Under the pieces are notes generated by a model that saw only the letters and a program-made list of their open reading frames with translations, was not told the DNA's origin and searched no databases. Source: a virus (Duplodnaviria; Caudoviricetes). Taken from it: a stretch of DNA of 64,000 bases. Positions 1-64,000 of the stretch are shown here, one piece after another. The translations under genes and the position numbers were made by a program. Each line of letters begins with the position of its first letter. The stretch's first letter is position 1. The DNA lies in IMG/VR virus record IMGVR_UViG_3300020156_000026, positions 1,909-65,908 of that record; one strand, given 5' to 3'.

Positions 1-929
1 TAAGGCTATCTTTTGGAATTGTGTCGTGACTATTTTCTGGGAACTAGCCTAGCTAACCAACTATCCACAATGGGAAAGGTTGGACCCCTCGCCGCTCTAA
101 TCACGTCTAACACGCGCCGCGCCTAGTCAGTTCCCTTGCGGGTTCCGCTATAACTTCAATGCTCCATCATACAAGACTAGGGACTGCGCCACGTTCCCGA
201 CCTGTTAATGGACAAGACAGAAACTCAAGACTTGAGAGATAGACTATCCAGCCATATCGCTGGAGAACATCTAGACCTAATTTTCCGCCCCGTGCACCCT
301 AGTGGGTTGTGGCTTATCCCCACCGGAAAAACCGTAGTGGGAAGCAGGAAGTGCCCTAGTCGATAGGCTATGATCCGAGCTTCACGGCTTGCTTCATTCC
401 ATCCCACGAAAGGCGTGGGGAAAGAAACTCATTGGTAGGTTCCTAGTGAGCCGCTAATATCACGGACCGTGTTTCAGTGCCGGACCCACTACAATCTTGC
501 CAGATTGCGCTTCTCGCCACACTTCTAGGGAACCCACCTAGACCGAAACAAGGGGCCGAAGGCACTTGCTCGTTTCGATGATTGAACTATCCCACAACGA
601 AAAGGTTCCGCATACATTTTATTTTCTAACAAACACACAAAAAGAGAAACATTTTTGCTAAATCCCGACTGATATGGCCCATTGGTAGAAAATCCTTCCT
701 AATCCCCTTTCCACCCCTTGAAACCTTAGGGCAAATCACCTGCCGGTTTCCACCCCTTCCAAGCCCAATCTGGACGCCTTTCGGACCGCCTTCCTACCGT
801 CCAGACCGCCGGTTCCACCCATAGGGCGCTCGCCAGGTTTATGCAAAAATGCTATGACTGACAAATAACCTATGCAATTTCTGCATACCTTTATCGCGGG
901 ATATAAAGAACACCTGCGCGAATACATAC

Positions 930-958
930 ATTATAGCATATGTCAAGCCCTAGTCCAA
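930..958 (-). promoter_or_regulatory. Leftward sigma70-type promoter
   Basis: Minus strand reads TTGGAC-17 nt-TATAAT with an extended -10 (TGC); a TTGACA hexamer also lies inside the spacer. Confidence 0.55.
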
Positions 959-973
959 TCAATTATGGTTACA

Positions 974-1079
974 GTTGTATATATTCCGTGATACAACTCC
1001 AGGTTGTACCTTAGCAATCACAGATATATCCAATGGTCAATACACAATATGTAACACTTGTATTTGTTTTGTGATACAA
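974..1079. promoter_or_regulatory. Two palindromic operator-like sites, TTGTAT-N10-ATACAA
   Basis: GTTGTAT-10 nt-ATACAAC at 974-997 and TTGTAT-10 nt-ATACAA at 1058-1079. Confidence 0.45.
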
Positions 1080-1128
1080 CCCATAAGTATATCCTATTGA
1101 CAAGCAAACCTGGCCCCTGGAGGGGATA

Positions 1129-1221
1129 CCTCAAGAAAATCACTACTTTCCTCAAGCATAGATATACCTCAAGTGTAGATCAAATATACTTTCCTCAAGT
1201 ATAGGACAAATATACCTCAAG
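1129..1221 (+). repeat. Five direct CCTCAAG repeats in an AT-rich non-coding region
   Basis: Copies start at 1129, 1150, 1167, 1193 and 1215; a further copy is at 1680, with variants at 1695 and 1713. Confidence 0.75.
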
Positions 1222-1473
1222 TAATTCCATGCTAAATCCTCTGGGATATGCTCCATTATTCTTCCCCCTCAGGTGATTTTTTCTTAGGGCTTCATAGGGT
1301 ATACCTAGCCCCGAGTGGACAGGGGGTATGCTTATGGTTTATATACAAGGAAGACATATTTTTCAATTATTTAGCTGTCAAAATCACTATGCAGAAGTAC
1401 TAGTAGAAATCTGTATATTCTAGTAGTATCGTCAAATTCATAGTATAAATTGAAGTATAGTTAACCTGTATAT

Positions 1474-1503
1474 TTGACATGATTGTACCTTTTATTGTAA
1501 AAT
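1474..1503 (+). promoter_or_regulatory. Possible second rightward sigma70 promoter
   Basis: TTGACA-18 nt-TAAAAT. Confidence 0.4.
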
Positions 1504-1537
1504 ATAAAGAAACTTCTGTTTTGTTGTACGATTTTAC

Positions 1538-1566
1538 TTGACAGAGTTTTAGAAATATGGTATAAT
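1538..1566 (+). promoter_or_regulatory. Consensus sigma70 promoter upstream of the packaging/virion operon
   Basis: TTGACA-17 nt-TATAAT, with TGG before the -10. Confidence 0.85.
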
Positions 1567-1819
1567 TATACATATAGACAAAGTGAAATTCAAATAGCTA
1601 TGTGCTTACGACTTGACTATCACTTTTGATTTTGAATTTATTCTTGGTACCATCATTGTACAAAGTTAGTTACTTAGTTCCTCAAGTCTGAACACCTCAA
1701 CGACTTTGACTTCCTCAATACATCTACTGTTTCACTCCGTGTGTTTAGCTACGCACGAACGTTAGGCTCTTCGTGTAATACACGTAAGGGCTTTTATTTT
1801 TTTAAGGAGTATTTTCACT

Positions 1820-2158
1820 TTGATACTTTCATATATCCCTGCGGGAACTATGATCTATGATCAGGGAATACCAAAGGTGCAGGTTGTTAAACCAATTCAC
1901 CTTACTCAAATCCTTGAGGCTGAGATGTTTTGGCTTGTTGATGAGCAAAGGCATCCAGAGCCTAATACAGAGATCCCTTTATTTGTTATGCAATACTTGA
2001 GGGACAGAGCAGAGGAGGTCCATTTATGGAACACGATCAAGAAGAAGTTTCCACTTCCACCAATATCCTTAAGTTCCCTGATATCTATCAATACAATGAA
2101 ACCACAGAAAGTATCGCAGTGGAAAAAGTATTTGAAGGTATTCAAGCTAACAACGTAG
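1820..2158 (+). CDS. Hypothetical protein
   Basis: AAGGAG upstream of a TTG start; long overlap with the next ORF lowers confidence. Confidence 0.4.
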   Translation: MILSYIPAGTMIYDQGIPKVQVVKPIHLTQILEAEMFWLVDEQRHPEPNTEIPLFVMQYLRDRAEEVHLWNTIKKKFPLPPISLSSLISINTMKPQKVSQWKKYLKVFKLTT

Positions 2159-2289
2159 ATACTGTTATTGTGTTGGGATATACCAAGAATGGTGAGGAAT
2201 ACTTTGCTTCCTCTATTTCCGATGGTGGAACTATCCTCTGGCTTATAGAACGATTGAAAAAGAGACTTCTGGAATTTCCAGATGAATAA
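2026..2289 (+). CDS. Hypothetical phage protein
   Basis: GGAGG RBS; protein-like 87 aa ORF. Confidence 0.7.
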   Translation: MEHDQEEVSTSTNILKFPDIYQYNETTESIAVEKVFEGIQANNVDTVIVLGYTKNGEEYFASSISDGGTILWLIERLKKRLLEFPDE

Positions 2290-2300
2290 GGAGTAATTAT

Positions 2301-2390
2301 ATGATCACCACTCTTGTTATTGTTGGTGTAGTAGTCCTCGTTGGTTTGTTTGTTTACCTTAAGCTTCTTGCTGATGGTATGTCCCGATGA
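2301..2390 (+). CDS. 29 aa single-TM peptide (not in the ORF track)
   Basis: AAGGAG RBS; MITTLVIVGVVVLVGLFVYLKLLADGMSR; ATGA overlap with the next gene. Confidence 0.65.
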   Translation: MITTLVIVGVVVLVGLFVYLKLLADGMSR

Positions 2391-2584
2391 GTGAAGCTAA
2401 AGAAGTTTTGATTTCTTATTTGGATTGGGACGAGTGGGGCAACCCCGTCGATAAGGTCCGGAAGGAAAAGATCACAGAAGACTATATTGCCCTTGGTGGG
2501 AATTTCTTCTCCAATCACGATACAGATCTTGGCGATGGCCAACTATACCTAGGAAAGAGAATTGATGTCCGAAGAGAAGATTGA
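2387..2584 (+). CDS. Hypothetical protein
   Basis: Tightly packed in the operon. Confidence 0.6.
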   Translation: MSEAKEVLISYLDWDEWGNPVDKVRKEKITEDYIALGGNFFSNHDTDLGDGQLYLGKRIDVRRED

Positions 2585-2993
2585 TCTTGTAGCTGACGTA
2601 ACAAACAAGAAGACTGGCCTAACGGAACGCGAGGAATACTTCCTTGATATTCTGTTTGACAAGCATCGTGGTAACGTCCGAGCTGCAATGGATGATGCAG
2701 GTTATCCCAAGGGTACTGCAACCCGAGAGGTCGCGACAAAGCTAAAGGATCACATTGTCCTAGCTACTAAAGCCTACATGGCATCACAAACAGCCAAGGC
2801 TTCCATTTCTGTTGTTTCTGTGTTGGATGACCCTACGGCTCCCGGTCAGACTCAGGTCTTGAAGGCAGCTAAGGAAATCCTTGACCGTACTGGTGTCCAG
2901 ACGGAAGAGAAGACAGAGAAGACTGTAGAACGGAATATTGTTGTGTTGCCACCTAAGGGTAGAGTAACTATTGAAGCTGAAGGAGAAGAATAA
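2562..2993 (+). CDS. Putative terminase small subunit
   Basis: LTEREEYFLD...AAMDDAGY HTH-like start and AAKEILDRTG motif; lies upstream of TerL. Confidence 0.6.
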   Translation: MMSEEKIDLVADVTNKKTGLTEREEYFLDILFDKHRGNVRAAMDDAGYPKGTATREVATKLKDHIVLATKAYMASQTAKASISVVSVLDDPTAPGQTQVLKAAKEILDRTGVQTEEKTEKTVERNIVVLPPKGRVTIEAEGEE

Positions 2994-3259
2994 TGGCTGG
3001 TCCAAAGAAGCGTTATGATAATGGCAATAAGTTCTTTAAGCATACTTACAGTGATGGTACTACTTCGCTAGTCCGTAAGAACTCGCCAACTGGTAAGAAG
3101 GCACTTAAGGATGCGCAGGTCGCTGAGCGTACCAATAACAATGGTAAGAACAGCACTAAAGAACTTGAGTCTAAGGCTCGCCGTGAAACCGCTGCAATTT
3201 TTGGTGCAGTAGACGCTAAGGCCAAGGCTCAGATTGCCAAGGATAAAAAGAAGAAGTAA
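2993..3259 (+). CDS. Small basic protein with GNKFFKHT motif
   Basis: TAATG coupling to the upstream gene; Lys-rich. Confidence 0.65.
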   Translation: MAGPKKRYDNGNKFFKHTYSDGTTSLVRKNSPTGKKALKDAQVAERTNNNGKNSTKELESKARRETAAIFGAVDAKAKAQIAKDKKKK

Positions 3260-3366
3260 TGAACTGGTTCCCCTTCCTCTACTTGGGCGGCCTTTATTCT
3301 CTGTTTCCCATTACTTTTGTTCTGATTGGCCTCCTTTATAAATACGCAGGAAATCAAAATGACTGA
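3259..3366 (+). CDS. 35 aa hydrophobic peptide (not in the ORF track)
   Basis: TAATG coupling; MNWFPFLYLGGLYSLFPITFVLIGLLYKYAGNQND. Confidence 0.5.
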   Translation: MNWFPFLYLGGLYSLFPITFVLIGLLYKYAGNQND

Positions 3367-5251
3367 ACAAACAGCAGTGCTGAAAATGGAGAGATGGCCG
3401 TCCTACAGACGGAAGATCCCCTACGGGACAGTTAAGACTGGTTACATTGTTAATCCAGAAGATCCCCTAGAACTTATCCCAGACCCTGAACAGATTGCTT
3501 GGATTGAACAGGCATTTGATTATCTGGAGGGTGGTTCCTCGCTTCGTGAAGTATCCGAATGGGTAGGACAGAAGCTTAAGAGAAGTGTAGCCCACCAGAC
3601 CCTCAGCAATCTTTATCGTGTACACCGAAAGCCTCATGTCCGCACAAAGACACAGAAGCGCAAGGGTGTTAAGCGCACGAAGGAAAGTATTGAACTAGCC
3701 ACCGCTAAGATGAAGGCCACACAGGCTCTCAAAAAGGCTAATGAACTCGAAGCCAAACGCGCGAAACAGGCTAAAAGATTAAAGACAGAAGATTACGACA
3801 TCCCTCCTGCACCTAAACCTGAAAAGGAAATCAAGGTATTTGAGGATGCTCCTGCTTCTGTGAATATTGTATTTAAACCTAACCCAGGTCCACAAACGTG
3901 GTTCCTTATGGCTGAAGAGCCAGAGGTTCTATATGGAGGCGCAGCCGGTGGAGGTAAGTCATACGCTATGTTGGCTGACCCCATGCGCTACTTTGAAAAC
4001 CCCAACTTCGTTGGTTTGCTGTTGCGTCGTACGAACGACGAACTCCGTGAGCTGAAGTGGGAAAGTCAAAAGCTTTACCCAAAGGCGTTCCCCGGAGCTG
4101 TCTGGAAAGAAAAAGATTCTATGTGGGTTTTCCCCTCCGGGGCTAAATTCTGGATGACGTACTTGGAGCGTGACGACGATGTCATGCGTTACCAAGGACA
4201 GGCGTTTACATGGATCGGTGTTGACGAACTCACACAGTATGCTACGCCATTCGCGTGGACATATCTTAAGTCTCGTCTCCGTACAGCAGACCCTACTCTT
4301 CCTCTCTCCATGAGAGCTACAACTAACCCCGGTGGTCCCGGCCATCAATGGGTTAAGAAGATGTTTGTTGATCCTGCTGTTCCCGGCCAAGACTTTTGGG
4401 CGCGCGACATCAATACGAATGAAATTCTTGTGTACCCTAAAGGTCACGCTAAGGAAGGTCAGCCACTCTTTAAGAGACGATTCATTCCGGCCAAACTCTC
4501 TGACAATCCCTTCCTCTCTGAGGATGGTGTTTATGAAGCTTCACTTCTTGGTCTTCCTGAAGATCAACGTCGTAAGCTTCTAGATGGTGATTGGTCTGTT
4601 ATGGAAGGTGCTGCTTTCCCGGAATTCAACCCTACCATTCATGTCGTAGAGCCTTTTGACATTCCTGATGGTTGGCGCAAGTTCCGTTCAGGAGACTTTG
4701 GTTACTCTTCAGCCTCTGCTGTTTTGTGGTTTGCCATTGATCCTGAGGGCCAGCTTGTTGTTTACAGGGAATTGTACACTTCTAAGAAGACTGGTGTAGA
4801 ACTGGCTCACATGGTCCTTAATGCAGAAGCAGGTGACTCCATCTCGTATGGTATCCTCGATAGTTCCGTATGGCACCAGAGAGGCCACTACGGCCCGTCC
4901 ATCGCAGAAGAGATGATGGCAGAGGGTTGCCGCTGGCGTCCTTCAGATCGCGGTCAGGGGTCACGTGTGGCCGGTAAAAACCGATTGCATGAGCTATTGA
5001 AGGTTAACCCTTCTACCGGCAAACCCGGCTTGGTTATTTTCAATACGTGTCGTCAACTTCTTGCCGACCTTCCTATGATCCCTGCTGATCCTAATGGTGG
5101 TGATGATATTGATGATCGTTATGCAAGTGACCACACTTATGATGCTTTGCGTTATGGAATTATGTCACGTCCTCGTCCGGGTCACATCTTGGATTGGGGA
5201 ACTAAGCCAATGCACAAATACACCCCCGCTGATCCGATCTTTGGGTATTAA
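3359..5251 (+). CDS. terL: Terminase large subunit with an N-terminal HTH-like extension
   Basis: Walker A YGGAAGGGKS, Walker B IGVDE, coupling motif TTNPGG, nuclease residues GDFGY...DHTYDALRY; start placed at the ATG after AGGA. Confidence 0.95.
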   Translation: MTEQTAVLKMERWPSYRRKIPYGTVKTGYIVNPEDPLELIPDPEQIAWIEQAFDYLEGGSSLREVSEWVGQKLKRSVAHQTLSNLYRVHRKPHVRTKTQKRKGVKRTKESIELATAKMKATQALKKANELEAKRAKQAKRLKTEDYDIPPAPKPEKEIKVFEDAPASVNIVFKPNPGPQTWFLMAEEPEVLYGGAAGGGKSYAMLADPMRYFENPNFVGLLLRRTNDELRELKWESQKLYPKAFPGAVWKEKDSMWVFPSGAKFWMTYLERDDDVMRYQGQAFTWIGVDELTQYATPFAWTYLKSRLRTADPTLPLSMRATTNPGGPGHQWVKKMFVDPAVPGQDFWARDINTNEILVYPKGHAKEGQPLFKRRFIPAKLSDNPFLSEDGVYEASLLGLPEDQRRKLLDGDWSVMEGAAFPEFNPTIHVVEPFDIPDGWRKFRSGDFGYSSASAVLWFAIDPEGQLVVYRELYTSKKTGVELAHMVLNAEAGDSISYGILDSSVWHQRGHYGPSIAEEMMAEGCRWRPSDRGQGSRVAGKNRLHELLKVNPSTGKPGLVIFNTCRQLLADLPMIPADPNGGDDIDDRYASDHTYDALRYGIMSRPRPGHILDWGTKPMHKYTPADPIFGY

Positions 5252-5263
5252 GGAGATTACTAA

Positions 5264-5542
5264 ATGAAATGGAGAGGTCGTAGACAGTCCAAAAACGTTC
5301 ACGTTCAGACCTACAAAGAGGCAGAGGCAGCTTCCTACAAGTATGCACAGTATAATCGGGCAAAGTCTTCCGGTCGTGCACTAAGCCCTGAGCCGATTGA
5401 GTCTAACAATGACAAGACAGTAATTGAAGAGAGAACTGCATCCCTTCGAAATCCCGGTAGACATACCCGCGCAACTAAGCGACCAGTGGATAATTCCTCT
5501 AAGGGTAACAAATTCTTTAAGCATACGGAGAAGGACTTTTAA
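5264..5542 (+). CDS. Small basic protein with GNKFFKHT motif
   Basis: AAGGAG RBS; lies between terL and portal. Confidence 0.7.
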   Translation: MKWRGRRQSKNVHVQTYKEAEAASYKYAQYNRAKSSGRALSPEPIESNNDKTVIEERTASLRNPGRHTRATKRPVDNSSKGNKFFKHTEKDF

Positions 5543-5545
5543 ACA

Positions 5546-7669
5546 ATGGCATCATTTATGGATGATATCGGCGATCTTGGAATGGAATTGAATACTGAAA
5601 CCGAGGCTACGGTATCCACCAGTGTTGCCGTTGAAGAAGCAGGTAATTCTCACGAAGATCAGAGTAAGTATTCTAAGCTTGTGACCCTCATTAAAGAGGA
5701 ATTTTACCGTTCTCAGATAAAAAGACAGTCAGATGAGGCTCGTTGGATCGAATGCTACCGGAATTACCGGGGTGTATACGGCTCAACAACCCAATTCACT
5801 TCCACAGAGAAGTCGAAAGCCTTCATTAAGATCACTAAAACTAAGGTTCAGGCTGCTCAAGCACAGATGGCAGACGTTTTGTTTGCTGGAAATCGTTTTC
5901 CGATTGCAGTTGAACCCCTAAAACTCCCTATTGCGGCCCCAGAGTCCGTACATTTTGACCCAAATAAGCCTTCCGATGGTGGTCCGAAAAGTAATCCTCA
6001 GATGCCCCCGGATATTGCTAAGATTATGGGACCAAAAAGAAAGACTTTGGAGCGTGTGAAGGACCAATTGCAGGAAGGTACGGGTCTTACGCCCTCTTCT
6101 GTCACTTGGGAGCCCGCTCGTGATGCTGCTCGTAAGATGGATAAGCAAATTCAGGATCAATTGGACGAGTCTAACGCAAGTAAGTCTCTCCGATCCCTCC
6201 TTTTTGAACTTGCCCTCTTCGGTCATGGCATTTACAAGGGTCCTTTCGCTATGGATAAGGAATATCCTAAGTGGGATGAGACTGGAGCATATTCTCCGAT
6301 CAAAAAGACTATCCCACACGTAGAGTTTGTCTCTATTTGGGATGCTTATCCTGATGCAGATGCACGTAATATGGACGAATGTGAAAAGTTCATCCAGCGT
6401 CATCGTCTTTCTCGCTCCGCCCTTAGGGGTCTAAAGAAGCGCCCTTTCTTCCGTGGTAAGAATATTGAAGCCCTTATTGATGAAGGGGCTAACTATTCCA
6501 CTGAAGATTGGGAAACAATTATTACAGATAAGAGTGATACTACTACCCATGAACGTTGGGAAGTTCTAGAATATTGGGGTATCGTTGATGCCGAAATTGC
6601 TAAGGAAGCTGGTCTTAAGATCCCCCGGCAGTTTAAAGATCTCGATCAGGTCCAAGTAAACGCTTGGGTGTCTGGTGGTCACATTATTCGACTGGTCTTC
6701 AACCCGTTCACTCCAATGCGTATCCCTTATCATTCTGTACCTTACGAAGCTAACCCTTATTCCTTCTTTGGAATTGGCGTAGCAGAGAACATGTTCGATA
6801 CTCAGTTGCTCATGAATGGTTTCATGCGATTGGCTGTAGATAACGCTGCATTGTCCTCTAACGTCATCTTTGAAGTGAATGAAGATTACCTTGTTCCGGG
6901 ACAGACTATGGAACTATATCCGGGTAAGATCTTCCGCCGTTCAGGTGGTGCCCCCGGTCAGGCAATTAATGCACAGAAGATTGATAACGTCACTAACGAA
7001 ACGTTGGCCCTCTTCGATAAGGCACGTCAGCTTGCTGATGAGTCCACTGGTCTACCCTCCTACTCACATGGTGTCACAGGCGTACAGTCTACTAACCGTA
7101 CTGCTTCTGGTATGTCCATGCTAATGGGTGCTGCCGCACAGAATATTAAAGCTGTTGTCCGTAATATCGATGACTACTTGCTCACACCACTTGGTCGTGA
7201 CTTGTTTGCATTCAACATGCAGTTTAACTTCGATAAGGACTTCATTGGTGATATCTCTGTCGTAGCTAAGGGTACAGAGTCTCTGATGCGAAATGAAATT
7301 CGTTCTCAGCGTCTTCTTCAGCTTGCACAGTTTGCTGCTCCTAATCCTTCAATGGCTCCGCTAATCAAGTGGGATTACATCCTACGCGAATACGCTGCGT
7401 CCCTTGATCTGGATGAAGATAAGGTCGTCAATGACCCTCGTGAAGCTGCAATTCAAGCTTCTGAAATGGCTGCTCGTCAGGCTACTATGATGCCTCCGCA
7501 ACCTCCGGGTCAAGGTGGTAATCCTAATCAGCCCGGACAAGGTCCTCAACTTCCACAGCTTCCAAGTGGACAAGGAGCCCCAGGGGTAGCTGATCCTACT
7601 GGTACTGGTGGTGGGAATATCGCCCCCGGTAATGCTCCCGAACCCGGTGCAGAAGGATTTACTGGATGA
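5546..7669 (+). CDS. Portal protein
   Basis: 707 aa, follows terL; SFFGIGVAE and RTASGMSMLM motifs typical of podoviral portals; Pro/Gln/Gly-rich tail. Confidence 0.9.
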   Translation: MASFMDDIGDLGMELNTETEATVSTSVAVEEAGNSHEDQSKYSKLVTLIKEEFYRSQIKRQSDEARWIECYRNYRGVYGSTTQFTSTEKSKAFIKITKTKVQAAQAQMADVLFAGNRFPIAVEPLKLPIAAPESVHFDPNKPSDGGPKSNPQMPPDIAKIMGPKRKTLERVKDQLQEGTGLTPSSVTWEPARDAARKMDKQIQDQLDESNASKSLRSLLFELALFGHGIYKGPFAMDKEYPKWDETGAYSPIKKTIPHVEFVSIWDAYPDADARNMDECEKFIQRHRLSRSALRGLKKRPFFRGKNIEALIDEGANYSTEDWETIITDKSDTTTHERWEVLEYWGIVDAEIAKEAGLKIPRQFKDLDQVQVNAWVSGGHIIRLVFNPFTPMRIPYHSVPYEANPYSFFGIGVAENMFDTQLLMNGFMRLAVDNAALSSNVIFEVNEDYLVPGQTMELYPGKIFRRSGGAPGQAINAQKIDNVTNETLALFDKARQLADESTGLPSYSHGVTGVQSTNRTASGMSMLMGAAAQNIKAVVRNIDDYLLTPLGRDLFAFNMQFNFDKDFIGDISVVAKGTESLMRNEIRSQRLLQLAQFAAPNPSMAPLIKWDYILREYAASLDLDEDKVVNDPREAAIQASEMAARQATMMPPQPPGQGGNPNQPGQGPQLPQLPSGQGAPGVADPTGTGGGNIAPGNAPEPGAEGFTG

Positions 7670-7884
7670 GACTAACAGACGCTCGAAACTTTAACATTTT
7701 GGTCAATCACCCTGACTCATACGAAGCCCTTAGGCAGTATGCAGATTTTAGGATTGCCAAGCTTATGAACGATTTCCTCACTGCTCAAACCATTGAGGAA
7801 GTCAAATCCCTTCAAAAGGCAATTGAGGAACTCAAAAGGCTCAAGAACCTGAGGGAAGAGGTCAACAGTCCTACAGGAGATTAA
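7666..7884 (+). CDS. Small head-module protein
   Basis: ATGA overlap with the portal gene; coiled-coil character. Confidence 0.7.
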   Translation: MRLTDARNFNILVNHPDSYEALRQYADFRIAKLMNDFLTAQTIEEVKSLQKAIEELKRLKNLREEVNSPTGD

Positions 7885-7885
7885 T

Positions 7886-10372
7886 ATGGCATCAGCCGAA
7901 AGAAAATTTGCACATAGGAAAATCATCCAGTCCCCCGATGGGTCTTTTGATCTAGCCTATGTGGATGCTAAATCTGGTCAGCCAGTTATTGATCTTTCTC
8001 AGTATACAGTTGTCGATGCTGCTGCTAGTCCTTTTGGTGAAAGTGCCGATGCAGCTTTTGAGTCTACTATGGAAATGGGACAGGGTGGTTTTGCTGCCCC
8101 TCCCCCTTCCGAAGAAGTAGCTCAACCTGTTAAGAAGCGTCTTAAAAATGGTGATGATAACACCATGGACACTTCAAGTCTAGAAGCCCGCTCTGCTGCT
8201 AATAACTACGGATATGTAAATACTCCCGGTTATGTAGACGCTGCTCTTGGTGCGGCTGGCTTTATGGCTGGTCCTGTAGGTGCTATAGCTAGTCAGGCTA
8301 CTAGGGCTGCCCTTACTCATAACAATCAAACGGCTGTTAACTCTGCCCGTCAGGCGATGGGTCTTGAGGAAAAGGGAATTGCTAAGTCTGTAACTAAGGC
8401 TGCTGTTACTGGTGCAAGAGATAACAAAAAGGGTGAAGTCGCAGATGTGTCCATAGGGGGTAATGAATACTCCGTAGGGCTCGAAGCACTTGATGCCGCT
8501 GGTAGGACTACCCTAACCCCTGAAGAAGCCCGTGAGCGTGGTCTTACGAACCCTACAGGTATGAGGGAACTCTCTGCCAAAGAGGCGAAGGCTGCTGATA
8601 AGGTTAATGGACAAAAGACCCCTGGTGTACTCGGTAAACTTACCGAAGCTGCTAAGAGTCTTGTGACTAATCCCTTCTCTGGTGTTACTTCAGTCCCTAA
8701 AGCAGAGGCTATTGCTCCGGCACTTGGTGTATCTGCAACAAAAGACGCTAAGACTAATACTTATACCGTATCTGCTGCACCTACAACTGGTGTTGAGAAA
8801 ACTTCTCTTAATCCTGTTGGTACTGAAGTTCGGACTGGTGATCTTAATCCCAGAGCTATGGCTAATGTCAGTCTTAATATGGGACCTAATCGTCCTAATG
8901 CTCCTACTTCTGATATTGTAGGTAACATTCAGAATACTGTTACTGATGTACTCGGTGCAGACTATTCTATCTCTGTTACTTCTGGTATGGAAGATGCGGG
9001 TGAACAATATGGTAGTGATCGTCATAAGACTGGTCTAGCTGCTGATGTTCAAATCACAGACCCTCAGGGTAATGCCCTCTCAGCATCCGATCCACGTACT
9101 AAAGATGTAGCACAAGCATTCGCTGCTCAGTATGAAGGTAACATTGGATTTGGTACTGGATACATGGGTGGTACTGCTATGCATCTTGATACAGTTCCTG
9201 AAGAGGACCTCTCTCCGGGACAAGCACAGCAGTGGGGAACAGAAGCTAAGGCAATGGCGGGTACTCTTGAAGAGGCTCGTAACACAGGTCTTATGCCAGC
9301 GTCTTATTACGATAAAATGACTGCTAATCCTCCGACCCCTCAGGCACGACCGGGACCTGCTCCTGCTACTCGACCTGAAATGGTCGCCTCTACTACAAAT
9401 AATGCGAAAACTGGACTTACTTCTCCAAATCTTCTTGACGACACTCCACCGAATGCAAGGTCGTTCTCACCTCAGACAAAAAGTCTTATGGGTGTTACTC
9501 TTGCAGGTGAAATTGATCTTCGTGAGACTGATCTCACAACTGAAGAAGGTCGAATGGAAGCCTTTGGTATTATGTCCACTATGGAAAACCGAGCAACTAG
9601 GTTCGGTAGTGTTGAAGCAGCTATTACCGCTGATAAGCAGTATAGCACTTGGAATACTCCACAGGCTGCTCGTACCGCTAACGCTAACTATAAGCGTAAT
9701 CCTGAATTATATGATGCACTTGTCAATGAGTTTGCTGCTGATCCTAGTAAAAACCTAGGGTTCACTAGTTACTATAATCCGACAATTGCCAGCCCAACTT
9801 GGGGGTCAAAAATGGCAGATGCATTAGATATTGGTGCACATAGGTTTGGTACTCTTCCTGAGTATTCCCCTCCTACAACCGCCACAGGTTTTGCTAATAT
9901 GACTGACTATACTGGTGGACTAAGTCAAGCTGTTGACGAGGCTGCTGGTAACTCAATTAACGCTTCAGTTGGAGGTTCTTGGGCAAGTGATTTCGGACGT
10001 AGTTCCGCTTTCTCTGATCCGACTGCTTCATCCTTTAGTGATTTGTCTGGTCGTAATTCAATTAATGCAACGGCAGAAAGCTCTTGGGCTTCCTCTGCTG
10101 GACAAAGTATTGCTTCCACTGCACCTTCGTTCTCTGATAAAACTGAAAGTACTCAAACAAGTACTTCTACTCAATCAGGGACTGACTCAAGGAGTGGAAG
10201 TTCAGGTCGTAGTGATGGATCATCTGGCGCAAGTATGTCCAGTGGCCCTTCAGGGGGAGGTTTCTCTTCTCCATCAACAAGCGGCTCAACATCATCTGGT
10301 CGTTCCTCTTCCGGAAATGGGATGACTGGTACGAGTGGTAATGCTGGTAAAAGTGAAGATAACGAAGCATAA
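7886..10372 (+). CDS. Virion-associated peptidoglycan hydrolase (M15-like Zn peptidase plus SleB/Hydrolase_2-like domain)
   Basis: SDRHKTGLAAD...MHLD (HxxxxxxD...H) and GE...ENR...QYSTWN...YYNP...W...IGAHRF motifs; Ser/Gly-rich C-terminus. Confidence 0.7.
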   Translation: MASAERKFAHRKIIQSPDGSFDLAYVDAKSGQPVIDLSQYTVVDAAASPFGESADAAFESTMEMGQGGFAAPPPSEEVAQPVKKRLKNGDDNTMDTSSLEARSAANNYGYVNTPGYVDAALGAAGFMAGPVGAIASQATRAALTHNNQTAVNSARQAMGLEEKGIAKSVTKAAVTGARDNKKGEVADVSIGGNEYSVGLEALDAAGRTTLTPEEARERGLTNPTGMRELSAKEAKAADKVNGQKTPGVLGKLTEAAKSLVTNPFSGVTSVPKAEAIAPALGVSATKDAKTNTYTVSAAPTTGVEKTSLNPVGTEVRTGDLNPRAMANVSLNMGPNRPNAPTSDIVGNIQNTVTDVLGADYSISVTSGMEDAGEQYGSDRHKTGLAADVQITDPQGNALSASDPRTKDVAQAFAAQYEGNIGFGTGYMGGTAMHLDTVPEEDLSPGQAQQWGTEAKAMAGTLEEARNTGLMPASYYDKMTANPPTPQARPGPAPATRPEMVASTTNNAKTGLTSPNLLDDTPPNARSFSPQTKSLMGVTLAGEIDLRETDLTTEEGRMEAFGIMSTMENRATRFGSVEAAITADKQYSTWNTPQAARTANANYKRNPELYDALVNEFAADPSKNLGFTSYYNPTIASPTWGSKMADALDIGAHRFGTLPEYSPPTTATGFANMTDYTGGLSQAVDEAAGNSINASVGGSWASDFGRSSAFSDPTASSFSDLSGRNSINATAESSWASSAGQSIASTAPSFSDKTESTQTSTSTQSGTDSRSGSSGRSDGSSGASMSSGPSGGGFSSPSTSGSTSSGRSSSGNGMTGTSGNAGKSEDNEA

Positions 10373-10457
10373 CCAAGACTACAAACCCTAAACTTAATCT
10401 GGCTACCTACAACCCCTGACAAAAGGCGACTTGTAGCCCCATAGGAGAAATAATTAT

Positions 10458-11243
10458 ATGACACGTTACCGTAATCCGAAGATTGAAGCTGAGATGAATG
10501 CAGATGAAGTCGAAAAGGAAATCGAAGAAGTACTAGCTCGGCCTGCTGAAACTGTAGAAGATGAAACCTTTAAGAAGAGGTATGGAGATCTTCGTCGGCA
10601 TATGCAGGAAAAGGAAGCAGAACGTCAGCGAGAACTGGAAGAACTAAAGCGTCAGCTACATGCTGCTCAGACTGGTCAAATTCGGATGCCAGCAAGTGAG
10701 GACGAAGTGGAAGAGTGGTCTAAACAGTACCCAGAGTTCCGCTCCCGTCTTGATACAATCATTTCCAAAGAGGTCAAGAAGGCTGTAGGTACTCTACAGG
10801 GTGAATTGTCCAGACTTAAGGAAAGGGACGAGGAAGTCGAAAAGGAAAAGGCTTTTCTTGCTTTGAAGAAGCGTCATCCAGACGTGGAAGATCTCTTCAA
10901 GAAGAATAGTGATTTCCACAAGTGGCTTTCCGCTCAGAGCGAAAGGGATCAGGCAGCTATTTATAGAAGTCTAGACGTAGACGATGCCTCCTTCGTTATT
11001 GAGAAATATAAACTTCAGGCTAAAAAGTCTCCTTCCAAGGTGGAAGATGACCGACCTGCTGCTGCCAGGGTGGTACGCACTGCAAGTGAGCCTACTATTC
11101 CTTCGTCGATTGGTGACTACGAATTTAGTGAGTCTATGATCGAAAATATGTCTACCCGCGAATATGAAGCCAATGAAACGAAAATCATGGACGCTATTCG
11201 CAAGGGCAAGTTCTTGTATGATCTGTCGGGCGGGGCTCGATAA
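10458..11243 (+). CDS. Capsid scaffolding protein
   Basis: Acidic coiled coil with FKKRYGDLRRH; directly upstream of the capsid gene. Confidence 0.8.
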   Translation: MTRYRNPKIEAEMNADEVEKEIEEVLARPAETVEDETFKKRYGDLRRHMQEKEAERQRELEELKRQLHAAQTGQIRMPASEDEVEEWSKQYPEFRSRLDTIISKEVKKAVGTLQGELSRLKERDEEVEKEKAFLALKKRHPDVEDLFKKNSDFHKWLSAQSERDQAAIYRSLDVDDASFVIEKYKLQAKKSPSKVEDDRPAAARVVRTASEPTIPSSIGDYEFSESMIENMSTREYEANETKIMDAIRKGKFLYDLSGGAR

Positions 11244-11396
11244 TCATATAGGCATTTGCTAACACAGAATAAAAGCAAGTGACTACCCATTTATATTAAC
11301 CCCTCTTTGAGGACAACTTAATAATAATGGCCTCTCTTAATGCTTGGATCTGGTTAACTTAACAAATTAATCAATGAAAGCTAAAGGAGATTTAAT

Positions 11397-12440
11397 ATGG
11401 CTTTTCAAAGTGCAAGTGGTTATACCAACCTTCCTAACGGCGCATTTTCGCCGGTAATCTACTCCGCCAAGGTTCAGAAGCAGTTCCGTAAGACGACTGT
11501 TGTTGGCGATATTACTAACTCGGACTACTTCGGTGAAATTGCGAATCAGGGCGACTCGGTCCAGATCATCAAGGAACCTGAAATCGCAATCACCCGTATT
11601 GCTCGTGGTACTGCCATGACCTCTACGGATATCGCTGACGAAGACTTCACGCTGATCATCGACCGTGCTAACGGTTTCCAGTTCGAAGTTGACGACATCG
11701 AAAAGAAGCACTCCCACGTAAACTGGATGGATCTGGCAACGGATCGTGCTGGTTACAACCTTGCTCAGGAATATGACAAGGACGTTCTCGGCTACCTCTC
11801 TGGCTACGAAACCCTCACCCTTGGTGGTGCATGGACTGCTCGTACTGCCGCTGTAGGTACGAAGGCTGACTCGGCTGCTGGCGCGGATGAACTTCTGGCT
11901 GCTAACAAGCTTGACGTTACGGCGTTTAATGCTGCCGGTGTTGCTAATACCTCCATCGCCCTTGCTGCTACTCCGGGTACTGGTGTAGTTACGCCTCTGG
12001 CCCTTCTGTCGCGTATTAACCGACTGATGGATCAGCGGAACGTTGACAAGGAAGGTCGTTGGGTTGTAGTTGATCCGGTCTTCATGGAAGTCCTGATGGA
12101 TGAAAACTCGAAGTTCATGGACCGTGACTTCCAGGATGGCGAACAGCTTTCCAACGGTAAGGTCGCTTCTAACAAGATCCGTGGCTTCCGCGTATACTGC
12201 TCGAACAACCTGCCTTATCTTGGTGATGGTCCTGCTGCTACTGGCGCTGGTTCGCTCACTGACTTTGGTGTTGTTGTTGCCGGTCATGACTCTGCTGTTG
12301 CTACTGCTGAGCAGATCAAGAAGACTGAGAGCTTCCGTTCGCCGTTCGGCTTCCAGGACATTGTCCGTGGTATGCATCTGTACGGTCGTAAGATCCTCCG
12401 TCCGGAAGGTCTGGTACGGGCTATCTACAACGTAGCTTAA
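11397..12440 (+). CDS. Major capsid protein
   Basis: 347 aa; strong AAGGAG RBS; strongly biased codon use; FSPVIYS...DYFGEI...GDSVQIIKEP and DIVRGMHLYGRK motifs; terminator follows. Confidence 0.92.
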   Translation: MAFQSASGYTNLPNGAFSPVIYSAKVQKQFRKTTVVGDITNSDYFGEIANQGDSVQIIKEPEIAITRIARGTAMTSTDIADEDFTLIIDRANGFQFEVDDIEKKHSHVNWMDLATDRAGYNLAQEYDKDVLGYLSGYETLTLGGAWTARTAAVGTKADSAAGADELLAANKLDVTAFNAAGVANTSIALAATPGTGVVTPLALLSRINRLMDQRNVDKEGRWVVVDPVFMEVLMDENSKFMDRDFQDGEQLSNGKVASNKIRGFRVYCSNNLPYLGDGPAATGAGSLTDFGVVVAGHDSAVATAEQIKKTESFRSPFGFQDIVRGMHLYGRKILRPEGLVRAIYNVA

Positions 12441-12451
12441 TTGGCCTAATT

Positions 12452-12486
12452 AACTAGGGGAGGGAAACTTCCCCTAGTTTTCTTTT
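12452..12486 (+). terminator. Rho-independent terminator after the capsid gene
   Basis: AACTAGGGGAG/CTTCCCCTAGTT stem followed by a T-rich tract. Confidence 0.9.
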
Positions 12487-12500
12487 AACGGGGGCTGATT

Positions 12501-12773
12501 ATGACAGACAATAAAAATGATATGTTGGACCTAGAAAGTCGTGTTTCCAAACTAGAGGAATGGAAAATTATGATCGACATTGCTAGGGCTCGGGAAGAGG
12601 TTGATAGAGAGTATATTGCTAAGAGGTTCGATGCACTAGAAAAGAACCTAAATGAGTTCAAGGAGAAATTTGCTTCATCTATTCGATGGGCAGTCTATCT
12701 CGTAATTGGTGCCTTCATTACCTCTTATCTTATGCCCTTTATGTTTAGTGGAAAACTAGTTGGAGTTAACTAA
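12501..12773 (+). CDS. Coiled-coil protein with C-terminal TM helix (possible holin-like)
   Basis: Hydrophobic segment WAVYLVIGAFITSYLMPFMF. Confidence 0.6.
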   Translation: MTDNKNDMLDLESRVSKLEEWKIMIDIARAREEVDREYIAKRFDALEKNLNEFKEKFASSIRWAVYLVIGAFITSYLMPFMFSGKLVGVN

Positions 12774-13174
12774 TGCAATATTCTGTTGCTGTACGAAATG
12801 CTAAGCTAGATGCATTGGAAGCTACTATTGGTCCTAATGCAATTCTAAGAATTTATTCTGGTTCGATGCCAACTAACGTAGCCGCTGCTCGTACAGGAAC
12901 AGTTCTTGCTACAATCAATCTTCCTGCTGATTGGATGGCTGATGCCGTCAATGGTACTGTATCTAAAGCAGGAGATTGGGAAGATGGTTCGGCTGATGCC
13001 AGTGGTGTAGCAGGTTATTTTACCATCTTTTCTTCTGATGGTGTTACTGCTCACAATCAAGGGACAATTGGCCTAGATGGCACGGGTTCTGATATGACTA
13101 TTGACTCTGTGAATTTTACCATGGGTCAACGATTTACAGTTACATCTTTTTCTATAACAGCGGGTAATGCTTAA
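12773..13174 (+). CDS. Putative virion structural protein
   Basis: Ala/Gly/Thr-rich beta-type protein in the structural operon. Confidence 0.65.
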   Translation: MQYSVAVRNAKLDALEATIGPNAILRIYSGSMPTNVAAARTGTVLATINLPADWMADAVNGTVSKAGDWEDGSADASGVAGYFTIFSSDGVTAHNQGTIGLDGTGSDMTIDSVNFTMGQRFTVTSFSITAGNA

Positions 13175-13191
13175 ACCTGTCGGGGTCATAC

Positions 13192-13779
13192 ATGGACGCA
13201 ACAAGATTTGATATTGCTACATTTGACACCCCCGGCTTCATATTCGAACAAGCTTTTTCCCATGTTAACCTAGATGACGATGCTGTAGTCTCTTTAGGCG
13301 TAGTATCTATTCGTTCTAGTTTATCACTTATTGAAGATAACGACACTGTAAACTCTCTTGGTGAATTGCTCATCAGGGGGTTGATGAATTACATAGAAGA
13401 GAATGACTTACTAGAGTCTCTTTCTACTGTTGTATTCAGTTCAGATGTTTTTATTCTAGAAGATGATGACCTTTTAGTTTCTCGCCTCTTCAGGCATGCT
13501 TCCAGTATTACAAACCAACCTAATGGTGATATTTACATTGAAGCATCTGGATCTGGAGGTAATCCGTTTACACCTAGTACAGGCGTAGGTGGTCCGATAT
13601 TTGGTCAAAACTCGGGAGAAGGTCCTGCCCCATTTGTTTATGGGAACGAGGATCTTACCATTATTTTCAGAGAGAATAGTGGAACAAGTGATGGACCATA
13701 TATAGAAGTTGTTGGGGTCGTAAACAAGCCCTTTAGTTTGAATTCTGGTAGTAACCAACATCCATATGAGGAAGACTGA
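13192..13779 (+). CDS. Hypothetical virion protein
   Basis: Acidic repeats of the EDND/EEND/EDDD type; operon context. Confidence 0.55.
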   Translation: MDATRFDIATFDTPGFIFEQAFSHVNLDDDAVVSLGVVSIRSSLSLIEDNDTVNSLGELLIRGLMNYIEENDLLESLSTVVFSSDVFILEDDDLLVSRLFRHASSITNQPNGDIYIEASGSGGNPFTPSTGVGGPIFGQNSGEGPAPFVYGNEDLTIIFRENSGTSDGPYIEVVGVVNKPFSLNSGSNQHPYEED

Positions 13780-14495
13780 TGGGAAGTACTTATCTACAAC
13801 TAACAAATAGACTGTTGCGACGTGTCAATGAAGTTGAACTGACCAACACTAATTTTATTTCTACTCGTGGTATTCACTCAGTCGCTAAAGATTGCGTAAA
13901 AGATGCCGTCAATGAGATTAACCAGCAGAAGTGGCAATGGCCTTTTCTAGCTGTTCAACATACTCAAGTCTTGCAAGTAGGTGAGGCTGAATACGGATGG
14001 CCAGCAGATTTTCAGTCTGTAGATTGGTCTAGTTTCCAAATCGTAAAAAATTCTGTTAATCCCTCTAATAGACACTTAAAAGTAATCAATCGAGTAGATT
14101 GGTATAACCAGATTAGGGATACTGATGAAGATGATGGAGCCTCTGCAATTCCTGACTATGTTTTTAGGACACATGGCACTGGTTTCGGACTGTCACCCAT
14201 TCCTGATAAAGAATACACTCTAGAGTTTAGATATTACAAGAACCCGGTTGAATTGATTACTCATGATAATGAGTGTGATATTCCTAGTGTATATGATAAT
14301 GTCATCCTTTGGGGTTCTCTATATCACATGAACCTTTTCAGAGAGAATGTCGAAGGTACACAAATAGCTGATGCCAAATTTAAAGATGGTATCAAGAATA
14401 TGTACCTCGCCCTTGTTGGAAGTATGACTGAAGGTGTTACAGATACTAGAATTAATTTTGGTGGTCAGCCCATAGTTTCGGAGAAATACAGATGA
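13779..14495 (+). CDS. Tail tubular protein A / head-tail adaptor
   Basis: TYLQLTNRLLRRVNE...WPF...PIPDKEYTLEFRYY pattern; position in the operon. Confidence 0.75.
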   Translation: MGSTYLQLTNRLLRRVNEVELTNTNFISTRGIHSVAKDCVKDAVNEINQQKWQWPFLAVQHTQVLQVGEAEYGWPADFQSVDWSSFQIVKNSVNPSNRHLKVINRVDWYNQIRDTDEDDGASAIPDYVFRTHGTGFGLSPIPDKEYTLEFRYYKNPVELITHDNECDIPSVYDNVILWGSLYHMNLFRENVEGTQIADAKFKDGIKNMYLALVGSMTEGVTDTRINFGGQPIVSEKYR

Positions 14496-16078
14496 TGGAA
14501 GGTTTTGAAAGTCAAAAAGTTATCAGTGTTGGTGGATTAAATTCAAACATCAACCATCTGCAACTTTCTGACAATGAACCCGGCTGTGCTGTAGAACTTC
14601 TTAATTTTGAACCTTCACTTCATGGTGGGTATCGAAGACTTACAGGATTTGCTAAGTTTCTTGCTAATGCCCCCGAAGTAGATCCCGTTGGAGCAGAAGG
14701 AAGAATACTTGCTGTTGCCTTCCTCGGCTCAGATGTAATCGCTGCTAGAAAACAGAAGTCTGGTGACACTTATGAATTTTATATGTCTTCCGGTACTGAC
14801 TGGACTAAGCTAACAACTGGATTGACTCTTAATTCTTTAGGTGTTGATCGAATTCGATGGGCTGAGTTTAACTTTGACGGCACAGATAAAATCATCTTTG
14901 TTGATGGAGTTAATCAGGCCGTAATCTTCGATGGGACAACTTGGACACAAGTAAAGTCTACGAATGATGGTTCCACTTATGCTTTGGCTGGTGGTGATCA
15001 GGTTATTGACAATCCAAAATATGTGGAAATCTTTAAGAACCACATCTTTCTTGCGAGTGATAACCTTGTCGTACACTCTGCTCCCTTGAGTGATTACAAT
15101 TGGACTGTTGCTGCTGGTGCAGGACAACTCCCTGCTGGATATGAAATCAATCAGATTAAGGCTTTCCGAGACAGTTTGATTGTCTTCGGTGTTAACAAGA
15201 TTAAGAAGATTGACGTTTCTGGTGAGACTTTTATTCTTAATTCTGTTACGTCTGATATTGGGTGTATTGCCCCTGACTCAGTTGCTGAATTTAATAGTAA
15301 CTTGATCTTCCTCTCTCAAGATGGCTTTAGGCCAGTTGAGGGAACTGAGAGAATCAATGACTTGGAGTTGAACTCACTATCTCGTCGTATTCAATCCGCA
15401 CTGAATAACCTTTCTAGTACTATTAGTTTGTCTGATCTTTCTTCAGTCCTAATTAGAAGTAAATCTCAAGTAAGATTTTTCTTCAATAACCCCACTATCT
15501 CAGCCGAGGAAACCTATGGTATTCTTGTTGGACTAAGGGACTACCAAGGCAGTCTTCTGTGGGAATGGGCTCAGATGAAGGGTATTCAAGCTTCTTGTAC
15601 TGCATCTAAGTATATAGGGGCAAGAGAAGTTATTCTTCATGGGGATTATGAAGGACGAGTTTATCAGCAAGAAGTTGGTTCCACCTTTGACGGGCACCCT
15701 GTTGACGCTGTGTATACGACACCTTTTCTTGATTTTCAAAATCCTGGTGTCCGTAAGACTATGAGTAAAATTAAGCTCTTTGTACGTCCTGAAGGTAATT
15801 TGAACCTCTTTTGTAGGTTGTCTTTTGACTGGATGGACCCTGAGAAACTTAATCCCGACGCTTATACTCTAGAGTCTACCCTTAGTTCTACGGTTAGTAT
15901 CTACGGTACTGCAATTTGGGACTCTTCTGTTTACACAAGCGCATCAGTTCCTATTCTGATGTCTAATGTTCAAGGTTCTGGGTATTCAGTTCAAATATCT
16001 CTGTCCACCTCTGACACTAACGCCCCCTATACAATTCAAGGGGCACTATTTGAGTTTAATATGGAAGGAAGAAAATAA
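14492..16078 (+). CDS. Tail tubular protein B / nozzle (beta-propeller)
   Basis: GGLN start, IGCIAPDSV and FLSQDG motifs; 528 aa. Confidence 0.75.
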
Positions 16079-17352
16079 TGGGTACTGGTTATACTAGACA
16101 GAGTGCTGCTAATATGATTAGCGGTAACACTATTCTCGCTGCTGACCATAATGCCGAACTCAATCAAGTACAAGCCGCATTCAATGGAACTACTGGTCAT
16201 AACCATGATGGTACTACTGGGAATGGAGCTAAGATTAGTCTTACTGGTTCTGTAGTTGACACACTTCCTATTGAAAGTGGTGGTACGGGAGCTATTACTG
16301 CATCCGCTGCTAGAACTAATCTAGGACTTGCAATTGGTTCTAATGTTCAAGCCTACGATGCAGGACTCCAATCTATCGCAGGATTGACCACTGCTGCTGA
16401 CCGAATGATTTATACTACAGCAGCCGACGCTTATGCTACTACTGCACTTACCCCTTTTGGTCGTACCATTCTGGATGATTTGGATGCAGCAGCAGTAAGA
16501 ACTACTCTTGGCCTTGGCTCTATAGCTACTCTGAATTCTATTAATGATGCTAATTGGTCTGGTACAGATCTTGCTGTTGCCAATGGTGGTACAGGTGCCT
16601 CTGATGCTACAACGGCTAGAACCAATCTAGGCCTTGGCAATGTAGATAATACTTCTGATTTGAATAAACCTGTTTCTACTGATCAACAGGAAGCTATCAA
16701 TACGGCACAAACTATGGCAATAACTATCGCAGCCCCTCCGGGAGCTGTTATGACTTTTGCAACTGCCTCTATCCCATCTGGATGGTTGGCATGTAATGGT
16801 GCTGCTGTGTCGAGAACCACTTATGCAGCATTGTATACTGCCCTAGGTGGTGCAGCAAGTCCATTCGGACAAGGTAATGGGACATCAACTTTTAACGTTC
16901 CTGATCTTGAAGATGAATTTGTTCGTGGTGCAAGTGGCACTCGTGCGGTAGGTTCTGTTCAAACAGACGATATTAAATCGCATACACATACAGCGACTTC
17001 AAGTAGTGACAGTCATACCCATACTGGTACAACTTCTTCTGATAGTCATAGTCATACAGGTACGACAGCATCTTCTGGTTCTCATACTCATACAGTATCA
17101 GGTCAGCGAGGTGGAGGTTGGAATAGCGGAGGAACTCTAGCTTTTGGTGCTTGGGATACTCCTACAGCCGACTCTGCCGCTACGTCATCTTCTGGCGCTC
17201 ACACTCATACATTTACCACTTCTACTGACACCCATAGCCATACATTTACTACTTCCAGTGATAGTCATAATCATACAATCACTGTTAATAGTACTGGTGG
17301 CACTGAAACCAGACCACGTAACATCGCACTTCGTTATTGCATCAAATACTAA
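16078..17352 (+). CDS. Tail fibre with collar domain
   Basis: [13 protein letters not shown] repeats; collar PPGAVMTFA...GWLACNG...TFNVPDL; HTH metal-binding repeats; ETRPRNIAL end. Confidence 0.9.
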
Positions 17353-17361
17353 GAGGTATAA

Positions 17362-18237
17362 ATGGCAGATTACACTAGACAATCTACGATTAATCCTGGT
17401 GATCCAGTATTTGCCAGTACCTTCAATAATGAATTTGATGCTATTGTAAACGCTGTAGCAACTAAAGTTGACGAAACTGATATCGGTGTCACTGTACAAC
17501 CCTTTGATGCCGATATAGCTAAAACTGATGTTGCACAGACTTGGACTGAAACCCAAACTTTCAAAAGTGCAGTCTATGTTGATGGTTCAACTACAGCATC
17601 TACATCTTTTTATAACGGTGGTGTACGAAAGGGTTATACTGGAAAAGGATCGTCTGGAAATGAAGATATTTACCTTGGGGCTGATATTGGTGGTATTCGT
17701 CTCGTACCCGCCGCTGGTAATAACATAACTTTATCTAATAGTCCAAGATTAATTGGGCTCGGTAATGGTACAGCTTCCACAGATGCAGTTAATAAGGGTC
17801 AGTTAGACTTAAAGCTTGATGCTTCTATATATGAAGTAGGGGTTTTTACTCCAACAATTGATCCAACATCAACGTCCTCTTTTGTACCAACCTATTCAGC
17901 CCAAGCTGGACGATATACTAAAATCGGTCGAATTGTCCATGTTGATGTCTATATTGTAATGGCATCTTTTACAGGTTCGTTTGGTCAAGTTAGAATTGGA
18001 GGACTACCTTTCGGTCGAAATGGCGATACAGTTAGTCGAGCAACAATGAGTTTTGCTTTTTGGGGTGGTTTAGATTTGGGTGCAGGGTATACTCATCTTG
18101 TTGGTTTTATGCAGGATACTGGCAATACAGTACGTCTTACTAAACACGGCCAAACTTCTGGTTCTGGTGCTGTCAATAGTGCAAACATTACTGGTGGACT
18201 AACCTTATATGGTTCATTGACATATGAGGTAGGATAA
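17362..18237 (+). CDS. Second tail fibre / receptor-binding protein
   Basis: YTRQS N-terminus like the first fibre; DAVNKGQLD; GRYTKIGRIVHV...GLPF head domain. Confidence 0.8.
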   Translation: MADYTRQSTINPGDPVFASTFNNEFDAIVNAVATKVDETDIGVTVQPFDADIAKTDVAQTWTETQTFKSAVYVDGSTTASTSFYNGGVRKGYTGKGSSGNEDIYLGADIGGIRLVPAAGNNITLSNSPRLIGLGNGTASTDAVNKGQLDLKLDASIYEVGVFTPTIDPTSTSSFVPTYSAQAGRYTKIGRIVHVDVYIVMASFTGSFGQVRIGGLPFGRNGDTVSRATMSFAFWGGLDLGAGYTHLVGFMQDTGNTVRLTKHGQTSGSGAVNSANITGGLTLYGSLTYEVG

Positions 18238-18716
18238 TGTTAGATACGTATATGTTTGATAATCAAGGTTGTCTACAACTTCGTTATATTGATGATGGAG
18301 TATATCGTAGAGAACTTCGTAAACCGGGTGATAGTATTTCAGATCTTCCAGTTGAAGTTCAAAATGAAGTAAACCTACTTTGGACTCCAGAATATATAGA
18401 AAATTGGCAAACGGAAAATACTCCAGAACCTGTTCCAGAGCCTACTCTTCCACCTGTTACTTTAAAAGAAGTTGCAGGAGTTCAACTGATTGTTGATCAA
18501 GACGCTTGGGATGTGACTGGTGTGGAAAGATCAAAAGGTATCTCAGGGGCAATGCTCATTGATACAGATCTTGTATGGATTTTCTTTACTACACCCCAAC
18601 CTGATGATCTTTACGAAGTTGTACCATCCGTTGGCGTAACGAAATACCCCGAATTTCTGGAGGTATCGCGCCCTAACCTTACAGAAATTAAACTCATAGT
18701 ACAGAGGGTGCAATAA
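18237..18716 (+). CDS. Tail-fibre-associated protein (possible chaperone)
   Basis: Coupled to the fibre gene; PEPVPEP linker. Confidence 0.55.
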   Translation: MLDTYMFDNQGCLQLRYIDDGVYRRELRKPGDSISDLPVEVQNEVNLLWTPEYIENWQTENTPEPVPEPTLPPVTLKEVAGVQLIVDQDAWDVTGVERSKGISGAMLIDTDLVWIFFTTPQPDDLYEVVPSVGVTKYPEFLEVSRPNLTEIKLIVQRVQ

Positions 18717-18717
18717 C

Positions 18718-19002
18718 ATGGGAGAACAAATAATGAAAGTTGTTTATGAACGTGTCTATGCTGGTCAGCTTCGTCTGATTACTGCAACGACTCCCGCAGG
18801 TGATCAAGGGGTTTATGTTAAATCTCTTGTTGGTGCCGGTAATCGTTTCTGGGCATGGCCACTCATCCCACCGGGTAAGGTAATTGGTGCTGATTTCAAT
18901 GATGCTCCAATTTGCTCTGATGATCCCGCTGTGAATAATGTTCTGATTGACTCTATTACGGTTGATCCAGAAGACGTACTTACGATTCAGCCTGTAGTAT
19001 AA
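18718..19002 (+). CDS. Hypothetical protein
   Basis: Operon context. Confidence 0.6.
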   Translation: MGEQIMKVVYERVYAGQLRLITATTPAGDQGVYVKSLVGAGNRFWAWPLIPPGKVIGADFNDAPICSDDPAVNNVLIDSITVDPEDVLTIQPVV

Positions 19003-19017
19003 TAATAGGAGAAGGCC

Positions 19018-19650
19018 ATGAATTTAAATCTTGGTGACACTAAACTAATCATTGAGGAAGCTAAAAAGCATGGCCTCTCTCTCCACGAATTGGCCTACGT
19101 ACTGGCTACTGCATATCATGAGACTGCTCACACAATGAAGCCTGTCCGCGAGTATGGTGGAGAAAAATATCTCAAATCTAAGAAGTACTATCCCTATGTA
19201 GGTATGGGCTATGTTCAGCTTACTTGGAAAACGAATTATGAAAAAGCATCTAAGAAGTTCGGAGTAGATTTTGTAGCTCACCCGAAGCTCCTTCTTGAGC
19301 CTAAGTACGCTGCCCCAATTCTTGTTGTTGGGATGAAAGAAGGTTGGTTTACTGGTAAGTCTCTTAAAAGTTACATTGATGACCTCGATGAGCCAGATAA
19401 AGAAGATCTTCGTGAATTTGCTAATGCTCGTCGTATTATCAACGGTACTGATAAGCAAGTAGAAATTGGATATCTCGCCCTTGAGTATGAGAAGCTTCTC
19501 AAGGATGCTGCATATGGCATTCCAGTGCCCGTAGAGACGCCTACAGAGCCCGTACAGGAAGTTCCTAAGGTTGAAGCCCCTGTGGTAGTGGAAAAGAAAG
19601 AAACGCTTCTAGACTTCGTTATTAAGCTTTTAAAGGTGGTGTTTAAATGA
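19018..19650 (+). CDS. Endolysin, glycoside hydrolase family 19-like
   Basis: AYVLATAYHET, GMGYVQLTWKTNY and ARRIING motifs. Confidence 0.88.
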   Translation: MNLNLGDTKLIIEEAKKHGLSLHELAYVLATAYHETAHTMKPVREYGGEKYLKSKKYYPYVGMGYVQLTWKTNYEKASKKFGVDFVAHPKLLLEPKYAAPILVVGMKEGWFTGKSLKSYIDDLDEPDKEDLREFANARRIINGTDKQVEIGYLALEYEKLLKDAAYGIPVPVETPTEPVQEVPKVEAPVVVEKKETLLDFVIKLLKVVFK

Positions 19651-20027
19651 GTTTTCTAATTTCAATCGGTAAGTGGATCGGGAGTTTCCTTATTGGAGGT
19701 TCCCTTGATAAAATTCTTGACACCATTGAACACAAGATGGACGATGAAACAAAGAAGGAAGAAATCAAGGCTGAAGTAACTAAGAAGTGGATTGATGCTC
19801 AGTCTCAGCTTCTAGTTGGTCGCACTTGGTGGTTCCAGCTTTTCTTTGTACTCCCACTTGGGTTCCATTGGGCATGTCTCAATTTTGTAAGTGCCCTTCC
19901 TCAATACGGATGGGTAGTACACCCACTTCCCGCCCCATTTGATAGTTGGGCAGGTCATATCGTAGCCGCTCTCTTTATTGTTGATGGTGGTAAGGCGCTT
20001 ATGAATAAGTTTCTTGGGAGTAAGTAA
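19647..20027 (+). CDS. Holin-like membrane protein
   Basis: Overlaps the endolysin stop; two to three hydrophobic segments. Confidence 0.6.
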   Translation: MSFLISIGKWIGSFLIGGSLDKILDTIEHKMDDETKKEEIKAEVTKKWIDAQSQLLVGRTWWFQLFFVLPLGFHWACLNFVSALPQYGWVVHPLPAPFDSWAGHIVAALFIVDGGKALMNKFLGSK

Positions 20028-21589
20028 TGGCTGAGATTACAGAGGCAAATTTTGATTATGCGGGTTATAATGCCAAGCATGGGATTGTCAATAAACTAAA
20101 TGATCCAAAAGATAAAACTAAAATTTGGGCTCATTATCAAAATGCTCAGCAACTTGAAAAAGGCGCTGAATACACCCCTGGTGGGGAAATAACCCCTCAG
20201 AATGTGACTGACTATGGTGGACAGACTGTTCAGAACACTGGTAATAATATTATCAATGCTCAGAATGGCACTTCTGTTGCTGCTGGTATTAATAACGCTG
20301 CTAATACTGGTACTGCTGCTCAGGTAAATGCCAATGATCCTAAGTATACTATGGGTACAACTCCTACTGTTGATGCACAACAGGTAACTGGTGTTACTAA
20401 TCCCGGTACTGCTGGATACGAAGTAGATAAGACTGAAGGTAAGGTTGCTGATAACACTATGGATGCTGCTCAAGGGCAGGTATCTCAAGGTGCACAGCTA
20501 ACAGATGATGAAATTGCTCAGCATGATCTTAATGCTATTGCGTCTGGTAAGAATGCCGATGGTACTGATAACGTACTAGGTCAGGCTCTTAACAAACATG
20601 CATCCCTTAATCTTGATGACGTAGACCCTCGTGCTACCGTCAAAGGACAAGTAGAACAGCTTCAGAAGGACTTTGTAGACCCTGTTACAGGTGAACCTAA
20701 AATCCCTCTGTATGCTCAAGGTGCCGCTCGTAATGTAGCCAAGATTGCTGCCTTCTCAGGTATGACAGGAACTGCTGCAACTGCTGCCATGGCTCAGGCT
20801 ATGATGGAGTCCAGCATTACAATGGCAACTGAAGACGCTAAGTTCTTCCAGACTGTCACCTTGACTAACTTGAGTAATGAACAGCAGTCTATTATCAATA
20901 CTGCAAACGTCTTGTCTAAGATGGCAGAACAGAATGTTGATAACCGTATGGCTGCCGCTATTCAGAACTCTAAAGCATTCATGGATATGGATCTTGCCAA
21001 CCTGAACAATGAGCAACAGGCTCGTGTGATTAACAATCAGGCTCGTATTCAGTCTATCCTTGAAGACTCCAAGGCAGAGAACACCAAACGAATGTTTGAA
21101 GCTGAGAGTGAAAACGAAATGAATAAGTTCTACGATCAGTTGAACACTCAAATCAAGCAATTCAACTCTACTCAGACTTTGGATGCTGACAAATTCAATG
21201 CCTCTATGGAAGACTCTCGTGAGAAGTTCTACAAAGAGATGCAGTACAATATCGATATTTCTAATGCTAAGTGGCGTCAGGAAGTCCAGTTGCAAGACGA
21301 TCAACAGAAGTTTGAAGCTGTAACTCAGGACGTTAAGAACGCAGTGGATCTTACTGCACAGCAGCTTAATCAGCTTTGGGATCGTTCTGATGCCCTTCTG
21401 GATTATATCTGGAAGTCTGGTGAAAATCAGAAGGATCGTGATGCCCAAATGGCAATCGCTAAGTTCCAAGCTAAGGCTGGACAAAAGGGTCAGACTGCTG
21501 CTGCTATTGGTTCTATTGTCGGTAACTTTGTCGGTTCAGAGGCTGGTTCAGATATGATTAGTGGTGCACTAGGTAAGATGTTCAGTTAA
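20027..21589 (+). CDS. Internal virion (ejection) protein
   Basis: Gln/Ala/Asn-rich helical protein with a Gly-rich hydrophobic C-terminus. Confidence 0.65.
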   Translation: MAEITEANFDYAGYNAKHGIVNKLNDPKDKTKIWAHYQNAQQLEKGAEYTPGGEITPQNVTDYGGQTVQNTGNNIINAQNGTSVAAGINNAANTGTAAQVNANDPKYTMGTTPTVDAQQVTGVTNPGTAGYEVDKTEGKVADNTMDAAQGQVSQGAQLTDDEIAQHDLNAIASGKNADGTDNVLGQALNKHASLNLDDVDPRATVKGQVEQLQKDFVDPVTGEPKIPLYAQGAARNVAKIAAFSGMTGTAATAAMAQAMMESSITMATEDAKFFQTVTLTNLSNEQQSIINTANVLSKMAEQNVDNRMAAAIQNSKAFMDMDLANLNNEQQARVINNQARIQSILEDSKAENTKRMFEAESENEMNKFYDQLNTQIKQFNSTQTLDADKFNASMEDSREKFYKEMQYNIDISNAKWRQEVQLQDDQQKFEAVTQDVKNAVDLTAQQLNQLWDRSDALLDYIWKSGENQKDRDAQMAIAKFQAKAGQKGQTAAAIGSIVGNFVGSEAGSDMISGALGKMFS

Positions 21590-21600
21590 CGGAGTATAAT

Positions 21601-21831
21601 ATGGCTAGATCAATTACATTTGAAGATGCTGTTCGTCGAGCAGTTAAATCTTACTATGATGGTGCTACTTTCGATAGTTATGAAAAAGTAAATAAAAAGC
21701 CTAGTAAGTACAACCTTGACATGTTTGATGAAGTTCAAAGCTCATTCAAAAAGCGTGGTAAGAAAAAGAAGAAAGAGACTTTGGAAGACCTTGAAGAGGT
21801 AGTTCAGACGGAGGAAGATGACAATGGCTAA
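21601..21831 (+). CDS. Hypothetical protein
   Basis: GGAG RBS. Confidence 0.6.
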   Translation: MARSITFEDAVRRAVKSYYDGATFDSYEKVNKKPSKYNLDMFDEVQSSFKKRGKKKKKETLEDLEEVVQTEEDDNG

Positions 21832-22357
21832 AGAACTACCTGTTCCTATTCCGGGTGAAAATTTCACGTCAGATGTAAAGAGCTATCCGTGGCATAGGCC
21901 TCCGGAATTTACTGATATTGATGATGCTCTAGACTACATTGCTAGAAAAATTACTGACTTTCAGGTGGCTAACACCTTCCTCACTCTTGCTGAGATTGGT
22001 GTTCCACTCTGGAAGATTGCTGACTTTATTGTCACTGCTGGTATTGGTGAGGGTAAATGGACACCTGATTTTGCTCTTCTACTTGCAGGACCAATCACTA
22101 AGATGATTGAGACTATGTGTATTGCATTCGATGTTGAGTATGATCTTGACCTTGATGAAGACGAAAAAGTGTTTACTGGTACTTTCTTCAAGGGAGCAAC
22201 TGAACTTAAGGCTCATAAAGCTGAAGGTGCTTACAAGATTGTTAAGGAAGAACTACCTGAAATCAAAAATGCTGCTGCTAATCAGGAGAACCCTGAAGGT
22301 GGTGAAGCTGCACCTGAAGAGAAAACAGGTGGGTTTATGTCAATGATGGGAGCTTAA
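21818..22357 (+). CDS. Putative virion protein
   Basis: PIPGENFT...YPWHRPP motif; operon context. Confidence 0.65.
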   Translation: MTMAKELPVPIPGENFTSDVKSYPWHRPPEFTDIDDALDYIARKITDFQVANTFLTLAEIGVPLWKIADFIVTAGIGEGKWTPDFALLLAGPITKMIETMCIAFDVEYDLDLDEDEKVFTGTFFKGATELKAHKAEGAYKIVKEELPEIKNAAANQENPEGGEAAPEEKTGGFMSMMGA

Positions 22358-22361
22358 TCTT

Positions 22362-24143
22362 ATGGCTAATTTTATGACGGGGTTTGCAGAGGGCTATATT
22401 AATGCCGCAGATAAGCGTCGTGAACGTGAGGCTGACAAAGAAAACCTACAGTTTAAGTATCGTATGGATGCTCTCACAGAAAAGCGTACCCTCCGAGAGC
22501 AGCAGAAGCTTCAAGAAGTAGAATGGACCAAACAGGCTAAGATTGCTGCTGAACGTATCGGTGACCCTTCTTTTGCTACTGAAGCCTACAAGCAATTTGC
22601 TGCTGGACGTACTGTAGAGCAAGTCTTTACTGATATTGACTCTGGTAGCTACTCTCGTGATCCTAATTATCAGCGACCCGCTACGACTGTTAAGTTCGAA
22701 ACTCCTAAGGGTGTAGCACCTGAAGAGCAGGGTGATACTAGTTATCGTGATCCTGCTGTATCTGCTCAGCCTAGTGAACCTGAAGGTCTTATGGCTCGTG
22801 GTAAGCGTATCAATCAGGAACGGATGGATAGTCGTATTGATGAACGTATCCGTGATGTTGATCCTACACTTCTGGATGATGAGGTAGAGACTGCACAAGT
22901 AGATACTACTGGTGAACCTACTGGATGGGTCTATAAGAATAAGAATGAAGTTGAACTCCCACCGGAAGGTGACGTTCGTCTACGTCTTGCTAAGGCTCAA
23001 CAGACTGGTGATAAGTCTGGTCAGAAGGAGGCTGAACTTCAGTTGTCCATCTGGAATACTATTCATGCTGAAGAGACTAAGCGCACGAAGGATGCAGAAG
23101 GTAAAAATACTGGATACTTCTTCCGTGTCGGTTCTAATAACCGTGTTGGCACAATGTTCCTTGGTGAAGTTCAGGAAACTGATGAAGGTAATGTAGTCTT
23201 TGACGTATCTAATCCCACACAGGAAAAGGTTGTCACTGAAGACTTTATCGCTGTTTCTGAAGATGGCCTTAAGGAATATCAGCAGGTGGCTAAGGACTTT
23301 GGTACTGCTGCAAAGGATTACAACGTTGCTAAGGATGAGTTCAAGGGTGCCCTGTCCGTTTCTGCGGATATTGTAAGCATCTTGGAGCGTAACCCTGAAG
23401 TTACTACTCTTGCTGGTCAGGGTGCTAAGTACCTCAATCAGCTTGAAGATGAAGTCAAGGGTATTGCTAATGTTCTTGATCAACAGGGTAATGAGATCGA
23501 ACAGCAGATCGGAACTGGTAATACTGAAGGTCTTCAGGCTAAGATTTACGAGTATGAAAAGCAGGCTCAAAACCTCTTGTCTACTCCGAACAAATCACTT
23601 GCTCAGGACGTAGTTGAATATGAAACCCTTCGTAAGTTGGCTGCATTTAAGTATGCTGCTGCTAATGGTGTATCCGGACAGGGTATGTCTGATCGTGACT
23701 TCCGTGAGTTCTATGAAGCAACTGGTGGTTCTAAGAATAAGGAAGCTGTTATCAAGGCTCTTCAGAATAACGCTGCCTCTGTCTTTGCTGTACTTGATAG
23801 TGCACGTATGACACTTGACAAGAACCAACAGGTTCGGGTATTCGAAGATACTTATCTCCAAGGTAAGTCCAGTGGCCTTCGTCCAGGATTTATCGGTGAT
23901 GATCTTGCCCCTCGCATGAGGCCCTTCTTTGAACAGGCTTATGCACAATATAAGCAAGGTTTGAGTAGGAATTCTTCTGTTGCCTCTGGTGGTGCTGAAC
24001 AGACTACCAAACCTGCTGCACAAGAACAACCACAATCTAGTTACGAAGCTGGTAAGTCTTATACATTCCGTACTAAGGATGGTAAAACTGTCACCAAAAC
24101 CTTTAAGGGTGGTAACTATAAAGATCCAAATAGCTGGGAGTAA
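22362..24143 (+). CDS. Internal virion protein
   Basis: FMTGFAEG start; helical; C-terminal FKGGNYKDPNSWE. Confidence 0.6.
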   Translation: MANFMTGFAEGYINAADKRREREADKENLQFKYRMDALTEKRTLREQQKLQEVEWTKQAKIAAERIGDPSFATEAYKQFAAGRTVEQVFTDIDSGSYSRDPNYQRPATTVKFETPKGVAPEEQGDTSYRDPAVSAQPSEPEGLMARGKRINQERMDSRIDERIRDVDPTLLDDEVETAQVDTTGEPTGWVYKNKNEVELPPEGDVRLRLAKAQQTGDKSGQKEAELQLSIWNTIHAEETKRTKDAEGKNTGYFFRVGSNNRVGTMFLGEVQETDEGNVVFDVSNPTQEKVVTEDFIAVSEDGLKEYQQVAKDFGTAAKDYNVAKDEFKGALSVSADIVSILERNPEVTTLAGQGAKYLNQLEDEVKGIANVLDQQGNEIEQQIGTGNTEGLQAKIYEYEKQAQNLLSTPNKSLAQDVVEYETLRKLAAFKYAAANGVSGQGMSDRDFREFYEATGGSKNKEAVIKALQNNAASVFAVLDSARMTLDKNQQVRVFEDTYLQGKSSGLRPGFIGDDLAPRMRPFFEQAYAQYKQGLSRNSSVASGGAEQTTKPAAQEQPQSSYEAGKSYTFRTKDGKTVTKTFKGGNYKDPNSWE

Positions 24144-24146
24144 CAA

Positions 24147-27100
24147 ATGGAAGAACTAGAGCTGGCCCCTTGGGAAACTGAAGAGCAGAATTCTACAGAA
24201 GAACAGTTGGAACTAGCCCCTTGGGAAACCGAGGGGTCAGCTCCTGATACTGGTGGCCTTACTATGCCAGATACCATGTTTGATGACATGGCTGCTGAAC
24301 GTAGGGCAGAGGATCAGGCGTTTGAAGAAAGTGGTCGATACGCTGGTCCACAGGGTTCTCCTGTTCGTTCTCACAAAGATCTCTATGAGAGTACTCTAAA
24401 TAAATATCCGGAACGGGTCCGTAAGGAATACCTTCAGTCTATTGGTGAACAGTGGACTCCTGATCTTCCTACATTGGATATTACAACTGGTTTTGGTGCC
24501 TTTGGTACTCCCCTCTCTGAAGAGGAAAGCAAGCAGCTTGAACAGCTAGAAAAAGATCTTCAAGTTGTATATAACAATGCTGGTGAAGAGGAAGCCATTG
24601 GTGAAATCTTCGGTATGGAGATCCCCTATAAGGCTCGTTTCCAGTATAGGACTACGAATAATCCTGACTTTGATCCTAGTAAGGATGAGAGTGAAGATAA
24701 CCCTGCTATGATCCGCAAGAGGTATTATGTATCTCCCCCGGATCAGAATACAATTATGCGTATGGGTTATGAACTTCTGAATAGTGTTGTCTCAGGTGTT
24801 GGTGATCTTGCCACTGGTAATATCACAGAGGAAGGCCCTTTCAGTAAGGCAATCCCGGATATGGTTCCCGACTCTGGAGCAGAAGATTTTGCTGTGGAAG
24901 TCACTAGTCTAATTGTTGGGCAGGGTGTAGCGAAAGAGGGACTTAAAAAGACTGCTAAGGGTGTAAAGGCTGTTAGTAAGCTTGGACAGACTAGTCGTAT
25001 TGCTAGTAGAACTCGTGATCTTATTAGTCCAGAAATGGCCGGTAAGATTAAGTCCACATATGCTCAAGTCTTTGCTCAGACTGGTAATGCCGCCAAGGCT
25101 CTCAAGGCTGCTAATGGACTTACCCGTACTGCTGTGATTGGTCTAGGCTATGGTCTAGTCGATGCTTCTATTGTTGATAACGACTCCGAAGGTCTTGTCA
25201 CAGCTACGATTGGTAATGATACTATTCAGCAGCTATTTCCTTGGGCAGACGAACGTAGGGCCAACGATATTGCAATGATGCTTGATACCCCTCTTATAAA
25301 TGGAACTGTATCACTGTTCGGTGCAATGGCTCGTGGTGTCTCTGAAGGTTTTGTTAAGCCCGGTATTGGTGGTATTCGTAATCTTGAAATTTTCAACAAG
25401 AAGCTTGGTGGGGCTTTCGGGAAAGTTCCTGGTGCTGGTATCTCTGAAATGGATGCTGGTCTTAAGACTATCACTTGGATCGACCCCAATCTTGAAGGGG
25501 TTCCGATTGAAGAGTTTGTCTACCGTACCACTCTTATGGGACAGTCTCTTGAAGCTCATGCCACTAAGAACCTTCAGTTGGCTAGTGCTGGTAAACAAGT
25601 TGATCTTGACACTACCTCTGCATTCATTCCTGCATTGGATCAGTACTTCCGAAGTGCCTATGCTCACAAGAAGGAGCAAATGGGTGTTAAGAACTTCAAT
25701 GAATGGATTTCAGAACAGGTTGATGGTGCCTCTACTCGTCTTATCGAGTTGAAAACTGCCGTTTCTGGCAATCCAACCATGGTTAATAAGACCACTGGCA
25801 ATGTCTCTAATGTTGAAGACATGATCGATGAAGCCTCTGGTGGATACTCTCCTACTGGTAAGCTACATGACATACAGGAACAGGCAGGTGAAACTCTTGC
25901 TAATAGTGAGCGTGAACTTGTAGAGCGTCAGAGGGCTGATACAGAGCTGTTTGAACAGCAGGCTGATGCAGCTAAGGCTGAACTCGATAACGCCATGGCA
26001 ACTGATCCTCGTGTCAAGGAGATCCTTAAGAGGGCTGATCTGGAAGATAACTTCGGTTCTACTCATCCTCTGGATAATGAACTAGCAACTGTTCTTCCTG
26101 AAGCTGTTTATAAAAGCTACAAGAACATGAAAACTGGGATTAATGAAGCCTATAGTGCTGTCGCTAATCATGGTTCAGATGTACCAGCAGATGTAGACTC
26201 TTTCATGGAACAGCTTAAGGCTATCCCCGGAGCAGTAGACGAAACTGGTGAAATTGCTAACTCTTCTCTTAAGAAGATCGCTCAAAGCGTTGAGAAGGAT
26301 GGTAGCTTTGCTAACCTCTGGAACAATGTTAACAACGATATCAATAAGGCAATTAAGAAGCTCGGTACTGATGAACAAAGTCGTGCTGTTGCTGATGGCC
26401 TTTATGCCCTTAAGAGGAATATCAAAGAACATCAGATCCAGCATATTATGAACAACGCTGAACAGTTTGGCCCTGAAGTTGCTGAATTGGCTAAGACTGC
26501 TAACGATGGTTACATCAAGTATGTCAACACCTTTGGTGCTACACAGGAAACTCGTCAGATTGCTAAGTTGGGTCGAGAACGCCTTGCAGGTGAAAATCGT
26601 CCATCTGAAGTTGATGGTGTTGCTGTAGGTCCAGGACAGGGTGTAGAAGACTTCGAAATTGGAACTTCTACTATTGTTACTGACTCCACAAAGGGAGTAG
26701 CTGCCGGTAAGAAGCTTAATGCTATTCTTCGTGCTGCGGAAGCTGGTGGACAAGGTGCTGCTGCTAATCAAGCATTGACTGATTATTATACTGGCCAGGT
26801 GGCTAAGGGCATTATGGATGACATGGCTAAGGGTACTAACGTATCTCCTAAGACTTTGCGCAATAGCGTAAAGAATGTCATCACCACTCTTGGTAATCTT
26901 GATGCACCAATCATCAATGATCTGAAGGCTATTGAAGCCCGACTGGCTAAATTGGAGAACACTAAGAATGTTTCCGAGGAAGCTATGAAGGAGATGCAAG
27001 CTCAACTTGAAGAGGTTTATACTCATTCACAGAAGAGTGCAGCAGCCAAGTTTATCTATAACTACGATCCTAGATACGCTGGTAAAGCAGAGACTGTGTC

Positions 27101-27830
27101 TAATCCTGAAATAGTTCTAGATCAAATCTTTAATAGTCCTACTAGTGGTAACGACATTAATGCTTTGCTTACTCGTGCTAAAACCCTTGGTCCAGAAGAG
27201 GGTGAAGCTATTAAGGACGCTCTCAAGGGCTCTTATCTTGACTATACTAAGCGTAATATCTTTGGTTGGTCAGAGATTGGCTCTAAGGTAGAGGACGGTA
27301 AAGTCCGTAAGGTTTATAACCTTCGGAATAAGGGTCTTGAGGAATATTTTGACAATCCACAAAATCGTAAGAACATGGGGATCATCTTTAAGGATGAGCC
27401 TGAAGTTATTGCGCAAATGGATGAGACTGTCGAAACCCTTAAGAACATGACTCTTAAGAGTAAGAAGAGTGCAGATGACCTCCTTGGTGATGTTCCCCCG
27501 GAACTCAATCCTGAGAAGGGTGTCAACACTGTTATTACTCTTGTGTGGGGTGTCCTTAATCCTACTGCAACTCGTGTCCGTAGGTTCACTGGTCCTGCCT
27601 CTATTGAAGATCTTAAACAGGTCAAGGCTATTCGTGAAGCTACTCTTGCTGCTATGCTTGCTGATCCCCGTAAGTTTACGAGTATTATCAATAAGTCCGC
27701 TGATAAAGCTCAGTGGGATATCGCATATAGAGAGATGTCTGAACTCGTTGCTCAGGCTGGTATTAAGTCCTATGTCACCGAAGAAGGTGAATATACGGGT
27801 AAGGATAAAAATCCTCCCGGCGTACAGTAA
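24147..27830 (+). CDS. Large internal virion (DNA ejection) protein
   Basis: 1227 aa, last gene of the structural operon; duplicated LELAPWETE at the N-terminus. Confidence 0.65.
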   Translation: MEELELAPWETEEQNSTEEQLELAPWETEGSAPDTGGLTMPDTMFDDMAAERRAEDQAFEESGRYAGPQGSPVRSHKDLYESTLNKYPERVRKEYLQSIGEQWTPDLPTLDITTGFGAFGTPLSEEESKQLEQLEKDLQVVYNNAGEEEAIGEIFGMEIPYKARFQYRTTNNPDFDPSKDESEDNPAMIRKRYYVSPPDQNTIMRMGYELLNSVVSGVGDLATGNITEEGPFSKAIPDMVPDSGAEDFAVEVTSLIVGQGVAKEGLKKTAKGVKAVSKLGQTSRIASRTRDLISPEMAGKIKSTYAQVFAQTGNAAKALKAANGLTRTAVIGLGYGLVDASIVDNDSEGLVTATIGNDTIQQLFPWADERRANDIAMMLDTPLINGTVSLFGAMARGVSEGFVKPGIGGIRNLEIFNKKLGGAFGKVPGAGISEMDAGLKTITWIDPNLEGVPIEEFVYRTTLMGQSLEAHATKNLQLASAGKQVDLDTTSAFIPALDQYFRSAYAHKKEQMGVKNFNEWISEQVDGASTRLIELKTAVSGNPTMVNKTTGNVSNVEDMIDEASGGYSPTGKLHDIQEQAGETLANSERELVERQRADTELFEQQADAAKAELDNAMATDPRVKEILKRADLEDNFGSTHPLDNELATVLPEAVYKSYKNMKTGINEAYSAVANHGSDVPADVDSFMEQLKAIPGAVDETGEIANSSLKKIAQSVEKDGSFANLWNNVNNDINKAIKKLGTDEQSRAVADGLYALKRNIKEHQIQHIMNNAEQFGPEVAELAKTANDGYIKYVNTFGATQETRQIAKLGRERLAGENRPSEVDGVAVGPGQGVEDFEIGTSTIVTDSTKGVAAGKKLNAILRAAEAGGQGAAANQALTDYYTGQVAKGIMDDMAKGTNVSPKTLRNSVKNVITTLGNLDAPIINDLKAIEARLAKLENTKNVSEEAMKEMQAQLEEVYTHSQKSAAAKFIYNYDPRYAGKAETVSNPEIVLDQIFNSPTSGNDINALLTRAKTLGPEEGEAIKDALKGSYLDYTKRNIFGWSEIGSKVEDGKVRKVYNLRNKGLEEYFDNPQNRKNMGIIFKDEPEVIAQMDETVETLKNMTLKSKKSADDLLGDVPPELNPEKGVNTVITLVWGVLNPTATRVRRFTGPASIEDLKQVKAIREATLAAMLADPRKFTSIINKSADKAQWDIAYREMSELVAQAGIKSYVTEEGEYTGKDKNPPGVQ

Positions 27831-27852
27831 GATAGCCTAGCGGCCATCAAAT

Positions 27853-27933
27853 AAAAAAAAGCCCCCGTAGGGAACCACAAGTATCTCCAACCTGGAAATA
27901 CGAGCGGAACCCTACGGGGGCTTTTTGCGTTTT
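27853..27933. terminator. Bidirectional terminator between the two convergent genome halves
   Basis: A8-GCCCCCGTAGGG...CCCTACGGGGGC-T5 with an internal secondary hairpin. Confidence 0.85.
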
Positions 27934-28067
27934 AGAACTTCTTTATACATCCATCCAGATATTCATCACTGATGATGTAAGGTCCTCGTAATGTTGAAGG
28001 TCTCTTACGAGTGTTAATTACTGCATTACGTAGTATCGTCCACAGTTGTTCGCCCCTTTCATTTCGT

Positions 28068-28400
28068 TTAATGTTCACGAGTAGCTCTCCATTCAGCAAG
28101 AGATTCACGAGTACCTGAAGAATTCTCTAGGATAGACTCAGGTTTATCATCAATCCAAACATCAGGTATCCATCCTTTGAAGTCATTAGCGAACCAAGTA
28201 CAGAAATATTTCTTGGCTACACCATCACAATAGATGATGGGAACGTGATCTATAATATGATCGATGTTATCATCTCGTGGAGAACGAGTAGTAACAATAC
28301 GAACATCATGCCCATGCATTGTAGCAGTAGCAATAACTTCATCCCAAAACTCAGGAGCTAGAGAATAAGTCATATCATAATCAAGTGCGATCTTCACCAT
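28068..28400 (-). CDS. HAD-superfamily hydrolase
   Basis: IALDYDMT motif I and WIDD motif IV; start moved to MVKIALD. Confidence 0.7.
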   Translation of the reverse strand: MVKIALDYDMTYSLAPEFWDEVIATATMHGHDVRIVTTRSPRDDNIDHIIDHVPIIYCDGVAKKYFCTWFANDFKGWIPDVWIDDKPESILENSSGTRESLAEWRATREH

Positions 28401-28602
28401 AAATCTCCTGAATTGCAAGTTCAATATAGTGAATAGCTTTTTCAAGGTCAGCCTTCTGTCCCTTAGCCCTATGTCGAGTTAGGTACTTAATGGCATTACC
28501 TTCATACCATCCGATGCCATTTCTGACAATATACTCACTAGGCTGGATGGCCATTTCCTTATAGTGATTACCACCTACTTGTCTGTCTTTTGGATCAGTC
28601 AT
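28381..28602 (-). CDS. DUF3310 / T7 gp1.7-like protein
   Basis: QVGGNHY...GNAIKYLTR...DLEKAIHY. Confidence 0.8.
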   Translation of the reverse strand: MTDPKDRQVGGNHYKEMAIQPSEYIVRNGIGWYEGNAIKYLTRHRAKGQKADLEKAIHYIELAIQEIYGEDRT

Positions 28603-29199
28603 TCAACCCCACTGTTCTGCCATTGCGTCTGCGATACCCTCATATGTTTCACTTCTTACTTTCCACCTATCTTCCGATGGACCCAATCGGTTCTGACCAC
28701 TGTCCGTTTGGTTACTCCACCTTTCCCGTCCGGCAACCATTCGTCCTGCAACACGCTGCGAGGGGTCGAGTACAAGGGGTGGGAGGTTCTTGAGCCAGAG
28801 GCACGTCCTCTTCGAGGCGTCGTGTCCAAACTCGTACGGTTGGATAATTTGATCAGGTCGTCTAATTCGAGTACTGATACAAGATATAGGATTTTCAATA
28901 CAAATTTTTTCAATTGGCGCATCCATTAGTTTCTGGACAAATACCAGAGCCTCTTCTGTTTTCTGTGCCCTTTCAGGATTTTTCTTATTCCAATGAAGGC
29001 CAGATACAGAAAGATAAGTACAAGGAGGATGGGCGATCATTAGATCAAAACCATCATTGATAATATCAAATACGTCACCTTGATAATGGGGACCTTTACG
29101 ATCCGTAGGGAGAAGGTCACAACTAATAGCGTCATGACCCCTTGCAATAAAAGCATCCCTAACTACGCCGCTATATTCACAAGCGACTAATACTTTCAA
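28603..29199 (-). CDS. DNA cytosine methyltransferase-like protein
   Basis: VLVACEYSG SAM-binding-like start; catalytic HPPC; ENP motif. Confidence 0.65.
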   Translation of the reverse strand: MKVLVACEYSGVVRDAFIARGHDAISCDLLPTDRKGPHYQGDVFDIINDGFDLMIAHPPCTYLSVSGLHWNKKNPERAQKTEEALVFVQKLMDAPIEKICIENPISCISTRIRRPDQIIQPYEFGHDASKRTCLWLKNLPPLVLDPSQRVAGRMVAGRERWSNQTDSGQNRLGPSEDRWKVRSETYEGIADAMAEQWG

Positions 29200-29317
29200 A
29201 TTTTAATATACCTATAATGAGTAACAAAGCCTAGAAAACTATCTCTTTTGACTTCAATTTTATAGCCTTTTGGAGGCTCAGGTGGATCAATAAAACCACC
29301 CAGAGATATCCACTCAA

Positions 29318-29527
29318 TCAAATATCAAACTCCAACTGTTGCTTTTTGAAAATAACTCCTGCTCGAAACTTTGTGTTAATTTCTTCAAGTTCCGTCTTCT
29401 CAATGTGTAGACCCTCCGTTTCCAGAAGGTCCACCATCTTTTCGATCCAGGCTTCTGCCTGATCCCTTGTGACAAATACTGCAATCATACAACCATTCTC
29501 ATAAGTACCAGACATAGCTACTCTCAT
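29318..29527 (-). CDS. Hypothetical protein
   Basis: AAGGT RBS; sense strand of the module. Confidence 0.5.
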   Translation of the reverse strand: MRVAMSGTYENGCMIAVFVTRDQAEAWIEKMVDLLETEGLHIEKTELEEINTKFRAGVIFKKQQLEFDI

Positions 29528-29649
29528 TTTATTTTACCTTTTTGTTCTTCTCTATTTGCTCTATTTTATACCAAATAGTTTCTTCATAAGGTCGGGTAAT
29601 CATCTCCCTTAGAGTTTTAAGTTCATCCCAAACCTTTTTATGGATATCC

Positions 29650-31593
29650 TTATCCAATGTCTACGACCTCACAGCCATCCGAAGAACAAGCCAAGGTTTG
29701 CATCCCAGAGGTGTTATCTTCTTTCTCATAATAACTAAGGTCATCCCATCGGATTTCTTTTGGCATTTTACTAAGTACTTCACTATACTTTACCTCATCG
29801 CATTCTTCATACGGAGCCTGTCGATAAGTATGGTCCGAATGAGGAAGGAACGATACACCAGAGATAAGATCAAAGTTCTTGTACACCCAAGCACCAACCT
29901 CTACCCATTCATTTTCACGAACAGAGATAGTGACTGATGGCTTGTGTTCACACCAATGAAGTTGATATGTCTTCCAGAGTTCAAGCTGTTCAATGGCTGA
30001 CATTTCATTACGTGTGACAGAACCTTCAGGTGCCATAACAGGAAAGTAGAATACAGTAGTCTGATCCGGTTTCATTACGTCCGGCTCATTCGGTACACCA
30101 CTATCCTTAAGGAACTGTGTCAGAGGATCCTTGTTATCTCCACGTACAGAGCGGATATAGTAATTGCTGTGACGAGCGTGGATACCACTAGCACTGTCAA
30201 CCAACTGCGATACAGTACCACTAGGCTTAACACAAGTAATACTAGTGCTGGCATTAATACCAATAGCAGAAGCCATATGTTCATTTACTTCAACTGCCTT
30301 TTGTTTGAGTGCTTCAAGAAGTTCTGCAAGATTACCTTCTCGACCATTAGTGAGAGGATTATCCATGATACCCGTCAGCGAAACACCAAGGAGACGTTCC
30401 TCTTCAGTATTCCTCTGCCAGATCTTACGAAGATATGGGAAGTTCGTTAGTGTACTCTGGAAAGTACCAAGGATAGTTGCCAACTCGACCTTTTCAAGAA
30501 GAGTCTCCAATGTATCCTCACGACGTACCACAACCTCGGAAAGATTACAGAACTGGTATGGACGGAGGATAATCTCCGAGCAAGGATTAGTTCCAAACTC
30601 GTGATTAGCATCCCGTCGTCCTACCTTCTTCGCTTGCTTAACAGCAGCAACACGATTGAAGATGCCTCGTTCACCACTCTTGGACTTATACAATGAGGTC
30701 CACTCCTGAAGGAATGCACCAGTGTCCGGAGTTTCTGTGAATGCAACAGAGTTGTTGGCCAGAGCCCTCTGTCCCTCATGTTCCCACCACTGACCACTCT
30801 TAGCATTACGCATACGGTCATCAGTGAGGTTACTAAGGGAAATCATCGCAGATCGGCGTACTCCACCCACCACAACGACCTCTCCAATTTTGCAGAGAAT
30901 ATCATGTGCTTCGAGGGAATTAAGTCGTCTTCCAGCAGCAGCTCTAAACTTACTAATGGTGAATCGGAACAGATCTTCGAGCGGAGCAGGGCCGGAAGCA
31001 CGGCCTCCAAATGTCTTAAGCCTAGCTCCAGCAGGGCGCACCTTCGATATGTCCCATTTTGGAACTTCACCTGAATATAGTAGCGCGATGAGTTGCCGAT
31101 AGGCTTTTGCCCAACCTTCTTTGCTATCTGATACAACAATGGTAGTGGCACTGTCGAAGAGCTGGTCTGGAACTTCCGGAAGTTTTTGAATGTACTGTCT
31201 TTCAACGGAGAACCCAACCCCTGTTCCGCAGAGCAGAATGTACATGGCTTCATCGAAGGCTTTGGGGTCATCGATCGGAAGATACGAGCAATTATATCCA
31301 GCGGTATTATCCCTTAGTAGTGCCGGTCCAGCAGTCATCATAGACCGCATAGAGGGCATTGTCTCTAGATTGTAAATGGCTTTGAACAAACGATCATAGA
31401 GATCTTCTTTTTTGTCATTATAAGAAGTACCCTTAATCGTATAGTTGTGTTTAGCTTTCAGATGCTCATCTATAAAATTGAGGTACCGATGTACGGTTTC
31501 ATCCCAGTTCTCTCGACGCTTTTCTTCTTCCAACCACTTAGCATAACGACTCTTATAAATAAATTCTTGATAATATGTATTAAATGCTGTCAA
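29650..31593 (-). CDS. nrdJ: Class II (adenosylcobalamin-dependent) ribonucleotide reductase
   Basis: YNCSY, GTNPCSEI, CNLSEV and CVKPSGTVSQL motifs; C-terminal CSSDGC; no beta subunit gene nearby. Confidence 0.92.
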   Translation of the reverse strand: MTAFNTYYQEFIYKSRYAKWLEEEKRRENWDETVHRYLNFIDEHLKAKHNYTIKGTSYNDKKEDLYDRLFKAIYNLETMPSMRSMMTAGPALLRDNTAGYNCSYLPIDDPKAFDEAMYILLCGTGVGFSVERQYIQKLPEVPDQLFDSATTIVVSDSKEGWAKAYRQLIALLYSGEVPKWDISKVRPAGARLKTFGGRASGPAPLEDLFRFTISKFRAAAGRRLNSLEAHDILCKIGEVVVVGGVRRSAMISLSNLTDDRMRNAKSGQWWEHEGQRALANNSVAFTETPDTGAFLQEWTSLYKSKSGERGIFNRVAAVKQAKKVGRRDANHEFGTNPCSEIILRPYQFCNLSEVVVRREDTLETLLEKVELATILGTFQSTLTNFPYLRKIWQRNTEEERLLGVSLTGIMDNPLTNGREGNLAELLEALKQKAVEVNEHMASAIGINASTSITCVKPSGTVSQLVDSASGIHARHSNYYIRSVRGDNKDPLTQFLKDSGVPNEPDVMKPDQTTVFYFPVMAPEGSVTRNEMSAIEQLELWKTYQLHWCEHKPSVTISVRENEWVEVGAWVYKNFDLISGVSFLPHSDHTYRQAPYEECDEVKYSEVLSKMPKEIRWDDLSYYEKEDNTSGMQTLACSSDGCEVVDIG

Positions 31594-31701
31594 TTATTCT
31601 TCGTCCTCTTCACTCTCATCTTCGTCTTCTTCTGTCTTATAGATCACACCCATCTCGATAATATCCCAATAGGTTAGATTATCGTCGTCTTCCTCTTCCA
31701 T
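31594..31701 (-). CDS. 35 aa very acidic peptide (not in the ORF track)
   Basis: MEEEDDDNLTYWDIIEMGVIYKTEEDEDESEEDEE; fills the gap between its neighbours exactly; GGAG RBS. Confidence 0.55.
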   Translation of the reverse strand: MEEEDDDNLTYWDIIEMGVIYKTEEDEDESEEDEE

Positions 31702-31986
31702 CTATTCTCCATGATATTGCCAGAGTACAGCATTACAACGACTGTGTACTGCGCCAATGGTCATTCCTGTGTTATGATTATGATGTAAATGGACGGGATA
31801 CCTTAGAAAGTTCTTAGGGAAGTTACCCCAATTAATCCACTTCTTCTTAATAAATTTAGGAGGTTCTTGATCTAAAGGATGCCCACAATGGTGACACAAT
31901 CCTTTTTGGTATTTTACATAATCCTCTCTTACTTGTCTTTTCTTTGTCCAATCAAGATCAAAATAATTACGAGGTTCCAACTTCAA
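31702..31986 (-). CDS. Endonuclease VII / HNH-like protein
   Basis: QKGLCHHC...HLHHNHNTG...GAVHSRCN. Confidence 0.7.
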   Translation of the reverse strand: MKLEPRNYFDLDWTKKRQVREDYVKYQKGLCHHCGHPLDQEPPKFIKKKWINWGNFPKNFLRYPVHLHHNHNTGMTIGAVHSRCNAVLWQYHGE

Positions 31987-32341
31987 TTACCTCTATACCA
32001 GCCTTCTTCGCAAGAGAAACCATCATTGCAGTACCCTTCCCACCAGGAAAAGCGACAACAAGATCAGGCTTGCCCTCATTCAACATCTGTTGGTTGCGAA
32101 TGTATCCAGCAGCCTTCCCATGTTTTTCCCAATCGGCAGGAAATTCCTGAAAGGGCAACCAGTTGGTGACTGCCCAATCAATAGCTAGAGTATCAGCACC
32201 CTTAGCTTTACCAGCAATGATTTTTACACCTTCTGGCATATACTCATTGTGGTATCCACGATCTTTGCAAAGTTTGTCCAGTATTGATGACAGGAATCGA
32301 TAGTCATTAAAATCCCTACCGCCACAAACTAGGATTCTCAC
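31967..32341 (-). CDS. YspA-like SLOG family protein (DUF2493)
   Basis: ILVCGGRDF, GKAKGAD, AAGYIRNQQM and AFPGGKGT motifs. Confidence 0.85.
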   Translation of the reverse strand: MRILVCGGRDFNDYRFLSSILDKLCKDRGYHNEYMPEGVKIIAGKAKGADTLAIDWAVTNWLPFQEFPADWEKHGKAAGYIRNQQMLNEGKPDLVVAFPGGKGTAMMVSLAKKAGIEVIEVGTS

Positions 32342-32739
32342 TTTACAAACTGCTCCATATCAGGTTCAAAATAGTTAGGACCCTTAAGCACTTTACCATC
32401 TTCACGATAGATAGGCTTACCGTCCTCACCAAGCTTGCTCATATTAGAGCGGTGTACTTCCTTGTAGCCAGCCTCAAGATCGAGCCCTAGAGCAACAGCA
32501 AGACCATGAAGGACATACTGTAGGTCAGAAGCCTCCTTGAGCATTTTAGCCTTAGTCTTCCTGATTGCAGCAGGGTCAGCATTAGCCTTTACCTGCATAG
32601 CCATAGTGGCCATCTCATCTGCAAGCTCCTTTACTTCCTCTGCAATGAGGGTATATCGAAACTCAAGCAGTTCAAAAGTAGGTTCTACATTGACCGGATG
32701 GCCAAAGGTTTCGTGGAATTCAGTTACTTCTTGTAGCAT
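32338..32739 (-). CDS. MazG-like NTP pyrophosphohydrolase
   Basis: LIAEEVKEL...KEASDLQYV...EVHRSNMSK...DGKVLKG. Confidence 0.85.
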   Translation of the reverse strand: MLQEVTEFHETFGHPVNVEPTFELLEFRYTLIAEEVKELADEMATMAMQVKANADPAAIRKTKAKMLKEASDLQYVLHGLAVALGLDLEAGYKEVHRSNMSKLGEDGKPIYREDGKVLKGPNYFEPDMEQFVK

Positions 32740-32828
32740 ATTTTTCTCTCAAATTATTGAAAATACGGACACGTTGTTCTTTTGAATAATCTTCTGGAAA
32801 TCTCTTTCCTTCTATGAAGACTCTTAGA

Positions 32829-33143
32829 TTAACCATCTAATTCTTCCAATTCCTTAATGATTTCGTCTTGTCGAGGGTGTCCAGTGAAGAAGTTCTTCCT
32901 AAGATAATCCTTTGTGGTATCATACCCACCAATATGTGAAGGTGCTACTTTACCACGCTCAACAAAAACTTGAGGAACCTTAGTAAAGCCCGAGTCCTTG
33001 AAGACTTTCTTCGCTTGGTCGTTCGTGTGGATATCTTGTTCATAGAAGTCATAACCATATACGTTAAGGAGTTCCTTAAGCTTCACACACCAAGGGCAAT
33101 GAAAAGCTGATGTGGTGTAGATGATGAAAAATGGCTTACTCAT
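32829..33143 (-). CDS. Glutaredoxin
   Basis: CPWC, KVPQVF and IGGY motifs. Confidence 0.9.
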   Translation of the reverse strand: MSKPFFIIYTTSAFHCPWCVKLKELLNVYGYDFYEQDIHTNDQAKKVFKDSGFTKVPQVFVERGKVAPSHIGGYDTTKDYLRKNFFTGHPRQDEIIKELEELDG

Positions 33144-33200
33144 AGTCTAAAATTCTTTCTGTACTCTTCAATAGCCTTCTCATAGGCTACCTCATTCTTT

Positions 33201-33893
33201 TTAATCAACAAGTGCAGACCAGCTAACAGGGAACAATGGTCGGATGATTTTGTCCCACTCGACTGCAAGATCTTGGATTTCTTTTTGTGCATGTGCGTCT
33301 ATCCGCAGTTTATATGCCCTAGCCCACGCAGCGAGAGAGCCAGTAACATAATACTCAGTATACATACTTTGAGGAAGAACCATACGTGCTTGCTCAGGTG
33401 CAACTCCATTTTCAAGCATCAAGTTATAAAGTTGTTGTGCATGATCAATAAAGAGATTATAAGCCTTTTTGATATCAATCTTGGCATCAATTAGTTTTGT
33501 ACCTTCACCAAAAGTACTTTCAAACTCTTTATAGTGGAGGTATTCAATAACTTCAGAACCACTCCCCTGCTTCATACTTCCCTCTGGCTTACTACGCCAT
33601 ACATCAGGAACAAAGAACTCAGGAGCATCGTCTACATAACGCCTAGAGATTTCGTTATAAGTAAACCCAACAGTGTGCTTAAAACGCTGACGAGCAACAA
33701 AAATAGGGACTCGTTCGCGCACCACCAATTGCGGATGAGTAAAAGGAGTAAAGTGTTGATGACGAGCGAGATAAGCAACCAGCTTAGCATTCTGTTCTTC
33801 CGTATAGTTTTCTGCTTCTTTAGAAAAACTAACTCTGGCGGCATTCACCACCAGAGTGTCGCTTCCCATATGATCTATGAGAGTTACTTCCAA
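33201..33893 (-). CDS. thyX: Flavin-dependent thymidylate synthase
   Basis: VNAARVSF, FVARQRFKH...NEISRRY, EQARMVLPQS and AQKEI motifs. Confidence 0.95.
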   Translation of the reverse strand: MEVTLIDHMGSDTLVVNAARVSFSKEAENYTEEQNAKLVAYLARHQHFTPFTHPQLVVRERVPIFVARQRFKHTVGFTYNEISRRYVDDAPEFFVPDVWRSKPEGSMKQGSGSEVIEYLHYKEFESTFGEGTKLIDAKIDIKKAYNLFIDHAQQLYNLMLENGVAPEQARMVLPQSMYTEYYVTGSLAAWARAYKLRIDAHAQKEIQDLAVEWDKIIRPLFPVSWSALVD

Positions 33894-34016
33894 TTATACC
33901 ACCAATAGGAATACCAAGACAACAATTGCACCAAGTGCAACCAACGGGTATTCTTTAACCAGTTCTACTGCCTTAGCTGCTGCAACTTTAGCATAATGCT
34001 TAATTAGTTCTTTCAT
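33894..34016 (-). CDS. 40 aa membrane peptide (not in the ORF track)
   Basis: MKELIKHYAKVAAAKAVELVKEYPLVALGAIVVLVFLLVV; TAATG coupling. Confidence 0.55.
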   Translation of the reverse strand: MKELIKHYAKVAAAKAVELVKEYPLVALGAIVVLVFLLVV

Positions 34017-34261
34017 TAGTCTTCGCTTCCATCTCTTTTGGGTTGCTTCTTACGATTGGTTGTACGAGAAACGACTCGGACAGATGAGTTATCGAGCTTT
34101 CCACGACGATTGCTCCCGACATGATCGACTTCTTTGCCGTCACCCTTCTTTACCTTTCCTTCTCGCATAGCCTTACGGCGAGCTGCATTACGTTGAGCCC
34201 TACGCTTTTTCTGCTCTTCACTGGCTTGCCACTTAAGTTCTTTTTCGTAATCTCTTGCCAT
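34016..34261 (-). CDS. Small HNH-like protein
   Basis: RAQRNAARR...GDGKEVDH...N..VRVVSR..NR. Confidence 0.7.
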   Translation of the reverse strand: MARDYEKELKWQASEEQKKRRAQRNAARRKAMREGKVKKGDGKEVDHVGSNRRGKLDNSSVRVVSRTTNRKKQPKRDGSED

Positions 34262-34264
34262 CCA

Positions 34265-35059
34265 TTACCTCAAATCAATTGAATATGCATCTGGCTTAAT
34301 AGCAGGAGTGAATGGTGCAATGTCAGTGGATGCTGCCTTCACTTCTTCCCTATCTCCAAGGTTAAGAAACTCTCGAATATCTCGAAGAGGTACAAACAAG
34401 GAAATATGAGAATAACTCTTAACACCCATAGAAGTGATACCAATTAGTTCATAATTACCCTTATTCTCTTGAAATAGGCCACCACCGGAATTACCACCTG
34501 CAATAGCAGGAGATGCACGAGTGAATGCTAGGTCTTCACCTGATACCTCAAGAACGGAACCCGGAAGGACTTGCTCCCCATTGTACAAACCGGGGGTAAT
34601 GGTTCTTGTCCAACCAAGAGGATAACCCGTCGCCCAAACGTTATCACCTTCTTCAACAAGCTGTTCAGTAGCAATCTTTGCCTTAGTTAGCTTTACCTTT
34701 TCATCACGCATCTTAAGTAGTGCAAGATCTCGGTTAAAAGATGTACGCTCTACTTCAAAAAAGTGATTAGAGGTAGTTACTAGCTTTGCTCCATCATACT
34801 CTTCAAGAGAGAAGTAGCCCTCTCGATCCGTTTCACTACCATTCTTAACACAGTGTCGTGCAGTCAAAAGAAAATTACCTGACTGAGGTAGATCGATAGC
34901 AACTGCGCTACAATTAGCGTTAATCTTAACTACTGGATCAATTGCTTGTTCCTTGAGGGGGGATGCATCAGAATTAAATGCATATAGTGCTACTGCTACA
35001 CCAGCAATAAAACCAAGACCGTACCTCAATGCCTTATAAATTTGAGAATTATCTGTCAA
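34265..35059 (-). CDS. Trypsin-like serine protease with N-terminal TM/signal segment
   Basis: Catalytic triad motifs LTARHC, DLALL and GNSGGG. Confidence 0.9.
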   Translation of the reverse strand: MTDNSQIYKALRYGLGFIAGVAVALYAFNSDASPLKEQAIDPVVKINANCSAVAIDLPQSGNFLLTARHCVKNGSETDREGYFSLEEYDGAKLVTTSNHFFEVERTSFNRDLALLKMRDEKVKLTKAKIATEQLVEEGDNVWATGYPLGWTRTITPGLYNGEQVLPGSVLEVSGEDLAFTRASPAIAGGNSGGGLFQENKGNYELIGITSMGVKSYSHISLFVPLRDIREFLNLGDREEVKAASTDIAPFTPAIKPDAYSIDLR

Positions 35060-35241
35060 CTATCTAGCTTTCCTTTAGTATCAAAATCAAAATGAATGAC
35101 TTCATAATCATTGTCCCACATAGCATTGATAATTTGAATATGTTGATATTCTTTTATTACTTCATCTTCCCATGCTAACTCTGTAATCAGGCGATCAAAA
35201 AGTTCACGAGGAAGTGTAATCCTTCGTGACTTAGTACTCAT
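35056..35241 (-). CDS. Hypothetical protein
   Basis: Tight gene packing. Confidence 0.55.
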   Translation of the reverse strand: MSTKSRRITLPRELFDRLITELAWEDEVIKEYQHIQIINAMWDNDYEVIHFDFDTKGKLDS

Positions 35242-35404
35242 ATACGTCGTTAATACCTTTTAGAATTTCCTCGTCAATCATACCTTGATTATACAACATC
35301 ACAAATACTTCTTCTGGGGTAAGATCGAACTTCTCTAGAACTTCTTCAAACGTATTATTCTCTAGTAGATTGGCGATGATATCCTCCAATTCATTCTTCT
35401 TCAT
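35231..35404 (-). CDS. 57 aa acidic hypothetical protein (not in the ORF track)
   Basis: GGAGG RBS; MKKNELEDIIANLLENNTFEEVLEKFDLTPEEV... Confidence 0.6.
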   Translation of the reverse strand: MKKNELEDIIANLLENNTFEEVLEKFDLTPEEVFVMLYNQGMIDEEILKGINDVYEY

Positions 35405-35573
35405 AGTCTACCTCCGTGACCCGGAGCTTTTGGCGTTTATACTCACCTTTCCTTGGGTCAATTACTCTAAGGCTAAAAGCCCCTCGGTGATCACCAGTAT
35501 CCCGAAGAGCCTTTGCCATCATGTTTCTTTTCCTAGAACGAGAGCGAGTTTCCTTTGTCTCGTAATCACTCAT
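35391..35573 (-). CDS. Basic hypothetical protein
   Basis: RNMMAKALR...KGEYKR; tight packing. Confidence 0.6.
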   Translation of the reverse strand: MSDYETKETRSRSRKRNMMAKALRDTGDHRGAFSLRVIDPRKGEYKRQKLRVTEVDYEEE

Positions 35574-35577
35574 GCTA

Positions 35578-36342
35578 TTAATTTCCGTATGCTGCCTTCA
35601 ATGCCTTAAGCGACACCCACTGAAAGTCAAAGTTACCATTTTCTACATCACGTAGGATGGCAATACCGGGACGCCAGAGCTTATTGATTTCACCTGCCCA
35701 AGGGCTATCGTAATCTTGATAACAACCTACCACAAGACCATTACGAGTGCGACCAGCCACATTAGTACGAGTAGCGAAGTCAAGCGTGTGAAGATGCCCT
35801 GCAATACAGGAAGTTCCAGTCTTGTCAATGAGCATATGAGCGGGGCGCTCACCTCCAATAGGACGGCCAGAAACACCAGTAATGAAGAAGTGAGCAAAGA
35901 GGATACCATCTAGCTCAGCAACTCCCGGAGTTCCACCTTCGTAACGAACCACTCGATCATAATAATCATCAAGCTGATAGTCTTTGAAACCAATGGTTCC
36001 TGCAAGTTCAGGAGAGAGGTCCAATGCCCGTTCAATACGGTGTTCATGATTTCCTTCCATGAATAGTCGGTATGGCATCTTCTTTTTACGGGACTTAACA
36101 GGCCCCCATACACGATCAGAGAATTCCACTCCCGACTCAATATCCTTCTTATAGGATCGACCGTGGAAATCCCTCTTACCCTTGTCGTATGATGAAAGGG
36201 AACTCATATCGAATTGGTCCCCAATATTCACAACAACATCAGGCTTTACATCAATAATCAACTGGCTAAGCCAATCTGCACGATCATTGTTAAAGTCAGG
36301 ATGGGAGTGACTATCGGGAATAATAATATATGTCTTACTCAA
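35578..36342 (-). CDS. Calcineurin-like metallophosphoesterase
   Basis: DSH, GDQFD, GNHE and GHLH motifs. Confidence 0.88.
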   Translation of the reverse strand: MSKTYIIIPDSHSHPDFNNDRADWLSQLIIDVKPDVVVNIGDQFDMSSLSSYDKGKRDFHGRSYKKDIESGVEFSDRVWGPVKSRKKKMPYRLFMEGNHEHRIERALDLSPELAGTIGFKDYQLDDYYDRVVRYEGGTPGVAELDGILFAHFFITGVSGRPIGGERPAHMLIDKTGTSCIAGHLHTLDFATRTNVAGRTRNGLVVGCYQDYDSPWAGEINKLWRPGIAILRDVENGNFDFQWVSLKALKAAYGN

Positions 36343-36677
36343 ATGTCATCCTCTTCGTCACCTACATCAGGTGCTTCTTCGACAGCAATCCATTGTGAAT
36401 ATACTGCAATATTACGACGTGTAGTACGAATCTCTTGTCGGGTTTCACGGTGGAAATACATATCCCCTGTTGTAACAGGTGCAGTAGTCGGTACGCCCCA
36501 ACCAGATACTCGGGTTGCCGTCGGACGGGCTGTAATAATTGGATTATCTATAACTTCTTCACCATTGCGATAGAAATAGGCACGTCCTTCATAGATTTCA
36601 AATCCATCAGCGTTAATGTCTATTTCATGAGCCATCAAGCTCACAGGGTCGATTGAAATAATTAGACGATATCTCAT
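36339..36677 (-). CDS. Hypothetical protein with a degenerate GDxxDDI tail
   Basis: ATGA overlaps at both ends; ends APDVGDEEDDI. Confidence 0.65.
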   Translation of the reverse strand: MRYRLIISIDPVSLMAHEIDINADGFEIYEGRAYFYRNGEEVIDNPIITARPTATRVSGWGVPTTAPVTTGDMYFHRETRQEIRTTRRNIAVYSQWIAVEEAPDVGDEEDDI

Positions 36678-37108
36678 TTAAGTTTATCCTCTGGAAATTC
36701 TTTAATTGAAAACTCAAAACCATTACGAGCGGCCCACTCTGACTGTTTGTAATAGCCACCACGTTTACGTTTCTTAACGCCACCAATTCGACCATCTGCA
36801 TAGAACACAACAAAGATTTCCTTATCAGGGTGTTGTGCTTTAACAGCTACCATCTTTTGTCTGGTATGTTGATCGAACTGTCGTCCATTACCTTTAGCCT
36901 CTACATAGAGTTTACGACCATCTTTGAATGTAATAACGAAGTCGGGACGGTACTTAGCAGTAATAACGTACTCTAATTCTTCCGGTTCGTATTCAATAAC
37001 GGCACCCTTAGGTAGCATAGCCTCGATTTGCTTATAAAGGTCGTATTCAAATTCCGAGTGAATCGTTCTCCCGTTCAGCTTTTGTGTAAACTTTTTCTTT
37101 CTAGCCAT
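36674..37108 (-). CDS. T7 endonuclease I-like resolvase
   Basis: SEFE...YEPE...YRPDF...YVEAKG (PD-(D/E)xK). Confidence 0.85.
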   Translation of the reverse strand: MARKKKFTQKLNGRTIHSEFEYDLYKQIEAMLPKGAVIEYEPEELEYVITAKYRPDFVITFKDGRKLYVEAKGNGRQFDQHTRQKMVAVKAQHPDKEIFVVFYADGRIGGVKKRKRGGYYKQSEWAARNGFEFSIKEFPEDKLK

Positions 37109-37833
37109 TAAACCTCATTCTTAGGGGCCCACAAGATGACCTCTCCGGTTTGAAAATTGTAATCTGTAGCCCTAAGGATACGAGCCAATCGGGCTTGCTT
37201 GAGGGCATCCTCTTCTGTGAGTTTCTTTTTCTCAAAAGTCTTTACCACTGCTTCCCATGAACAATCTTTGTCAAGAATTTCTTTAGCCTTAACAGGTCCG
37301 ATACCCGGACAACCACTATAGCCATCTACAGTATCACCAATGAGTGTCTGATACAGATGCCAATAGTCAGCTTCTTGTTCTGAGATTTGTTGCAATTCAC
37401 CCCCATGAATAAGAAATCCAGGGATGGTTTTCATGTCTTTATCAATGGACACAATGATTGTATTTTCCATTGAAGTGGAAAGGATACCCATTACGTCATC
37501 ACCCTCTAGTCCGGGCATAACACGGGCACCTTTTTCTTGTAGCATCCACTCTCGCACAGGCTTCAGCACGAGAGGTCGCTTCATAGAAGCTCGATTACCT
37601 TTATAAGTAGGCTCAACATCTTTTCGAAAATTGTGAGTATCAGACAGACAAAGGATTACTTCATCTGCCTCATGCTCTTCGATTAGATTGCTGATTGCTT
37701 CCTCAATAGACTTAGTGACCTTATTAAAGTCACAATACCAAGTCCAGTAACCGGGTTCTACTTCTGTAGCGACCTCATGATAAGCTGCGTGAGTGTACGC
37801 CAGTACGTCAGCGTCCACTAAGAGTGTTGTCAT
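37108..37833 (-). CDS. 5'-3' exonuclease (T7 gp6-like)
   Basis: VDAD, YKGNR, EGDDVMG, DKDM and GDTVDGYSGCPGIG motifs. Confidence 0.92.
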   Translation of the reverse strand: MTTLLVDADVLAYTHAAYHEVATEVEPGYWTWYCDFNKVTKSIEEAISNLIEEHEADEVILCLSDTHNFRKDVEPTYKGNRASMKRPLVLKPVREWMLQEKGARVMPGLEGDDVMGILSTSMENTIIVSIDKDMKTIPGFLIHGGELQQISEQEADYWHLYQTLIGDTVDGYSGCPGIGPVKAKEILDKDCSWEAVVKTFEKKKLTEEDALKQARLARILRATDYNFQTGEVILWAPKNEV

Positions 37834-38030
37834 TCAATAACTTCTACTGGAATAACCTGAACGGTTTCACCTTGCTCTCGGAGGCTTTCAGCATACCCTT
37901 CAGCAAAGCTTTCAACGTTGTCTACATCTTCCCACTGTCGAATGAAGATCCAGAAATCATCCTCATCCAACCCTGACAGATATACCATCAGGGCGTCATT
38001 ATCGTATTCGATCAAGTATTCTCTATACAT
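37830..38030 (-). CDS. Hypothetical protein
   Basis: AAGGTG RBS before MYREYL. Confidence 0.55.
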   Translation of the reverse strand: MYREYLIEYDNDALMVYLSGLDEDDFWIFIRQWEDVDNVESFAEGYAESLREQGETVQVIPVEVIE

Positions 38031-38037
38031 ATTCACC

Positions 38038-38655
38038 TTACCACGGAATGTCATCGTTAAGGTCATCCTTGAGATCAACCTTATCTTCTACCTTTTCCTT
38101 CTTATTGAAGACTTTCTCAATAGCATTCTTCTTGGGTTCCTCCTTCTTAGGAGTTTCTTCCTTTTCTTCAGAAGGATCTTCTACGTATTCAACCAACTCA
38201 AGAATATTAAGACCTTCCAGTCGGTGGCCCTTACCCTTAGCTGTGTCATACACACAGATGTTAACAAAGGCTACAGAACCATTTCCAATGAGTTCCTTTT
38301 CACCTTCTTCATGAACACCACCAGTATATTCACCCTTTGTGTACTGACGAAGGATTGCACCTTCGCTATCCCTGTAGGCAACCTTAACCTGACCAGTAAT
38401 CTGCGGTGGACAGAAGACGACAAGGTTATCACCAATTACCTTCTTGGTAGGACGACGAACAGTAATGAACTTACCATCACCATCCTTGTCATCCTTAATC
38501 TCAAGGCTAAGACCAGCCCTCTTAAACTTTTCCCACTCTTTATCGTCAACCGGGAAGATGTTTACCTTCCAACGCTCTGCGCCAGCAAACGAGTCCGGAT
38601 CATAAACCTGTGCCCACTTGAGGCGGCATTTCAATGTAACATAAGTAGTAGCCAA
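38038..38655 (-). CDS. Single-stranded DNA-binding protein (T7 gp2.5-like)
   Basis: IGNGS motif; acidic tail ending DDLNDDIPW; next to the DNA polymerase. Confidence 0.8.
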   Translation of the reverse strand: MATTYVTLKCRLKWAQVYDPDSFAGAERWKVNIFPVDDKEWEKFKRAGLSLEIKDDKDGDGKFITVRRPTKKVIGDNLVVFCPPQITGQVKVAYRDSEGAILRQYTKGEYTGGVHEEGEKELIGNGSVAFVNICVYDTAKGKGHRLEGLNILELVEYVEDPSEEKEETPKKEEPKKNAIEKVFNKKEKVEDKVDLKDDLNDDIPW

Positions 38656-38667
38656 ATTATTTTTCCT

Positions 38668-40521
38668 TTAGTGAATGTCTGAATAGCGATCACCGAACTG
38701 TACGTCGATGCCCAACTCTCTGTTTAGATTTAGTTCAGTATTAAGTTCTGCAATTGCATCCCGAAGGAGCTTCTCACATGCTTCTCTATGACCCTTCTTA
38801 ACACACAGAACGATTTCATCGTGGAACTGTGCAGTAAGTTGAGGGCGCTTATCAAGTACCTTCTTAACCCATAGATCAAAGACATACGATGCTGTACCTT
38901 GAACAAGAGTAGAGAAGATATCCTTTTCGTATCGGAGGGAATACCACAGCTTAGATACAGGATTGAACAACCACATTTGGTCGCCCCGCATCTTTACCGT
39001 CTGTTCCCCAACTACAGCCTTGATAGCCCAATTGAGTTCCCAATAAGCGTTAAATAGTGCAGTAGCTGCTGTACGATCAATACCACAAGTAATCATCAAA
39101 CGAGGAATACCTGCTCCGTATTGACATGCATAGTTACCGTTCTTTGCAATATCTCTAACTGGCTTGTGCTTCTTATCCCCATTCTTGTATGCTTGAATCT
39201 CTTCTTGTGTCAGCATCTTAGCAATACCAGCGATGATCAGGTGGGGATCGAAGTCCGGCTGGTTCATCGAGTGGACATACTCAGGATCATGTGGAAAAAT
39301 GAAGTGTTGTTTAATACGATCCTCTAGGGAGGCCATATCACTACCACACAACTCATGATCTTCTGGTGCTGTTAGAGCAGATCTGATTGGGTCAGCAAAA
39401 AGCTTACCAACCTTTGGTAGATTAACTACCGTAGTATGTTGAAAACGAAGTGTGTTTGTGAACCCTTTAATCTGAGCCTTAATCCAACCATCCTCTTGAT
39501 CCCTAAGAAATCCCTTAAGGATACCAATCCTATGGCTAAGGACAGACAACCCCTCCAACAATTCAAGAGAGGGTTCTACTTCGTATAGAGCAATGATGGA
39601 AGGACAGATACCCTTACCTTGATCCAAATTGATCTGTGGGATATCTTTTGTTTCACCAGTAGTCTTGTTTTTGGTATGCTTAAATGTCCTAGGTTTCCAT
39701 CCTAGGGAATACAACCAATTCTTAAGCTGGTCTGATGAGTTTGGATTACCATCTTCGTAACCTTTGATGATTTCCACTTCTCCCTCGTAGTCAGGGGGTA
39801 GTCCCTTCTCCGATAGGAGTTTAATCCATTCCATTCCTAGTTTTGAATATGTACCGTCAATATTAATAAATCGTTTTGGACGGGACTTCACTTGAATAGT
39901 AGGAACCTTAGGCATAGCTGCTTGAAGTGCAGTTACCTTTTCTTCCTTAATCTTTTCAAGTTCAGCAAGGGCAGTTCTTGTCTGTTCTACATCAAGCTTC
40001 CATTGACTTTCTTCTTGGAGCCTTGCACAATGCATCTTCAGTGCAAGGTAGTCTAGCAGTCTCCAGATCTCTTCATTGGAGCCATACAAGTCAAGAAGGT
40101 ACTGATACATATCGTTCCAAAGACGGATATTAATTTCCACATCTTCTGAACAACGATGCTCATACTCTTCTTGAGTTTGATTGACCCAATCAGTGATGAC
40201 AGGTTTAGGTCTTCCGTAATATTCACCCCAACTTTCAAGACCATGTCTAGGTCTATTTGGATACAAATACCATGACAAGGCAAGAGTATCCACGAGTTTG
40301 GCTTTGATCTTGATATCCAGAAGCCTCTCAAGAGTTGGAATATCAAATCGGGTGATATTATGCCCGACAAGAATATCCGCCTCCGTGAGAAGCTTCCTCA
40401 TTTTATTGTATTGAGATGTAACGTGTACCTTAGCTGACTTTGGATTACCTGCTGCTAGACAGTGTAGCTTTGTTGGTGTTAGGCTATCACCTTCGCAGTC
40501 AAATACCCAAATCTTAGTCAT
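38668..40521 (-). CDS. polA: Family A DNA polymerase with 3'-5' exonuclease
   Basis: Exo motifs FDCE and GHNITRFD; motif A DMASLEDR; motif B RDIAKNGNYACQYG; motif C HDE. Confidence 0.95.
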   Translation of the reverse strand: MTKIWVFDCEGDSLTPTKLHCLAAGNPKSAKVHVTSQYNKMRKLLTEADILVGHNITRFDIPTLERLLDIKIKAKLVDTLALSWYLYPNRPRHGLESWGEYYGRPKPVITDWVNQTQEEYEHRCSEDVEINIRLWNDMYQYLLDLYGSNEEIWRLLDYLALKMHCARLQEESQWKLDVEQTRTALAELEKIKEEKVTALQAAMPKVPTIQVKSRPKRFINIDGTYSKLGMEWIKLLSEKGLPPDYEGEVEIIKGYEDGNPNSSDQLKNWLYSLGWKPRTFKHTKNKTTGETKDIPQINLDQGKGICPSIIALYEVEPSLELLEGLSVLSHRIGILKGFLRDQEDGWIKAQIKGFTNTLRFQHTTVVNLPKVGKLFADPIRSALTAPEDHELCGSDMASLEDRIKQHFIFPHDPEYVHSMNQPDFDPHLIIAGIAKMLTQEEIQAYKNGDKKHKPVRDIAKNGNYACQYGAGIPRLMITCGIDRTAATALFNAYWELNWAIKAVVGEQTVKMRGDQMWLFNPVSKLWYSLRYEKDIFSTLVQGTASYVFDLWVKKVLDKRPQLTAQFHDEIVLCVKKGHREACEKLLRDAIAELNTELNLNRELGIDVQFGDRYSDIH

Positions 40522-40623
40522 TATCCCTTTCTTCTGAACGTTCGTGATACAACACGAGTTCCTTACCTATAAAGTATCCTCCAATAACTCCTGCTGCCAA
40601 CAGGAAACCCCAAGCGAGTTCTA

Positions 40624-41775
40624 TCATTCGGATAGCAGCCGTTCGAAGACAGAAGGCTCGTCCTTCTTGACAGACTTACGAAGCAAGATTGAACCCTTCT
40701 CACTTTGGAAGAAGAACTGACCATAAGCCATACGCTTTAGATCAGTACTACGGAAGAAGACTTCCTTGTAGCTATCAGAATTAAACTCTTCGTAACTCTC
40801 ATCGTCGTCGTCATTATCAGAAATGACAGTCTTTTTGGCAAGCTGGTCACGCACCGCCTTTATCTTATCCCCTGATTCCACCTTTTCCTTTGAAAGGAAC
40901 AAGTGAACACCTTCAGTCGGGTAGAAGGAAACCTTCTTCTGATCTACCTTCCAACCTTCTGCCATTTCAGGCAGGTCAACCTCAAGGATATCAGCAGTAA
41001 TTGCACCACCATCAGATTTAACGTTCAGGTACTTAAGTACTTCACTGATCGGTTCATCATAACGGTTCATTTCTTCCACGATAGCCTTAAGCATATCGAA
41101 GTTGAAACGTAGGAAGTTCATAGAGAACGTTACGACACTATCGATCCGACCCTTGTTATTCAGACGATCTTCACAATACTCACGAACGAAGCTTTCTTCC
41201 AGACCTTCATACTTGAACGAATAGTAGAAGCGACCGGGACGATTCTTCATAAAGTCATTAACAAGCATGTAATTGTTTAGAGTGATCACAAACAGCTTCT
41301 TATTGCTGTACGTACCATCCAACAAGGTGAGCAGTCGATTCTGTGCATCCTTATCGTAGTTCTTTTCGAACTCATCAAAGATGATAAGACAAGGTTGATC
41401 AATGGCACTGATAAAGTTATTGAAAGCATCACCAGAGTAGCCAGAGTTCACAAGAAGGGTGAGGACACCAGCAGGACGTAGCTTATCCGAAAGGAGCTTT
41501 GCAAGCATAGTCTTCCCGGAGCCCTTCTCACCCTGAAGGATGATACCAGTGGAACCTGCACGATCATTGAAAGTGTCGATTACACGGTTGGCACGTTGGT
41601 TTGCTTCACCATATACCTTGAAGTCAATTACCTGATCCTGAACACGTTCAAGGAAGAAACCACGCTTCATGTCGAATTGGACGAGATAAGTTCCAATAGG
41701 AAGTTCTCGTCGAATATCAATGTTCTCTTCGTTGGTGATATCGAAGGAGTTACCACTTTTAAGGTAGAAAGTCAT
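40624..41775 (-). CDS. AAA+ ATPase
   Basis: GEKGSGKT, IIFDEFEK and RPGRF motifs. Confidence 0.88.
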   Translation of the reverse strand: MTFYLKSGNSFDITNEENIDIRRELPIGTYLVQFDMKRGFFLERVQDQVIDFKVYGEANQRANRVIDTFNDRAGSTGIILQGEKGSGKTMLAKLLSDKLRPAGVLTLLVNSGYSGDAFNNFISAIDQPCLIIFDEFEKNYDKDAQNRLLTLLDGTYSNKKLFVITLNNYMLVNDFMKNRPGRFYYSFKYEGLEESFVREYCEDRLNNKGRIDSVVTFSMNFLRFNFDMLKAIVEEMNRYDEPISEVLKYLNVKSDGGAITADILEVDLPEMAEGWKVDQKKVSFYPTEGVHLFLSKEKVESGDKIKAVRDQLAKKTVISDNDDDDESYEEFNSDSYKEVFFRSTDLKRMAYGQFFFQSEKGSILLRKSVKKDEPSVFERLLSE

Positions 41776-41951
41776 TAAAGTACCCTTTGGGTTTCGTGTG
41801 TCGAATAAACGTTTAGAATATCTTGTGTGTTGAACGTATCCTTCTTAGGCTTTCGTCCAATGTACTTGATCTTATTGTGCTTCAAATATTCATCTTTAAG
41901 TGCCTGAAGTTCTTCAGTATTCAATCTAATTTCCTAATGTCTATATGTATA

Positions 41952-41980
41952 ATTATACCATGTATATGGCAGGCGGTCAA
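41952..41980 (-). promoter_or_regulatory. Sigma70 promoter upstream of the AAA ATPase/polymerase genes
   Basis: TTGACC-17 nt-TATAAT with TGG extension. Confidence 0.8.
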
Positions 41981-42106
41981 TACTTATTTATAACATTCTC
42001 CAAAGACCTTCACCCGGAGGCTATGGAGTTCCACAACCAGCCATACCAACTGCTAGTACTGCAAGACATAGCATCATTAACCAAAATGCTACCTTTTTAT
42101 CAGCCA

Positions 42107-42427
42107 TTAGTATCCAAGCTCTCTTTTAAGTTTGAAAAACTCTTCTTCTTTCTTACGACGTGCAACATTTTTTTGTTTTTGCTCTTCTTCGTATTTGCGT
42201 TGAGCTTCTTCTAGCTTAAGGCGCTGTTGATATTCCTCGTCAGTCTCTTCCTCATAGTAAGAAACTTCATATGAGACATCTTCATACCCAGTCCACTCAT
42301 CTTCTAAAAATAATTCTTTTCCTGGATACTTTTCTTTGATTTGATTAAGATACTTGATTACCTCGTCAACCGCGTCAAAGATAGTTGGAGAATAATCTAC
42401 AATCCTCCGCTTTTGCTGTTTTGTCAC
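42107..42427 (-). CDS. Hypothetical coiled-coil protein
   Basis: EETDEEYQQR; GTGA overlap with the primase-helicase stop. Confidence 0.65.
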   Translation of the reverse strand: MTKQQKRRIVDYSPTIFDAVDEVIKYLNQIKEKYPGKELFLEDEWTGYEDVSYEVSYYEEETDEEYQQRLKLEEAQRKYEEEQKQKNVARRKKEEEFFKLKRELGY

Positions 42428-43971
42428 AATTCCAACCCTTTTGTTCTTGGATCAATAAGCATAAGTTTTTCCTCGTCATAAAGGCCATAACCGGCAGGAC
42501 CTTCCTTGGCCCCAATTAGTCGTGCCTTCTCCACAAGGATCATAGTCTTTAGTCGTTCAGTAGGGTCTTCAGAAGTCTTGTTACGAGCAAGAGAGATAAC
42601 CGTGTTGGCTACCTTAGTGATATTACGAGAACCTCGTGTAAGGCCATCGTCGTTAACGTGAGAGATCATCACAAGGCAGAATCCCAACTCTTTTGCAAGC
42701 ATCTTCAGTGCCTGAGAGATACGATCCAACCTCTTACGTTCATCATCACCCTTCTCTGCGTTGCCAGTAGCAAGCCATGAGATATGGTCGAAGAAGATTA
42801 CTTGTGCACCACAAGCAGCAACCATAAAGCGCATGTTGTTAATGAAGGCATCTTCGTCCTCAACATCAAAGGAAGAGTGGAGAACAAAACGGTTCTCGTC
42901 ATCACCCATGATCTTTTGGAGGATATCAACGACTTCATCATCTTCTACATTACTCTCGGGGTGTAGGATTGGTTGTTCAACAAAATAACCAGCCATTGCC
43001 CTAAGAGTAGTCCCATTGTCTTCTTCCAGATGGATAAGACCAACAGGATGCTTGGTAGTTTTCAGAACGTGGTTTTCAAGAGCCCTAAAGAATTCCGTCT
43101 TACCCACACCTTCAGGTGCCTTAATAACTACAACCTCTGCCCTATGCAGACCAAACAACATAGACTGCAACTGTTCAAAGGGGTAGTCAGCAAGTTTCTC
43201 TTCTCGTCTATTCTTTAGAGCTTGACGAAACTCAGACATAGTAGATAGAAGATTATCAGGTGTATACCTTCGTACTCCCTTCCAAGCATCATAATACTCT
43301 TTCCCCATATCCTTTTGAAGATATGAGTTGGCATCTTTGTCCTTATGGAGACATAGGTTAAATACCTTCTTAAAATCAAAGAGTGAAGCTACTTTCTTAG
43401 CAGCCTCTTGTCCTGCTTCATCATTGTCGAAATTGATAATGATCTTGTCGAAAGAGTTGATGTAATCATGCTCTGCAATACAATCAGCTTTGGCTGATGA
43501 AGAACTACGAACAGAGACAGCAGCAGTTTCATCACCTACCATTTGCAGGACAGAAGCAGCATCATATTCACCCTCGGTGATGGTAATAGCCTTTCGACTA
43601 CCTTTATCAAAGAGGTTCTTCCCAAACAAGGAAGCATCCTTCATGGGACCTTGGGTACGGAATTTCTTCTCTGCTAGGTTCCTGATCTTGATGGACCCAT
43701 TCGGATAGAAGAACGCAGTCTCAATAGGGGTTCCCTCATAGAACTTCGTCTGGATATTGAAACGCTCCAGAGTTCTTTTGTTGAGTCCACGGTGGGGGTA
43801 CGTTTCCGTGGTGAACTTGCTCTTATCCCACTCTTCTTCTTTCTCATTTACAAATAGCTTTCCCCCGCACTTGCCAGAGAAACAAAAGCCCTTACCTGCA
43901 TCATCAATGGCGTAGGCATCACTAGAGTTTCCACAAGGGCAGGGTAATCCTGTTTTAACAAAATTGCCCAA
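42424..43971 (-). CDS. Primase-helicase (T7 gp4-like)
   Basis: Zn finger CPC...CFSGKC; TOPRIM EGEYDA and DND; Walker A APEGVGKT; FFDHI. Confidence 0.93.
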   Translation of the reverse strand: MGNFVKTGLPCPCGNSSDAYAIDDAGKGFCFSGKCGGKLFVNEKEEEWDKSKFTTETYPHRGLNKRTLERFNIQTKFYEGTPIETAFFYPNGSIKIRNLAEKKFRTQGPMKDASLFGKNLFDKGSRKAITITEGEYDAASVLQMVGDETAAVSVRSSSSAKADCIAEHDYINSFDKIIINFDNDEAGQEAAKKVASLFDFKKVFNLCLHKDKDANSYLQKDMGKEYYDAWKGVRRYTPDNLLSTMSEFRQALKNRREEKLADYPFEQLQSMLFGLHRAEVVVIKAPEGVGKTEFFRALENHVLKTTKHPVGLIHLEEDNGTTLRAMAGYFVEQPILHPESNVEDDEVVDILQKIMGDDENRFVLHSSFDVEDEDAFINNMRFMVAACGAQVIFFDHISWLATGNAEKGDDERKRLDRISQALKMLAKELGFCLVMISHVNDDGLTRGSRNITKVANTVISLARNKTSEDPTERLKTMILVEKARLIGAKEGPAGYGLYDEEKLMLIDPRTKGLEL

Positions 43972-44162
43972 ATCTAATCCTTAATTAATTCACCTTAAAA
44001 TACTTTGGATACTTATGTAGACTCTTTAAATGATTACAATACAAAATTGCATCGTTATATGTAGTGTGTCGTCTGTCATTACCACACCAATCAGTCTCAT
44101 TCTCCCACCAAGGCCACCATTTTCGTTTATACTGGACAATAAAGGTGTAAGAATTCTCTTGC

Positions 44163-44447
44163 TTAATTCTGTACTTCATCTTCATCCTGATCCATATAGG
44201 CATAATCACGCCTTTGGTCTTCAATCACTTCTTCACAATCAATACAGATATGATGAGAAGGATCATTGGGATCGTACGTGAAGGATAGATTACTTTCATA
44301 ATCCCCTAGATTAGTCTCAATGGACTCGTTATCCACCTTATTGCAGATGGAACATCTATGGGAACCTCCCGACAACATCGTCTTAGACTTATTAAGTGTA
44401 CTAAGGAATGTCGGAAGGTCTGACTTCTTGTTCTGTTTCTGTGTCAT
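44163..44447 (-). CDS. Small Zn-finger-like protein
   Basis: CSIC...CIDC pairs. Confidence 0.65.
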   Translation of the reverse strand: MTQKQNKKSDLPTFLSTLNKSKTMLSGGSHRCSICNKVDNESIETNLGDYESNLSFTYDPNDPSHHICIDCEEVIEDQRRDYAYMDQDEDEVQN

Positions 44448-44454
44448 TAGTATA

Positions 44455-44484
44455 ATTGTACCATGTTTTAAAAGGGTTTGTCAA
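44455..44484 (-). promoter_or_regulatory. Sigma70 promoter upstream of the primase-helicase operon
   Basis: TTGACA-18 nt-TACAAT with TGG extension. Confidence 0.7.
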
Positions 44485-44569
44485 TATGCATTACAAAGAA
44501 AATTTATAATTATGTAAGCTTCGCTGACATTACAGTGTCAACGTAGTTGTACACAACCTTTGGACGGGC

Positions 44570-44833
44570 TCAAATGTCATCATCTGCGTCACCTGATTGT
44601 TCAGGATCATATGTTTTGTATGCAGAAATGAAACGATTTGCTCGGAATGGAGTATCCATAGTATCAAATCTGTGAATACCAAATAGCCTTACACATAAAT
44701 TATTTTGTCCTGTGTAGTGATCAACAAAGTGTCCTAACCACCTTATTTGATATATTTGATCTTCGATCAACTCATCCTTAATTCCAGAGTTGTCGATACA
44801 AGTAATCCAATCCCCGATCTTAAATGTCGTCAT
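44570..44833 (-). CDS. Tagged small protein 1 (ends YDPEQSGDADDDI)
   Basis: FKIGDW start plus the conserved C-terminal tag. Confidence 0.8.
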   Translation of the reverse strand: MTTFKIGDWITCIDNSGIKDELIEDQIYQIRWLGHFVDHYTGQNNLCVRLFGIHRFDTMDTPFRANRFISAYKTYDPEQSGDADDDI

Positions 44834-45074
44834 CTGTGTCACCATTTTGTTCAGGTGAGTATTCGACAGTTACATGAGTGATATCACGCTGGAAAACGTA
44901 TACATCTTGACTCCAAGTGGTGATATCATCTCTTTTAACATTAAAGATATTAAACTCAGGATTTGATTTTCTCTCTTCAACCAAATCAGTTATCACACCA
45001 AATACAGGGGGAGTACTATTGGGCCAACTGCTTGGATGCCATCTGATCCAATCTCCAACTTTAAATGTCCTCAT
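44820..45074 (-). CDS. Tagged small protein 2 (ends YSPEQNGDTDDDI)
   Basis: FKVGDW start plus tag. Confidence 0.8.
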   Translation of the reverse strand: MRTFKVGDWIRWHPSSWPNSTPPVFGVITDLVEERKSNPEFNIFNVKRDDITTWSQDVYVFQRDITHVTVEYSPEQNGDTDDDI

Positions 45075-45522
45075 CAGTATCCCCATTCTGTTCAGGTGAA
45101 TAGGATTTGACACTTATTTTAAGAAACTCCTTCTTAACCCACCTACCAGAAGTCTCAATCATTTTAGTGGTTGTTCCATCCCAATCATTCTCTTCTTCTT
45201 GAAAATATTCAGGAAGATAAGTAGTGGAAGAGTATCCACCATCGTCAGCGAATTGAATTCGTTGAGGTTTCTGCCATTCAAAAGCCTTCTTCGGAGGTTT
45301 TCCGTTTGTGTCGTAATATTCAAAGTGTTGAAGATAAACACCGTATATCTTATTACGGAAAGTGACCTCTTCATCCGTATCTTCGTCGTACTTATAGTCT
45401 TCAAAATCATTGATAGCAACTACAATACCACGTCCACGGCATTTAAGATTTTTCTTGTCAAGGCGGTGAAACTCTTCAAATTCTACGAAAGTTCCGAGGG
45501 GGAATTCTTCAAATGTCGTCAT
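45061..45522 (-). CDS. Tagged small protein 3 (ends YSPEQNGDTDEDI)
   Basis: Tag; starts inside the upstream gene's tag. Confidence 0.8.
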   Translation of the reverse strand: MTTFEEFPLGTFVEFEEFHRLDKKNLKCRGRGIVVAINDFEDYKYDEDTDEEVTFRNKIYGVYLQHFEYYDTNGKPPKKAFEWQKPQRIQFADDGGYSSTTYLPEYFQEEENDWDGTTTKMIETSGRWVKKEFLKISVKSYSPEQNGDTDEDI

Positions 45523-45832
45523 CCTCATCTCCGGGCTGATCTTTATAATATTGTACAGGATCAAATAGTGATTTTACTCGATCACAATCGACCCTAAAAG
45601 AAGGGTTAAATTTGAATGCATTATCCACTTCTCGCCTTAACGAGTATTCTCTAACAGGAAATGGACGGTTGAAAATATCATTCAAAAAGATATTCCAAGT
45701 TGAGTAATCGTGGTAATGACATATAACTCGGTAAATAATATCTGATCGACCATCAACTATCACTTTAGTGTGTAGTGGATATACTACAGGCTTCTTTTTC
45801 TTCTTAAATATCTTCATCATTAGCTCCGCCAA
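45509..45832 (-). CDS. Tagged small protein 4 (ends YYKDQPGDEDDDI)
   Basis: Variant tag. Confidence 0.75.
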   Translation of the reverse strand: MAELMMKIFKKKKKPVVYPLHTKVIVDGRSDIIYRVICHYHDYSTWNIFLNDIFNRPFPVREYSLRREVDNAFKFNPSFRVDCDRVKSLFDPVQYYKDQPGDEDDDI

Positions 45833-45844
45833 TTCCAGATGCGA

Positions 45845-46150
45845 CTAGATGTCGTCATCAGTATCCCCATTCTGTGATGGGTCATAAGCCCTAATACCCG
45901 GTAGAAGATTTCGACTGCGTCTAGGGACAAGAACACTTTGCGGACAATGTTGACTTGCTCCACCCAGTCCTTGTCTATAAATATGACGGCCACAAGTCCA
46001 GTGGTATCTGGAAGAGCAATCATCATCAACTTTTACAACCCAATCACCGTCATTATACCAATACGTACCTACGATTTCACCCGTAATCTTATAGGCCTTT
46101 CCGTGATTACGGTTTGTATATTGGATGCGATCTCCAATTTGAAATGCCAT
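45845..46150 (-). CDS. Tagged small protein 5 (ends YDPSQNGDTDDDI)
   Basis: FQIGDR start; GAGG RBS; tag. Confidence 0.8.
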   Translation of the reverse strand: MAFQIGDRIQYTNRNHGKAYKITGEIVGTYWYNDGDWVVKVDDDCSSRYHWTCGRHIYRQGLGGASQHCPQSVLVPRRSRNLLPGIRAYDPSQNGDTDDDI

Positions 46151-46164
46151 TTCTTATATACCTC

Positions 46165-46761
46165 TTAAAAATAGTAGGCTTCTAAACCACTTGGATATCG
46201 AATTCTGCTTGCATTTTCAGACCTATCGCCATAGAGGGCTTGATCCATATAAAAATTTATATCGACCGTGTACATCCATGCCTTGACATGTTTGCCCTTT
46301 GCTTGTTGATCAAAGTCAACGAAATGAAGCTCACGATTAACACCTTGAGTGTTACCTTCATGCTTATCAATCTTAGTCAACAAACGAAGAGGGACACCAT
46401 AGATATCTCCCTCTACTGCACGAAGATCATTTTCAGAGAACACATGGTTAATATCTCTCCAAAGACTTCTGTCCTTCTTGGGAAGTTGGAACAGGAGAGG
46501 TTCAGGACGAGAACCAAACCCCGGCTCATACTCCAACGTCTTCATGATGAAGTCATCTTTCCAAGAGATGCCCTTACCATACCAGTTAGCACCTTCAAGA
46601 AGATGATTTTGTGCATGAGCCCTCCTTAGATTGCCAGTAACAAAGATAATGAACTCATCTGTGTTACATCTATTCAAATCTTGGAAATCAGGGGTGTACT
46701 CATTACACCGTTCAAGTACTTCCCAAGGATTGTAATCAAGCGGCTTCCGCGATACGGCCAT
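46165..46761 (-). CDS. Divergent gamma-glutamyl cyclotransferase (AIG2-like)
   Basis: IFVTGNLRR, VEGDIYGV, IDKHEG and AWMY motifs; start moved to MAVSRK. Confidence 0.65.
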   Translation of the reverse strand: MAVSRKPLDYNPWEVLERCNEYTPDFQDLNRCNTDEFIIFVTGNLRRAHAQNHLLEGANWYGKGISWKDDFIMKTLEYEPGFGSRPEPLLFQLPKKDRSLWRDINHVFSENDLRAVEGDIYGVPLRLLTKIDKHEGNTQGVNRELHFVDFDQQAKGKHVKAWMYTVDINFYMDQALYGDRSENASRIRYPSGLEAYYF

Positions 46762-47800
46762 TCTTATCTTCCTTTGCGATCTGTTGCAGACGTGCCTGTG
46801 CCTTATCCTTCGTCTTCTGAAGGAAAGCAATATGAACAGACTGCTTCTTGATAACTTCAGCCATATGCTGGATCAATGCACCAGCAGTGAACTCACCCTC
46901 ATTGGCAATCCAACTGCACCATTCGTCATAGGTCAAGGCGGAGAACTTGGCCACGTCTTTAGGGTCGTCCAAATCCCAACGATCCACAACATCAGTAACC
47001 GCCTTAAGGATACGGGGGTCCTTCGACGTATTGGCACCGTTCCACACCTTGAGCGGACTAGTGGAGGTAGTATTCCCCCCTGTATTCCCTCCAGTGTTCG
47101 AAGAGTGGAGAAAAGGGGCATTCTTCCGATCTTCCGCCTCCTTTGCCTTACGAGCCTCTTCACGACGATTGTGTTCAGGCCCACGACTTACCCTTGTAAT
47201 ATATTCAGTCGTAGAGATCCAAATCTTAGGGGCATTTTCATCGTCTTGCTTGTATTCAGACCAGCCTGACCCAAACCGCATGACAGGAAGGTCATCAGCA
47301 ATCAGAAGACCCTTCGAGTTGTATGTCCAATGCTTCTCAAGAATAAGCTTCCAGAACTCAGCATCGGTGTAATCACCCCGACCATGTTCCCCTTCCCAAC
47401 GAAGAAGTCCCGGCTGAAGGATCTTTTCACAGAACTCAAGGGTATCTGATTTCCCTTCGGTCCCATATGTACCGTAACTGGACAATGTACCGTTGTGGCA
47501 GAACCAAACATTACGCTTACTAGAGTTATAAGCATTGAACGGTTGGGTGTTCTGCTCACTCGTCCCACCCCTAGTGCTATAACGGACGTGAAGAACACGT
47601 TCAATGTCCTTATTAGCTTCAAGGAGAGTCCAGATTTCTTCGGGATCATTACCCTTTTCATCCAACTTCTTAATCACTTGAATCCGTCCATTCCCGTCTT
47701 TCAGGATCAAACCATAGCCATGCCAATTATTCCAAACGGCATTGTACAAATGGTCCTTGTCGGGCATAGCACCAGGGGTGAAGTGGAAAATCGTGCACAA
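46736..47800 (-). CDS. Class II (Ntn) glutamine amidotransferase
   Basis: N-terminal Cys; HGYG, HVRYST, QPF, HNG and SDT motifs. Confidence 0.88.
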   Translation of the reverse strand: MCTIFHFTPGAMPDKDHLYNAVWNNWHGYGLILKDGNGRIQVIKKLDEKGNDPEEIWTLLEANKDIERVLHVRYSTRGGTSEQNTQPFNAYNSSKRNVWFCHNGTLSSYGTYGTEGKSDTLEFCEKILQPGLLRWEGEHGRGDYTDAEFWKLILEKHWTYNSKGLLIADDLPVMRFGSGWSEYKQDDENAPKIWISTTEYITRVSRGPEHNRREEARKAKEAEDRKNAPFLHSSNTGGNTGGNTTSTSPLKVWNGANTSKDPRILKAVTDVVDRWDLDDPKDVAKFSALTYDEWCSWIANEGEFTAGALIQHMAEVIKKQSVHIAFLQKTKDKAQARLQQIAKEDKNGRIAEAA

Positions 47801-47829
47801 ATTACTATTCCTTGTGTCTGTTAAAGTGT

Positions 47830-48069
47830 CTAAATGTCTTCATCAGTATCACCCGACTGTTCAGGTGAATACTTGACAATAATTCGTTCGAGTGCATTGG
47901 GTTCAACTAGCCAGTCAAAATCATGTTCTCTAGCTCGGTCATCCCTTACTCTTACAGCAGTCTTACCCTCCATTCCAGTGACTATAACTATATCACCAGT
48001 TTTCAATGGTGCCGATGAGGGACGATCTTCAATAACCCTTACTTGTTCACCAGGTTCAAATATCTTCAT
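47830..48069 (-). CDS. Tagged small protein 6 (ends YSPEQSGDTDEDI)
   Basis: FEPGEQVRV SH3/KOW-like start plus tag. Confidence 0.8.
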   Translation of the reverse strand: MKIFEPGEQVRVIEDRPSSAPLKTGDIVIVTGMEGKTAVRVRDDRAREHDFDWLVEPNALERIIVKYSPEQSGDTDEDI

Positions 48070-48319
48070 CTATGTCACCATTCTGATCAGGTGAATAAGG
48101 TTTGATTACCTGATGGGGTTTCCACCATTGTTCATCACTATTCCAATGCTGAAGTTTTCCAACTGGATAAGAATTGGGCGCATTAGTCTCGATACATTCA
48201 CCCCATGCGGGATATAAAGAATGTTTATGAAACTTTACGATAATAATGGTGGAGCCTTTGTTAGCCCCAGGAGCTGGAGTATCACTCCCTCCCCCACACC
48301 ATTTGTAGATACCTTCCAC
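48056..48319 (-). CDS. Tagged small protein 7 (ends YSPDQNGDIDEDI)
   Basis: Tag; coupled to the ATP-grasp stop codon. Confidence 0.75.
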   Translation of the reverse strand: MEGIYKWCGGGSDTPAPGANKGSTIIIVKFHKHSLYPAWGECIETNAPNSYPVGKLQHWNSDEQWWKPHQVIKPYSPDQNGDIDEDI

Positions 48320-49134
48320 TAGATCCTCCCAAAGGCATTAGCATAGTTGGTAACAGTAGTACCTACAAGACCCGGAGCCGTGTTGACTTCAAGTACGAAT
48401 GCCTGTGACTCACGCTCATTGTAGATTACATCCGCTGCACCAAAGTCAAGACCAAGTGCATTTACTGCTGCAACACCAGCATCAAGAACAGACTGTGGGG
48501 GAGTACGACCATCGTTACGTACAAAGACGAAACCATTGGCAAGGTTACGTACCATCCAATTGACATCTTCCTGACCACGAAATTCCTCACGGAGGCCCTT
48601 CCGCTGTACGTCAATTACCTGATTGCGCAGGACATGCACACGATATTCATCCTTCTTCTTTTTGTACTTGACATAAAGATTAGCACGAACGTCCCAAGTA
48701 TCTCCCTGTTCAGGGTCCATGATGACAATACCACGACCAGAATGTCCACGAAGGACAGTACGAGCCATGACTGTTTCATCAGCTTCAAGCCAACGATGAG
48801 CTTCGGCGATATCAGTGGTAAATTCCGGAATAGGAACACCAGCAGCTTGAAAAGCACGAAATGCCTGAAGCTTATCAGATGCCACATCAACACGTTCAGG
48901 ATGATTAAGAACGCGGCAGTTCAACAAGGTTTCCGGTGCACTCTCACGAACCTTCTGAAGACCTGCACCCCAATTGATGATAGTTTTATCAGGCTTTCCA
49001 CGGAAGTTAGAACCATGGTGCTTGATGCGGGGAACACTAAGGGCACGAGCCAGTTCCTTAGAACCTTCGGAATGCTGATTGTATGCGAACATTGCAGTAA
49101 TAGACATTTCAAATATCTCCGTCTTCATCGCCAT
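48319..49134 (-). CDS. ATP-grasp peptide/amide ligase
   Basis: SDKL, GHSGRGI, EYRVHV, DFGAADV and LEVNTAPG motifs; true start may be near 49107. Confidence 0.9.
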   Translation of the reverse strand: MAMKTEIFEMSITAMFAYNQHSEGSKELARALSVPRIKHHGSNFRGKPDKTIINWGAGLQKVRESAPETLLNCRVLNHPERVDVASDKLQAFRAFQAAGVPIPEFTTDIAEAHRWLEADETVMARTVLRGHSGRGIVIMDPEQGDTWDVRANLYVKYKKKKDEYRVHVLRNQVIDVQRKGLREEFRGQEDVNWMVRNLANGFVFVRNDGRTPPQSVLDAGVAAVNALGLDFGAADVIYNERESQAFVLEVNTAPGLVGTTVTNYANAFGRI

Positions 49135-49450
49135 TCTGTTCAGGCGAATACTTTGTTAACTTGTAGAGCTTTTCAATTTTATGTCGAGATACTACCGATT
49201 TATACCACTCATGGGCTCCACCCGGTTCATCTTTATCTCGGTCGAGATAATTAAACCCGTCCACTCTTACTCTTATTTGCCAGTCACGAGAATTAGTAAT
49301 TACGGAAACCACCTCTCCTTTGACAATGCCATCTTCCGGAATGGGATTAATCAATGAACGGTTTGATTTTATATCCCAAAATATACTATTAAGGTTTAGG
49401 ATATCTCCGACTTGGAATTCAGATGTCATATTTGCCCTCGCAAATTTCAA
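49109..49450 (-). CDS. Tagged small protein 8 (ends YSPEQNGDEDGDI)
   Basis: FQVGDI plus tag. Confidence 0.78.
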   Translation of the reverse strand: MKFARANMTSEFQVGDILNLNSIFWDIKSNRSLINPIPEDGIVKGEVVSVITNSRDWQIRVRVDGFNYLDRDKDEPGGAHEWYKSVVSRHKIEKLYKLTKYSPEQNGDEDGDI

Positions 49451-49458
49451 GATATCCT

Positions 49459-49794
49459 TCAGATATCATCATCTTCGTCACCATTTTGATCAGGTGAATA
49501 GGGTTTATGCAGAAGGCTTAACTTATTTTCTGGGAACCAATACCCATAAGAATAGTTCTTCAACCTCCTATTTATACTATCACCAGTAAAGTATTCACTT
49601 ATGTACTTCATACATGTGTCAGACAGATAGAGATAATGATGAAAATGACTACTCCCATTGTCGAGAAGTACTCCAAAAGGGTGTGCACTATATGCTGGAT
49701 CTTCCATTTCAGAGATAGCAACAATAGTGCCAGTATACTCTTTATGAGAACCCATATATGGCTTACATACTACACGATCACCAAGATTAAACAT
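49459..49794 (-). CDS. Tagged small protein 9 (ends YSPDQNGDEDDDI)
   Basis: MFNLGDRVV start overlapping the amidoligase end; tag. Confidence 0.8.
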   Translation of the reverse strand: MFNLGDRVVCKPYMGSHKEYTGTIVAISEMEDPAYSAHPFGVLLDNGSSHFHHYLYLSDTCMKYISEYFTGDSINRRLKNYSYGYWFPENKLSLLHKPYSPDQNGDEDDDI

Positions 49795-50821
49795 CTGCTG
49801 TTGCCTCAATAGTACGCACATTATTATTCCGAAGATGATACATCTCCGAGATAACAGTACGTTCATGTTCCGAAACTACATCAAAAGGAGAACCAAACTT
49901 CTCAATAGAAAGTTCATCGAGAGGTTTCTTGAGCTTTTCCTTATAGATTGGCTTGATCTTGAGAATACCAAACTTCTTCCAATCGGTAGTGATGGAAGCA
50001 AACTTGGCAGCATACGTGAGATTTACCTTGCAAAGATTTTCCGTTTCCTTCCCCTGCTTCAATACATTTGCATGTTCTTGGAACACAAGATCAACAAAAG
50101 CATTAGCACCAAGGCGCTTATACTCAAGGATGATCTTAACAGGATCAAGGTTAGGACGCTTTGCATACTCCTTCATCTTCAGAAGGATTTCAGCCCACTG
50201 AAAGATGATACGTTTGTCAGTCTCACCACGGAAAGAACGTACCTCTGCTGTCCCAAGAGTGGTAAGATTTGCCATATTAAGCGCAGCATACTTGCAACGT
50301 TCTGATGACAACCCAAGTCTGCCAAACATTCTCTTGTTGACCATCTTGAGAAGGTTCTCAAACTGAGTTACTGCACCCTCTGCATCCATCATCGGGAGAC
50401 AAAACAAGTTAGACAGACGATCAGGACCACTATACCGAATGAGAAGATTCTCCACGATGGCATAGGTTGTCATGAAATTGACCAAGCTAAGGAAAGTCTC
50501 ATTCAAGAAGTTCAGATGAACGTGAACCGAAGTAGAGATACTATCCTTGCGGAACTCGTACGTCTTGTTTACGCCATCAAACTCATCGAGGGCTAGTGAC
50601 AATCCCTTCAAGTCGAGAGGCTCCTTGAGAATGTATTCAACCCCGTAATCACGAAGAGATCCATCCTTCTTGGCCACCCAATATTTCAATCGGGGGTATT
50701 CATACCTCTTACTGCTATCCACTTCAGTTTCAATTTCGACACCAAAGTCACCAGTGTATCGCTTACCGCCGAACTTACCAGTTTGCTTGAAGATGTCGTA
50801 AATATTCGACAGTTCTTTCAT
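49787..50821 (-). CDS. Putative amidoligase (GS-fold COOH-NH2 ligase, Amidoligase_2-like)
   Basis: GVEIE, DGSLR..GVEY, SVHVHLN, KYAALN and EVRSF motifs. Confidence 0.88.
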   Translation of the reverse strand: MKELSNIYDIFKQTGKFGGKRYTGDFGVEIETEVDSSKRYEYPRLKYWVAKKDGSLRDYGVEYILKEPLDLKGLSLALDEFDGVNKTYEFRKDSISTSVHVHLNFLNETFLSLVNFMTTYAIVENLLIRYSGPDRLSNLFCLPMMDAEGAVTQFENLLKMVNKRMFGRLGLSSERCKYAALNMANLTTLGTAEVRSFRGETDKRIIFQWAEILLKMKEYAKRPNLDPVKIILEYKRLGANAFVDLVFQEHANVLKQGKETENLCKVNLTYAAKFASITTDWKKFGILKIKPIYKEKLKKPLDELSIEKFGSPFDVVSEHERTVISEMYHLRNNNVRTIEATADV

Positions 50822-50822
50822 G

Positions 50823-51437
50823 TTATACCTCGACTACAGTCCAACCAGGGACTTCCTCAATCACATCCTTATAGATGAAAGAGAGTTCACTCTTGGGAAT
50901 GTTGATCGTAGTGCTACCCACACGCATAGTTCCAACTTCTTCTTCCTTGACAAAGATAGAATAGTTAGCACCTACGCGCTTGAGAGCCACATTACGTGAT
51001 ACAGCAGCAGATGCCCATCCACCTTTGATAAGCATTTCTTGTGCAGATACCACAGTTGGATACTTGTTCATCACACAATCAACCAATCCTTGGCACTGTT
51101 GAAGACTACCAAAGTTGATCGAACCCTCTTCACCAAGAGTTTTCTGTGTGAGATAGCTGATTTCAACACCTTGCTTGAACCGACGGAGAGGTTCACGCTT
51201 AAGATATACAGCCAACTTCTTTCGGCCTGCAAAATTCACATAGCCGAGAGGAATGGAACTAATATCTAGATCAGCATCATCCGGTTCCACACGTCGGATG
51301 AGTTCTCCCTTGACCAAATCAACTAGACCAATAGTACCAGTTGAATCCACCTCTGCAATAAACGGAGTACCCTTATGACGGATAATCGTATGGTGCAGAC
51401 GTGCACGAATGTCATCACCTTTATACTTATTGCGCAT
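50823..51437 (-). CDS. Hypothetical protein of the amidoligase cluster
   Basis: IPLGYVN...YLKREPLRRFKQG; lies between the two ligases. Confidence 0.75.
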   Translation of the reverse strand: MRNKYKGDDIRARLHHTIIRHKGTPFIAEVDSTGTIGLVDLVKGELIRRVEPDDADLDISSIPLGYVNFAGRKKLAVYLKREPLRRFKQGVEISYLTQKTLGEEGSINFGSLQQCQGLVDCVMNKYPTVVSAQEMLIKGGWASAAVSRNVALKRVGANYSIFVKEEEVGTMRVGSTTINIPKSELSFIYKDVIEEVPGWTVVEV

Positions 51438-51446
51438 TGTTAGTCC

Positions 51447-51776
51447 TTAAATATCCTCATCCGTATCGCCATTCTGTTCAGGCGAGTATGGTTTTGTTTT
51501 AGCCTTTATATAAATTTTATGCGTCTTACGGCTAATATGAGTTCCAGCACCTGTTGGTATATGATTCCACGGATAATCCGAAAATCTTGCCCAAACTCTA
51601 TTCTCTCCATGAAGTTTCGATATCATGGCTTCTGCGGAGTTATGAGTCACATATCCATAACGAATACGTGAAAGATCACCAGTATGCCATGGATCTCTTA
51701 CATAGAGGATTTCATCCCCTTCTTTAAGTTCAACGGATTTGTCGAGGGGGACATAACCTTCTGGAATTTTAACCAT
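51447..51776 (-). CDS. Tagged small protein 10 (ends YSPEQNGDTDEDI)
   Basis: LKEGDEI plus tag; start moved to MVKIP. Confidence 0.8.
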   Translation of the reverse strand: MVKIPEGYVPLDKSVELKEGDEILYVRDPWHTGDLSRIRYGYVTHNSAEAMISKLHGENRVWARFSDYPWNHIPTGAGTHISRKTHKIYIKAKTKPYSPEQNGDTDEDI

Positions 51777-51780
51777 AGGA

Positions 51781-52488
51781 TTACATTCCCGTAATCTCTT
51801 GAAGGGTAGTACGGACCTCATTGAACATCTTCCGTCGAAGCTTTTCTTCACTCACCCACACATTAGAAGGGGCACGAAGTTCTACTCCATACTTCTTGGG
51901 ACGGAAGGAACCACTGTGGCCATAATACCTCAACCGCTCCTGCTCATCTTGGGTATTGGGGGAGAAGGATAACAGGTGTGCATTATAGAACCCCTGCGCA
52001 ATATAGAGGCAATCCTCGAAGTGGTCTCGAACAGTAGGATCATCAACGTTAGTCCAACCAATATGGACATGGCCAGCCGCAGTACGAATGGGACGATCTT
52101 CCAGACGCATGATGGGGTTTTCATTCACTTCCCCATGAACATTAAAGTCCGGATCACATCCAAGCACCTTCGCCTGATCAGGTACGCTCGACCAAACACG
52201 TTCAGAGAACTTCGCCAGAGGTACAAAACGAAGAATGAGGTCTTTGTCAACCTTTTTCACCATTTCATCCATCTGTTTCAACACAGTTTCAATGTTCCGA
52301 TTGAACTGATCTTCTGTTTCAGCAGGATCAATGTTGAACTCAGCAGCTACACCATCCGGCTGAACTGCGCCACACTCTACCTGAAACGGAGATTTCTTCG
52401 ACCCAGGAATAATATCGTGAGCAGAGATAAAAGTCCCTGCCTTGTCAACAATAAAAAGTTCCGGATCAGCACCCAAAAGAATTGCCAT
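51781..52488 (-). CDS. phiEco32-like COOH-NH2 ligase type 2
   Basis: GADPELF, DGVAAEFN, GCDPD, RTAAGHVHIG and YG..GSFRPKKYGVELR motifs. Confidence 0.9.
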   Translation of the reverse strand: MAILLGADPELFIVDKAGTFISAHDIIPGSKKSPFQVECGAVQPDGVAAEFNIDPAETEDQFNRNIETVLKQMDEMVKKVDKDLILRFVPLAKFSERVWSSVPDQAKVLGCDPDFNVHGEVNENPIMRLEDRPIRTAAGHVHIGWTNVDDPTVRDHFEDCLYIAQGFYNAHLLSFSPNTQDEQERLRYYGHSGSFRPKKYGVELRAPSNVWVSEEKLRRKMFNEVRTTLQEITGM

Positions 52489-53592
52489 TTATGCATTTTC
52501 CTTTAAAACGTTAAGTGGATCACACTCTTCGCAATAATGCTTCTGCATTGAAGAGTCCCACCGAGGATAACCTTTAAGACCCCGACGAGAATAATTTGTC
52601 TCAATCAGGTTCATTGTCTTAGCTCCACACGCACATTTGGAGAAAAATGACTTAATCTTCCCGTTTTCTTGTGATTTCGGAAAGTCAACTACATTATTTT
52701 TATTGGCAGGAGTAATTTTCTCTTGCTTTAATGGATAAGAGTACTCAGGAGCAGTCCAACCAAAGGCATGTTGATCCTCTTTTGACTTAACCTGAGGTAC
52801 AGACGTAGGCTTAAAAGGGGCCTCGTCCTTCTTTTCCTCCTTCTTCTCCAACTCTGGCTTGAAAAGGTGAGTTACCTTCATACAATCCAGCGCAGCCTTC
52901 TTACAGGAAATCTCCGAAGGGACAACCTTTAAAAGTTTATGGGGAAGAAGATTGAAATACTTGGCATTAACACCATGCCTGTTCAAGACGAACTTGAGCA
53001 TTTCCTTTTCAGATGCCCAATACATCACATTACGATCTTCCAAAAAAGCAAGAGCTAGTGTTCGCTTCTCATTTCGACCGAAATATAATGCACCATCAGT
53101 GCGATCATAGATAACAACTGCATATGCACTGTCGTCATTCAACTCACTGATGACAGGAATGATCCCACGATTGTTCATATCGCGGAACATAAGTTCACTG
53201 TCCGTCTTATCCTTGTCCTGATACTTCTGATCCTTCAGTGTACCATTATGGGCACCAACAAAACGTTCAACAATGAAGGGATGAGAGTTAGCACTACAGA
53301 TACGACCACGAGTAGCAGCACGAACGTGCATCATGATGATATCACAGGATACGTTATTCAACACATCCTTATATGCTTTGTCCCAATCAATCTCATCCAA
53401 CATAGTACTGAAATTTTCAGAAGTTTTGTAGATGAAAGAGTTGTTAAACTTTTGGTTTCGACGAGCAGAAGAAATTTGAAAAACTCCTGCACCATCTCTT
53501 CCCCGAATTTGCGACAAGATGCCGAGGTTACGGGCGATAGACAAGTCTTGGGCATTAATTCCTGGGCCAGCTAACCCTGCGTGTCCACACAA
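52489..53592 (-). CDS. Class II (Ntn) glutamine amidotransferase with C-terminal Cys pairs
   Basis: MCGHAG, RGRDGAG, HVRAAT, HPF, AHNG and TDSE motifs; CAC...CEEC tail. Confidence 0.9.
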   Translation of the reverse strand: MCGHAGLAGPGINAQDLSIARNLGILSQIRGRDGAGVFQISSARRNQKFNNSFIYKTSENFSTMLDEIDWDKAYKDVLNNVSCDIIMMHVRAATRGRICSANSHPFIVERFVGAHNGTLKDQKYQDKDKTDSELMFRDMNNRGIIPVISELNDDSAYAVVIYDRTDGALYFGRNEKRTLALAFLEDRNVMYWASEKEMLKFVLNRHGVNAKYFNLLPHKLLKVVPSEISCKKAALDCMKVTHLFKPELEKKEEKKDEAPFKPTSVPQVKSKEDQHAFGWTAPEYSYPLKQEKITPANKNNVVDFPKSQENGKIKSFFSKCACGAKTMNLIETNYSRRGLKGYPRWDSSMQKHYCEECDPLNVLKENA

Positions 53593-53607
53593 ATCGCAAT
53601 TCCTTTT

Positions 53608-53901
53608 TTAAATGTCATCATCAGTATCACCCGATTGTTCAGGTGAATACGGTCTTACGACCTGTTTGAATCTCCAAGGGTAAGCATTAGGGATTACATC
53701 ACCAGTTTTAAGTTCAGTTACAGGGACTGTCTGGTATTTATGACCATACCTTTCTGTTTCTCCAAAACTTAATTGCTCCCATTGATGATCTGTATAGGAT
53801 GGTCCTGAAAGATAACCTTCGTGTGGAATGTCAATCTCATAAAGCTCACCCACGATCAGACGACCGCTATATGTACTCACTGCTTCAACTATTACTTTCA
53901 T
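53608..53901 (-). CDS. Tagged small protein 11 (ends YSPEQSGDTDDDI)
   Basis: Tag; ATGA coupling. Confidence 0.8.
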   Translation of the reverse strand: MKVIVEAVSTYSGRLIVGELYEIDIPHEGYLSGPSYTDHQWEQLSFGETERYGHKYQTVPVTELKTGDVIPNAYPWRFKQVVRPYSPEQSGDTDDDI

Positions 53902-54503
53902 CGGAGCAACCCCACAAGAGCAAGGAAATGAGACTTCTGGCTGTAATCCCTAGCCCTTTCAGGACGAGGTTGATAACAAAGACAATTGGTGTCGTCATAC
54001 CAAACGATCTCTGATTCAAACTTAGGAAATACCACGGGGTTAATACCTTCACGATAGAAGGCTTTCCCTACATTTTCAGAGTACCCCAAGATTTCAGCCT
54101 TGTCAGTTGGAATCATCATCTGATGGTGAGTGCTATCTACACGCATCAAACTATGGTCCAAGGTATTATAGATGTAGTGATCACCTACATGCCCACTCAC
54201 ATGCTGATAGAGCTTACCTCCATTCATCACATTAAGGAACTGAGCCCCTCGTCCAATACCCACCTTCAACTGCTTCTTACGAGTTGCCCGCCAGACCTCA
54301 CAGTCCAACTTATCCCTCATAAGATTTAGGTTGACAGTTCTGTGAGCTTTCGTCTCACCATAAAGTTCAGGATTAACATCCTCACCTCCAGGAAAAACTA
54401 CAATATCAGCGTTCTCTGCACGAGAAATGATACTGAAATTCTCATCAGAAAATAGTTTAGCGACTTCTCGGTCGTGAGTTGAAAACCCAACTGTAATTGA
54501 CAT
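53898..54503 (-). CDS. Class I glutamine amidotransferase / peptidase C26-like protein lacking catalytic residues
   Basis: PGGEDVNPELYG, RD and STHHQ motifs; GIGRGAQ instead of GICRG and QPRPE instead of QxHPE. Confidence 0.8.
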   Translation of the reverse strand: MSITVGFSTHDREVAKLFSDENFSIISRAENADIVVFPGGEDVNPELYGETKAHRTVNLNLMRDKLDCEVWRATRKKQLKVGIGRGAQFLNVMNGGKLYQHVSGHVGDHYIYNTLDHSLMRVDSTHHQMMIPTDKAEILGYSENVGKAFYREGINPVVFPKFESEIVWYDDTNCLCYQPRPERARDYSQKSHFLALVGLLR

Positions 54504-54512
54504 TAAGTATCC

Positions 54513-54836
54513 TCATATGTCATCGTCAGTGTTACCGTTTTGATCAGGTGAATACGGTTTAATCGAATCAACTTTTTTGAGAAAATCCATCCGACATAGA
54601 TATCCATCCGGATTATAACGGCCATCGTAACTTAATAGGTATTCTCTTATTTCAGGGGTTTCCCATCTGATCACCGCCATATCCGAAAACTCTTTTATTG
54701 CGAGGATCACCCCCTCGCCGGAGATACGAGACGAAAAAGCCCCATGATAAGAGATTCGATCCCCTGTCTTTAAACGAGTTCGTTCTTCCAACGTTCCTGC
54801 TCCATACGGATCTGACGGAGGGAAAGGTTCAACCAA
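54513..54836 (-). CDS. Tagged small protein 12 (ends YSPDQNGNTDDDI)
   Basis: LKTGDRI plus tag; start uncertain. Confidence 0.75.
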   Translation of the reverse strand: MVEPFPPSDPYGAGTLEERTRLKTGDRISYHGAFSSRISGEGVILAIKEFSDMAVIRWETPEIREYLLSYDGRYNPDGYLCRMDFLKKVDSIKPYSPDQNGNTDDDI

Positions 54837-55435
54837 GCATCACCACGGTTCTGCCATGTGTACAGGTCAATACCAAACTTCATCTTGATATGGCGACGAG
54901 CCACTTCAGGAGAAACGAGAAGAACTTCACCAACAGGGTTGTCCAAGATAGCATTCTGCTGAACGATCTTATTGACCTTGAGGTTCTTGATAGCTTCGAA
55001 CTTCTGACGAGCAGGGTCAGGCTTCTTCGGAGGATCGATCTTGTCCCGAAGTTCAATCAACTCCTTGTGGAATGCGTTAAGGCTCTCTTCATACTTGGTA
55101 GGATTAGTAGCCCACAAGGCAAGATCACCAGTCTCCTTATGGCGATGTGCGTCGTTATCCTTCTTAGTGCCAACGTAAACTCTCTCAAATCCACACTTCG
55201 GCATGAACTCGTCAAGACCATAGTTGTCGATCTGATTCTGTGTAGTGAACGCATGAAGGATAGCAAAGTCACGCTTGAACCCTCCCTTACGAAGATCTTC
55301 CACCATTCCAAGTTGAGCCCGAAGTTTCAGCTTAGGGTCTTTGTCATTGAGTCCTTGACGGGACCAACCAGTGATCAAAGAGGCAGTGCAAGTAGTCGGT
55401 ACAGAATTATGTTGGATCATATTACTTCCTTTCAA
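54770..55435 (-). CDS. Hypothetical protein of the cluster
   Basis: Codon use like highly expressed genes; AAGGA RBS before MIQHNS. Confidence 0.7.
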   Translation of the reverse strand: MKGSNMIQHNSVPTTCTASLITGWSRQGLNDKDPKLKLRAQLGMVEDLRKGGFKRDFAILHAFTTQNQIDNYGLDEFMPKCGFERVYVGTKKDNDAHRHKETGDLALWATNPTKYEESLNAFHKELIELRDKIDPPKKPDPARQKFEAIKNLKVNKIVQQNAILDNPVGEVLLVSPEVARRHIKMKFGIDLYTWQNRGDAWLNLSLRQIRMEQERWKNELV

Positions 55436-55821
55436 ATATCAAGGTCTGCATCATCACCGGATTGTTCCGGAGAATAAGGTTTGATTAGTTTTCGGTAGAT
55501 GTAGAGAGGAAATCTTTCTTGGCTGATAAGACAATGAGAACCTCCCCTCGATTCATCAATTGACACCCTCTCTGCTGACTCCAATGAAAAAGTTTCATTA
55601 TCTGCGAAGCTGAAGATAGCATAAATTCGCTGATCATCACATTGACTAAGTGTCTTTTTAGTCACCTTTCCAAAATGTTTAAATCCGGGAGCATAACTTC
55701 TAGTAAACTCCCCTTCATGTGTCCAAAAGATAATATCTCCTGGAGCTATTTGGTTTTTAGAGAGGATACGTTCGTATTCACCATCATATATCATCATTAG
55801 CTCCACTAATTCCAATGACAC
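55432..55821 (-). CDS. Tagged small protein 13 (ends YSPEQSGDDADLDI)
   Basis: IAPGDII plus a tag with a one-residue insertion. Confidence 0.75.
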   Translation of the reverse strand: MSLELVELMMIYDGEYERILSKNQIAPGDIIFWTHEGEFTRSYAPGFKHFGKVTKKTLSQCDDQRIYAIFSFADNETFSLESAERVSIDESRGGSHCLISQERFPLYIYRKLIKPYSPEQSGDDADLDI

Positions 55822-56111
55822 TATATGTCATCATCTTGATCCCCGTTCTGATCAGGTGAATAATGAGTAGTAGCAATCTTCACAAGAGCCATAATACCAA
55901 AACGAGTATCATTGGGGTTTTTCTCTATGGATCTATCTATGGCTTCATGTAGTGCTATACCGTCATCCCAATCGATGAAATAACTATCACCATAAATTAC
56001 TTCACGGACTGTACCCTTATGAATCCCTTTAATTTTAAGAAAAGGGTTAAAGAATTGTATTCGATCACCAACACTCAAACGTTGGCGAGATTGTTCATCC
56101 CAAGAAATCAT
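55821..56111 (-). CDS. Tagged small protein 14 (ends YSPDQNGDQDDDI)
   Basis: LSVGDRI plus tag; GAGG RBS. Confidence 0.8.
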   Translation of the reverse strand: MISWDEQSRQRLSVGDRIQFFNPFLKIKGIHKGTVREVIYGDSYFIDWDDGIALHEAIDRSIEKNPNDTRFGIMALVKIATTHYSPDQNGDQDDDI

Positions 56112-56131
56112 AGGGACCCTCTATTTTTGTG

Positions 56132-56160
56132 TTGACAAAGAAAAGAAAATGTGCTACCCT
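56132..56160 (+). promoter_or_regulatory. Possible antisense sigma70 promoter
   Basis: TTGACA-17 nt-TACCCT with TGC extension, in an AT-rich gap. Confidence 0.45.
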
Positions 56161-56307
56161 TATACAAGTAGTATATATATATACTCTATTGGTATACACC
56201 ATTGGGATATCTAAAAGAATTATATTAACTTATTGTTCCATTAGATATACCAATAGAATATATCCCCAAGTATATTTCAACTTGGGGATTATATATTTCC
56301 TGAAGAA

Positions 56308-56565
56308 TTACCTCCGGAGCTTCATCTCTTTGTAATAGCAAATCTTGCCAAAGATGAAGGACAGAAGGAAGAAGATACCAGGAATTAGGGAAATGACCCC
56401 TAGGAACCTGATAACATTAAGTACTCCAAAATCCTGCACTGCAAAATAGAAAAGAAGCCCCAGGATAAGTGCAAAGAATGCACCTAGGAGAAGAATAAAG
56501 GTAATCGTGACACCTTCATTCCAATTGCATCGACGTAGAAACTCTTTCACTTTTCGAACTTCCAA
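56308..56565 (-). CDS. Two-TM membrane protein
   Basis: Two long hydrophobic segments. Confidence 0.65.
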   Translation of the reverse strand: MEVRKVKEFLRRCNWNEGVTITFILLLGAFFALILGLLFYFAVQDFGVLNVIRFLGVISLIPGIFFLLSFIFGKICYYKEMKLRR

Positions 56566-56774
56566 TCGTAGATCAAAGAATCACTTTTTTCGCTTAGAGT
56601 GATCCGAGCGGTGACTTCATAAACTTCAAAATCCTGAAGATCACCGAAACCTTGACTGAGGATGTGAGCAGAAATAGCCTTTTCAACCCCCTTTTGAGAG
56701 GGGAACAGACCATCGATACTTTCCTCATTAACAACCTGCTCAGTACCATCCAGTATCAAATACTTCTTTGTCAT
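56547..56774 (-). CDS. Hypothetical protein
   Basis: RBS; tight packing. Confidence 0.6.
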   Translation of the reverse strand: MTKKYLILDGTEQVVNEESIDGLFPSQKGVEKAISAHILSQGFGDLQDFEVYEVTARITLSEKSDSLIYDWKFEK

Positions 56775-56787
56775 TCAAAGACCCTTC

Positions 56788-57024
56788 CTAATCATTGCAA
56801 AGAGTGACAGTGCCGATATAATCGGTAAATTCATCAGGTATAAAATTTCCTGATGTTCCGATACCCTCACCTTTTTTACTTTCACCATGGATGATTACAC
56901 CATGGTAAAAGAGATTATCCTGGCGGGTTGCCAAGATGATTGTATGGGGGTGAATTTTCCGTGCCATCAACTTAGGGAATGGACGGTAACATCTGCAATT
57001 ACGTTCGCCGAGTTCACTCTTCAT
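56788..57024 (-). CDS. Hypothetical protein
   Basis: Ends FTDYIGTVTLCND; tight packing. Confidence 0.6.
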   Translation of the reverse strand: MKSELGERNCRCYRPFPKLMARKIHPHTIILATRQDNLFYHGVIIHGESKKGEGIGTSGNFIPDEFTDYIGTVTLCND

Positions 57025-57026
57025 TG

Positions 57027-57416
57027 TTACCTACTCCAATAGTGTTCATTACCATCAATGTGGCAATGTTCCATTCCTACAAAATTACGCCAGCAGTTCT
57101 TGCCACCGACGTACATGCCCACTTCTCGTCCCCCTCGTGTTACCACGTTCTCACGTGTGTACATGTGGGGAACACCTTCAAGACCATCCAAACGGGCTAG
57201 TGTACTTGCCGCCCGTTCATCCGTTAGGGGATCACCAATATCCCATACTTCACCACGCACAGCAGTGAGAGGGTTAGGATTAGCGACGGGGAAACCAGAA
57301 TAATAAAGCTCGTAACCTTCGACAACATCTTCACCTACCAGTGTAGCTTGACCTGATGACAGGATACGATTGTTACCGTACCCCTGCTTCAACGTTCCGT
57401 ATACAAAAACCTGCAA
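57027..57416 (-). CDS. Gamma-glutamyl(amine) cyclotransferase (GGACT/AIG2-like)
   Basis: VFVYGTLKQG, VRGEVW and LDGLEG...YTR motifs. Confidence 0.9.
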   Translation of the reverse strand: MQVFVYGTLKQGYGNNRILSSGQATLVGEDVVEGYELYYSGFPVANPNPLTAVRGEVWDIGDPLTDERAASTLARLDGLEGVPHMYTRENVVTRGGREVGMYVGGKNCWRNFVGMEHCHIDGNEHYWSR

Positions 57417-57659
57417 TTAATTTACCTTTTCTCTTTTGATCGCCATACTAATCTTTTCAACTGGCTTGAATATAACTTCACAGAGGTAGAATTCTGGAGC
57501 AGACAAAGAAAACTCTTCAAACTCATCTTCAGCATTACTTCTAGACCAATGGATGCCAGAAATGTCGTTTACTTCTTCTACACCTTCAGACTTTGGGTTA
57601 GTTTCGACAAGACAATAAAATCTACCTTCTGCATCAATAGTAATAGTTTTCTTTTTCAC
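57417..57659 (-). CDS. Hypothetical protein
   Basis: Tight packing. Confidence 0.55.
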   Translation of the reverse strand: MKKKTITIDAEGRFYCLVETNPKSEGVEEVNDISGIHWSRSNAEDEFEEFSLSAPEFYLCEVIFKPVEKISMAIKREKVN

Positions 57660-57859
57660 AGCCGAAATTCCTGTGTGATGAGTGAAGCATGATGTTCGCG
57701 CATATCCTCAAGGATACGAGAACCCTCGGGTAGTTCCCAAATACGGTCTGCTTGCCTCATAACTGCCCGTACAGAGGGTTTCTCATCCCTGCCGAAGGTA
57801 GACTGCTCCTGAGCAAAGATGCGCTTGTATAGCCTTCCATGACGTTCTGTGTATTTCAC
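57656..57859 (-). CDS. Hypothetical protein
   Basis: Tight packing. Confidence 0.55.
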   Translation of the reverse strand: MKYTERHGRLYKRIFAQEQSTFGRDEKPSVRAVMRQADRIWELPEGSRILEDMREHHASLITQEFRL

Positions 57860-57998
57860 CTCAACAACCCCTTTTTCTTGAGGGCTTTAATGATCGCTTT
57901 AGCCTCTTGTTCCACAGAAGTGCGATCCCATTCACTTAGCCCAGCATGTCGGATAATAGTATCCGTGATTAAATCTAATACCTCTTGTTGAGGTTTTT

Positions 57999-58385
57999 TC
58001 ACTTGATAATCCTCGCGTCAGTCGGAATATCATCAGTAAAAGTGATTTCCAACTTTCCGACGATCTGACTCTTGTAATAACGGGCAGCAACCTCAGAATC
58101 TTTTATTATTCCCCACCCTTCTTTCCAAGATCTTCCTCCGATAATAGTAGCTACCTTCTTCTCGATGATAGGCTCATGATATTCATGCCAATTGACGCAA
58201 CTTTTCATATCCCACAGAAGTTCTTGCCCGACACGAACAAAACTTGTTGGATCTGGCAGGACGGTGTAAGTAACCACCATCTTCTCATCGCCTACCCAGA
58301 GAACCTTTATAGTCCTCTTGGTTTCGTTATTTCTGTATTCCTTACCAACTTCAAATGTCACCTTCGTCATCCCCATTTGTTTCAC
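57999..58385 (-). CDS. Hypothetical protein, paralogue of 60257..60628
   Basis: FEVGKEY...NWHEYHEP...VGKLEITFTDDIPTDARII. Confidence 0.7.
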   Translation of the reverse strand: MKQMGMTKVTFEVGKEYRNNETKRTIKVLWVGDEKMVVTYTVLPDPTSFVRVGQELLWDMKSCVNWHEYHEPIIEKKVATIIGGRSWKEGWGIIKDSEVAARYYKSQIVGKLEITFTDDIPTDARIIK

Positions 58386-58397
58386 AAATTCCAGTGT

Positions 58398-58661
58398 CTA
58401 GATGTCACTATCTAGATCACCCTCTTGTCCTGGCTCGTATGGTACGGAAGCCGTTGGATCTAGTTCATAATATCCACCCCAAGGAGGGGGTGCCCCCGGA
58501 ATAGGGCAATGCGCATGTGGTACAGCAGTCAACGGGGTTGTTGCAGCACCAAGTTTATGGACTTCAAGTGCAGCACCCCACGACGTGACGGCAACACATT
58601 TGTACTTAGTACCAATTGTACTATGACCACGAAACCGATACCATCGTCCAACCTTAAACAC
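58398..58661 (-). CDS. Tagged small protein 15 (ends YEPGQEGDLDSDI)
   Basis: FKVGRW start plus a variant tag. Confidence 0.72.
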   Translation of the reverse strand: MFKVGRWYRFRGHSTIGTKYKCVAVTSWGAALEVHKLGAATTPLTAVPHAHCPIPGAPPPWGGYYELDPTASVPYEPGQEGDLDSDI

Positions 58662-58801
58662 TAAGAAGACCCTTCTTCATAGCCTTCAAAGTAGCTTCAG
58701 CAAGGTTCCCCAAATCTTCAGGGAAAGCACAGATCACTTTGCTCCCCTGTTTGATGACATGCTTCTTCACAAGAGTATTAAACTCAATTGTGTATTCGTC
58801 A

Positions 58802-59113
58802 TTAGATGTCGTCATCTTGATCCCCATTCTGATCAGGTGAATAAGATTTCATCGGAAGGATTTGGTATATTCGGCCACCAGATTGCCTAAATGTTTTGTA
58901 AGAATACTTATATCCACCGGGTCTTGTAGTCTTACCAAGAGTGCGAGAATAGGTATCATACCACATATCCACGCAGAGCTGATCACCATTTTACCATAGA
59001 TGGTGATAAAACCCCGGCCATTCGTTAAGATACCCCCAATATTCCCCATCATGAAGATCATGCAAGGACATTGCAACGAAGGGGAGATTGTGAACCTTTT
59101 CAAAGGTTATCAT
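58802..59113 (-). pseudogene. Tagged small protein 16 (ends YSPDQNGDQDDDI), interrupted by an in-frame TAA
   Basis: ATG at 59113 overlaps the upstream stop (ATGA); 104 codons in one frame with TAA as codon 41 (58991-58993). Confidence 0.7.
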
Positions 59114-59328
59114 TCTACAACCCTCAAGATAGCTTTCATCTTCTGCTTAGCAGTTTCAAGCAACGGGAGTTTAGACCGATCATTTGCACGAAGCCAAGCA
59201 AGATGAGCCTTCACGTCACCTTCAGTGAGATAACCTGGAATGCGGCTGGACATGGGGGAGCCATCAGTGTCATGGTATGTGGCTACAGTAATTACCCCTT
59301 TATCCGTATTGTCATACGAAATGTTCAA
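59110..59328 (-). CDS. Hypothetical early protein
   Basis: RBS; tight packing. Confidence 0.6.
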   Translation of the reverse strand: MNISYDNTDKGVITVATYHDTDGSPMSSRIPGYLTEGDVKAHLAWLRANDRSKLPLLETAKQKMKAILRVVE

Positions 59329-59430
59329 ATCAACCCCTTAAAAAGAAAATGTGGCTGATCTTACTGGATCGACTTAGCCTGAGTATCTCTCATCTCAGGT
59401 ACCACTATTCCGCGAACCCGTTAGGGTTTG

Positions 59431-59787
59431 TTACATGATCCAGAAGCGGAGAATGTAACCCACCATCAGGATAAAGAGCGGCCCAATGAGAGCAACAAAC
59501 AGTCGCTTCATGGAGTCATCCACCTGTTTCTGTCCTGCATTGACCTTGAAAAAGATGATAGCCTTGATGAGCATAACACCCATCAGTTGAGCGATGGTCA
59601 GCACAGGTAGACCCAATGGGACCATGAACCACACCCAGAGGATACTGGCCACCCATGCCTGATAAATCAGAGCAAGAATAACGAATGGTAGTACCAAGAC
59701 ACTACCGGCAGCCATAGCAAACATGGACAGGATGAAGTAAACGGCACCCATGTTATGCAGCCTCCGCATATTCAGCTTGGGCTTCAA
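59431..59787 (-). CDS. Multi-TM membrane protein
   Basis: Hydrophobic throughout; LWVWFMVPLGLPVLTIAQ; real start probably at MGAVYF. Confidence 0.7.
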   Translation of the reverse strand: MKPKLNMRRLHNMGAVYFILSMFAMAAGSVLVLPFVILALIYQAWVASILWVWFMVPLGLPVLTIAQLMGVMLIKAIIFFKVNAGQKQVDDSMKRLFVALIGPLFILMVGYILRFWIM

Positions 59788-60034
59788 GCTCTTCCTTGTG
59801 AAGCTGCGCCATCCGTTCAGTCACGAATTGATGACAGGAAGCTTCGTATGATGCCGCCTGAAGAACAAGCAGATCAGCCCCTACTTCTGCACGACCCTTG
59901 GCAACAGCCTTGGAGACTGTCTCTTCGAAGATCGTCAGGTTACAGACGAGATCACCCGGACGACCCTTGACCGGACGAACAACTGCGAGTTTGAAACCTT
60001 GAGTCTGTGTCATTGTGCTATTCCTTTGTTGCAC
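59753..60034 (-). CDS. Hypothetical early protein
   Basis: AAGGA RBS before MTQTQ. Confidence 0.6.
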   Translation of the reverse strand: MQQRNSTMTQTQGFKLAVVRPVKGRPGDLVCNLTIFEETVSKAVAKGRAEVGADLLVLQAASYEASCHQFVTERMAQLHKEELEAQAEYAEAA

Positions 60035-60256
60035 TGGATGTAATTGACAAACAAAGGGTCCGTCCCCCGCCCGTTGATCCCCCGATCAACTACAATACCC
60101 GTAGGGTATAAGAGAACAGTCCCACTAGAAAAGATGAGTTATCCCCGATAAGGTATATCGGAGAATGGATTGTAGGTGTCCGGCATGATCGCTCTCACTT
60201 GAGAAGACCACCGATAGCCGTACATCTTTTTCGGAAAGATAGTCTTGAAGATCCGT

Positions 60257-60628
60257 TTAAATCTCTTCTTCATCACGGATCACCTTTGCATCAGTGAGAA
60301 CACCATCAGTGACAGTGAACTCAACGATACCAACTGTACTGTTAGTGTGTCTGCCGTCAATTCTTCCGGTAGAGATTGAAGTCCCTCGAAGATATACTTT
60401 TCGTTGGTCCTTCACCACAACAGGTGGATGATATTCCTTCCAATTGTCCCCAGAGAATTTCTCGTGATGAATCTTCCCGTTCTTGTCTTTCCAGACAGCG
60501 ATCATGCAATGGTATTCATTACCCACGAACGTATAGACACAATCGACGATTTGATCGTTAAGAGGGTGTTCGTATTGGCAATCAAAGATATACTGTTTTC
60601 CAACAGTAAATTCTGGACCCTTCACCAT
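60257..60628 (-). CDS. Hypothetical protein, paralogue of 57999..58385
   Basis: FTVGKQY...NWKEYHPP...VGIVEFTVTDGVLTDAKVI. Confidence 0.7.
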   Translation of the reverse strand: MVKGPEFTVGKQYIFDCQYEHPLNDQIVDCVYTFVGNEYHCMIAVWKDKNGKIHHEKFSGDNWKEYHPPVVVKDQRKVYLRGTSISTGRIDGRHTNSTVGIVEFTVTDGVLTDAKVIRDEEEI

Positions 60629-60945
60629 TGCATTGATCCTGGAGCTGTGTAGGCACCATCAGGGATAGAAGTCTTACCACCAGACATGGTAGCTTCACGA
60701 TCACGACGACGAATGTCCAGAGTCTTGGAAGCCTTGGCAAGATGACCCTTACGAGAAGGATTACGGGCACCAGCAATTGGCCCATCATTATCCCTACGGC
60801 GATGCAGACGGGTATGTCGTCCCGTAGGGTGAATAGAGATCTGTTTGTCTTCCTGATAACCACCAGAAACAGTGGTTTGCGTCAGGCAATTCAGGTGTGG
60901 ACCCTCCGGACCCACATAGTTTTCCTTGAAGATATTCTTAGTCAT
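60622..60945 (-). CDS. Basic hypothetical early protein
   Basis: GAGGG RBS; tight packing. Confidence 0.6.
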   Translation of the reverse strand: MTKNIFKENYVGPEGPHLNCLTQTTVSGGYQEDKQISIHPTGRHTRLHRRRDNDGPIAGARNPSRKGHLAKASKTLDIRRRDREATMSGGKTSIPDGAYTAPGSMQW

Positions 60946-60971
60946 TCCAGTCTTCCCTCTTTCAGATGAAA

Positions 60972-61247
60972 TTACCGCTTAGATGGTGCGAACAAATTCA
61001 CAGCACCACCTATGGTTAGGAGTATTCCAATTATCCATAGCATCATGCTGATCAGCAAATTTGGAATAGCGTACCACATAGGGTGATATCTCCACCCATC
61101 ATAGGTGTACATCAACCATCCCATACCATAGATGAGACTCAACCCCAGGATTATAAACCCTAGGCTAACAAACAATTTTTCCATTTCCGTTTCCTTACCC
61201 TGAAACTTCATAAACCATGTGGGTAGTATATTCATCCCTTCTAACAA
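60972..61247 (-). CDS. Two-TM membrane protein
   Basis: Hydrophobic; real start probably at MEKLF. Confidence 0.6.
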   Translation of the reverse strand: MLEGMNILPTWFMKFQGKETEMEKLFVSLGFIILGLSLIYGMGWLMYTYDGWRYHPMWYAIPNLLISMMLWIIGILLTIGGAVNLFAPSKR

Positions 61248-61527
61248 CCTTGAAGCCCCTCTTCTCGTAAAATTTCACGAGTCTATCGAGTGGCATCTTG
61301 TTCATACCGAACGGAGAGGCCGTCAGTTCCAGGTTTTTCCTAAGCTTACGAGCAAGACGCTTAGCCACAGTAAGTAGTTCAGTCCCCTTGCCTGAATTTC
61401 TGGCATGATGCTCAGTAATGAAAGAACTCAGATAAAGTGTCTTGCCAAAACTCAAATAGGCTGAAGTGACTTCATCAACGATGATATTACAACCCCAACG
61501 AGATCGCCGATCAATGCTATGTGCCAT
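61195..61527 (-). CDS. GNAT-family acetyltransferase
   Basis: Acetyl-CoA motif RNSGKGTELL and LVKFYEKRGF. Confidence 0.8.
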   Translation of the reverse strand: MAHSIDRRSRWGCNIIVDEVTSAYLSFGKTLYLSSFITEHHARNSGKGTELLTVAKRLARKLRKNLELTASPFGMNKMPLDRLVKFYEKRGFKVVRRDEYTTHMVYEVSG

Positions 61528-61540
61528 TTATTCAGTCCCC

Positions 61541-61576
61541 AAACAAAAACCCTCCAGCGGAATTACCAGAGGGTTC
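61541..61576 (-). terminator. Rho-independent terminator
   Basis: Minus strand reads ACCCTCTGG-loop-CTGGAGGGT then TTTTGTTT. Confidence 0.6.
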
Positions 61577-61968
61577 ATATTAAGGGAGAGGACTAGAGGG
61601 GTTTCGAGGGCTGGCCCTCTAGTCGATTATCTCAGCCATTGTACTTACATAATTCCTCCTACCCCACATGGGATCGGCTGGTTGAACTAATTGGTGACGG
61701 GATCACGTTTGCCCATCGGTCCTGTAGCTATGGGTTGTATCTGTTTCATCAGATTACAACTAAGGGATTGCGACAGTGTTACACCATATAGGTGACTGTA
61801 CCCTTATCCAAAATTTAATCTCTCTAAACTTTAGTGTGCCTAAACGGCTTCTAGGATCATAGCCCTAGTGCATCAAGTCACGGCGAATCTCTAGCCATGA
61901 TAGTTCTCCTGATTAAATAACCACTATAGCCTGCGCTGGCATAACATTAAAGTCAGTGGTTAATGGTA

Positions 61969-62211
61969 TTATCTGCGGTTTCGCAGAATCCTTTCAGCCT
62001 CAGCTTTTTTATTAGCTTCCGCTGCTGCTTCCTCCAATTCGGAGGGATCAACACCCGCCATAAGATACGTCCTTAAACGTTCTTCGATTAGCGAGTTTGC
62101 GTTTCGTGGGACGTCCCAATCTTCGTTGAAGAGTGCGATCCACAAACATCTCCTCATCGCGTCAATTTCACGAAGGGAGTATTTGCGTTCAACTAAAACA
62201 GTGGAAGACAT
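61969..62211 (-). CDS. Hypothetical early protein
   Basis: IEERLRTYLMAGVDPSEL. Confidence 0.6.
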   Translation of the reverse strand: MSSTVLVERKYSLREIDAMRRCLWIALFNEDWDVPRNANSLIEERLRTYLMAGVDPSELEEAAAEANKKAEAERILRNRR

Positions 62212-62387
62212 TGGACGTTTACACCCCTGAAATCCTGGAGTTCTTCAATGAGAACGTCCGAAAGCTGTTCTTGTGCATTCACACAAGTATCCATCGTGAC
62301 CTCATGTTTCACGACAGTTTCCCTGTAAGGATTACCTGCATATCCGCCCCCAAATTGGATCAGGATAATCATCAAAACCTTAGTCAT
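62193..62387 (-). CDS. Small secreted or membrane protein
   Basis: GGAGG RBS; hydrophobic N-terminus; two Cys. Confidence 0.55.
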   Translation of the reverse strand: MTKVLMIILIQFGGGYAGNPYRETVVKHEVTMDTCVNAQEQLSDVLIEELQDFRGVNVQCLPLF

Positions 62388-62388
62388 T

Positions 62389-62619
62389 TCACCCTCCGTA
62401 AGCTAGGACACCCCAACTGATGATTGCGACAAGGCCGATAAAGAACCAGCCCAAACGGTAATAGAACTGTATCATGCCAGTCCTCCTATGATGATATTGG
62501 GTAGAACTAGGTCCGATATCCCCGTAAATGGTAATCATTTCAGGTTCAAAATAGTCTCGGGTAATCATATACATACCCAGAGGTACTTTGATGGTAGGAT
62601 GTTCAATCCTTACACCCAT
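62389..62619 (-). CDS. Hypothetical protein with C-terminal TM helix
   Basis: AGGAGG RBS. Confidence 0.6.
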   Translation of the reverse strand: MGVRIEHPTIKVPLGMYMITRDYFEPEMITIYGDIGPSSTQYHHRRTGMIQFYYRLGWFFIGLVAIISWGVLAYGG

Positions 62620-63138
62620 TTCATCCTCCTATGAATATACATAGACAATCCCATTCCCAAACCCGAAAGGCGATAAGGGCAGGGAACTCCAGATTAGCCT
62701 CATGGTCCTAGGTTGCGGCGGAGGATACCATGATAGCACTTCTAGACTAGCACCGGGGGGAAGCTAGGGGATTGCCTGTATATACTCATTAAGGGTGTGG
62801 CTGCTGCTGACCCGAAAAAGGGGCACACATTTAACCCTACTGTTTCGTCCAGTGCAGGACGAGGGACGGGAAAACACTGGATCGCAAGGGCACCACGTAC
62901 CACATAAGCATAAACCCCCAGCCAATTAAGGCCAGGGGTACCAGTTGTTTCAACCGCCATTGAAAGTGTCAGTCTGCTGATGACAGGAAGCAATGATAAC
63001 TAGTATCGCTTCTTGCTACTTACATTCCTGGACTGACCTTGACCTAGAGAGCCAAGGAAAAAGAAGATTGCGAGTATCCAGAGAGGTGGGAAAAAGAACC
63101 CACCAATGAGGAAGATAAAGAAGAGAAGACCCATGATG

Positions 63139-63327
63139 TTACCTCTTTGCCATTGGACTATCAGCCATCATATAGCTGATGCCGTTTCGGGTTAATAGTC
63201 GCAGTTCTTGCCGTCCAACTCTCATGCTGAAACGGTCTTTCCCCGTCAATACGATTGCCCCACCCAAGAGATTAACCACACGTCGAAACTCCGACATGTT
63301 CACTAGAACATTCAATTCCATCTTCAT
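63139..63327 (-). CDS. Hypothetical early protein
   Basis: ORF on the sense strand of the early region. Confidence 0.5.
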   Translation of the reverse strand: MKMELNVLVNMSEFRRVVNLLGGAIVLTGKDRFSMRVGRQELRLLTRNGISYMMADSPMAKR

Positions 63328-63660
63328 ATCCCATCAGTTCTGGTTTCGTTGTCAGCCCTATTTCACCTTCCTTTAGTGTAACCCTCACATCACACCAATA
63401 GCCCCACCCTAGAATACACTAAGGTGAGGCTAGAATTGTGATATTGCTCATGGGGAAACCGTTATTAGTCCCTACGGTAAACAAGAGGCGGGTCGCTTTC
63501 GTGTGCCCTCTACGTATCAAGGGGATATGTTGTCCCTTGAATTCAGTTCAAGTGTTTGCTTGCAAGCTCTAATACAGGAAGCACAAGCGGACGTGTGAAC
63601 CAAACAGCAAGCAAAGCTACCATTGGCCACACAACGAGATTGATGACGATTTGAATTTCT

Positions 63661-63858
63661 TCACGCATCGAGACGCACCTGATCTGGCCCTACAAGAATA
63701 ACGTTGGCCACTGGTATAACCGATATGGGCACAATCTCGCCATTGTCGAAGCAGATATCGGCCCATGCTACAGCGGCTTCCCATGCCTCTTTACGGGTTG
63801 GGAATACCTGTTTTGAGGTCACAATTCGACCTAGGCTTTTAGTGGTGAACGTCCACAT
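63661..63858 (-). CDS. Hypothetical early protein
   Basis: FPTRKEAWEAA motif common in small phage proteins. Confidence 0.55.
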   Translation of the reverse strand: MWTFTTKSLGRIVTSKQVFPTRKEAWEAAVAWADICFDNGEIVPISVIPVANVILVGPDQVRLDA

Positions 63859-64000
63859 TGCTAGACCCCTACTTAACTACACGAAGGTAGATGTTAGAGG
63901 GGATGAAGTGATCGAAGTAGACCGTCAAGGCTTCCCAACAGTCATCCAATGACGGACCAATGAAGGATACAACGTCAATTGGATAATTGAGGCGTTGTTC

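Follow-up and report, generated by a model that had tools for sequence, protein, structure and literature searches.

Results

A small-gene array with a common C-terminal tail

On its minus strand, the window (the whole 64,000-nt stretch analyzed here) holds an array of 16 small open reading frames (ORFs; 56 to 167 aa) that end in one acidic tail and are interleaved with genes for amide-bond enzymes. The tagged genes lie on the early/replication strand, with the leftmost small ORFs on one side and the primase-helicase on the other; the structural genes lie far off on the other strand. The tagged ORFs and one possible further member are as follows:

58802..58972, minus: tagged small protein, 56 aa, ending YSPDQNGDQDDDI; the tag contains the ATG of the next ORF
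58398..58661, minus: tagged small protein, 87 aa, with the most divergent tail, YEPGQEGDLDSDI
55821..56111, minus: tagged small protein, 96 aa, SH3-like core (core profile E 2.3e-5)
55432..55821, minus: tagged small protein, 129 aa (longest start), one extra tail residue (GDDADLDI)
54513..54836, minus: tagged small protein, 107 aa, tail D8 replaced by N
53608..53901, minus: tagged small protein, 97 aa
51447..51851, minus: tagged small protein, 134 aa
49459..49866, minus: tagged small protein, 135 aa (longest start), SH3-like core (core profile E 5.2e-8)
49109..49450, minus: tagged small protein, 113 aa
48056..48319, minus: tagged small protein, 87 aa, immediately following the ATP-grasp gene; core has a blastp relative in RHph_N3_13 (only two window cores have any)
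47830..48069, minus: tagged small protein, 79 aa
45845..46150, minus: tagged small protein, 101 aa, in the largest SH3-like cluster
45509..45832, minus: tagged small protein, 107 aa, tail YYKDQPGDEDDDI
45061..45564, minus: tagged small protein, 167 aa (longest start; likely start within the upstream tag)
44820..45113, minus: tagged small protein, 97 aa (longest start)
44570..44845, minus: tagged small protein, 91 aa, final gene of the array ahead of the primase-helicase region
36339..36677, minus: possible 17th member; its tail is partial (..APDVGDEEDDI) and lacks Y..Q; no relative among the fetched loci

The motif Y-[SD]-P-x-Q-x-G-D-x-D-x-D-I-stop terminated all 16 ORFs to which an earlier note on this DNA had assigned it, and a six-frame scan of 1038 stop-to-stop ORFs of at least 30 codons returned no other full match. 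The exact DNA pattern of the last eight codons matched 13 times on the minus strand and never on the plus strand of the 65,908-base genome; the reversed pattern, used as a control, gave 0 matches on either strand. The tail was always located at the extreme C terminus. Y1, Q5, G7, D10, D12 and I13 were invariant in 15/15 in-register tags (the tag at 55432 was excluded because of its extra codon), which bears out the invariance previously described for Y, Q, G and the terminal DI. Position 2 was S in 11 of these 15 tags and D in most relatives, and position 9 was T in 7. A preceding K/R-P, described as frequent, was present in 6 of the 16 tags but absent from the rest. No description of this tail was found in the literature searched.

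A short terminal peptide common to otherwise unrelated proteins is also seen in T4 internal proteins and encapsulin cargo, and the tail could accordingly be a virion-targeting signal that loads small phage proteins into the capsid for injection. However, the tagged genes are remote from the structural genes, and so acidic a tail is unlikely to associate with packaged DNA; we consider this explanation highly unlikely.

Selection acts on the tail peptide

Variability at third codon positions of the tags was roughly three times that at first and second positions (mean entropies of 0.38, 0.36 and 1.17 bits in the window, 0.41, 0.32 and 1.42 bits in RHph_N3_13, and 0.54, 0.34 and 1.34 bits in phiM6). 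Therefore, selection acts on the peptide, as had been proposed from synonymous codon variation. The 15 in-register tags used all three stop codons (TGA 6, TAA 5, TAG 4) and four Gly codons (GGT 8, GGG 4, GGC 2, GGA 1).

These data bear directly on the idea that the gene ends are translation-coupling or recombination cassettes (Shine-Dalgarno sequence, start codon, shared junctions) with the peptide as a by-product. In 5 of the 16 window tags, the tail codons GAT GAC do contain the ATG start of the following gene, placed 14 nt ahead of the stop codon's end, and the shared gene endings of phages CVT22 and CW02 fit a cassette pattern. The CVT22 ending is near-invariant DNA, TTG GAG AAT GAA TRR followed immediately by ATG (entropies of 1.03, 0.64 and 0.93), and that of CW02 is GAG GAG AAT GTA TGA. 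Both "tails" look largely driven by the ribosome binding site; since they amount largely to a Shine-Dalgarno-plus-start cassette, they are not countable as independent cases. In the window, however, the next gene begins 1 to 29 nt past the stop codon, with its own upstream sequence, at 10 of the 16 tags (no ORF follows one further tag), the Y..PxQ half plays no part in coupling, and the variable third positions and mixed stop and Gly codons are at odds with a by-product. Conservation was thus not fully explained at the DNA level. Codon-position entropy and start-codon placement largely refute such an origin for the window tags, and we rate it as the least probable of the explanations considered.

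The tagged proteins form a fast-evolving family with many barrel cores

Mean pairwise identity was 0.69 for the tags versus 0.24 for the cores. The claim that the proteins have no obvious mutual similarity held in that 14 of the 16 window cores had no blastp relative among 122 tagged proteins, but a tag-stripped profile linked 6 window ORFs at E<=0.01, and many of the tagged-protein cores were SH3-like barrels. The tagged proteins are a fast-evolving family of small, in many cases barrel-shaped, proteins with a common acidic tail.

The interleaved enzyme module

The enzymes and conserved proteins of unknown function in the cluster are as follows:

57027..57416, minus: gamma-glutamyl cyclotransferase (GGACT), copy B (Pfam PF06094, E 4.2e-16)
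54770..55435, minus: protein without Pfam match, GNAT-like N terminus; tail-bearing lineage only
53898..54503, minus: Peptidase_C26/class I amidotransferase-like protein (Pfam E 3e-16, above cut-off)
52489..53592, minus: Ntn (class II) amidotransferase-like hydrolase, copy B, module core (Pfam GATase_6, E 1.5e-9, and GATase_4); in 10/10 phages compared
51781..52488, minus: phiEco32-type COOH-NH2 ligase, GS-like fold (Pfam below cut-off; 28-56% tblastn identity, 10/10 phages)
50823..51437, minus: phrog_11055 conserved unknown between the two GS-like ligases (PHROG E 1.4e-18)
49787..50821, minus: Amidoligase_2, GS-like fold (Pfam E 8.5e-6, above cut-off)
48319..49134, minus: ATP-grasp ligase, RimK/Ddl-like (35-63% identity, 10/10 phages)
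46736..47800, minus: Ntn (class II) amidotransferase-like hydrolase, copy A (GATII_A; Pfam GATase_4, E 5.1e-6); tail-bearing lineage only
46165..46830, minus: GGACT-like cyclotransferase, copy A (GGCT_A; Pfam E 1.8e-5); tail-bearing lineage only

Pfam agreed with the enzyme families named before; the COOH-NH2 ligase (20.1 bits, cut-off 25) and the ATP-grasp protein (17.9, cut-off 31.4) scored below their cut-offs but were backed by tblastn identities of 43% and 45%, respectively, to PA11 genes of the same annotation, and the ATP-grasp call also by a DdlB match. RimK PF08443, found in 10 of 120 ATP-grasp homologs among the matches listed, backs this call too. Both Ntn hydrolases carry an N-terminal Cys (MCT.., MCG..), and GGACT enzymes cleave gamma-glutamyl-amine bonds. 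Alignment of the C26-like protein with four relatives (GIGRG versus GICRG, QPRPE versus Q[PG]HPE) indicates that its catalytic Cys and His are lost. For the protein at 54770..55435, the AF2 model (pLDDT 86) had a best Foldseek E of 7.7e-4 (prob 1.00) and VIA Z scores of up to 8.0, with 49 of 50 rows covering residues 1 to ~126 and nearly all being acetyltransferases; the predicted fold of its N-terminal ~112 aa is like the C-terminal half of GNAT acyltransferases. Its homologs numbered 40; among the contigs above 60 kb, the longest listed were 66 to 71 kb, plus one of 130 kb. The protein was absent from 8 other module phages. As noted earlier, the tail was absent from the C terminus of all ten enzyme and unknown proteins in the cluster.

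With two GS-fold ligases and two Ntn hydrolases at hand, Pup-like conjugation comes to mind, in which the GS-like ligases would attach the small proteins as modifiers to host proteins or cell-wall amines through the tail carboxylate, or through the invariant Gln once deamidated by an Ntn hydrolase. Only the tail-bearing lineage has a second Ntn hydrolase and a second GGACT, and GATII_A tracks tail divergence (see below). However, the Gln is positioned eight residues from the C terminus, which lacks the defining GG[QE], no Pup-ligase family was listed for any enzyme in the Pfam scan (E<=0.01), and a modifier would need no sixteen different folded domains. We regard this proposal of the earlier note as improbable.

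Its second proposal, a graspetide-like core, is more doubtful still. The tail would be a core peptide, macrocyclized by the ATP-grasp enzyme or cut off as a small product, with the variable domain as leader. An ATP-grasp gene does adjoin many precursor-like genes with short Asp-rich C-terminal peptides in one locus. Nevertheless, no Ser, Thr or Lys that could act as donor is invariant in the tail, the "leaders" are folded domains within proteins of 56 to 167 aa, the same ATP-grasp enzyme occurs in phages without such peptides, and RiPP loci show the opposite arrangement, with a conserved leader and a varied core.

Distribution of tail and module

Among the best 150 of 979 profile hits, the tail was found on 77/77 small proteins. 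The tail-bearing phage contigs were ~66 to 70 kb, and the predicted co-occurrence held: enzymes were encoded on every contig where the tail was found, including all contigs with at least two tails. The window-type tails all belonged to one phage lineage (primase-helicase 70-79% identical); therefore, this co-occurrence is phylogenetically one event and not independent evidence. Outside the lineage, 185,579 species' genomes gave only chance-level single matches to the tail pattern. GATII_A, GGCT_A and the GNAT-like protein were restricted to the tail-bearing lineage among the phages compared. The slots of tagged genes between enzymes were kept from the window to RHph_N3_13. Sinorhizobium phage phiM6 had the same enzymes and a different tail on 13 small ORFs, which form an upstream block not interleaved with the enzymes. 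HTVC115P and CRP-9, distant relatives without the module, had no tail family. Neither a shared tail nor a detectable SH3-like family was found in six lineages with the four core enzymes (PA11, phiEco32, phiIBB-PAA2, HP1, Vibrio 275E43-1 and Privateer). Therefore, the enzymes do not need the tail, and their primary substrate must be something else.

Tails evolve in concert within genomes

Tag identity was 0.785 within versus 0.692 between genomes, a difference reached in 0/2000 label shuffles. This concerted evolution points to one co-evolving partner per phage. In partial Mantel tests given primase-helicase distance (6 to 9 genomes, 11 tests, partly driven by phiM6 and confounded by the physical linkage of tags and enzymes), tail distance correlated best among the enzymes with that of the COOH-NH2 ligase (0.85; 5/2000), followed by GATII_A (0.69; 18/2000) and ATP-grasp (0.67; 29/2000); the DNA polymerase control gave 0.09 (600/2000). 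Small-sample correlation thus favors the COOH-NH2 ligase, the ATP-grasp enzyme and the second Ntn hydrolase as candidate partners. The tails of phiM6 and RHph_N3_13 were very different in otherwise similar genomes, and their hosts, Sinorhizobium and Rhizobium, are close relatives; a phage-encoded partner accounts for this better than a conserved host one would.

Discussion

Our preferred explanation, held tentatively, is that the ligases encoded alongside the tail recognize or modify it as a constant handle. The sixteen genes would encode fast-diversifying small cytoplasmic proteins of early or middle infection. The SH3-like beta-barrel core of many members would be the variable, target-binding part, and the 13-residue acidic tail with its free aliphatic carboxy terminus the constant part, recognized by a single co-evolving phage-encoded partner. 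The likeliest partner would be at least one of the neighboring carboxylate-amine ligases (phiEco32-type COOH-NH2 ligase, RimK/Ddl-like ATP-grasp enzyme or Amidoligase_2), with the Ntn hydrolases, the C26-like protein and the gamma-glutamyl cyclotransferases possibly acting as trimming or erasing enzymes. The likeliest chemistry would be an ATP-dependent step that joins an amino acid or amine (probably glutamate) to the tail carboxylate; docking alone, with the enzymes brought to whatever the variable domain has bound, is almost as likely. We infer that the partner is phage-encoded, and likewise which enzyme it would be and any chemistry.

To our knowledge, known ATP-grasp tail substrates end in Glu. 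The tail described here ends in Ile, Leu or Val instead, which counts against a ligase handle, as does its acidic run with a terminal hydrophobic residue, the usual shape of a pure docking tail such as that of SSB. The lost Cys and His of the C26-like protein and the separate tagged block of phiM6 also count against it; the lineage-specific GATII_A, GGCT_A and GNAT-like protein count for it. By analogy, an Asp/Glu-rich tail suits carboxylate-activating ligases, for whose action RimK on ribosomal protein S6, the TTLL glutamylases on tubulin and LysX on LysW are precedents that the proposed addition would resemble. Abstracts on RimK place its action at the S6 C terminus.

Alternatively, the tail may be a degron or docking motif for a factor that is not part of the enzyme cluster. 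This factor would be a host protein or another phage protein, for instance, a protease or unfoldase for the timed clearance of early proteins or a replication or transcription hub. The tail would then be close to the ligase genes only because both belong to a plastic early-middle region. An acidic run, an invariant terminal aliphatic residue and a free carboxylate are typical of C-terminal docking tails, and the last four residues, DDDI, match the first four of the bacterial SSB tip, DDDIPF. The C-terminal residues are NDDIPW in the gp2.5-like protein of this phage and NDDIPF in Privateer gp085. The six lineages with enzymes but no tails and the phiM6 gene order agree with such a factor as well. 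However, the Pro-aromatic pair at the end of the SSB tip, its defining feature, is missing from the tail, the tail pattern is confined to this lineage apart from the chance-level matches among 185,579 species' genomes, and tail divergence tracks some module enzymes and not DNA polymerase. Neither the genome-specific flavors nor the sharp difference between two phages of related rhizobial hosts is expected for a conserved host hub. We judge an outside factor to be rather unlikely.

Returning to the handle for co-encoded ligases, the general idea that the tag is the substrate or docking site of the machinery is partly supported by peptide-level conservation, joint travel with the cluster, concerted evolution and the tracking of some module enzymes by tail divergence, but six lineages have the enzymes without the tail. 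Among the three sub-models proposed earlier, an adaptor tail that recruits the enzymes to targets bound by the variable domain fits the data best. The tail is a first candidate substrate or docking handle for this amide-bond enzyme set of phages.

Conservation of the tail as a peptide

Sixteen minus-strand ORFs of 56 to 167 aa between positions 44570 and 59113 end in Y-[SD]-P-x-Q-x-G-D-x-D-x-D-I, each closed by one of the sixteen stop codons named in the earlier note. Among the 1038 ORFs of a six-frame scan, no others carry the full motif. The exact DNA pattern of the last eight tail codons had 13 minus-strand matches and no plus-strand match, and a reversed-pattern control gave none. A partial ending occurs at one further site:

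36339-36677, minus strand: 112-aa ORF between an endonuclease I-like gene and a phosphoesterase, ending ..APDVGDEEDDI

This ending matches the last eight tail residues and lacks the Y..Q half; no relative was found in the related loci compared.

The earlier note had attributed the synonymous codon variation to selection on the peptide, and the codon-position entropies bear this out. Averaged over the 13 tag codons, they were 0.38, 0.36 and 1.17 bits at positions 1, 2 and 3 (15 of the 16 tags; that of gene 55432, which has a one-codon insertion, was omitted). The corresponding values were 0.41, 0.32 and 1.42 for the 15 tags of the Rhizobium phage RHph_N3_13 and 0.54, 0.34 and 1.34 for those of the Sinorhizobium phage phiM6. 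All three stop codons and all four Gly codons are used in the window. In five window tags, the following gene takes its ATG from the GAT GAC codons, 14 nt ahead of the stop codon's end, which explains the M-T-T-F-K type N-termini; after ten others, the next gene begins 1 to 29 nt past the stop, and one tag has no downstream ORF. Since the entropy is concentrated at the third codon position and only five of the tags hold the next ATG, the tail is conserved as a peptide, and reuse of its DNA for translation coupling is secondary and limited to some junctions. Conservation wholly at the DNA level, which the earlier note had listed as a refuting outcome, does not apply, and a purely nucleic-acid explanation is barely credible. 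The tail is a real, strongly non-random and apparently undescribed feature. Two junctions resemble each other beyond the tail, reading ..TGGAATT.G.GGAGCTAATGATG, which suggests a duplicated gene junction:

45815-45844, minus strand: 30 bases past the stop of tagged gene 45845
55791-55820, minus strand: 30 bases past the stop of tagged gene 55821

Tagged genes are interleaved with an amide-ligase module

The window is nearly the whole of a source record of 65,908 bases that is rated 97% complete. Genes lie on the minus strand from about 28 kb up to the right end, as seen in the GC skew. In the order of minus-strand transcription, small ORFs are followed by the tagged and enzyme region (59.0 to 44.5 kb), the primase-helicase, an AAA ATPase, the DNA polymerase, a gp2.5-like protein and nucleotide-metabolism genes. 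Ten larger genes are interleaved among the tagged ORFs, and none of their products carries the tail, as the earlier note had stated for the enzymes.

Larger genes interleaved among the tagged ORFs
GGACT-type cyclotransferases: two copies, minus strand
Class II (Ntn) amidotransferase-like proteins: two copies, both starting Met-Cys, minus strand
ATP-grasp enzyme: one copy, minus strand
Amidoligase_2 protein: one copy, minus strand
phiEco32-type COOH-NH2 ligase: one copy, minus strand
Peptidase_C26-like protein: one copy, 53898-54503, minus strand
Proteins without a Pfam match: two, minus strand

The ATP-grasp enzyme gave a weak ATPgrasp_ST match and a DdlB match at E 4.1e-4; PF08443 is present in 10 of 120 listed ATP-grasp homologs, and some sources give a RimK-type name. 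The C26-like protein reads GIGRG and QPRPE where RHph_N3_13, phiM6, PA11 and CW02 have GICRG and Q[PG]HPE. By these motifs, the nucleophile Cys and the His are lost from the predicted product, and the reading frame is still intact.

The replication-side module contains two further genes of note:

34265-35059, minus strand: trypsin-like serine protease with a hydrophobic N-terminal segment
38038-38655, minus strand: 205-aa ORF just downstream of the DNA polymerase, ending ..DDLNDDIPW, a classical SSB-type acidic tip

The 205-aa ORF had no match in a Pfam search, and we take it for a gp2.5-like single-strand binding protein from its position and tail alone. The SSB tip (DDDIPF) and the tails of T7 gp2.5 and gp4 resemble the tag in placing an acidic run before a hydrophobic C-terminus as a docking handle, with DDDI in common. 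The tag, however, stops at DDDI without the Pro-aromatic pair, and its Y-x-P-x-Q-x-G half has no counterpart there. We rejected SSB-tail mimicry, given the missing pair and a gp2.5-like protein that already carries a classical NDDIPW.

The early-middle, replication-side position among metabolic enzymes also bears on packaging into the virion. The T4 internal-protein targeting sequence and encapsulin cargo peptides likewise consist of one short terminal peptide on dissimilar, fast-changing proteins, but they serve particle assembly and are encoded with, or timed with, structural genes. Packaging is a very improbable role for the tail.

An additional 221-aa protein has a GNAT-like predicted fold

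One interleaved gene (54770-55435, minus strand) encodes a 221-aa protein for which AF2 predicted a confident fold (pLDDT 86). In the model, roughly the first 110 residues look like the C-terminal half of a GNAT acyltransferase. Foldseek returned matches with prob 1.00 and a best E of 7.7e-4, and VIA aligned model residues 1 to about 110-126 with the C-terminal halves of many GNATs at Z 5.8-8.0. The predicted model thus has a GNAT fold in a match that spans only half a GNAT domain. The protein had no sequence match among Pfam and PHROG families. It has 40 homologs; among those listed, the longest contigs, above 60 kb, measure 66-71 kb, with one of 130 kb.

The tailed family is large and confined to one phage lineage

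With 7.9 kb as the query, megablast matched no phage record, and hence no close DNA relative is present in that collection. At the protein level, the nearest cultured phages are the Rhizobium phages RHph_N3_13, N3_19 and I3_11 and phiM6, whose primase-helicases are 71-72% identical to that of the window; the next relatives reach 35% or less. The same enzymes are encoded by RHph_N3_13, where 15 tailed small ORFs occupy slots matching those of the window. The tail DNA pattern occurred in 28 stretches of IMG/VR. The co-occurrence suggested as a check in the earlier note was found: every IMG/VR contig with at least two tails also carries homologs of the module enzymes or of the window's replication genes, and four single matches look like chance. 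The same pattern gave 37 stretches in a set of one genome per prokaryote species. Multiple matches there were confined to a 67.9-kb scaffold, which has 14, and to three short contigs; enzyme homologs occur on each of these, and the roughly 30 single matches are close to the estimated chance number. The scaffold (L054, L056 and L081) is filed in a bacterial metagenome-assembled genome, also carries the replication genes, and looks like a phage of the tail-bearing lineage that was binned with a bacterium.

A search of 1.84 billion representatives with a profile built from 36 tagged proteins yielded 979 matches at E<=0.001. Among the best 150 of the 979, 77 are small proteins (74-119 aa), and the tail stands at the end of all 77. 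From the IMG/VR, prokaryote-genome and profile searches, the tailed family is therefore large and has so far been seen in only a single lineage of phages with genomes of 66-70 kb. Narrower searches returned little. The last 40 residues of one tagged protein retrieved only the query itself, a related-locus search by the amidoligase alone or by a three-row alignment confirmed no locus, and a protein-atlas search gave viral clusters without names only. The phiM6-type tail DNA pattern had 34 single matches in IMG/VR and no multi-match contig, which we took as chance.

The enzyme module is more widespread than the tail

Papers citing Iyer et al. 2009 and Hardies et al. 2013 credit them with the "gamma-glutamyl amide or unusual peptide bond" operon, the module of phiEco32, LUZ24, PA11 and phiRIO-1. 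The phiEco32-type operon and the window share the ATP-grasp, the COOH-NH2 ligase type 2, the Amidoligase_2 and the class II amidotransferase-like Ntn hydrolase, in the same order and just upstream of the primase-helicase, and GGCT and C26 are often present; the window lineage, however, adds a second Ntn hydrolase, a second GGACT, the GNAT-like protein and 13 to 16 tailed small proteins. Ten phage lineages with the ATP-grasp were compared. Three enzymes (ATP-grasp, COOH-NH2 ligase and one Ntn hydrolase) are present in 10/10 lineages and Amidoligase_2 in 9/10. The additional copies of the Ntn hydrolase and GGACT, as well as the 221-aa GNAT-like protein, occur in the window, RHph_N3_13 and phiM6 only.

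phiM6 carries 13 small ORFs, in a single block upstream of the enzymes, with the different tail Y-[KR]-x-D-Q-E-P-x-[ED]-[ED]-E-E-x-[LI]. Shared endings were also found in Salinivibrio phage CW02 (9 small ORFs, ..P-x-L-L-E-E-N-V) and Citrobacter phage CVT22 (about 19, ..L-E-N-E). The underlying DNA is nearly invariant (CVT22, TTG GAG AAT GAA TRR; CW02, GAG GAG AAT GTA TGA) and places GGAG before the next start codon. It reads as a strongly standardized Shine-Dalgarno coupling cassette that imposes a common protein ending, and after this codon analysis we dropped both phages as carriers of independent peptide tags. Three ORFs each in CW02 and CVT22 match the tag-stripped SH3-like profile described below. 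PA11, phiEco32, phiIBB-PAA2, HP1, Vibrio 275E43-1 and Privateer have neither shared endings nor a match to this profile, and no tail family was found in the module-less distant relatives HTVC115P and CRP-9. In Proteus phage Privateer, the gene next to the ATP-grasp has a recognizable ending:

Privateer gp085, L038:16754-17035: 93-aa protein ending ..NDDIPF, the bacterial SSB tip, which does not look like an SSB

Two candidate readers of the tail were rejected. The C26 protein is present in 5/5 lineages with shared endings and 1/6 others, but these lineages are related, two of the five endings are driven by ribosome-binding sites, and the window copy lacks the catalytic residues. The AAA ATPase, considered as a tag-reading unfoldase, is a widespread phage ATPase (398 records) found in unrelated large phages; Rhizobium and Sinorhizobium phages are absent from the 25 rows listed and the ten commonest organism names.

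40624-41775, minus strand: classical AAA ATPase between primase-helicase and polymerase
L004:1688-2449 and L081:307-1446: AAA ATPase genes adjoining tagged genes in two related contigs

Many tagged proteins have predicted SH3-like cores

The earlier note had seen no obvious similarity among the tagged proteins. This holds at the pairwise level (tails 69% identical and the rest 24%, on average), but a good share of the cores form one diversified SH3-like family. Tag-stripped cores were compared for the window together with related loci (122 non-identical proteins); they gave one blastp cluster of 44 and otherwise mostly singletons, and 14 of the 16 window cores had no blastp relative. A profile of the 44-member cluster reached 59/122 at E<=0.001. 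Its consensus, F-k-v-G-D-r-V ... G..G.V ... V.wD.g, is that of a putative SH3-like barrel. The tagged-protein profile shows kinship to SH3-like families: the other 73 of the best 150 of its 979 matches are long proteins with 3 to 17 repeats of the cluster unit, and 5/5 repeat proteins scanned contain Pfam families such as SH3_12, SH3_15, DUF1918 and NHase_beta_C, which we take to be SH3-like barrel families. With the tag-stripped core profile, only 6 window ORFs were reached at E<=0.01. The AF2 model of tagged protein 45845-46150 is all-beta and poor (pLDDT 59), and its best Foldseek rows are SH3, Tudor, KOW or PWWP-like, all weak with E above 0.1.

Tails change in concert and co-vary with some ligases

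Tail identity is 0.785 within genomes and 0.692 between genomes, a difference that was reached in 0/2000 label shuffles. The variable positions show preferences that are specific to each genome; the residue after Gln, for instance, is N in the window, T in RHph_N3_13 and Q or M in others. Because synonymous sites are not homogenized, the concerted tails look like the result of selection by a shared partner rather than gene conversion. The hosts of phiM6 and the RHph phages are close relatives. Nevertheless, the phiM6 and RHph tails differ throughout, despite primase-helicases that are 71-72% identical to that of the window, which argues for a phage-carried partner.

We computed partial correlations between tail distance and module-protein distance across genomes, controlled for primase-helicase distance. 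They form a rough test and a lead rather than proof, given the small sample, the eleven tests, the strong influence of phiM6 and the physical linkage between tags and enzymes.

Partial correlation with tail distance, and permutations reaching it (6-9 genomes, 2000 permutations)
COOH-NH2 ligase: 0.85, 5/2000
Ntn hydrolase copy A: 0.69, 18/2000
ATP-grasp: 0.67, 29/2000
C26-like: 0.65, 91/2000
204-aa conserved protein (50823-51437): 0.60, 65/2000
GNAT-like: 0.55, 87/2000
Amidoligase_2: 0.54, 242/2000
GGACT copy B: 0.38, 351/2000
GGACT copy A: 0.37, 254/2000
Ntn hydrolase copy B: 0.21, 566/2000
DNA polymerase (control): 0.09, 600/2000

A candidate link between tail and enzymes is plausible and has some quantitative support from these distances. 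A complex prediction with the ATP-grasp and GNAT-like alignments, ATP and 45845-46150 as partner gave 0.40, 0.04 and 0.00 in its runs against a mark of 0.32 and counts neither way.

Discussion

The tagged proteins are a large phage protein family that is defined by a 13-residue acidic tail, evolves in concert within genomes and lies inside an amide-ligase module. Our favored reading, held tentatively and at somewhat short of even chances, is that a library of variable binder domains shares the tail as its constant handle, which is read by the phage's own amide-bond machinery. The variable core would bind a target, and the ligases, which activate carboxylates, would find three invariant Asp and a free terminal carboxylate in the tail. 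EgtC and PuuD are examples of enzymes that cleave gamma-glutamyl amides, an activity that family descriptions give for the Ntn, C26-like and GGACT families.

ATP-grasp enzymes act on acidic protein tails in the cases of RimK on S6, the tubulin glutamylases and LysX on LysW. For RimK and S6, this is also stated in published abstracts. Like these systems, the window has a RimK/Ddl-type ATP-grasp beside proteins that are constant only in their acidic C-terminal tail, with gamma-glutamyl bond hydrolases nearby. Unlike them, it has 16 candidate substrates per genome with variable folded domains, and known substrates end in Glu whereas the window tail ends in Ile in 16/16 and the phiM6 tail in Leu. 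Against a simple RimK-like picture stand this terminal Ile, the occurrence of the core enzymes in phages without any tail, and a window C26-like protein that lacks the catalytic Cys and His kept by four relatives. In the closest rival reading, which we regard as possible but on the unlikely side, a factor outside the enzyme cluster would recognize the tail for docking or as a degron. The acidic-hydrophobic end, shaped like a docking tail as in SSB, speaks for this rival, and the covariation of the tails with some of the ligases speaks against it.

A more specific view, which we consider distinctly unlikely as it stands, is that the phage encodes a reversible protein-tagging system for which the tail provides the site of recognition and attachment. 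A tail carboxylate, or the invariant Gln after Ntn-hydrolase action, would be activated by the GS-like and ATP-grasp ligases. These ligases might build removable gamma-glutamyl or amino-acid chains on the tail or, alternatively, couple the SH3-like binder covalently to the host protein it holds; the Ntn hydrolases, the C26-like protein and the cyclotransferases would be the erasers.

The earlier note had proposed a Pup-like handle and a graspetide-like core. As in pupylation, the window combines GS-fold ligases and a candidate deamidase with a short, conserved C-terminal stretch in which one Gln is invariant. In contrast to Pup, this Gln is internal (residue 5 of 13), the GGQ or GGE end of the modifier, whose final residue forms the bond to the target, is replaced by D-I in 16/16 tails, and the carriers are folded and diverse. 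A Pfam scan of the ten enzyme and unknown proteins at E<=0.01 listed Amidoligase_2 and COOH-NH2_lig and no PafA/Dop (Pup-ligase) family; the window ligases may still be distant GS-fold kin of PafA/Dop. Pup-like conjugation is improbable. Graspetide-like processing, for which the acceptor Asp is invariant, appears even less probable: a Ser, Thr or Lys donor is not invariant in the window or in 77 relatives, and the graspetide layout of conserved leader and variable core is reversed (identity of 0.69 in the tail and 0.24 upstream).

The enzyme module was already known, and the tail is apparently new within the literature searched. The phiM6 announcement names the module, counts seven ORFs for peptide-bond synthesis and cites a proposal of host peptidoglycan modification. 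PMC4819975 calls it an operon metabolizing gamma-glutamyl amide linkages, and PMC10580990 (2023) states that its function remains to be explored. Neither the tail nor the small-protein family appears in these texts, and full-text searching of main texts outside the primary module papers returned no description of them. In these texts, the module of phiEco32-, LUZ24-, PA11- and phiRIO-1-like phages has lacked a known substrate since its first description, with a peptidoglycan guess or "unexplored" in its place. A tail that co-varies with some of the ligases offers a concrete and cheap hypothesis for the module, and two cultured phage-host pairs exist for testing it, Sinorhizobium meliloti with phiM6 and Rhizobium phaseoli with the RHph phages. 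Should the tail prove to be modified or used in conjugation, it would amount to a new system of post-translational tagging in viruses and would supply a short peptide tag, ready for use, together with the ligases that act on it; reversible tagging, if true, would be a viral counterpart of pupylation or the tubulin code with sixteen exchangeable targeting domains per genome. If it is a docking tail only, the family is still notable for joining a constant handle to a hypervariable binder at conserved genomic slots, a pattern that we would expect of a putative host-takeover or counter-defense repertoire.
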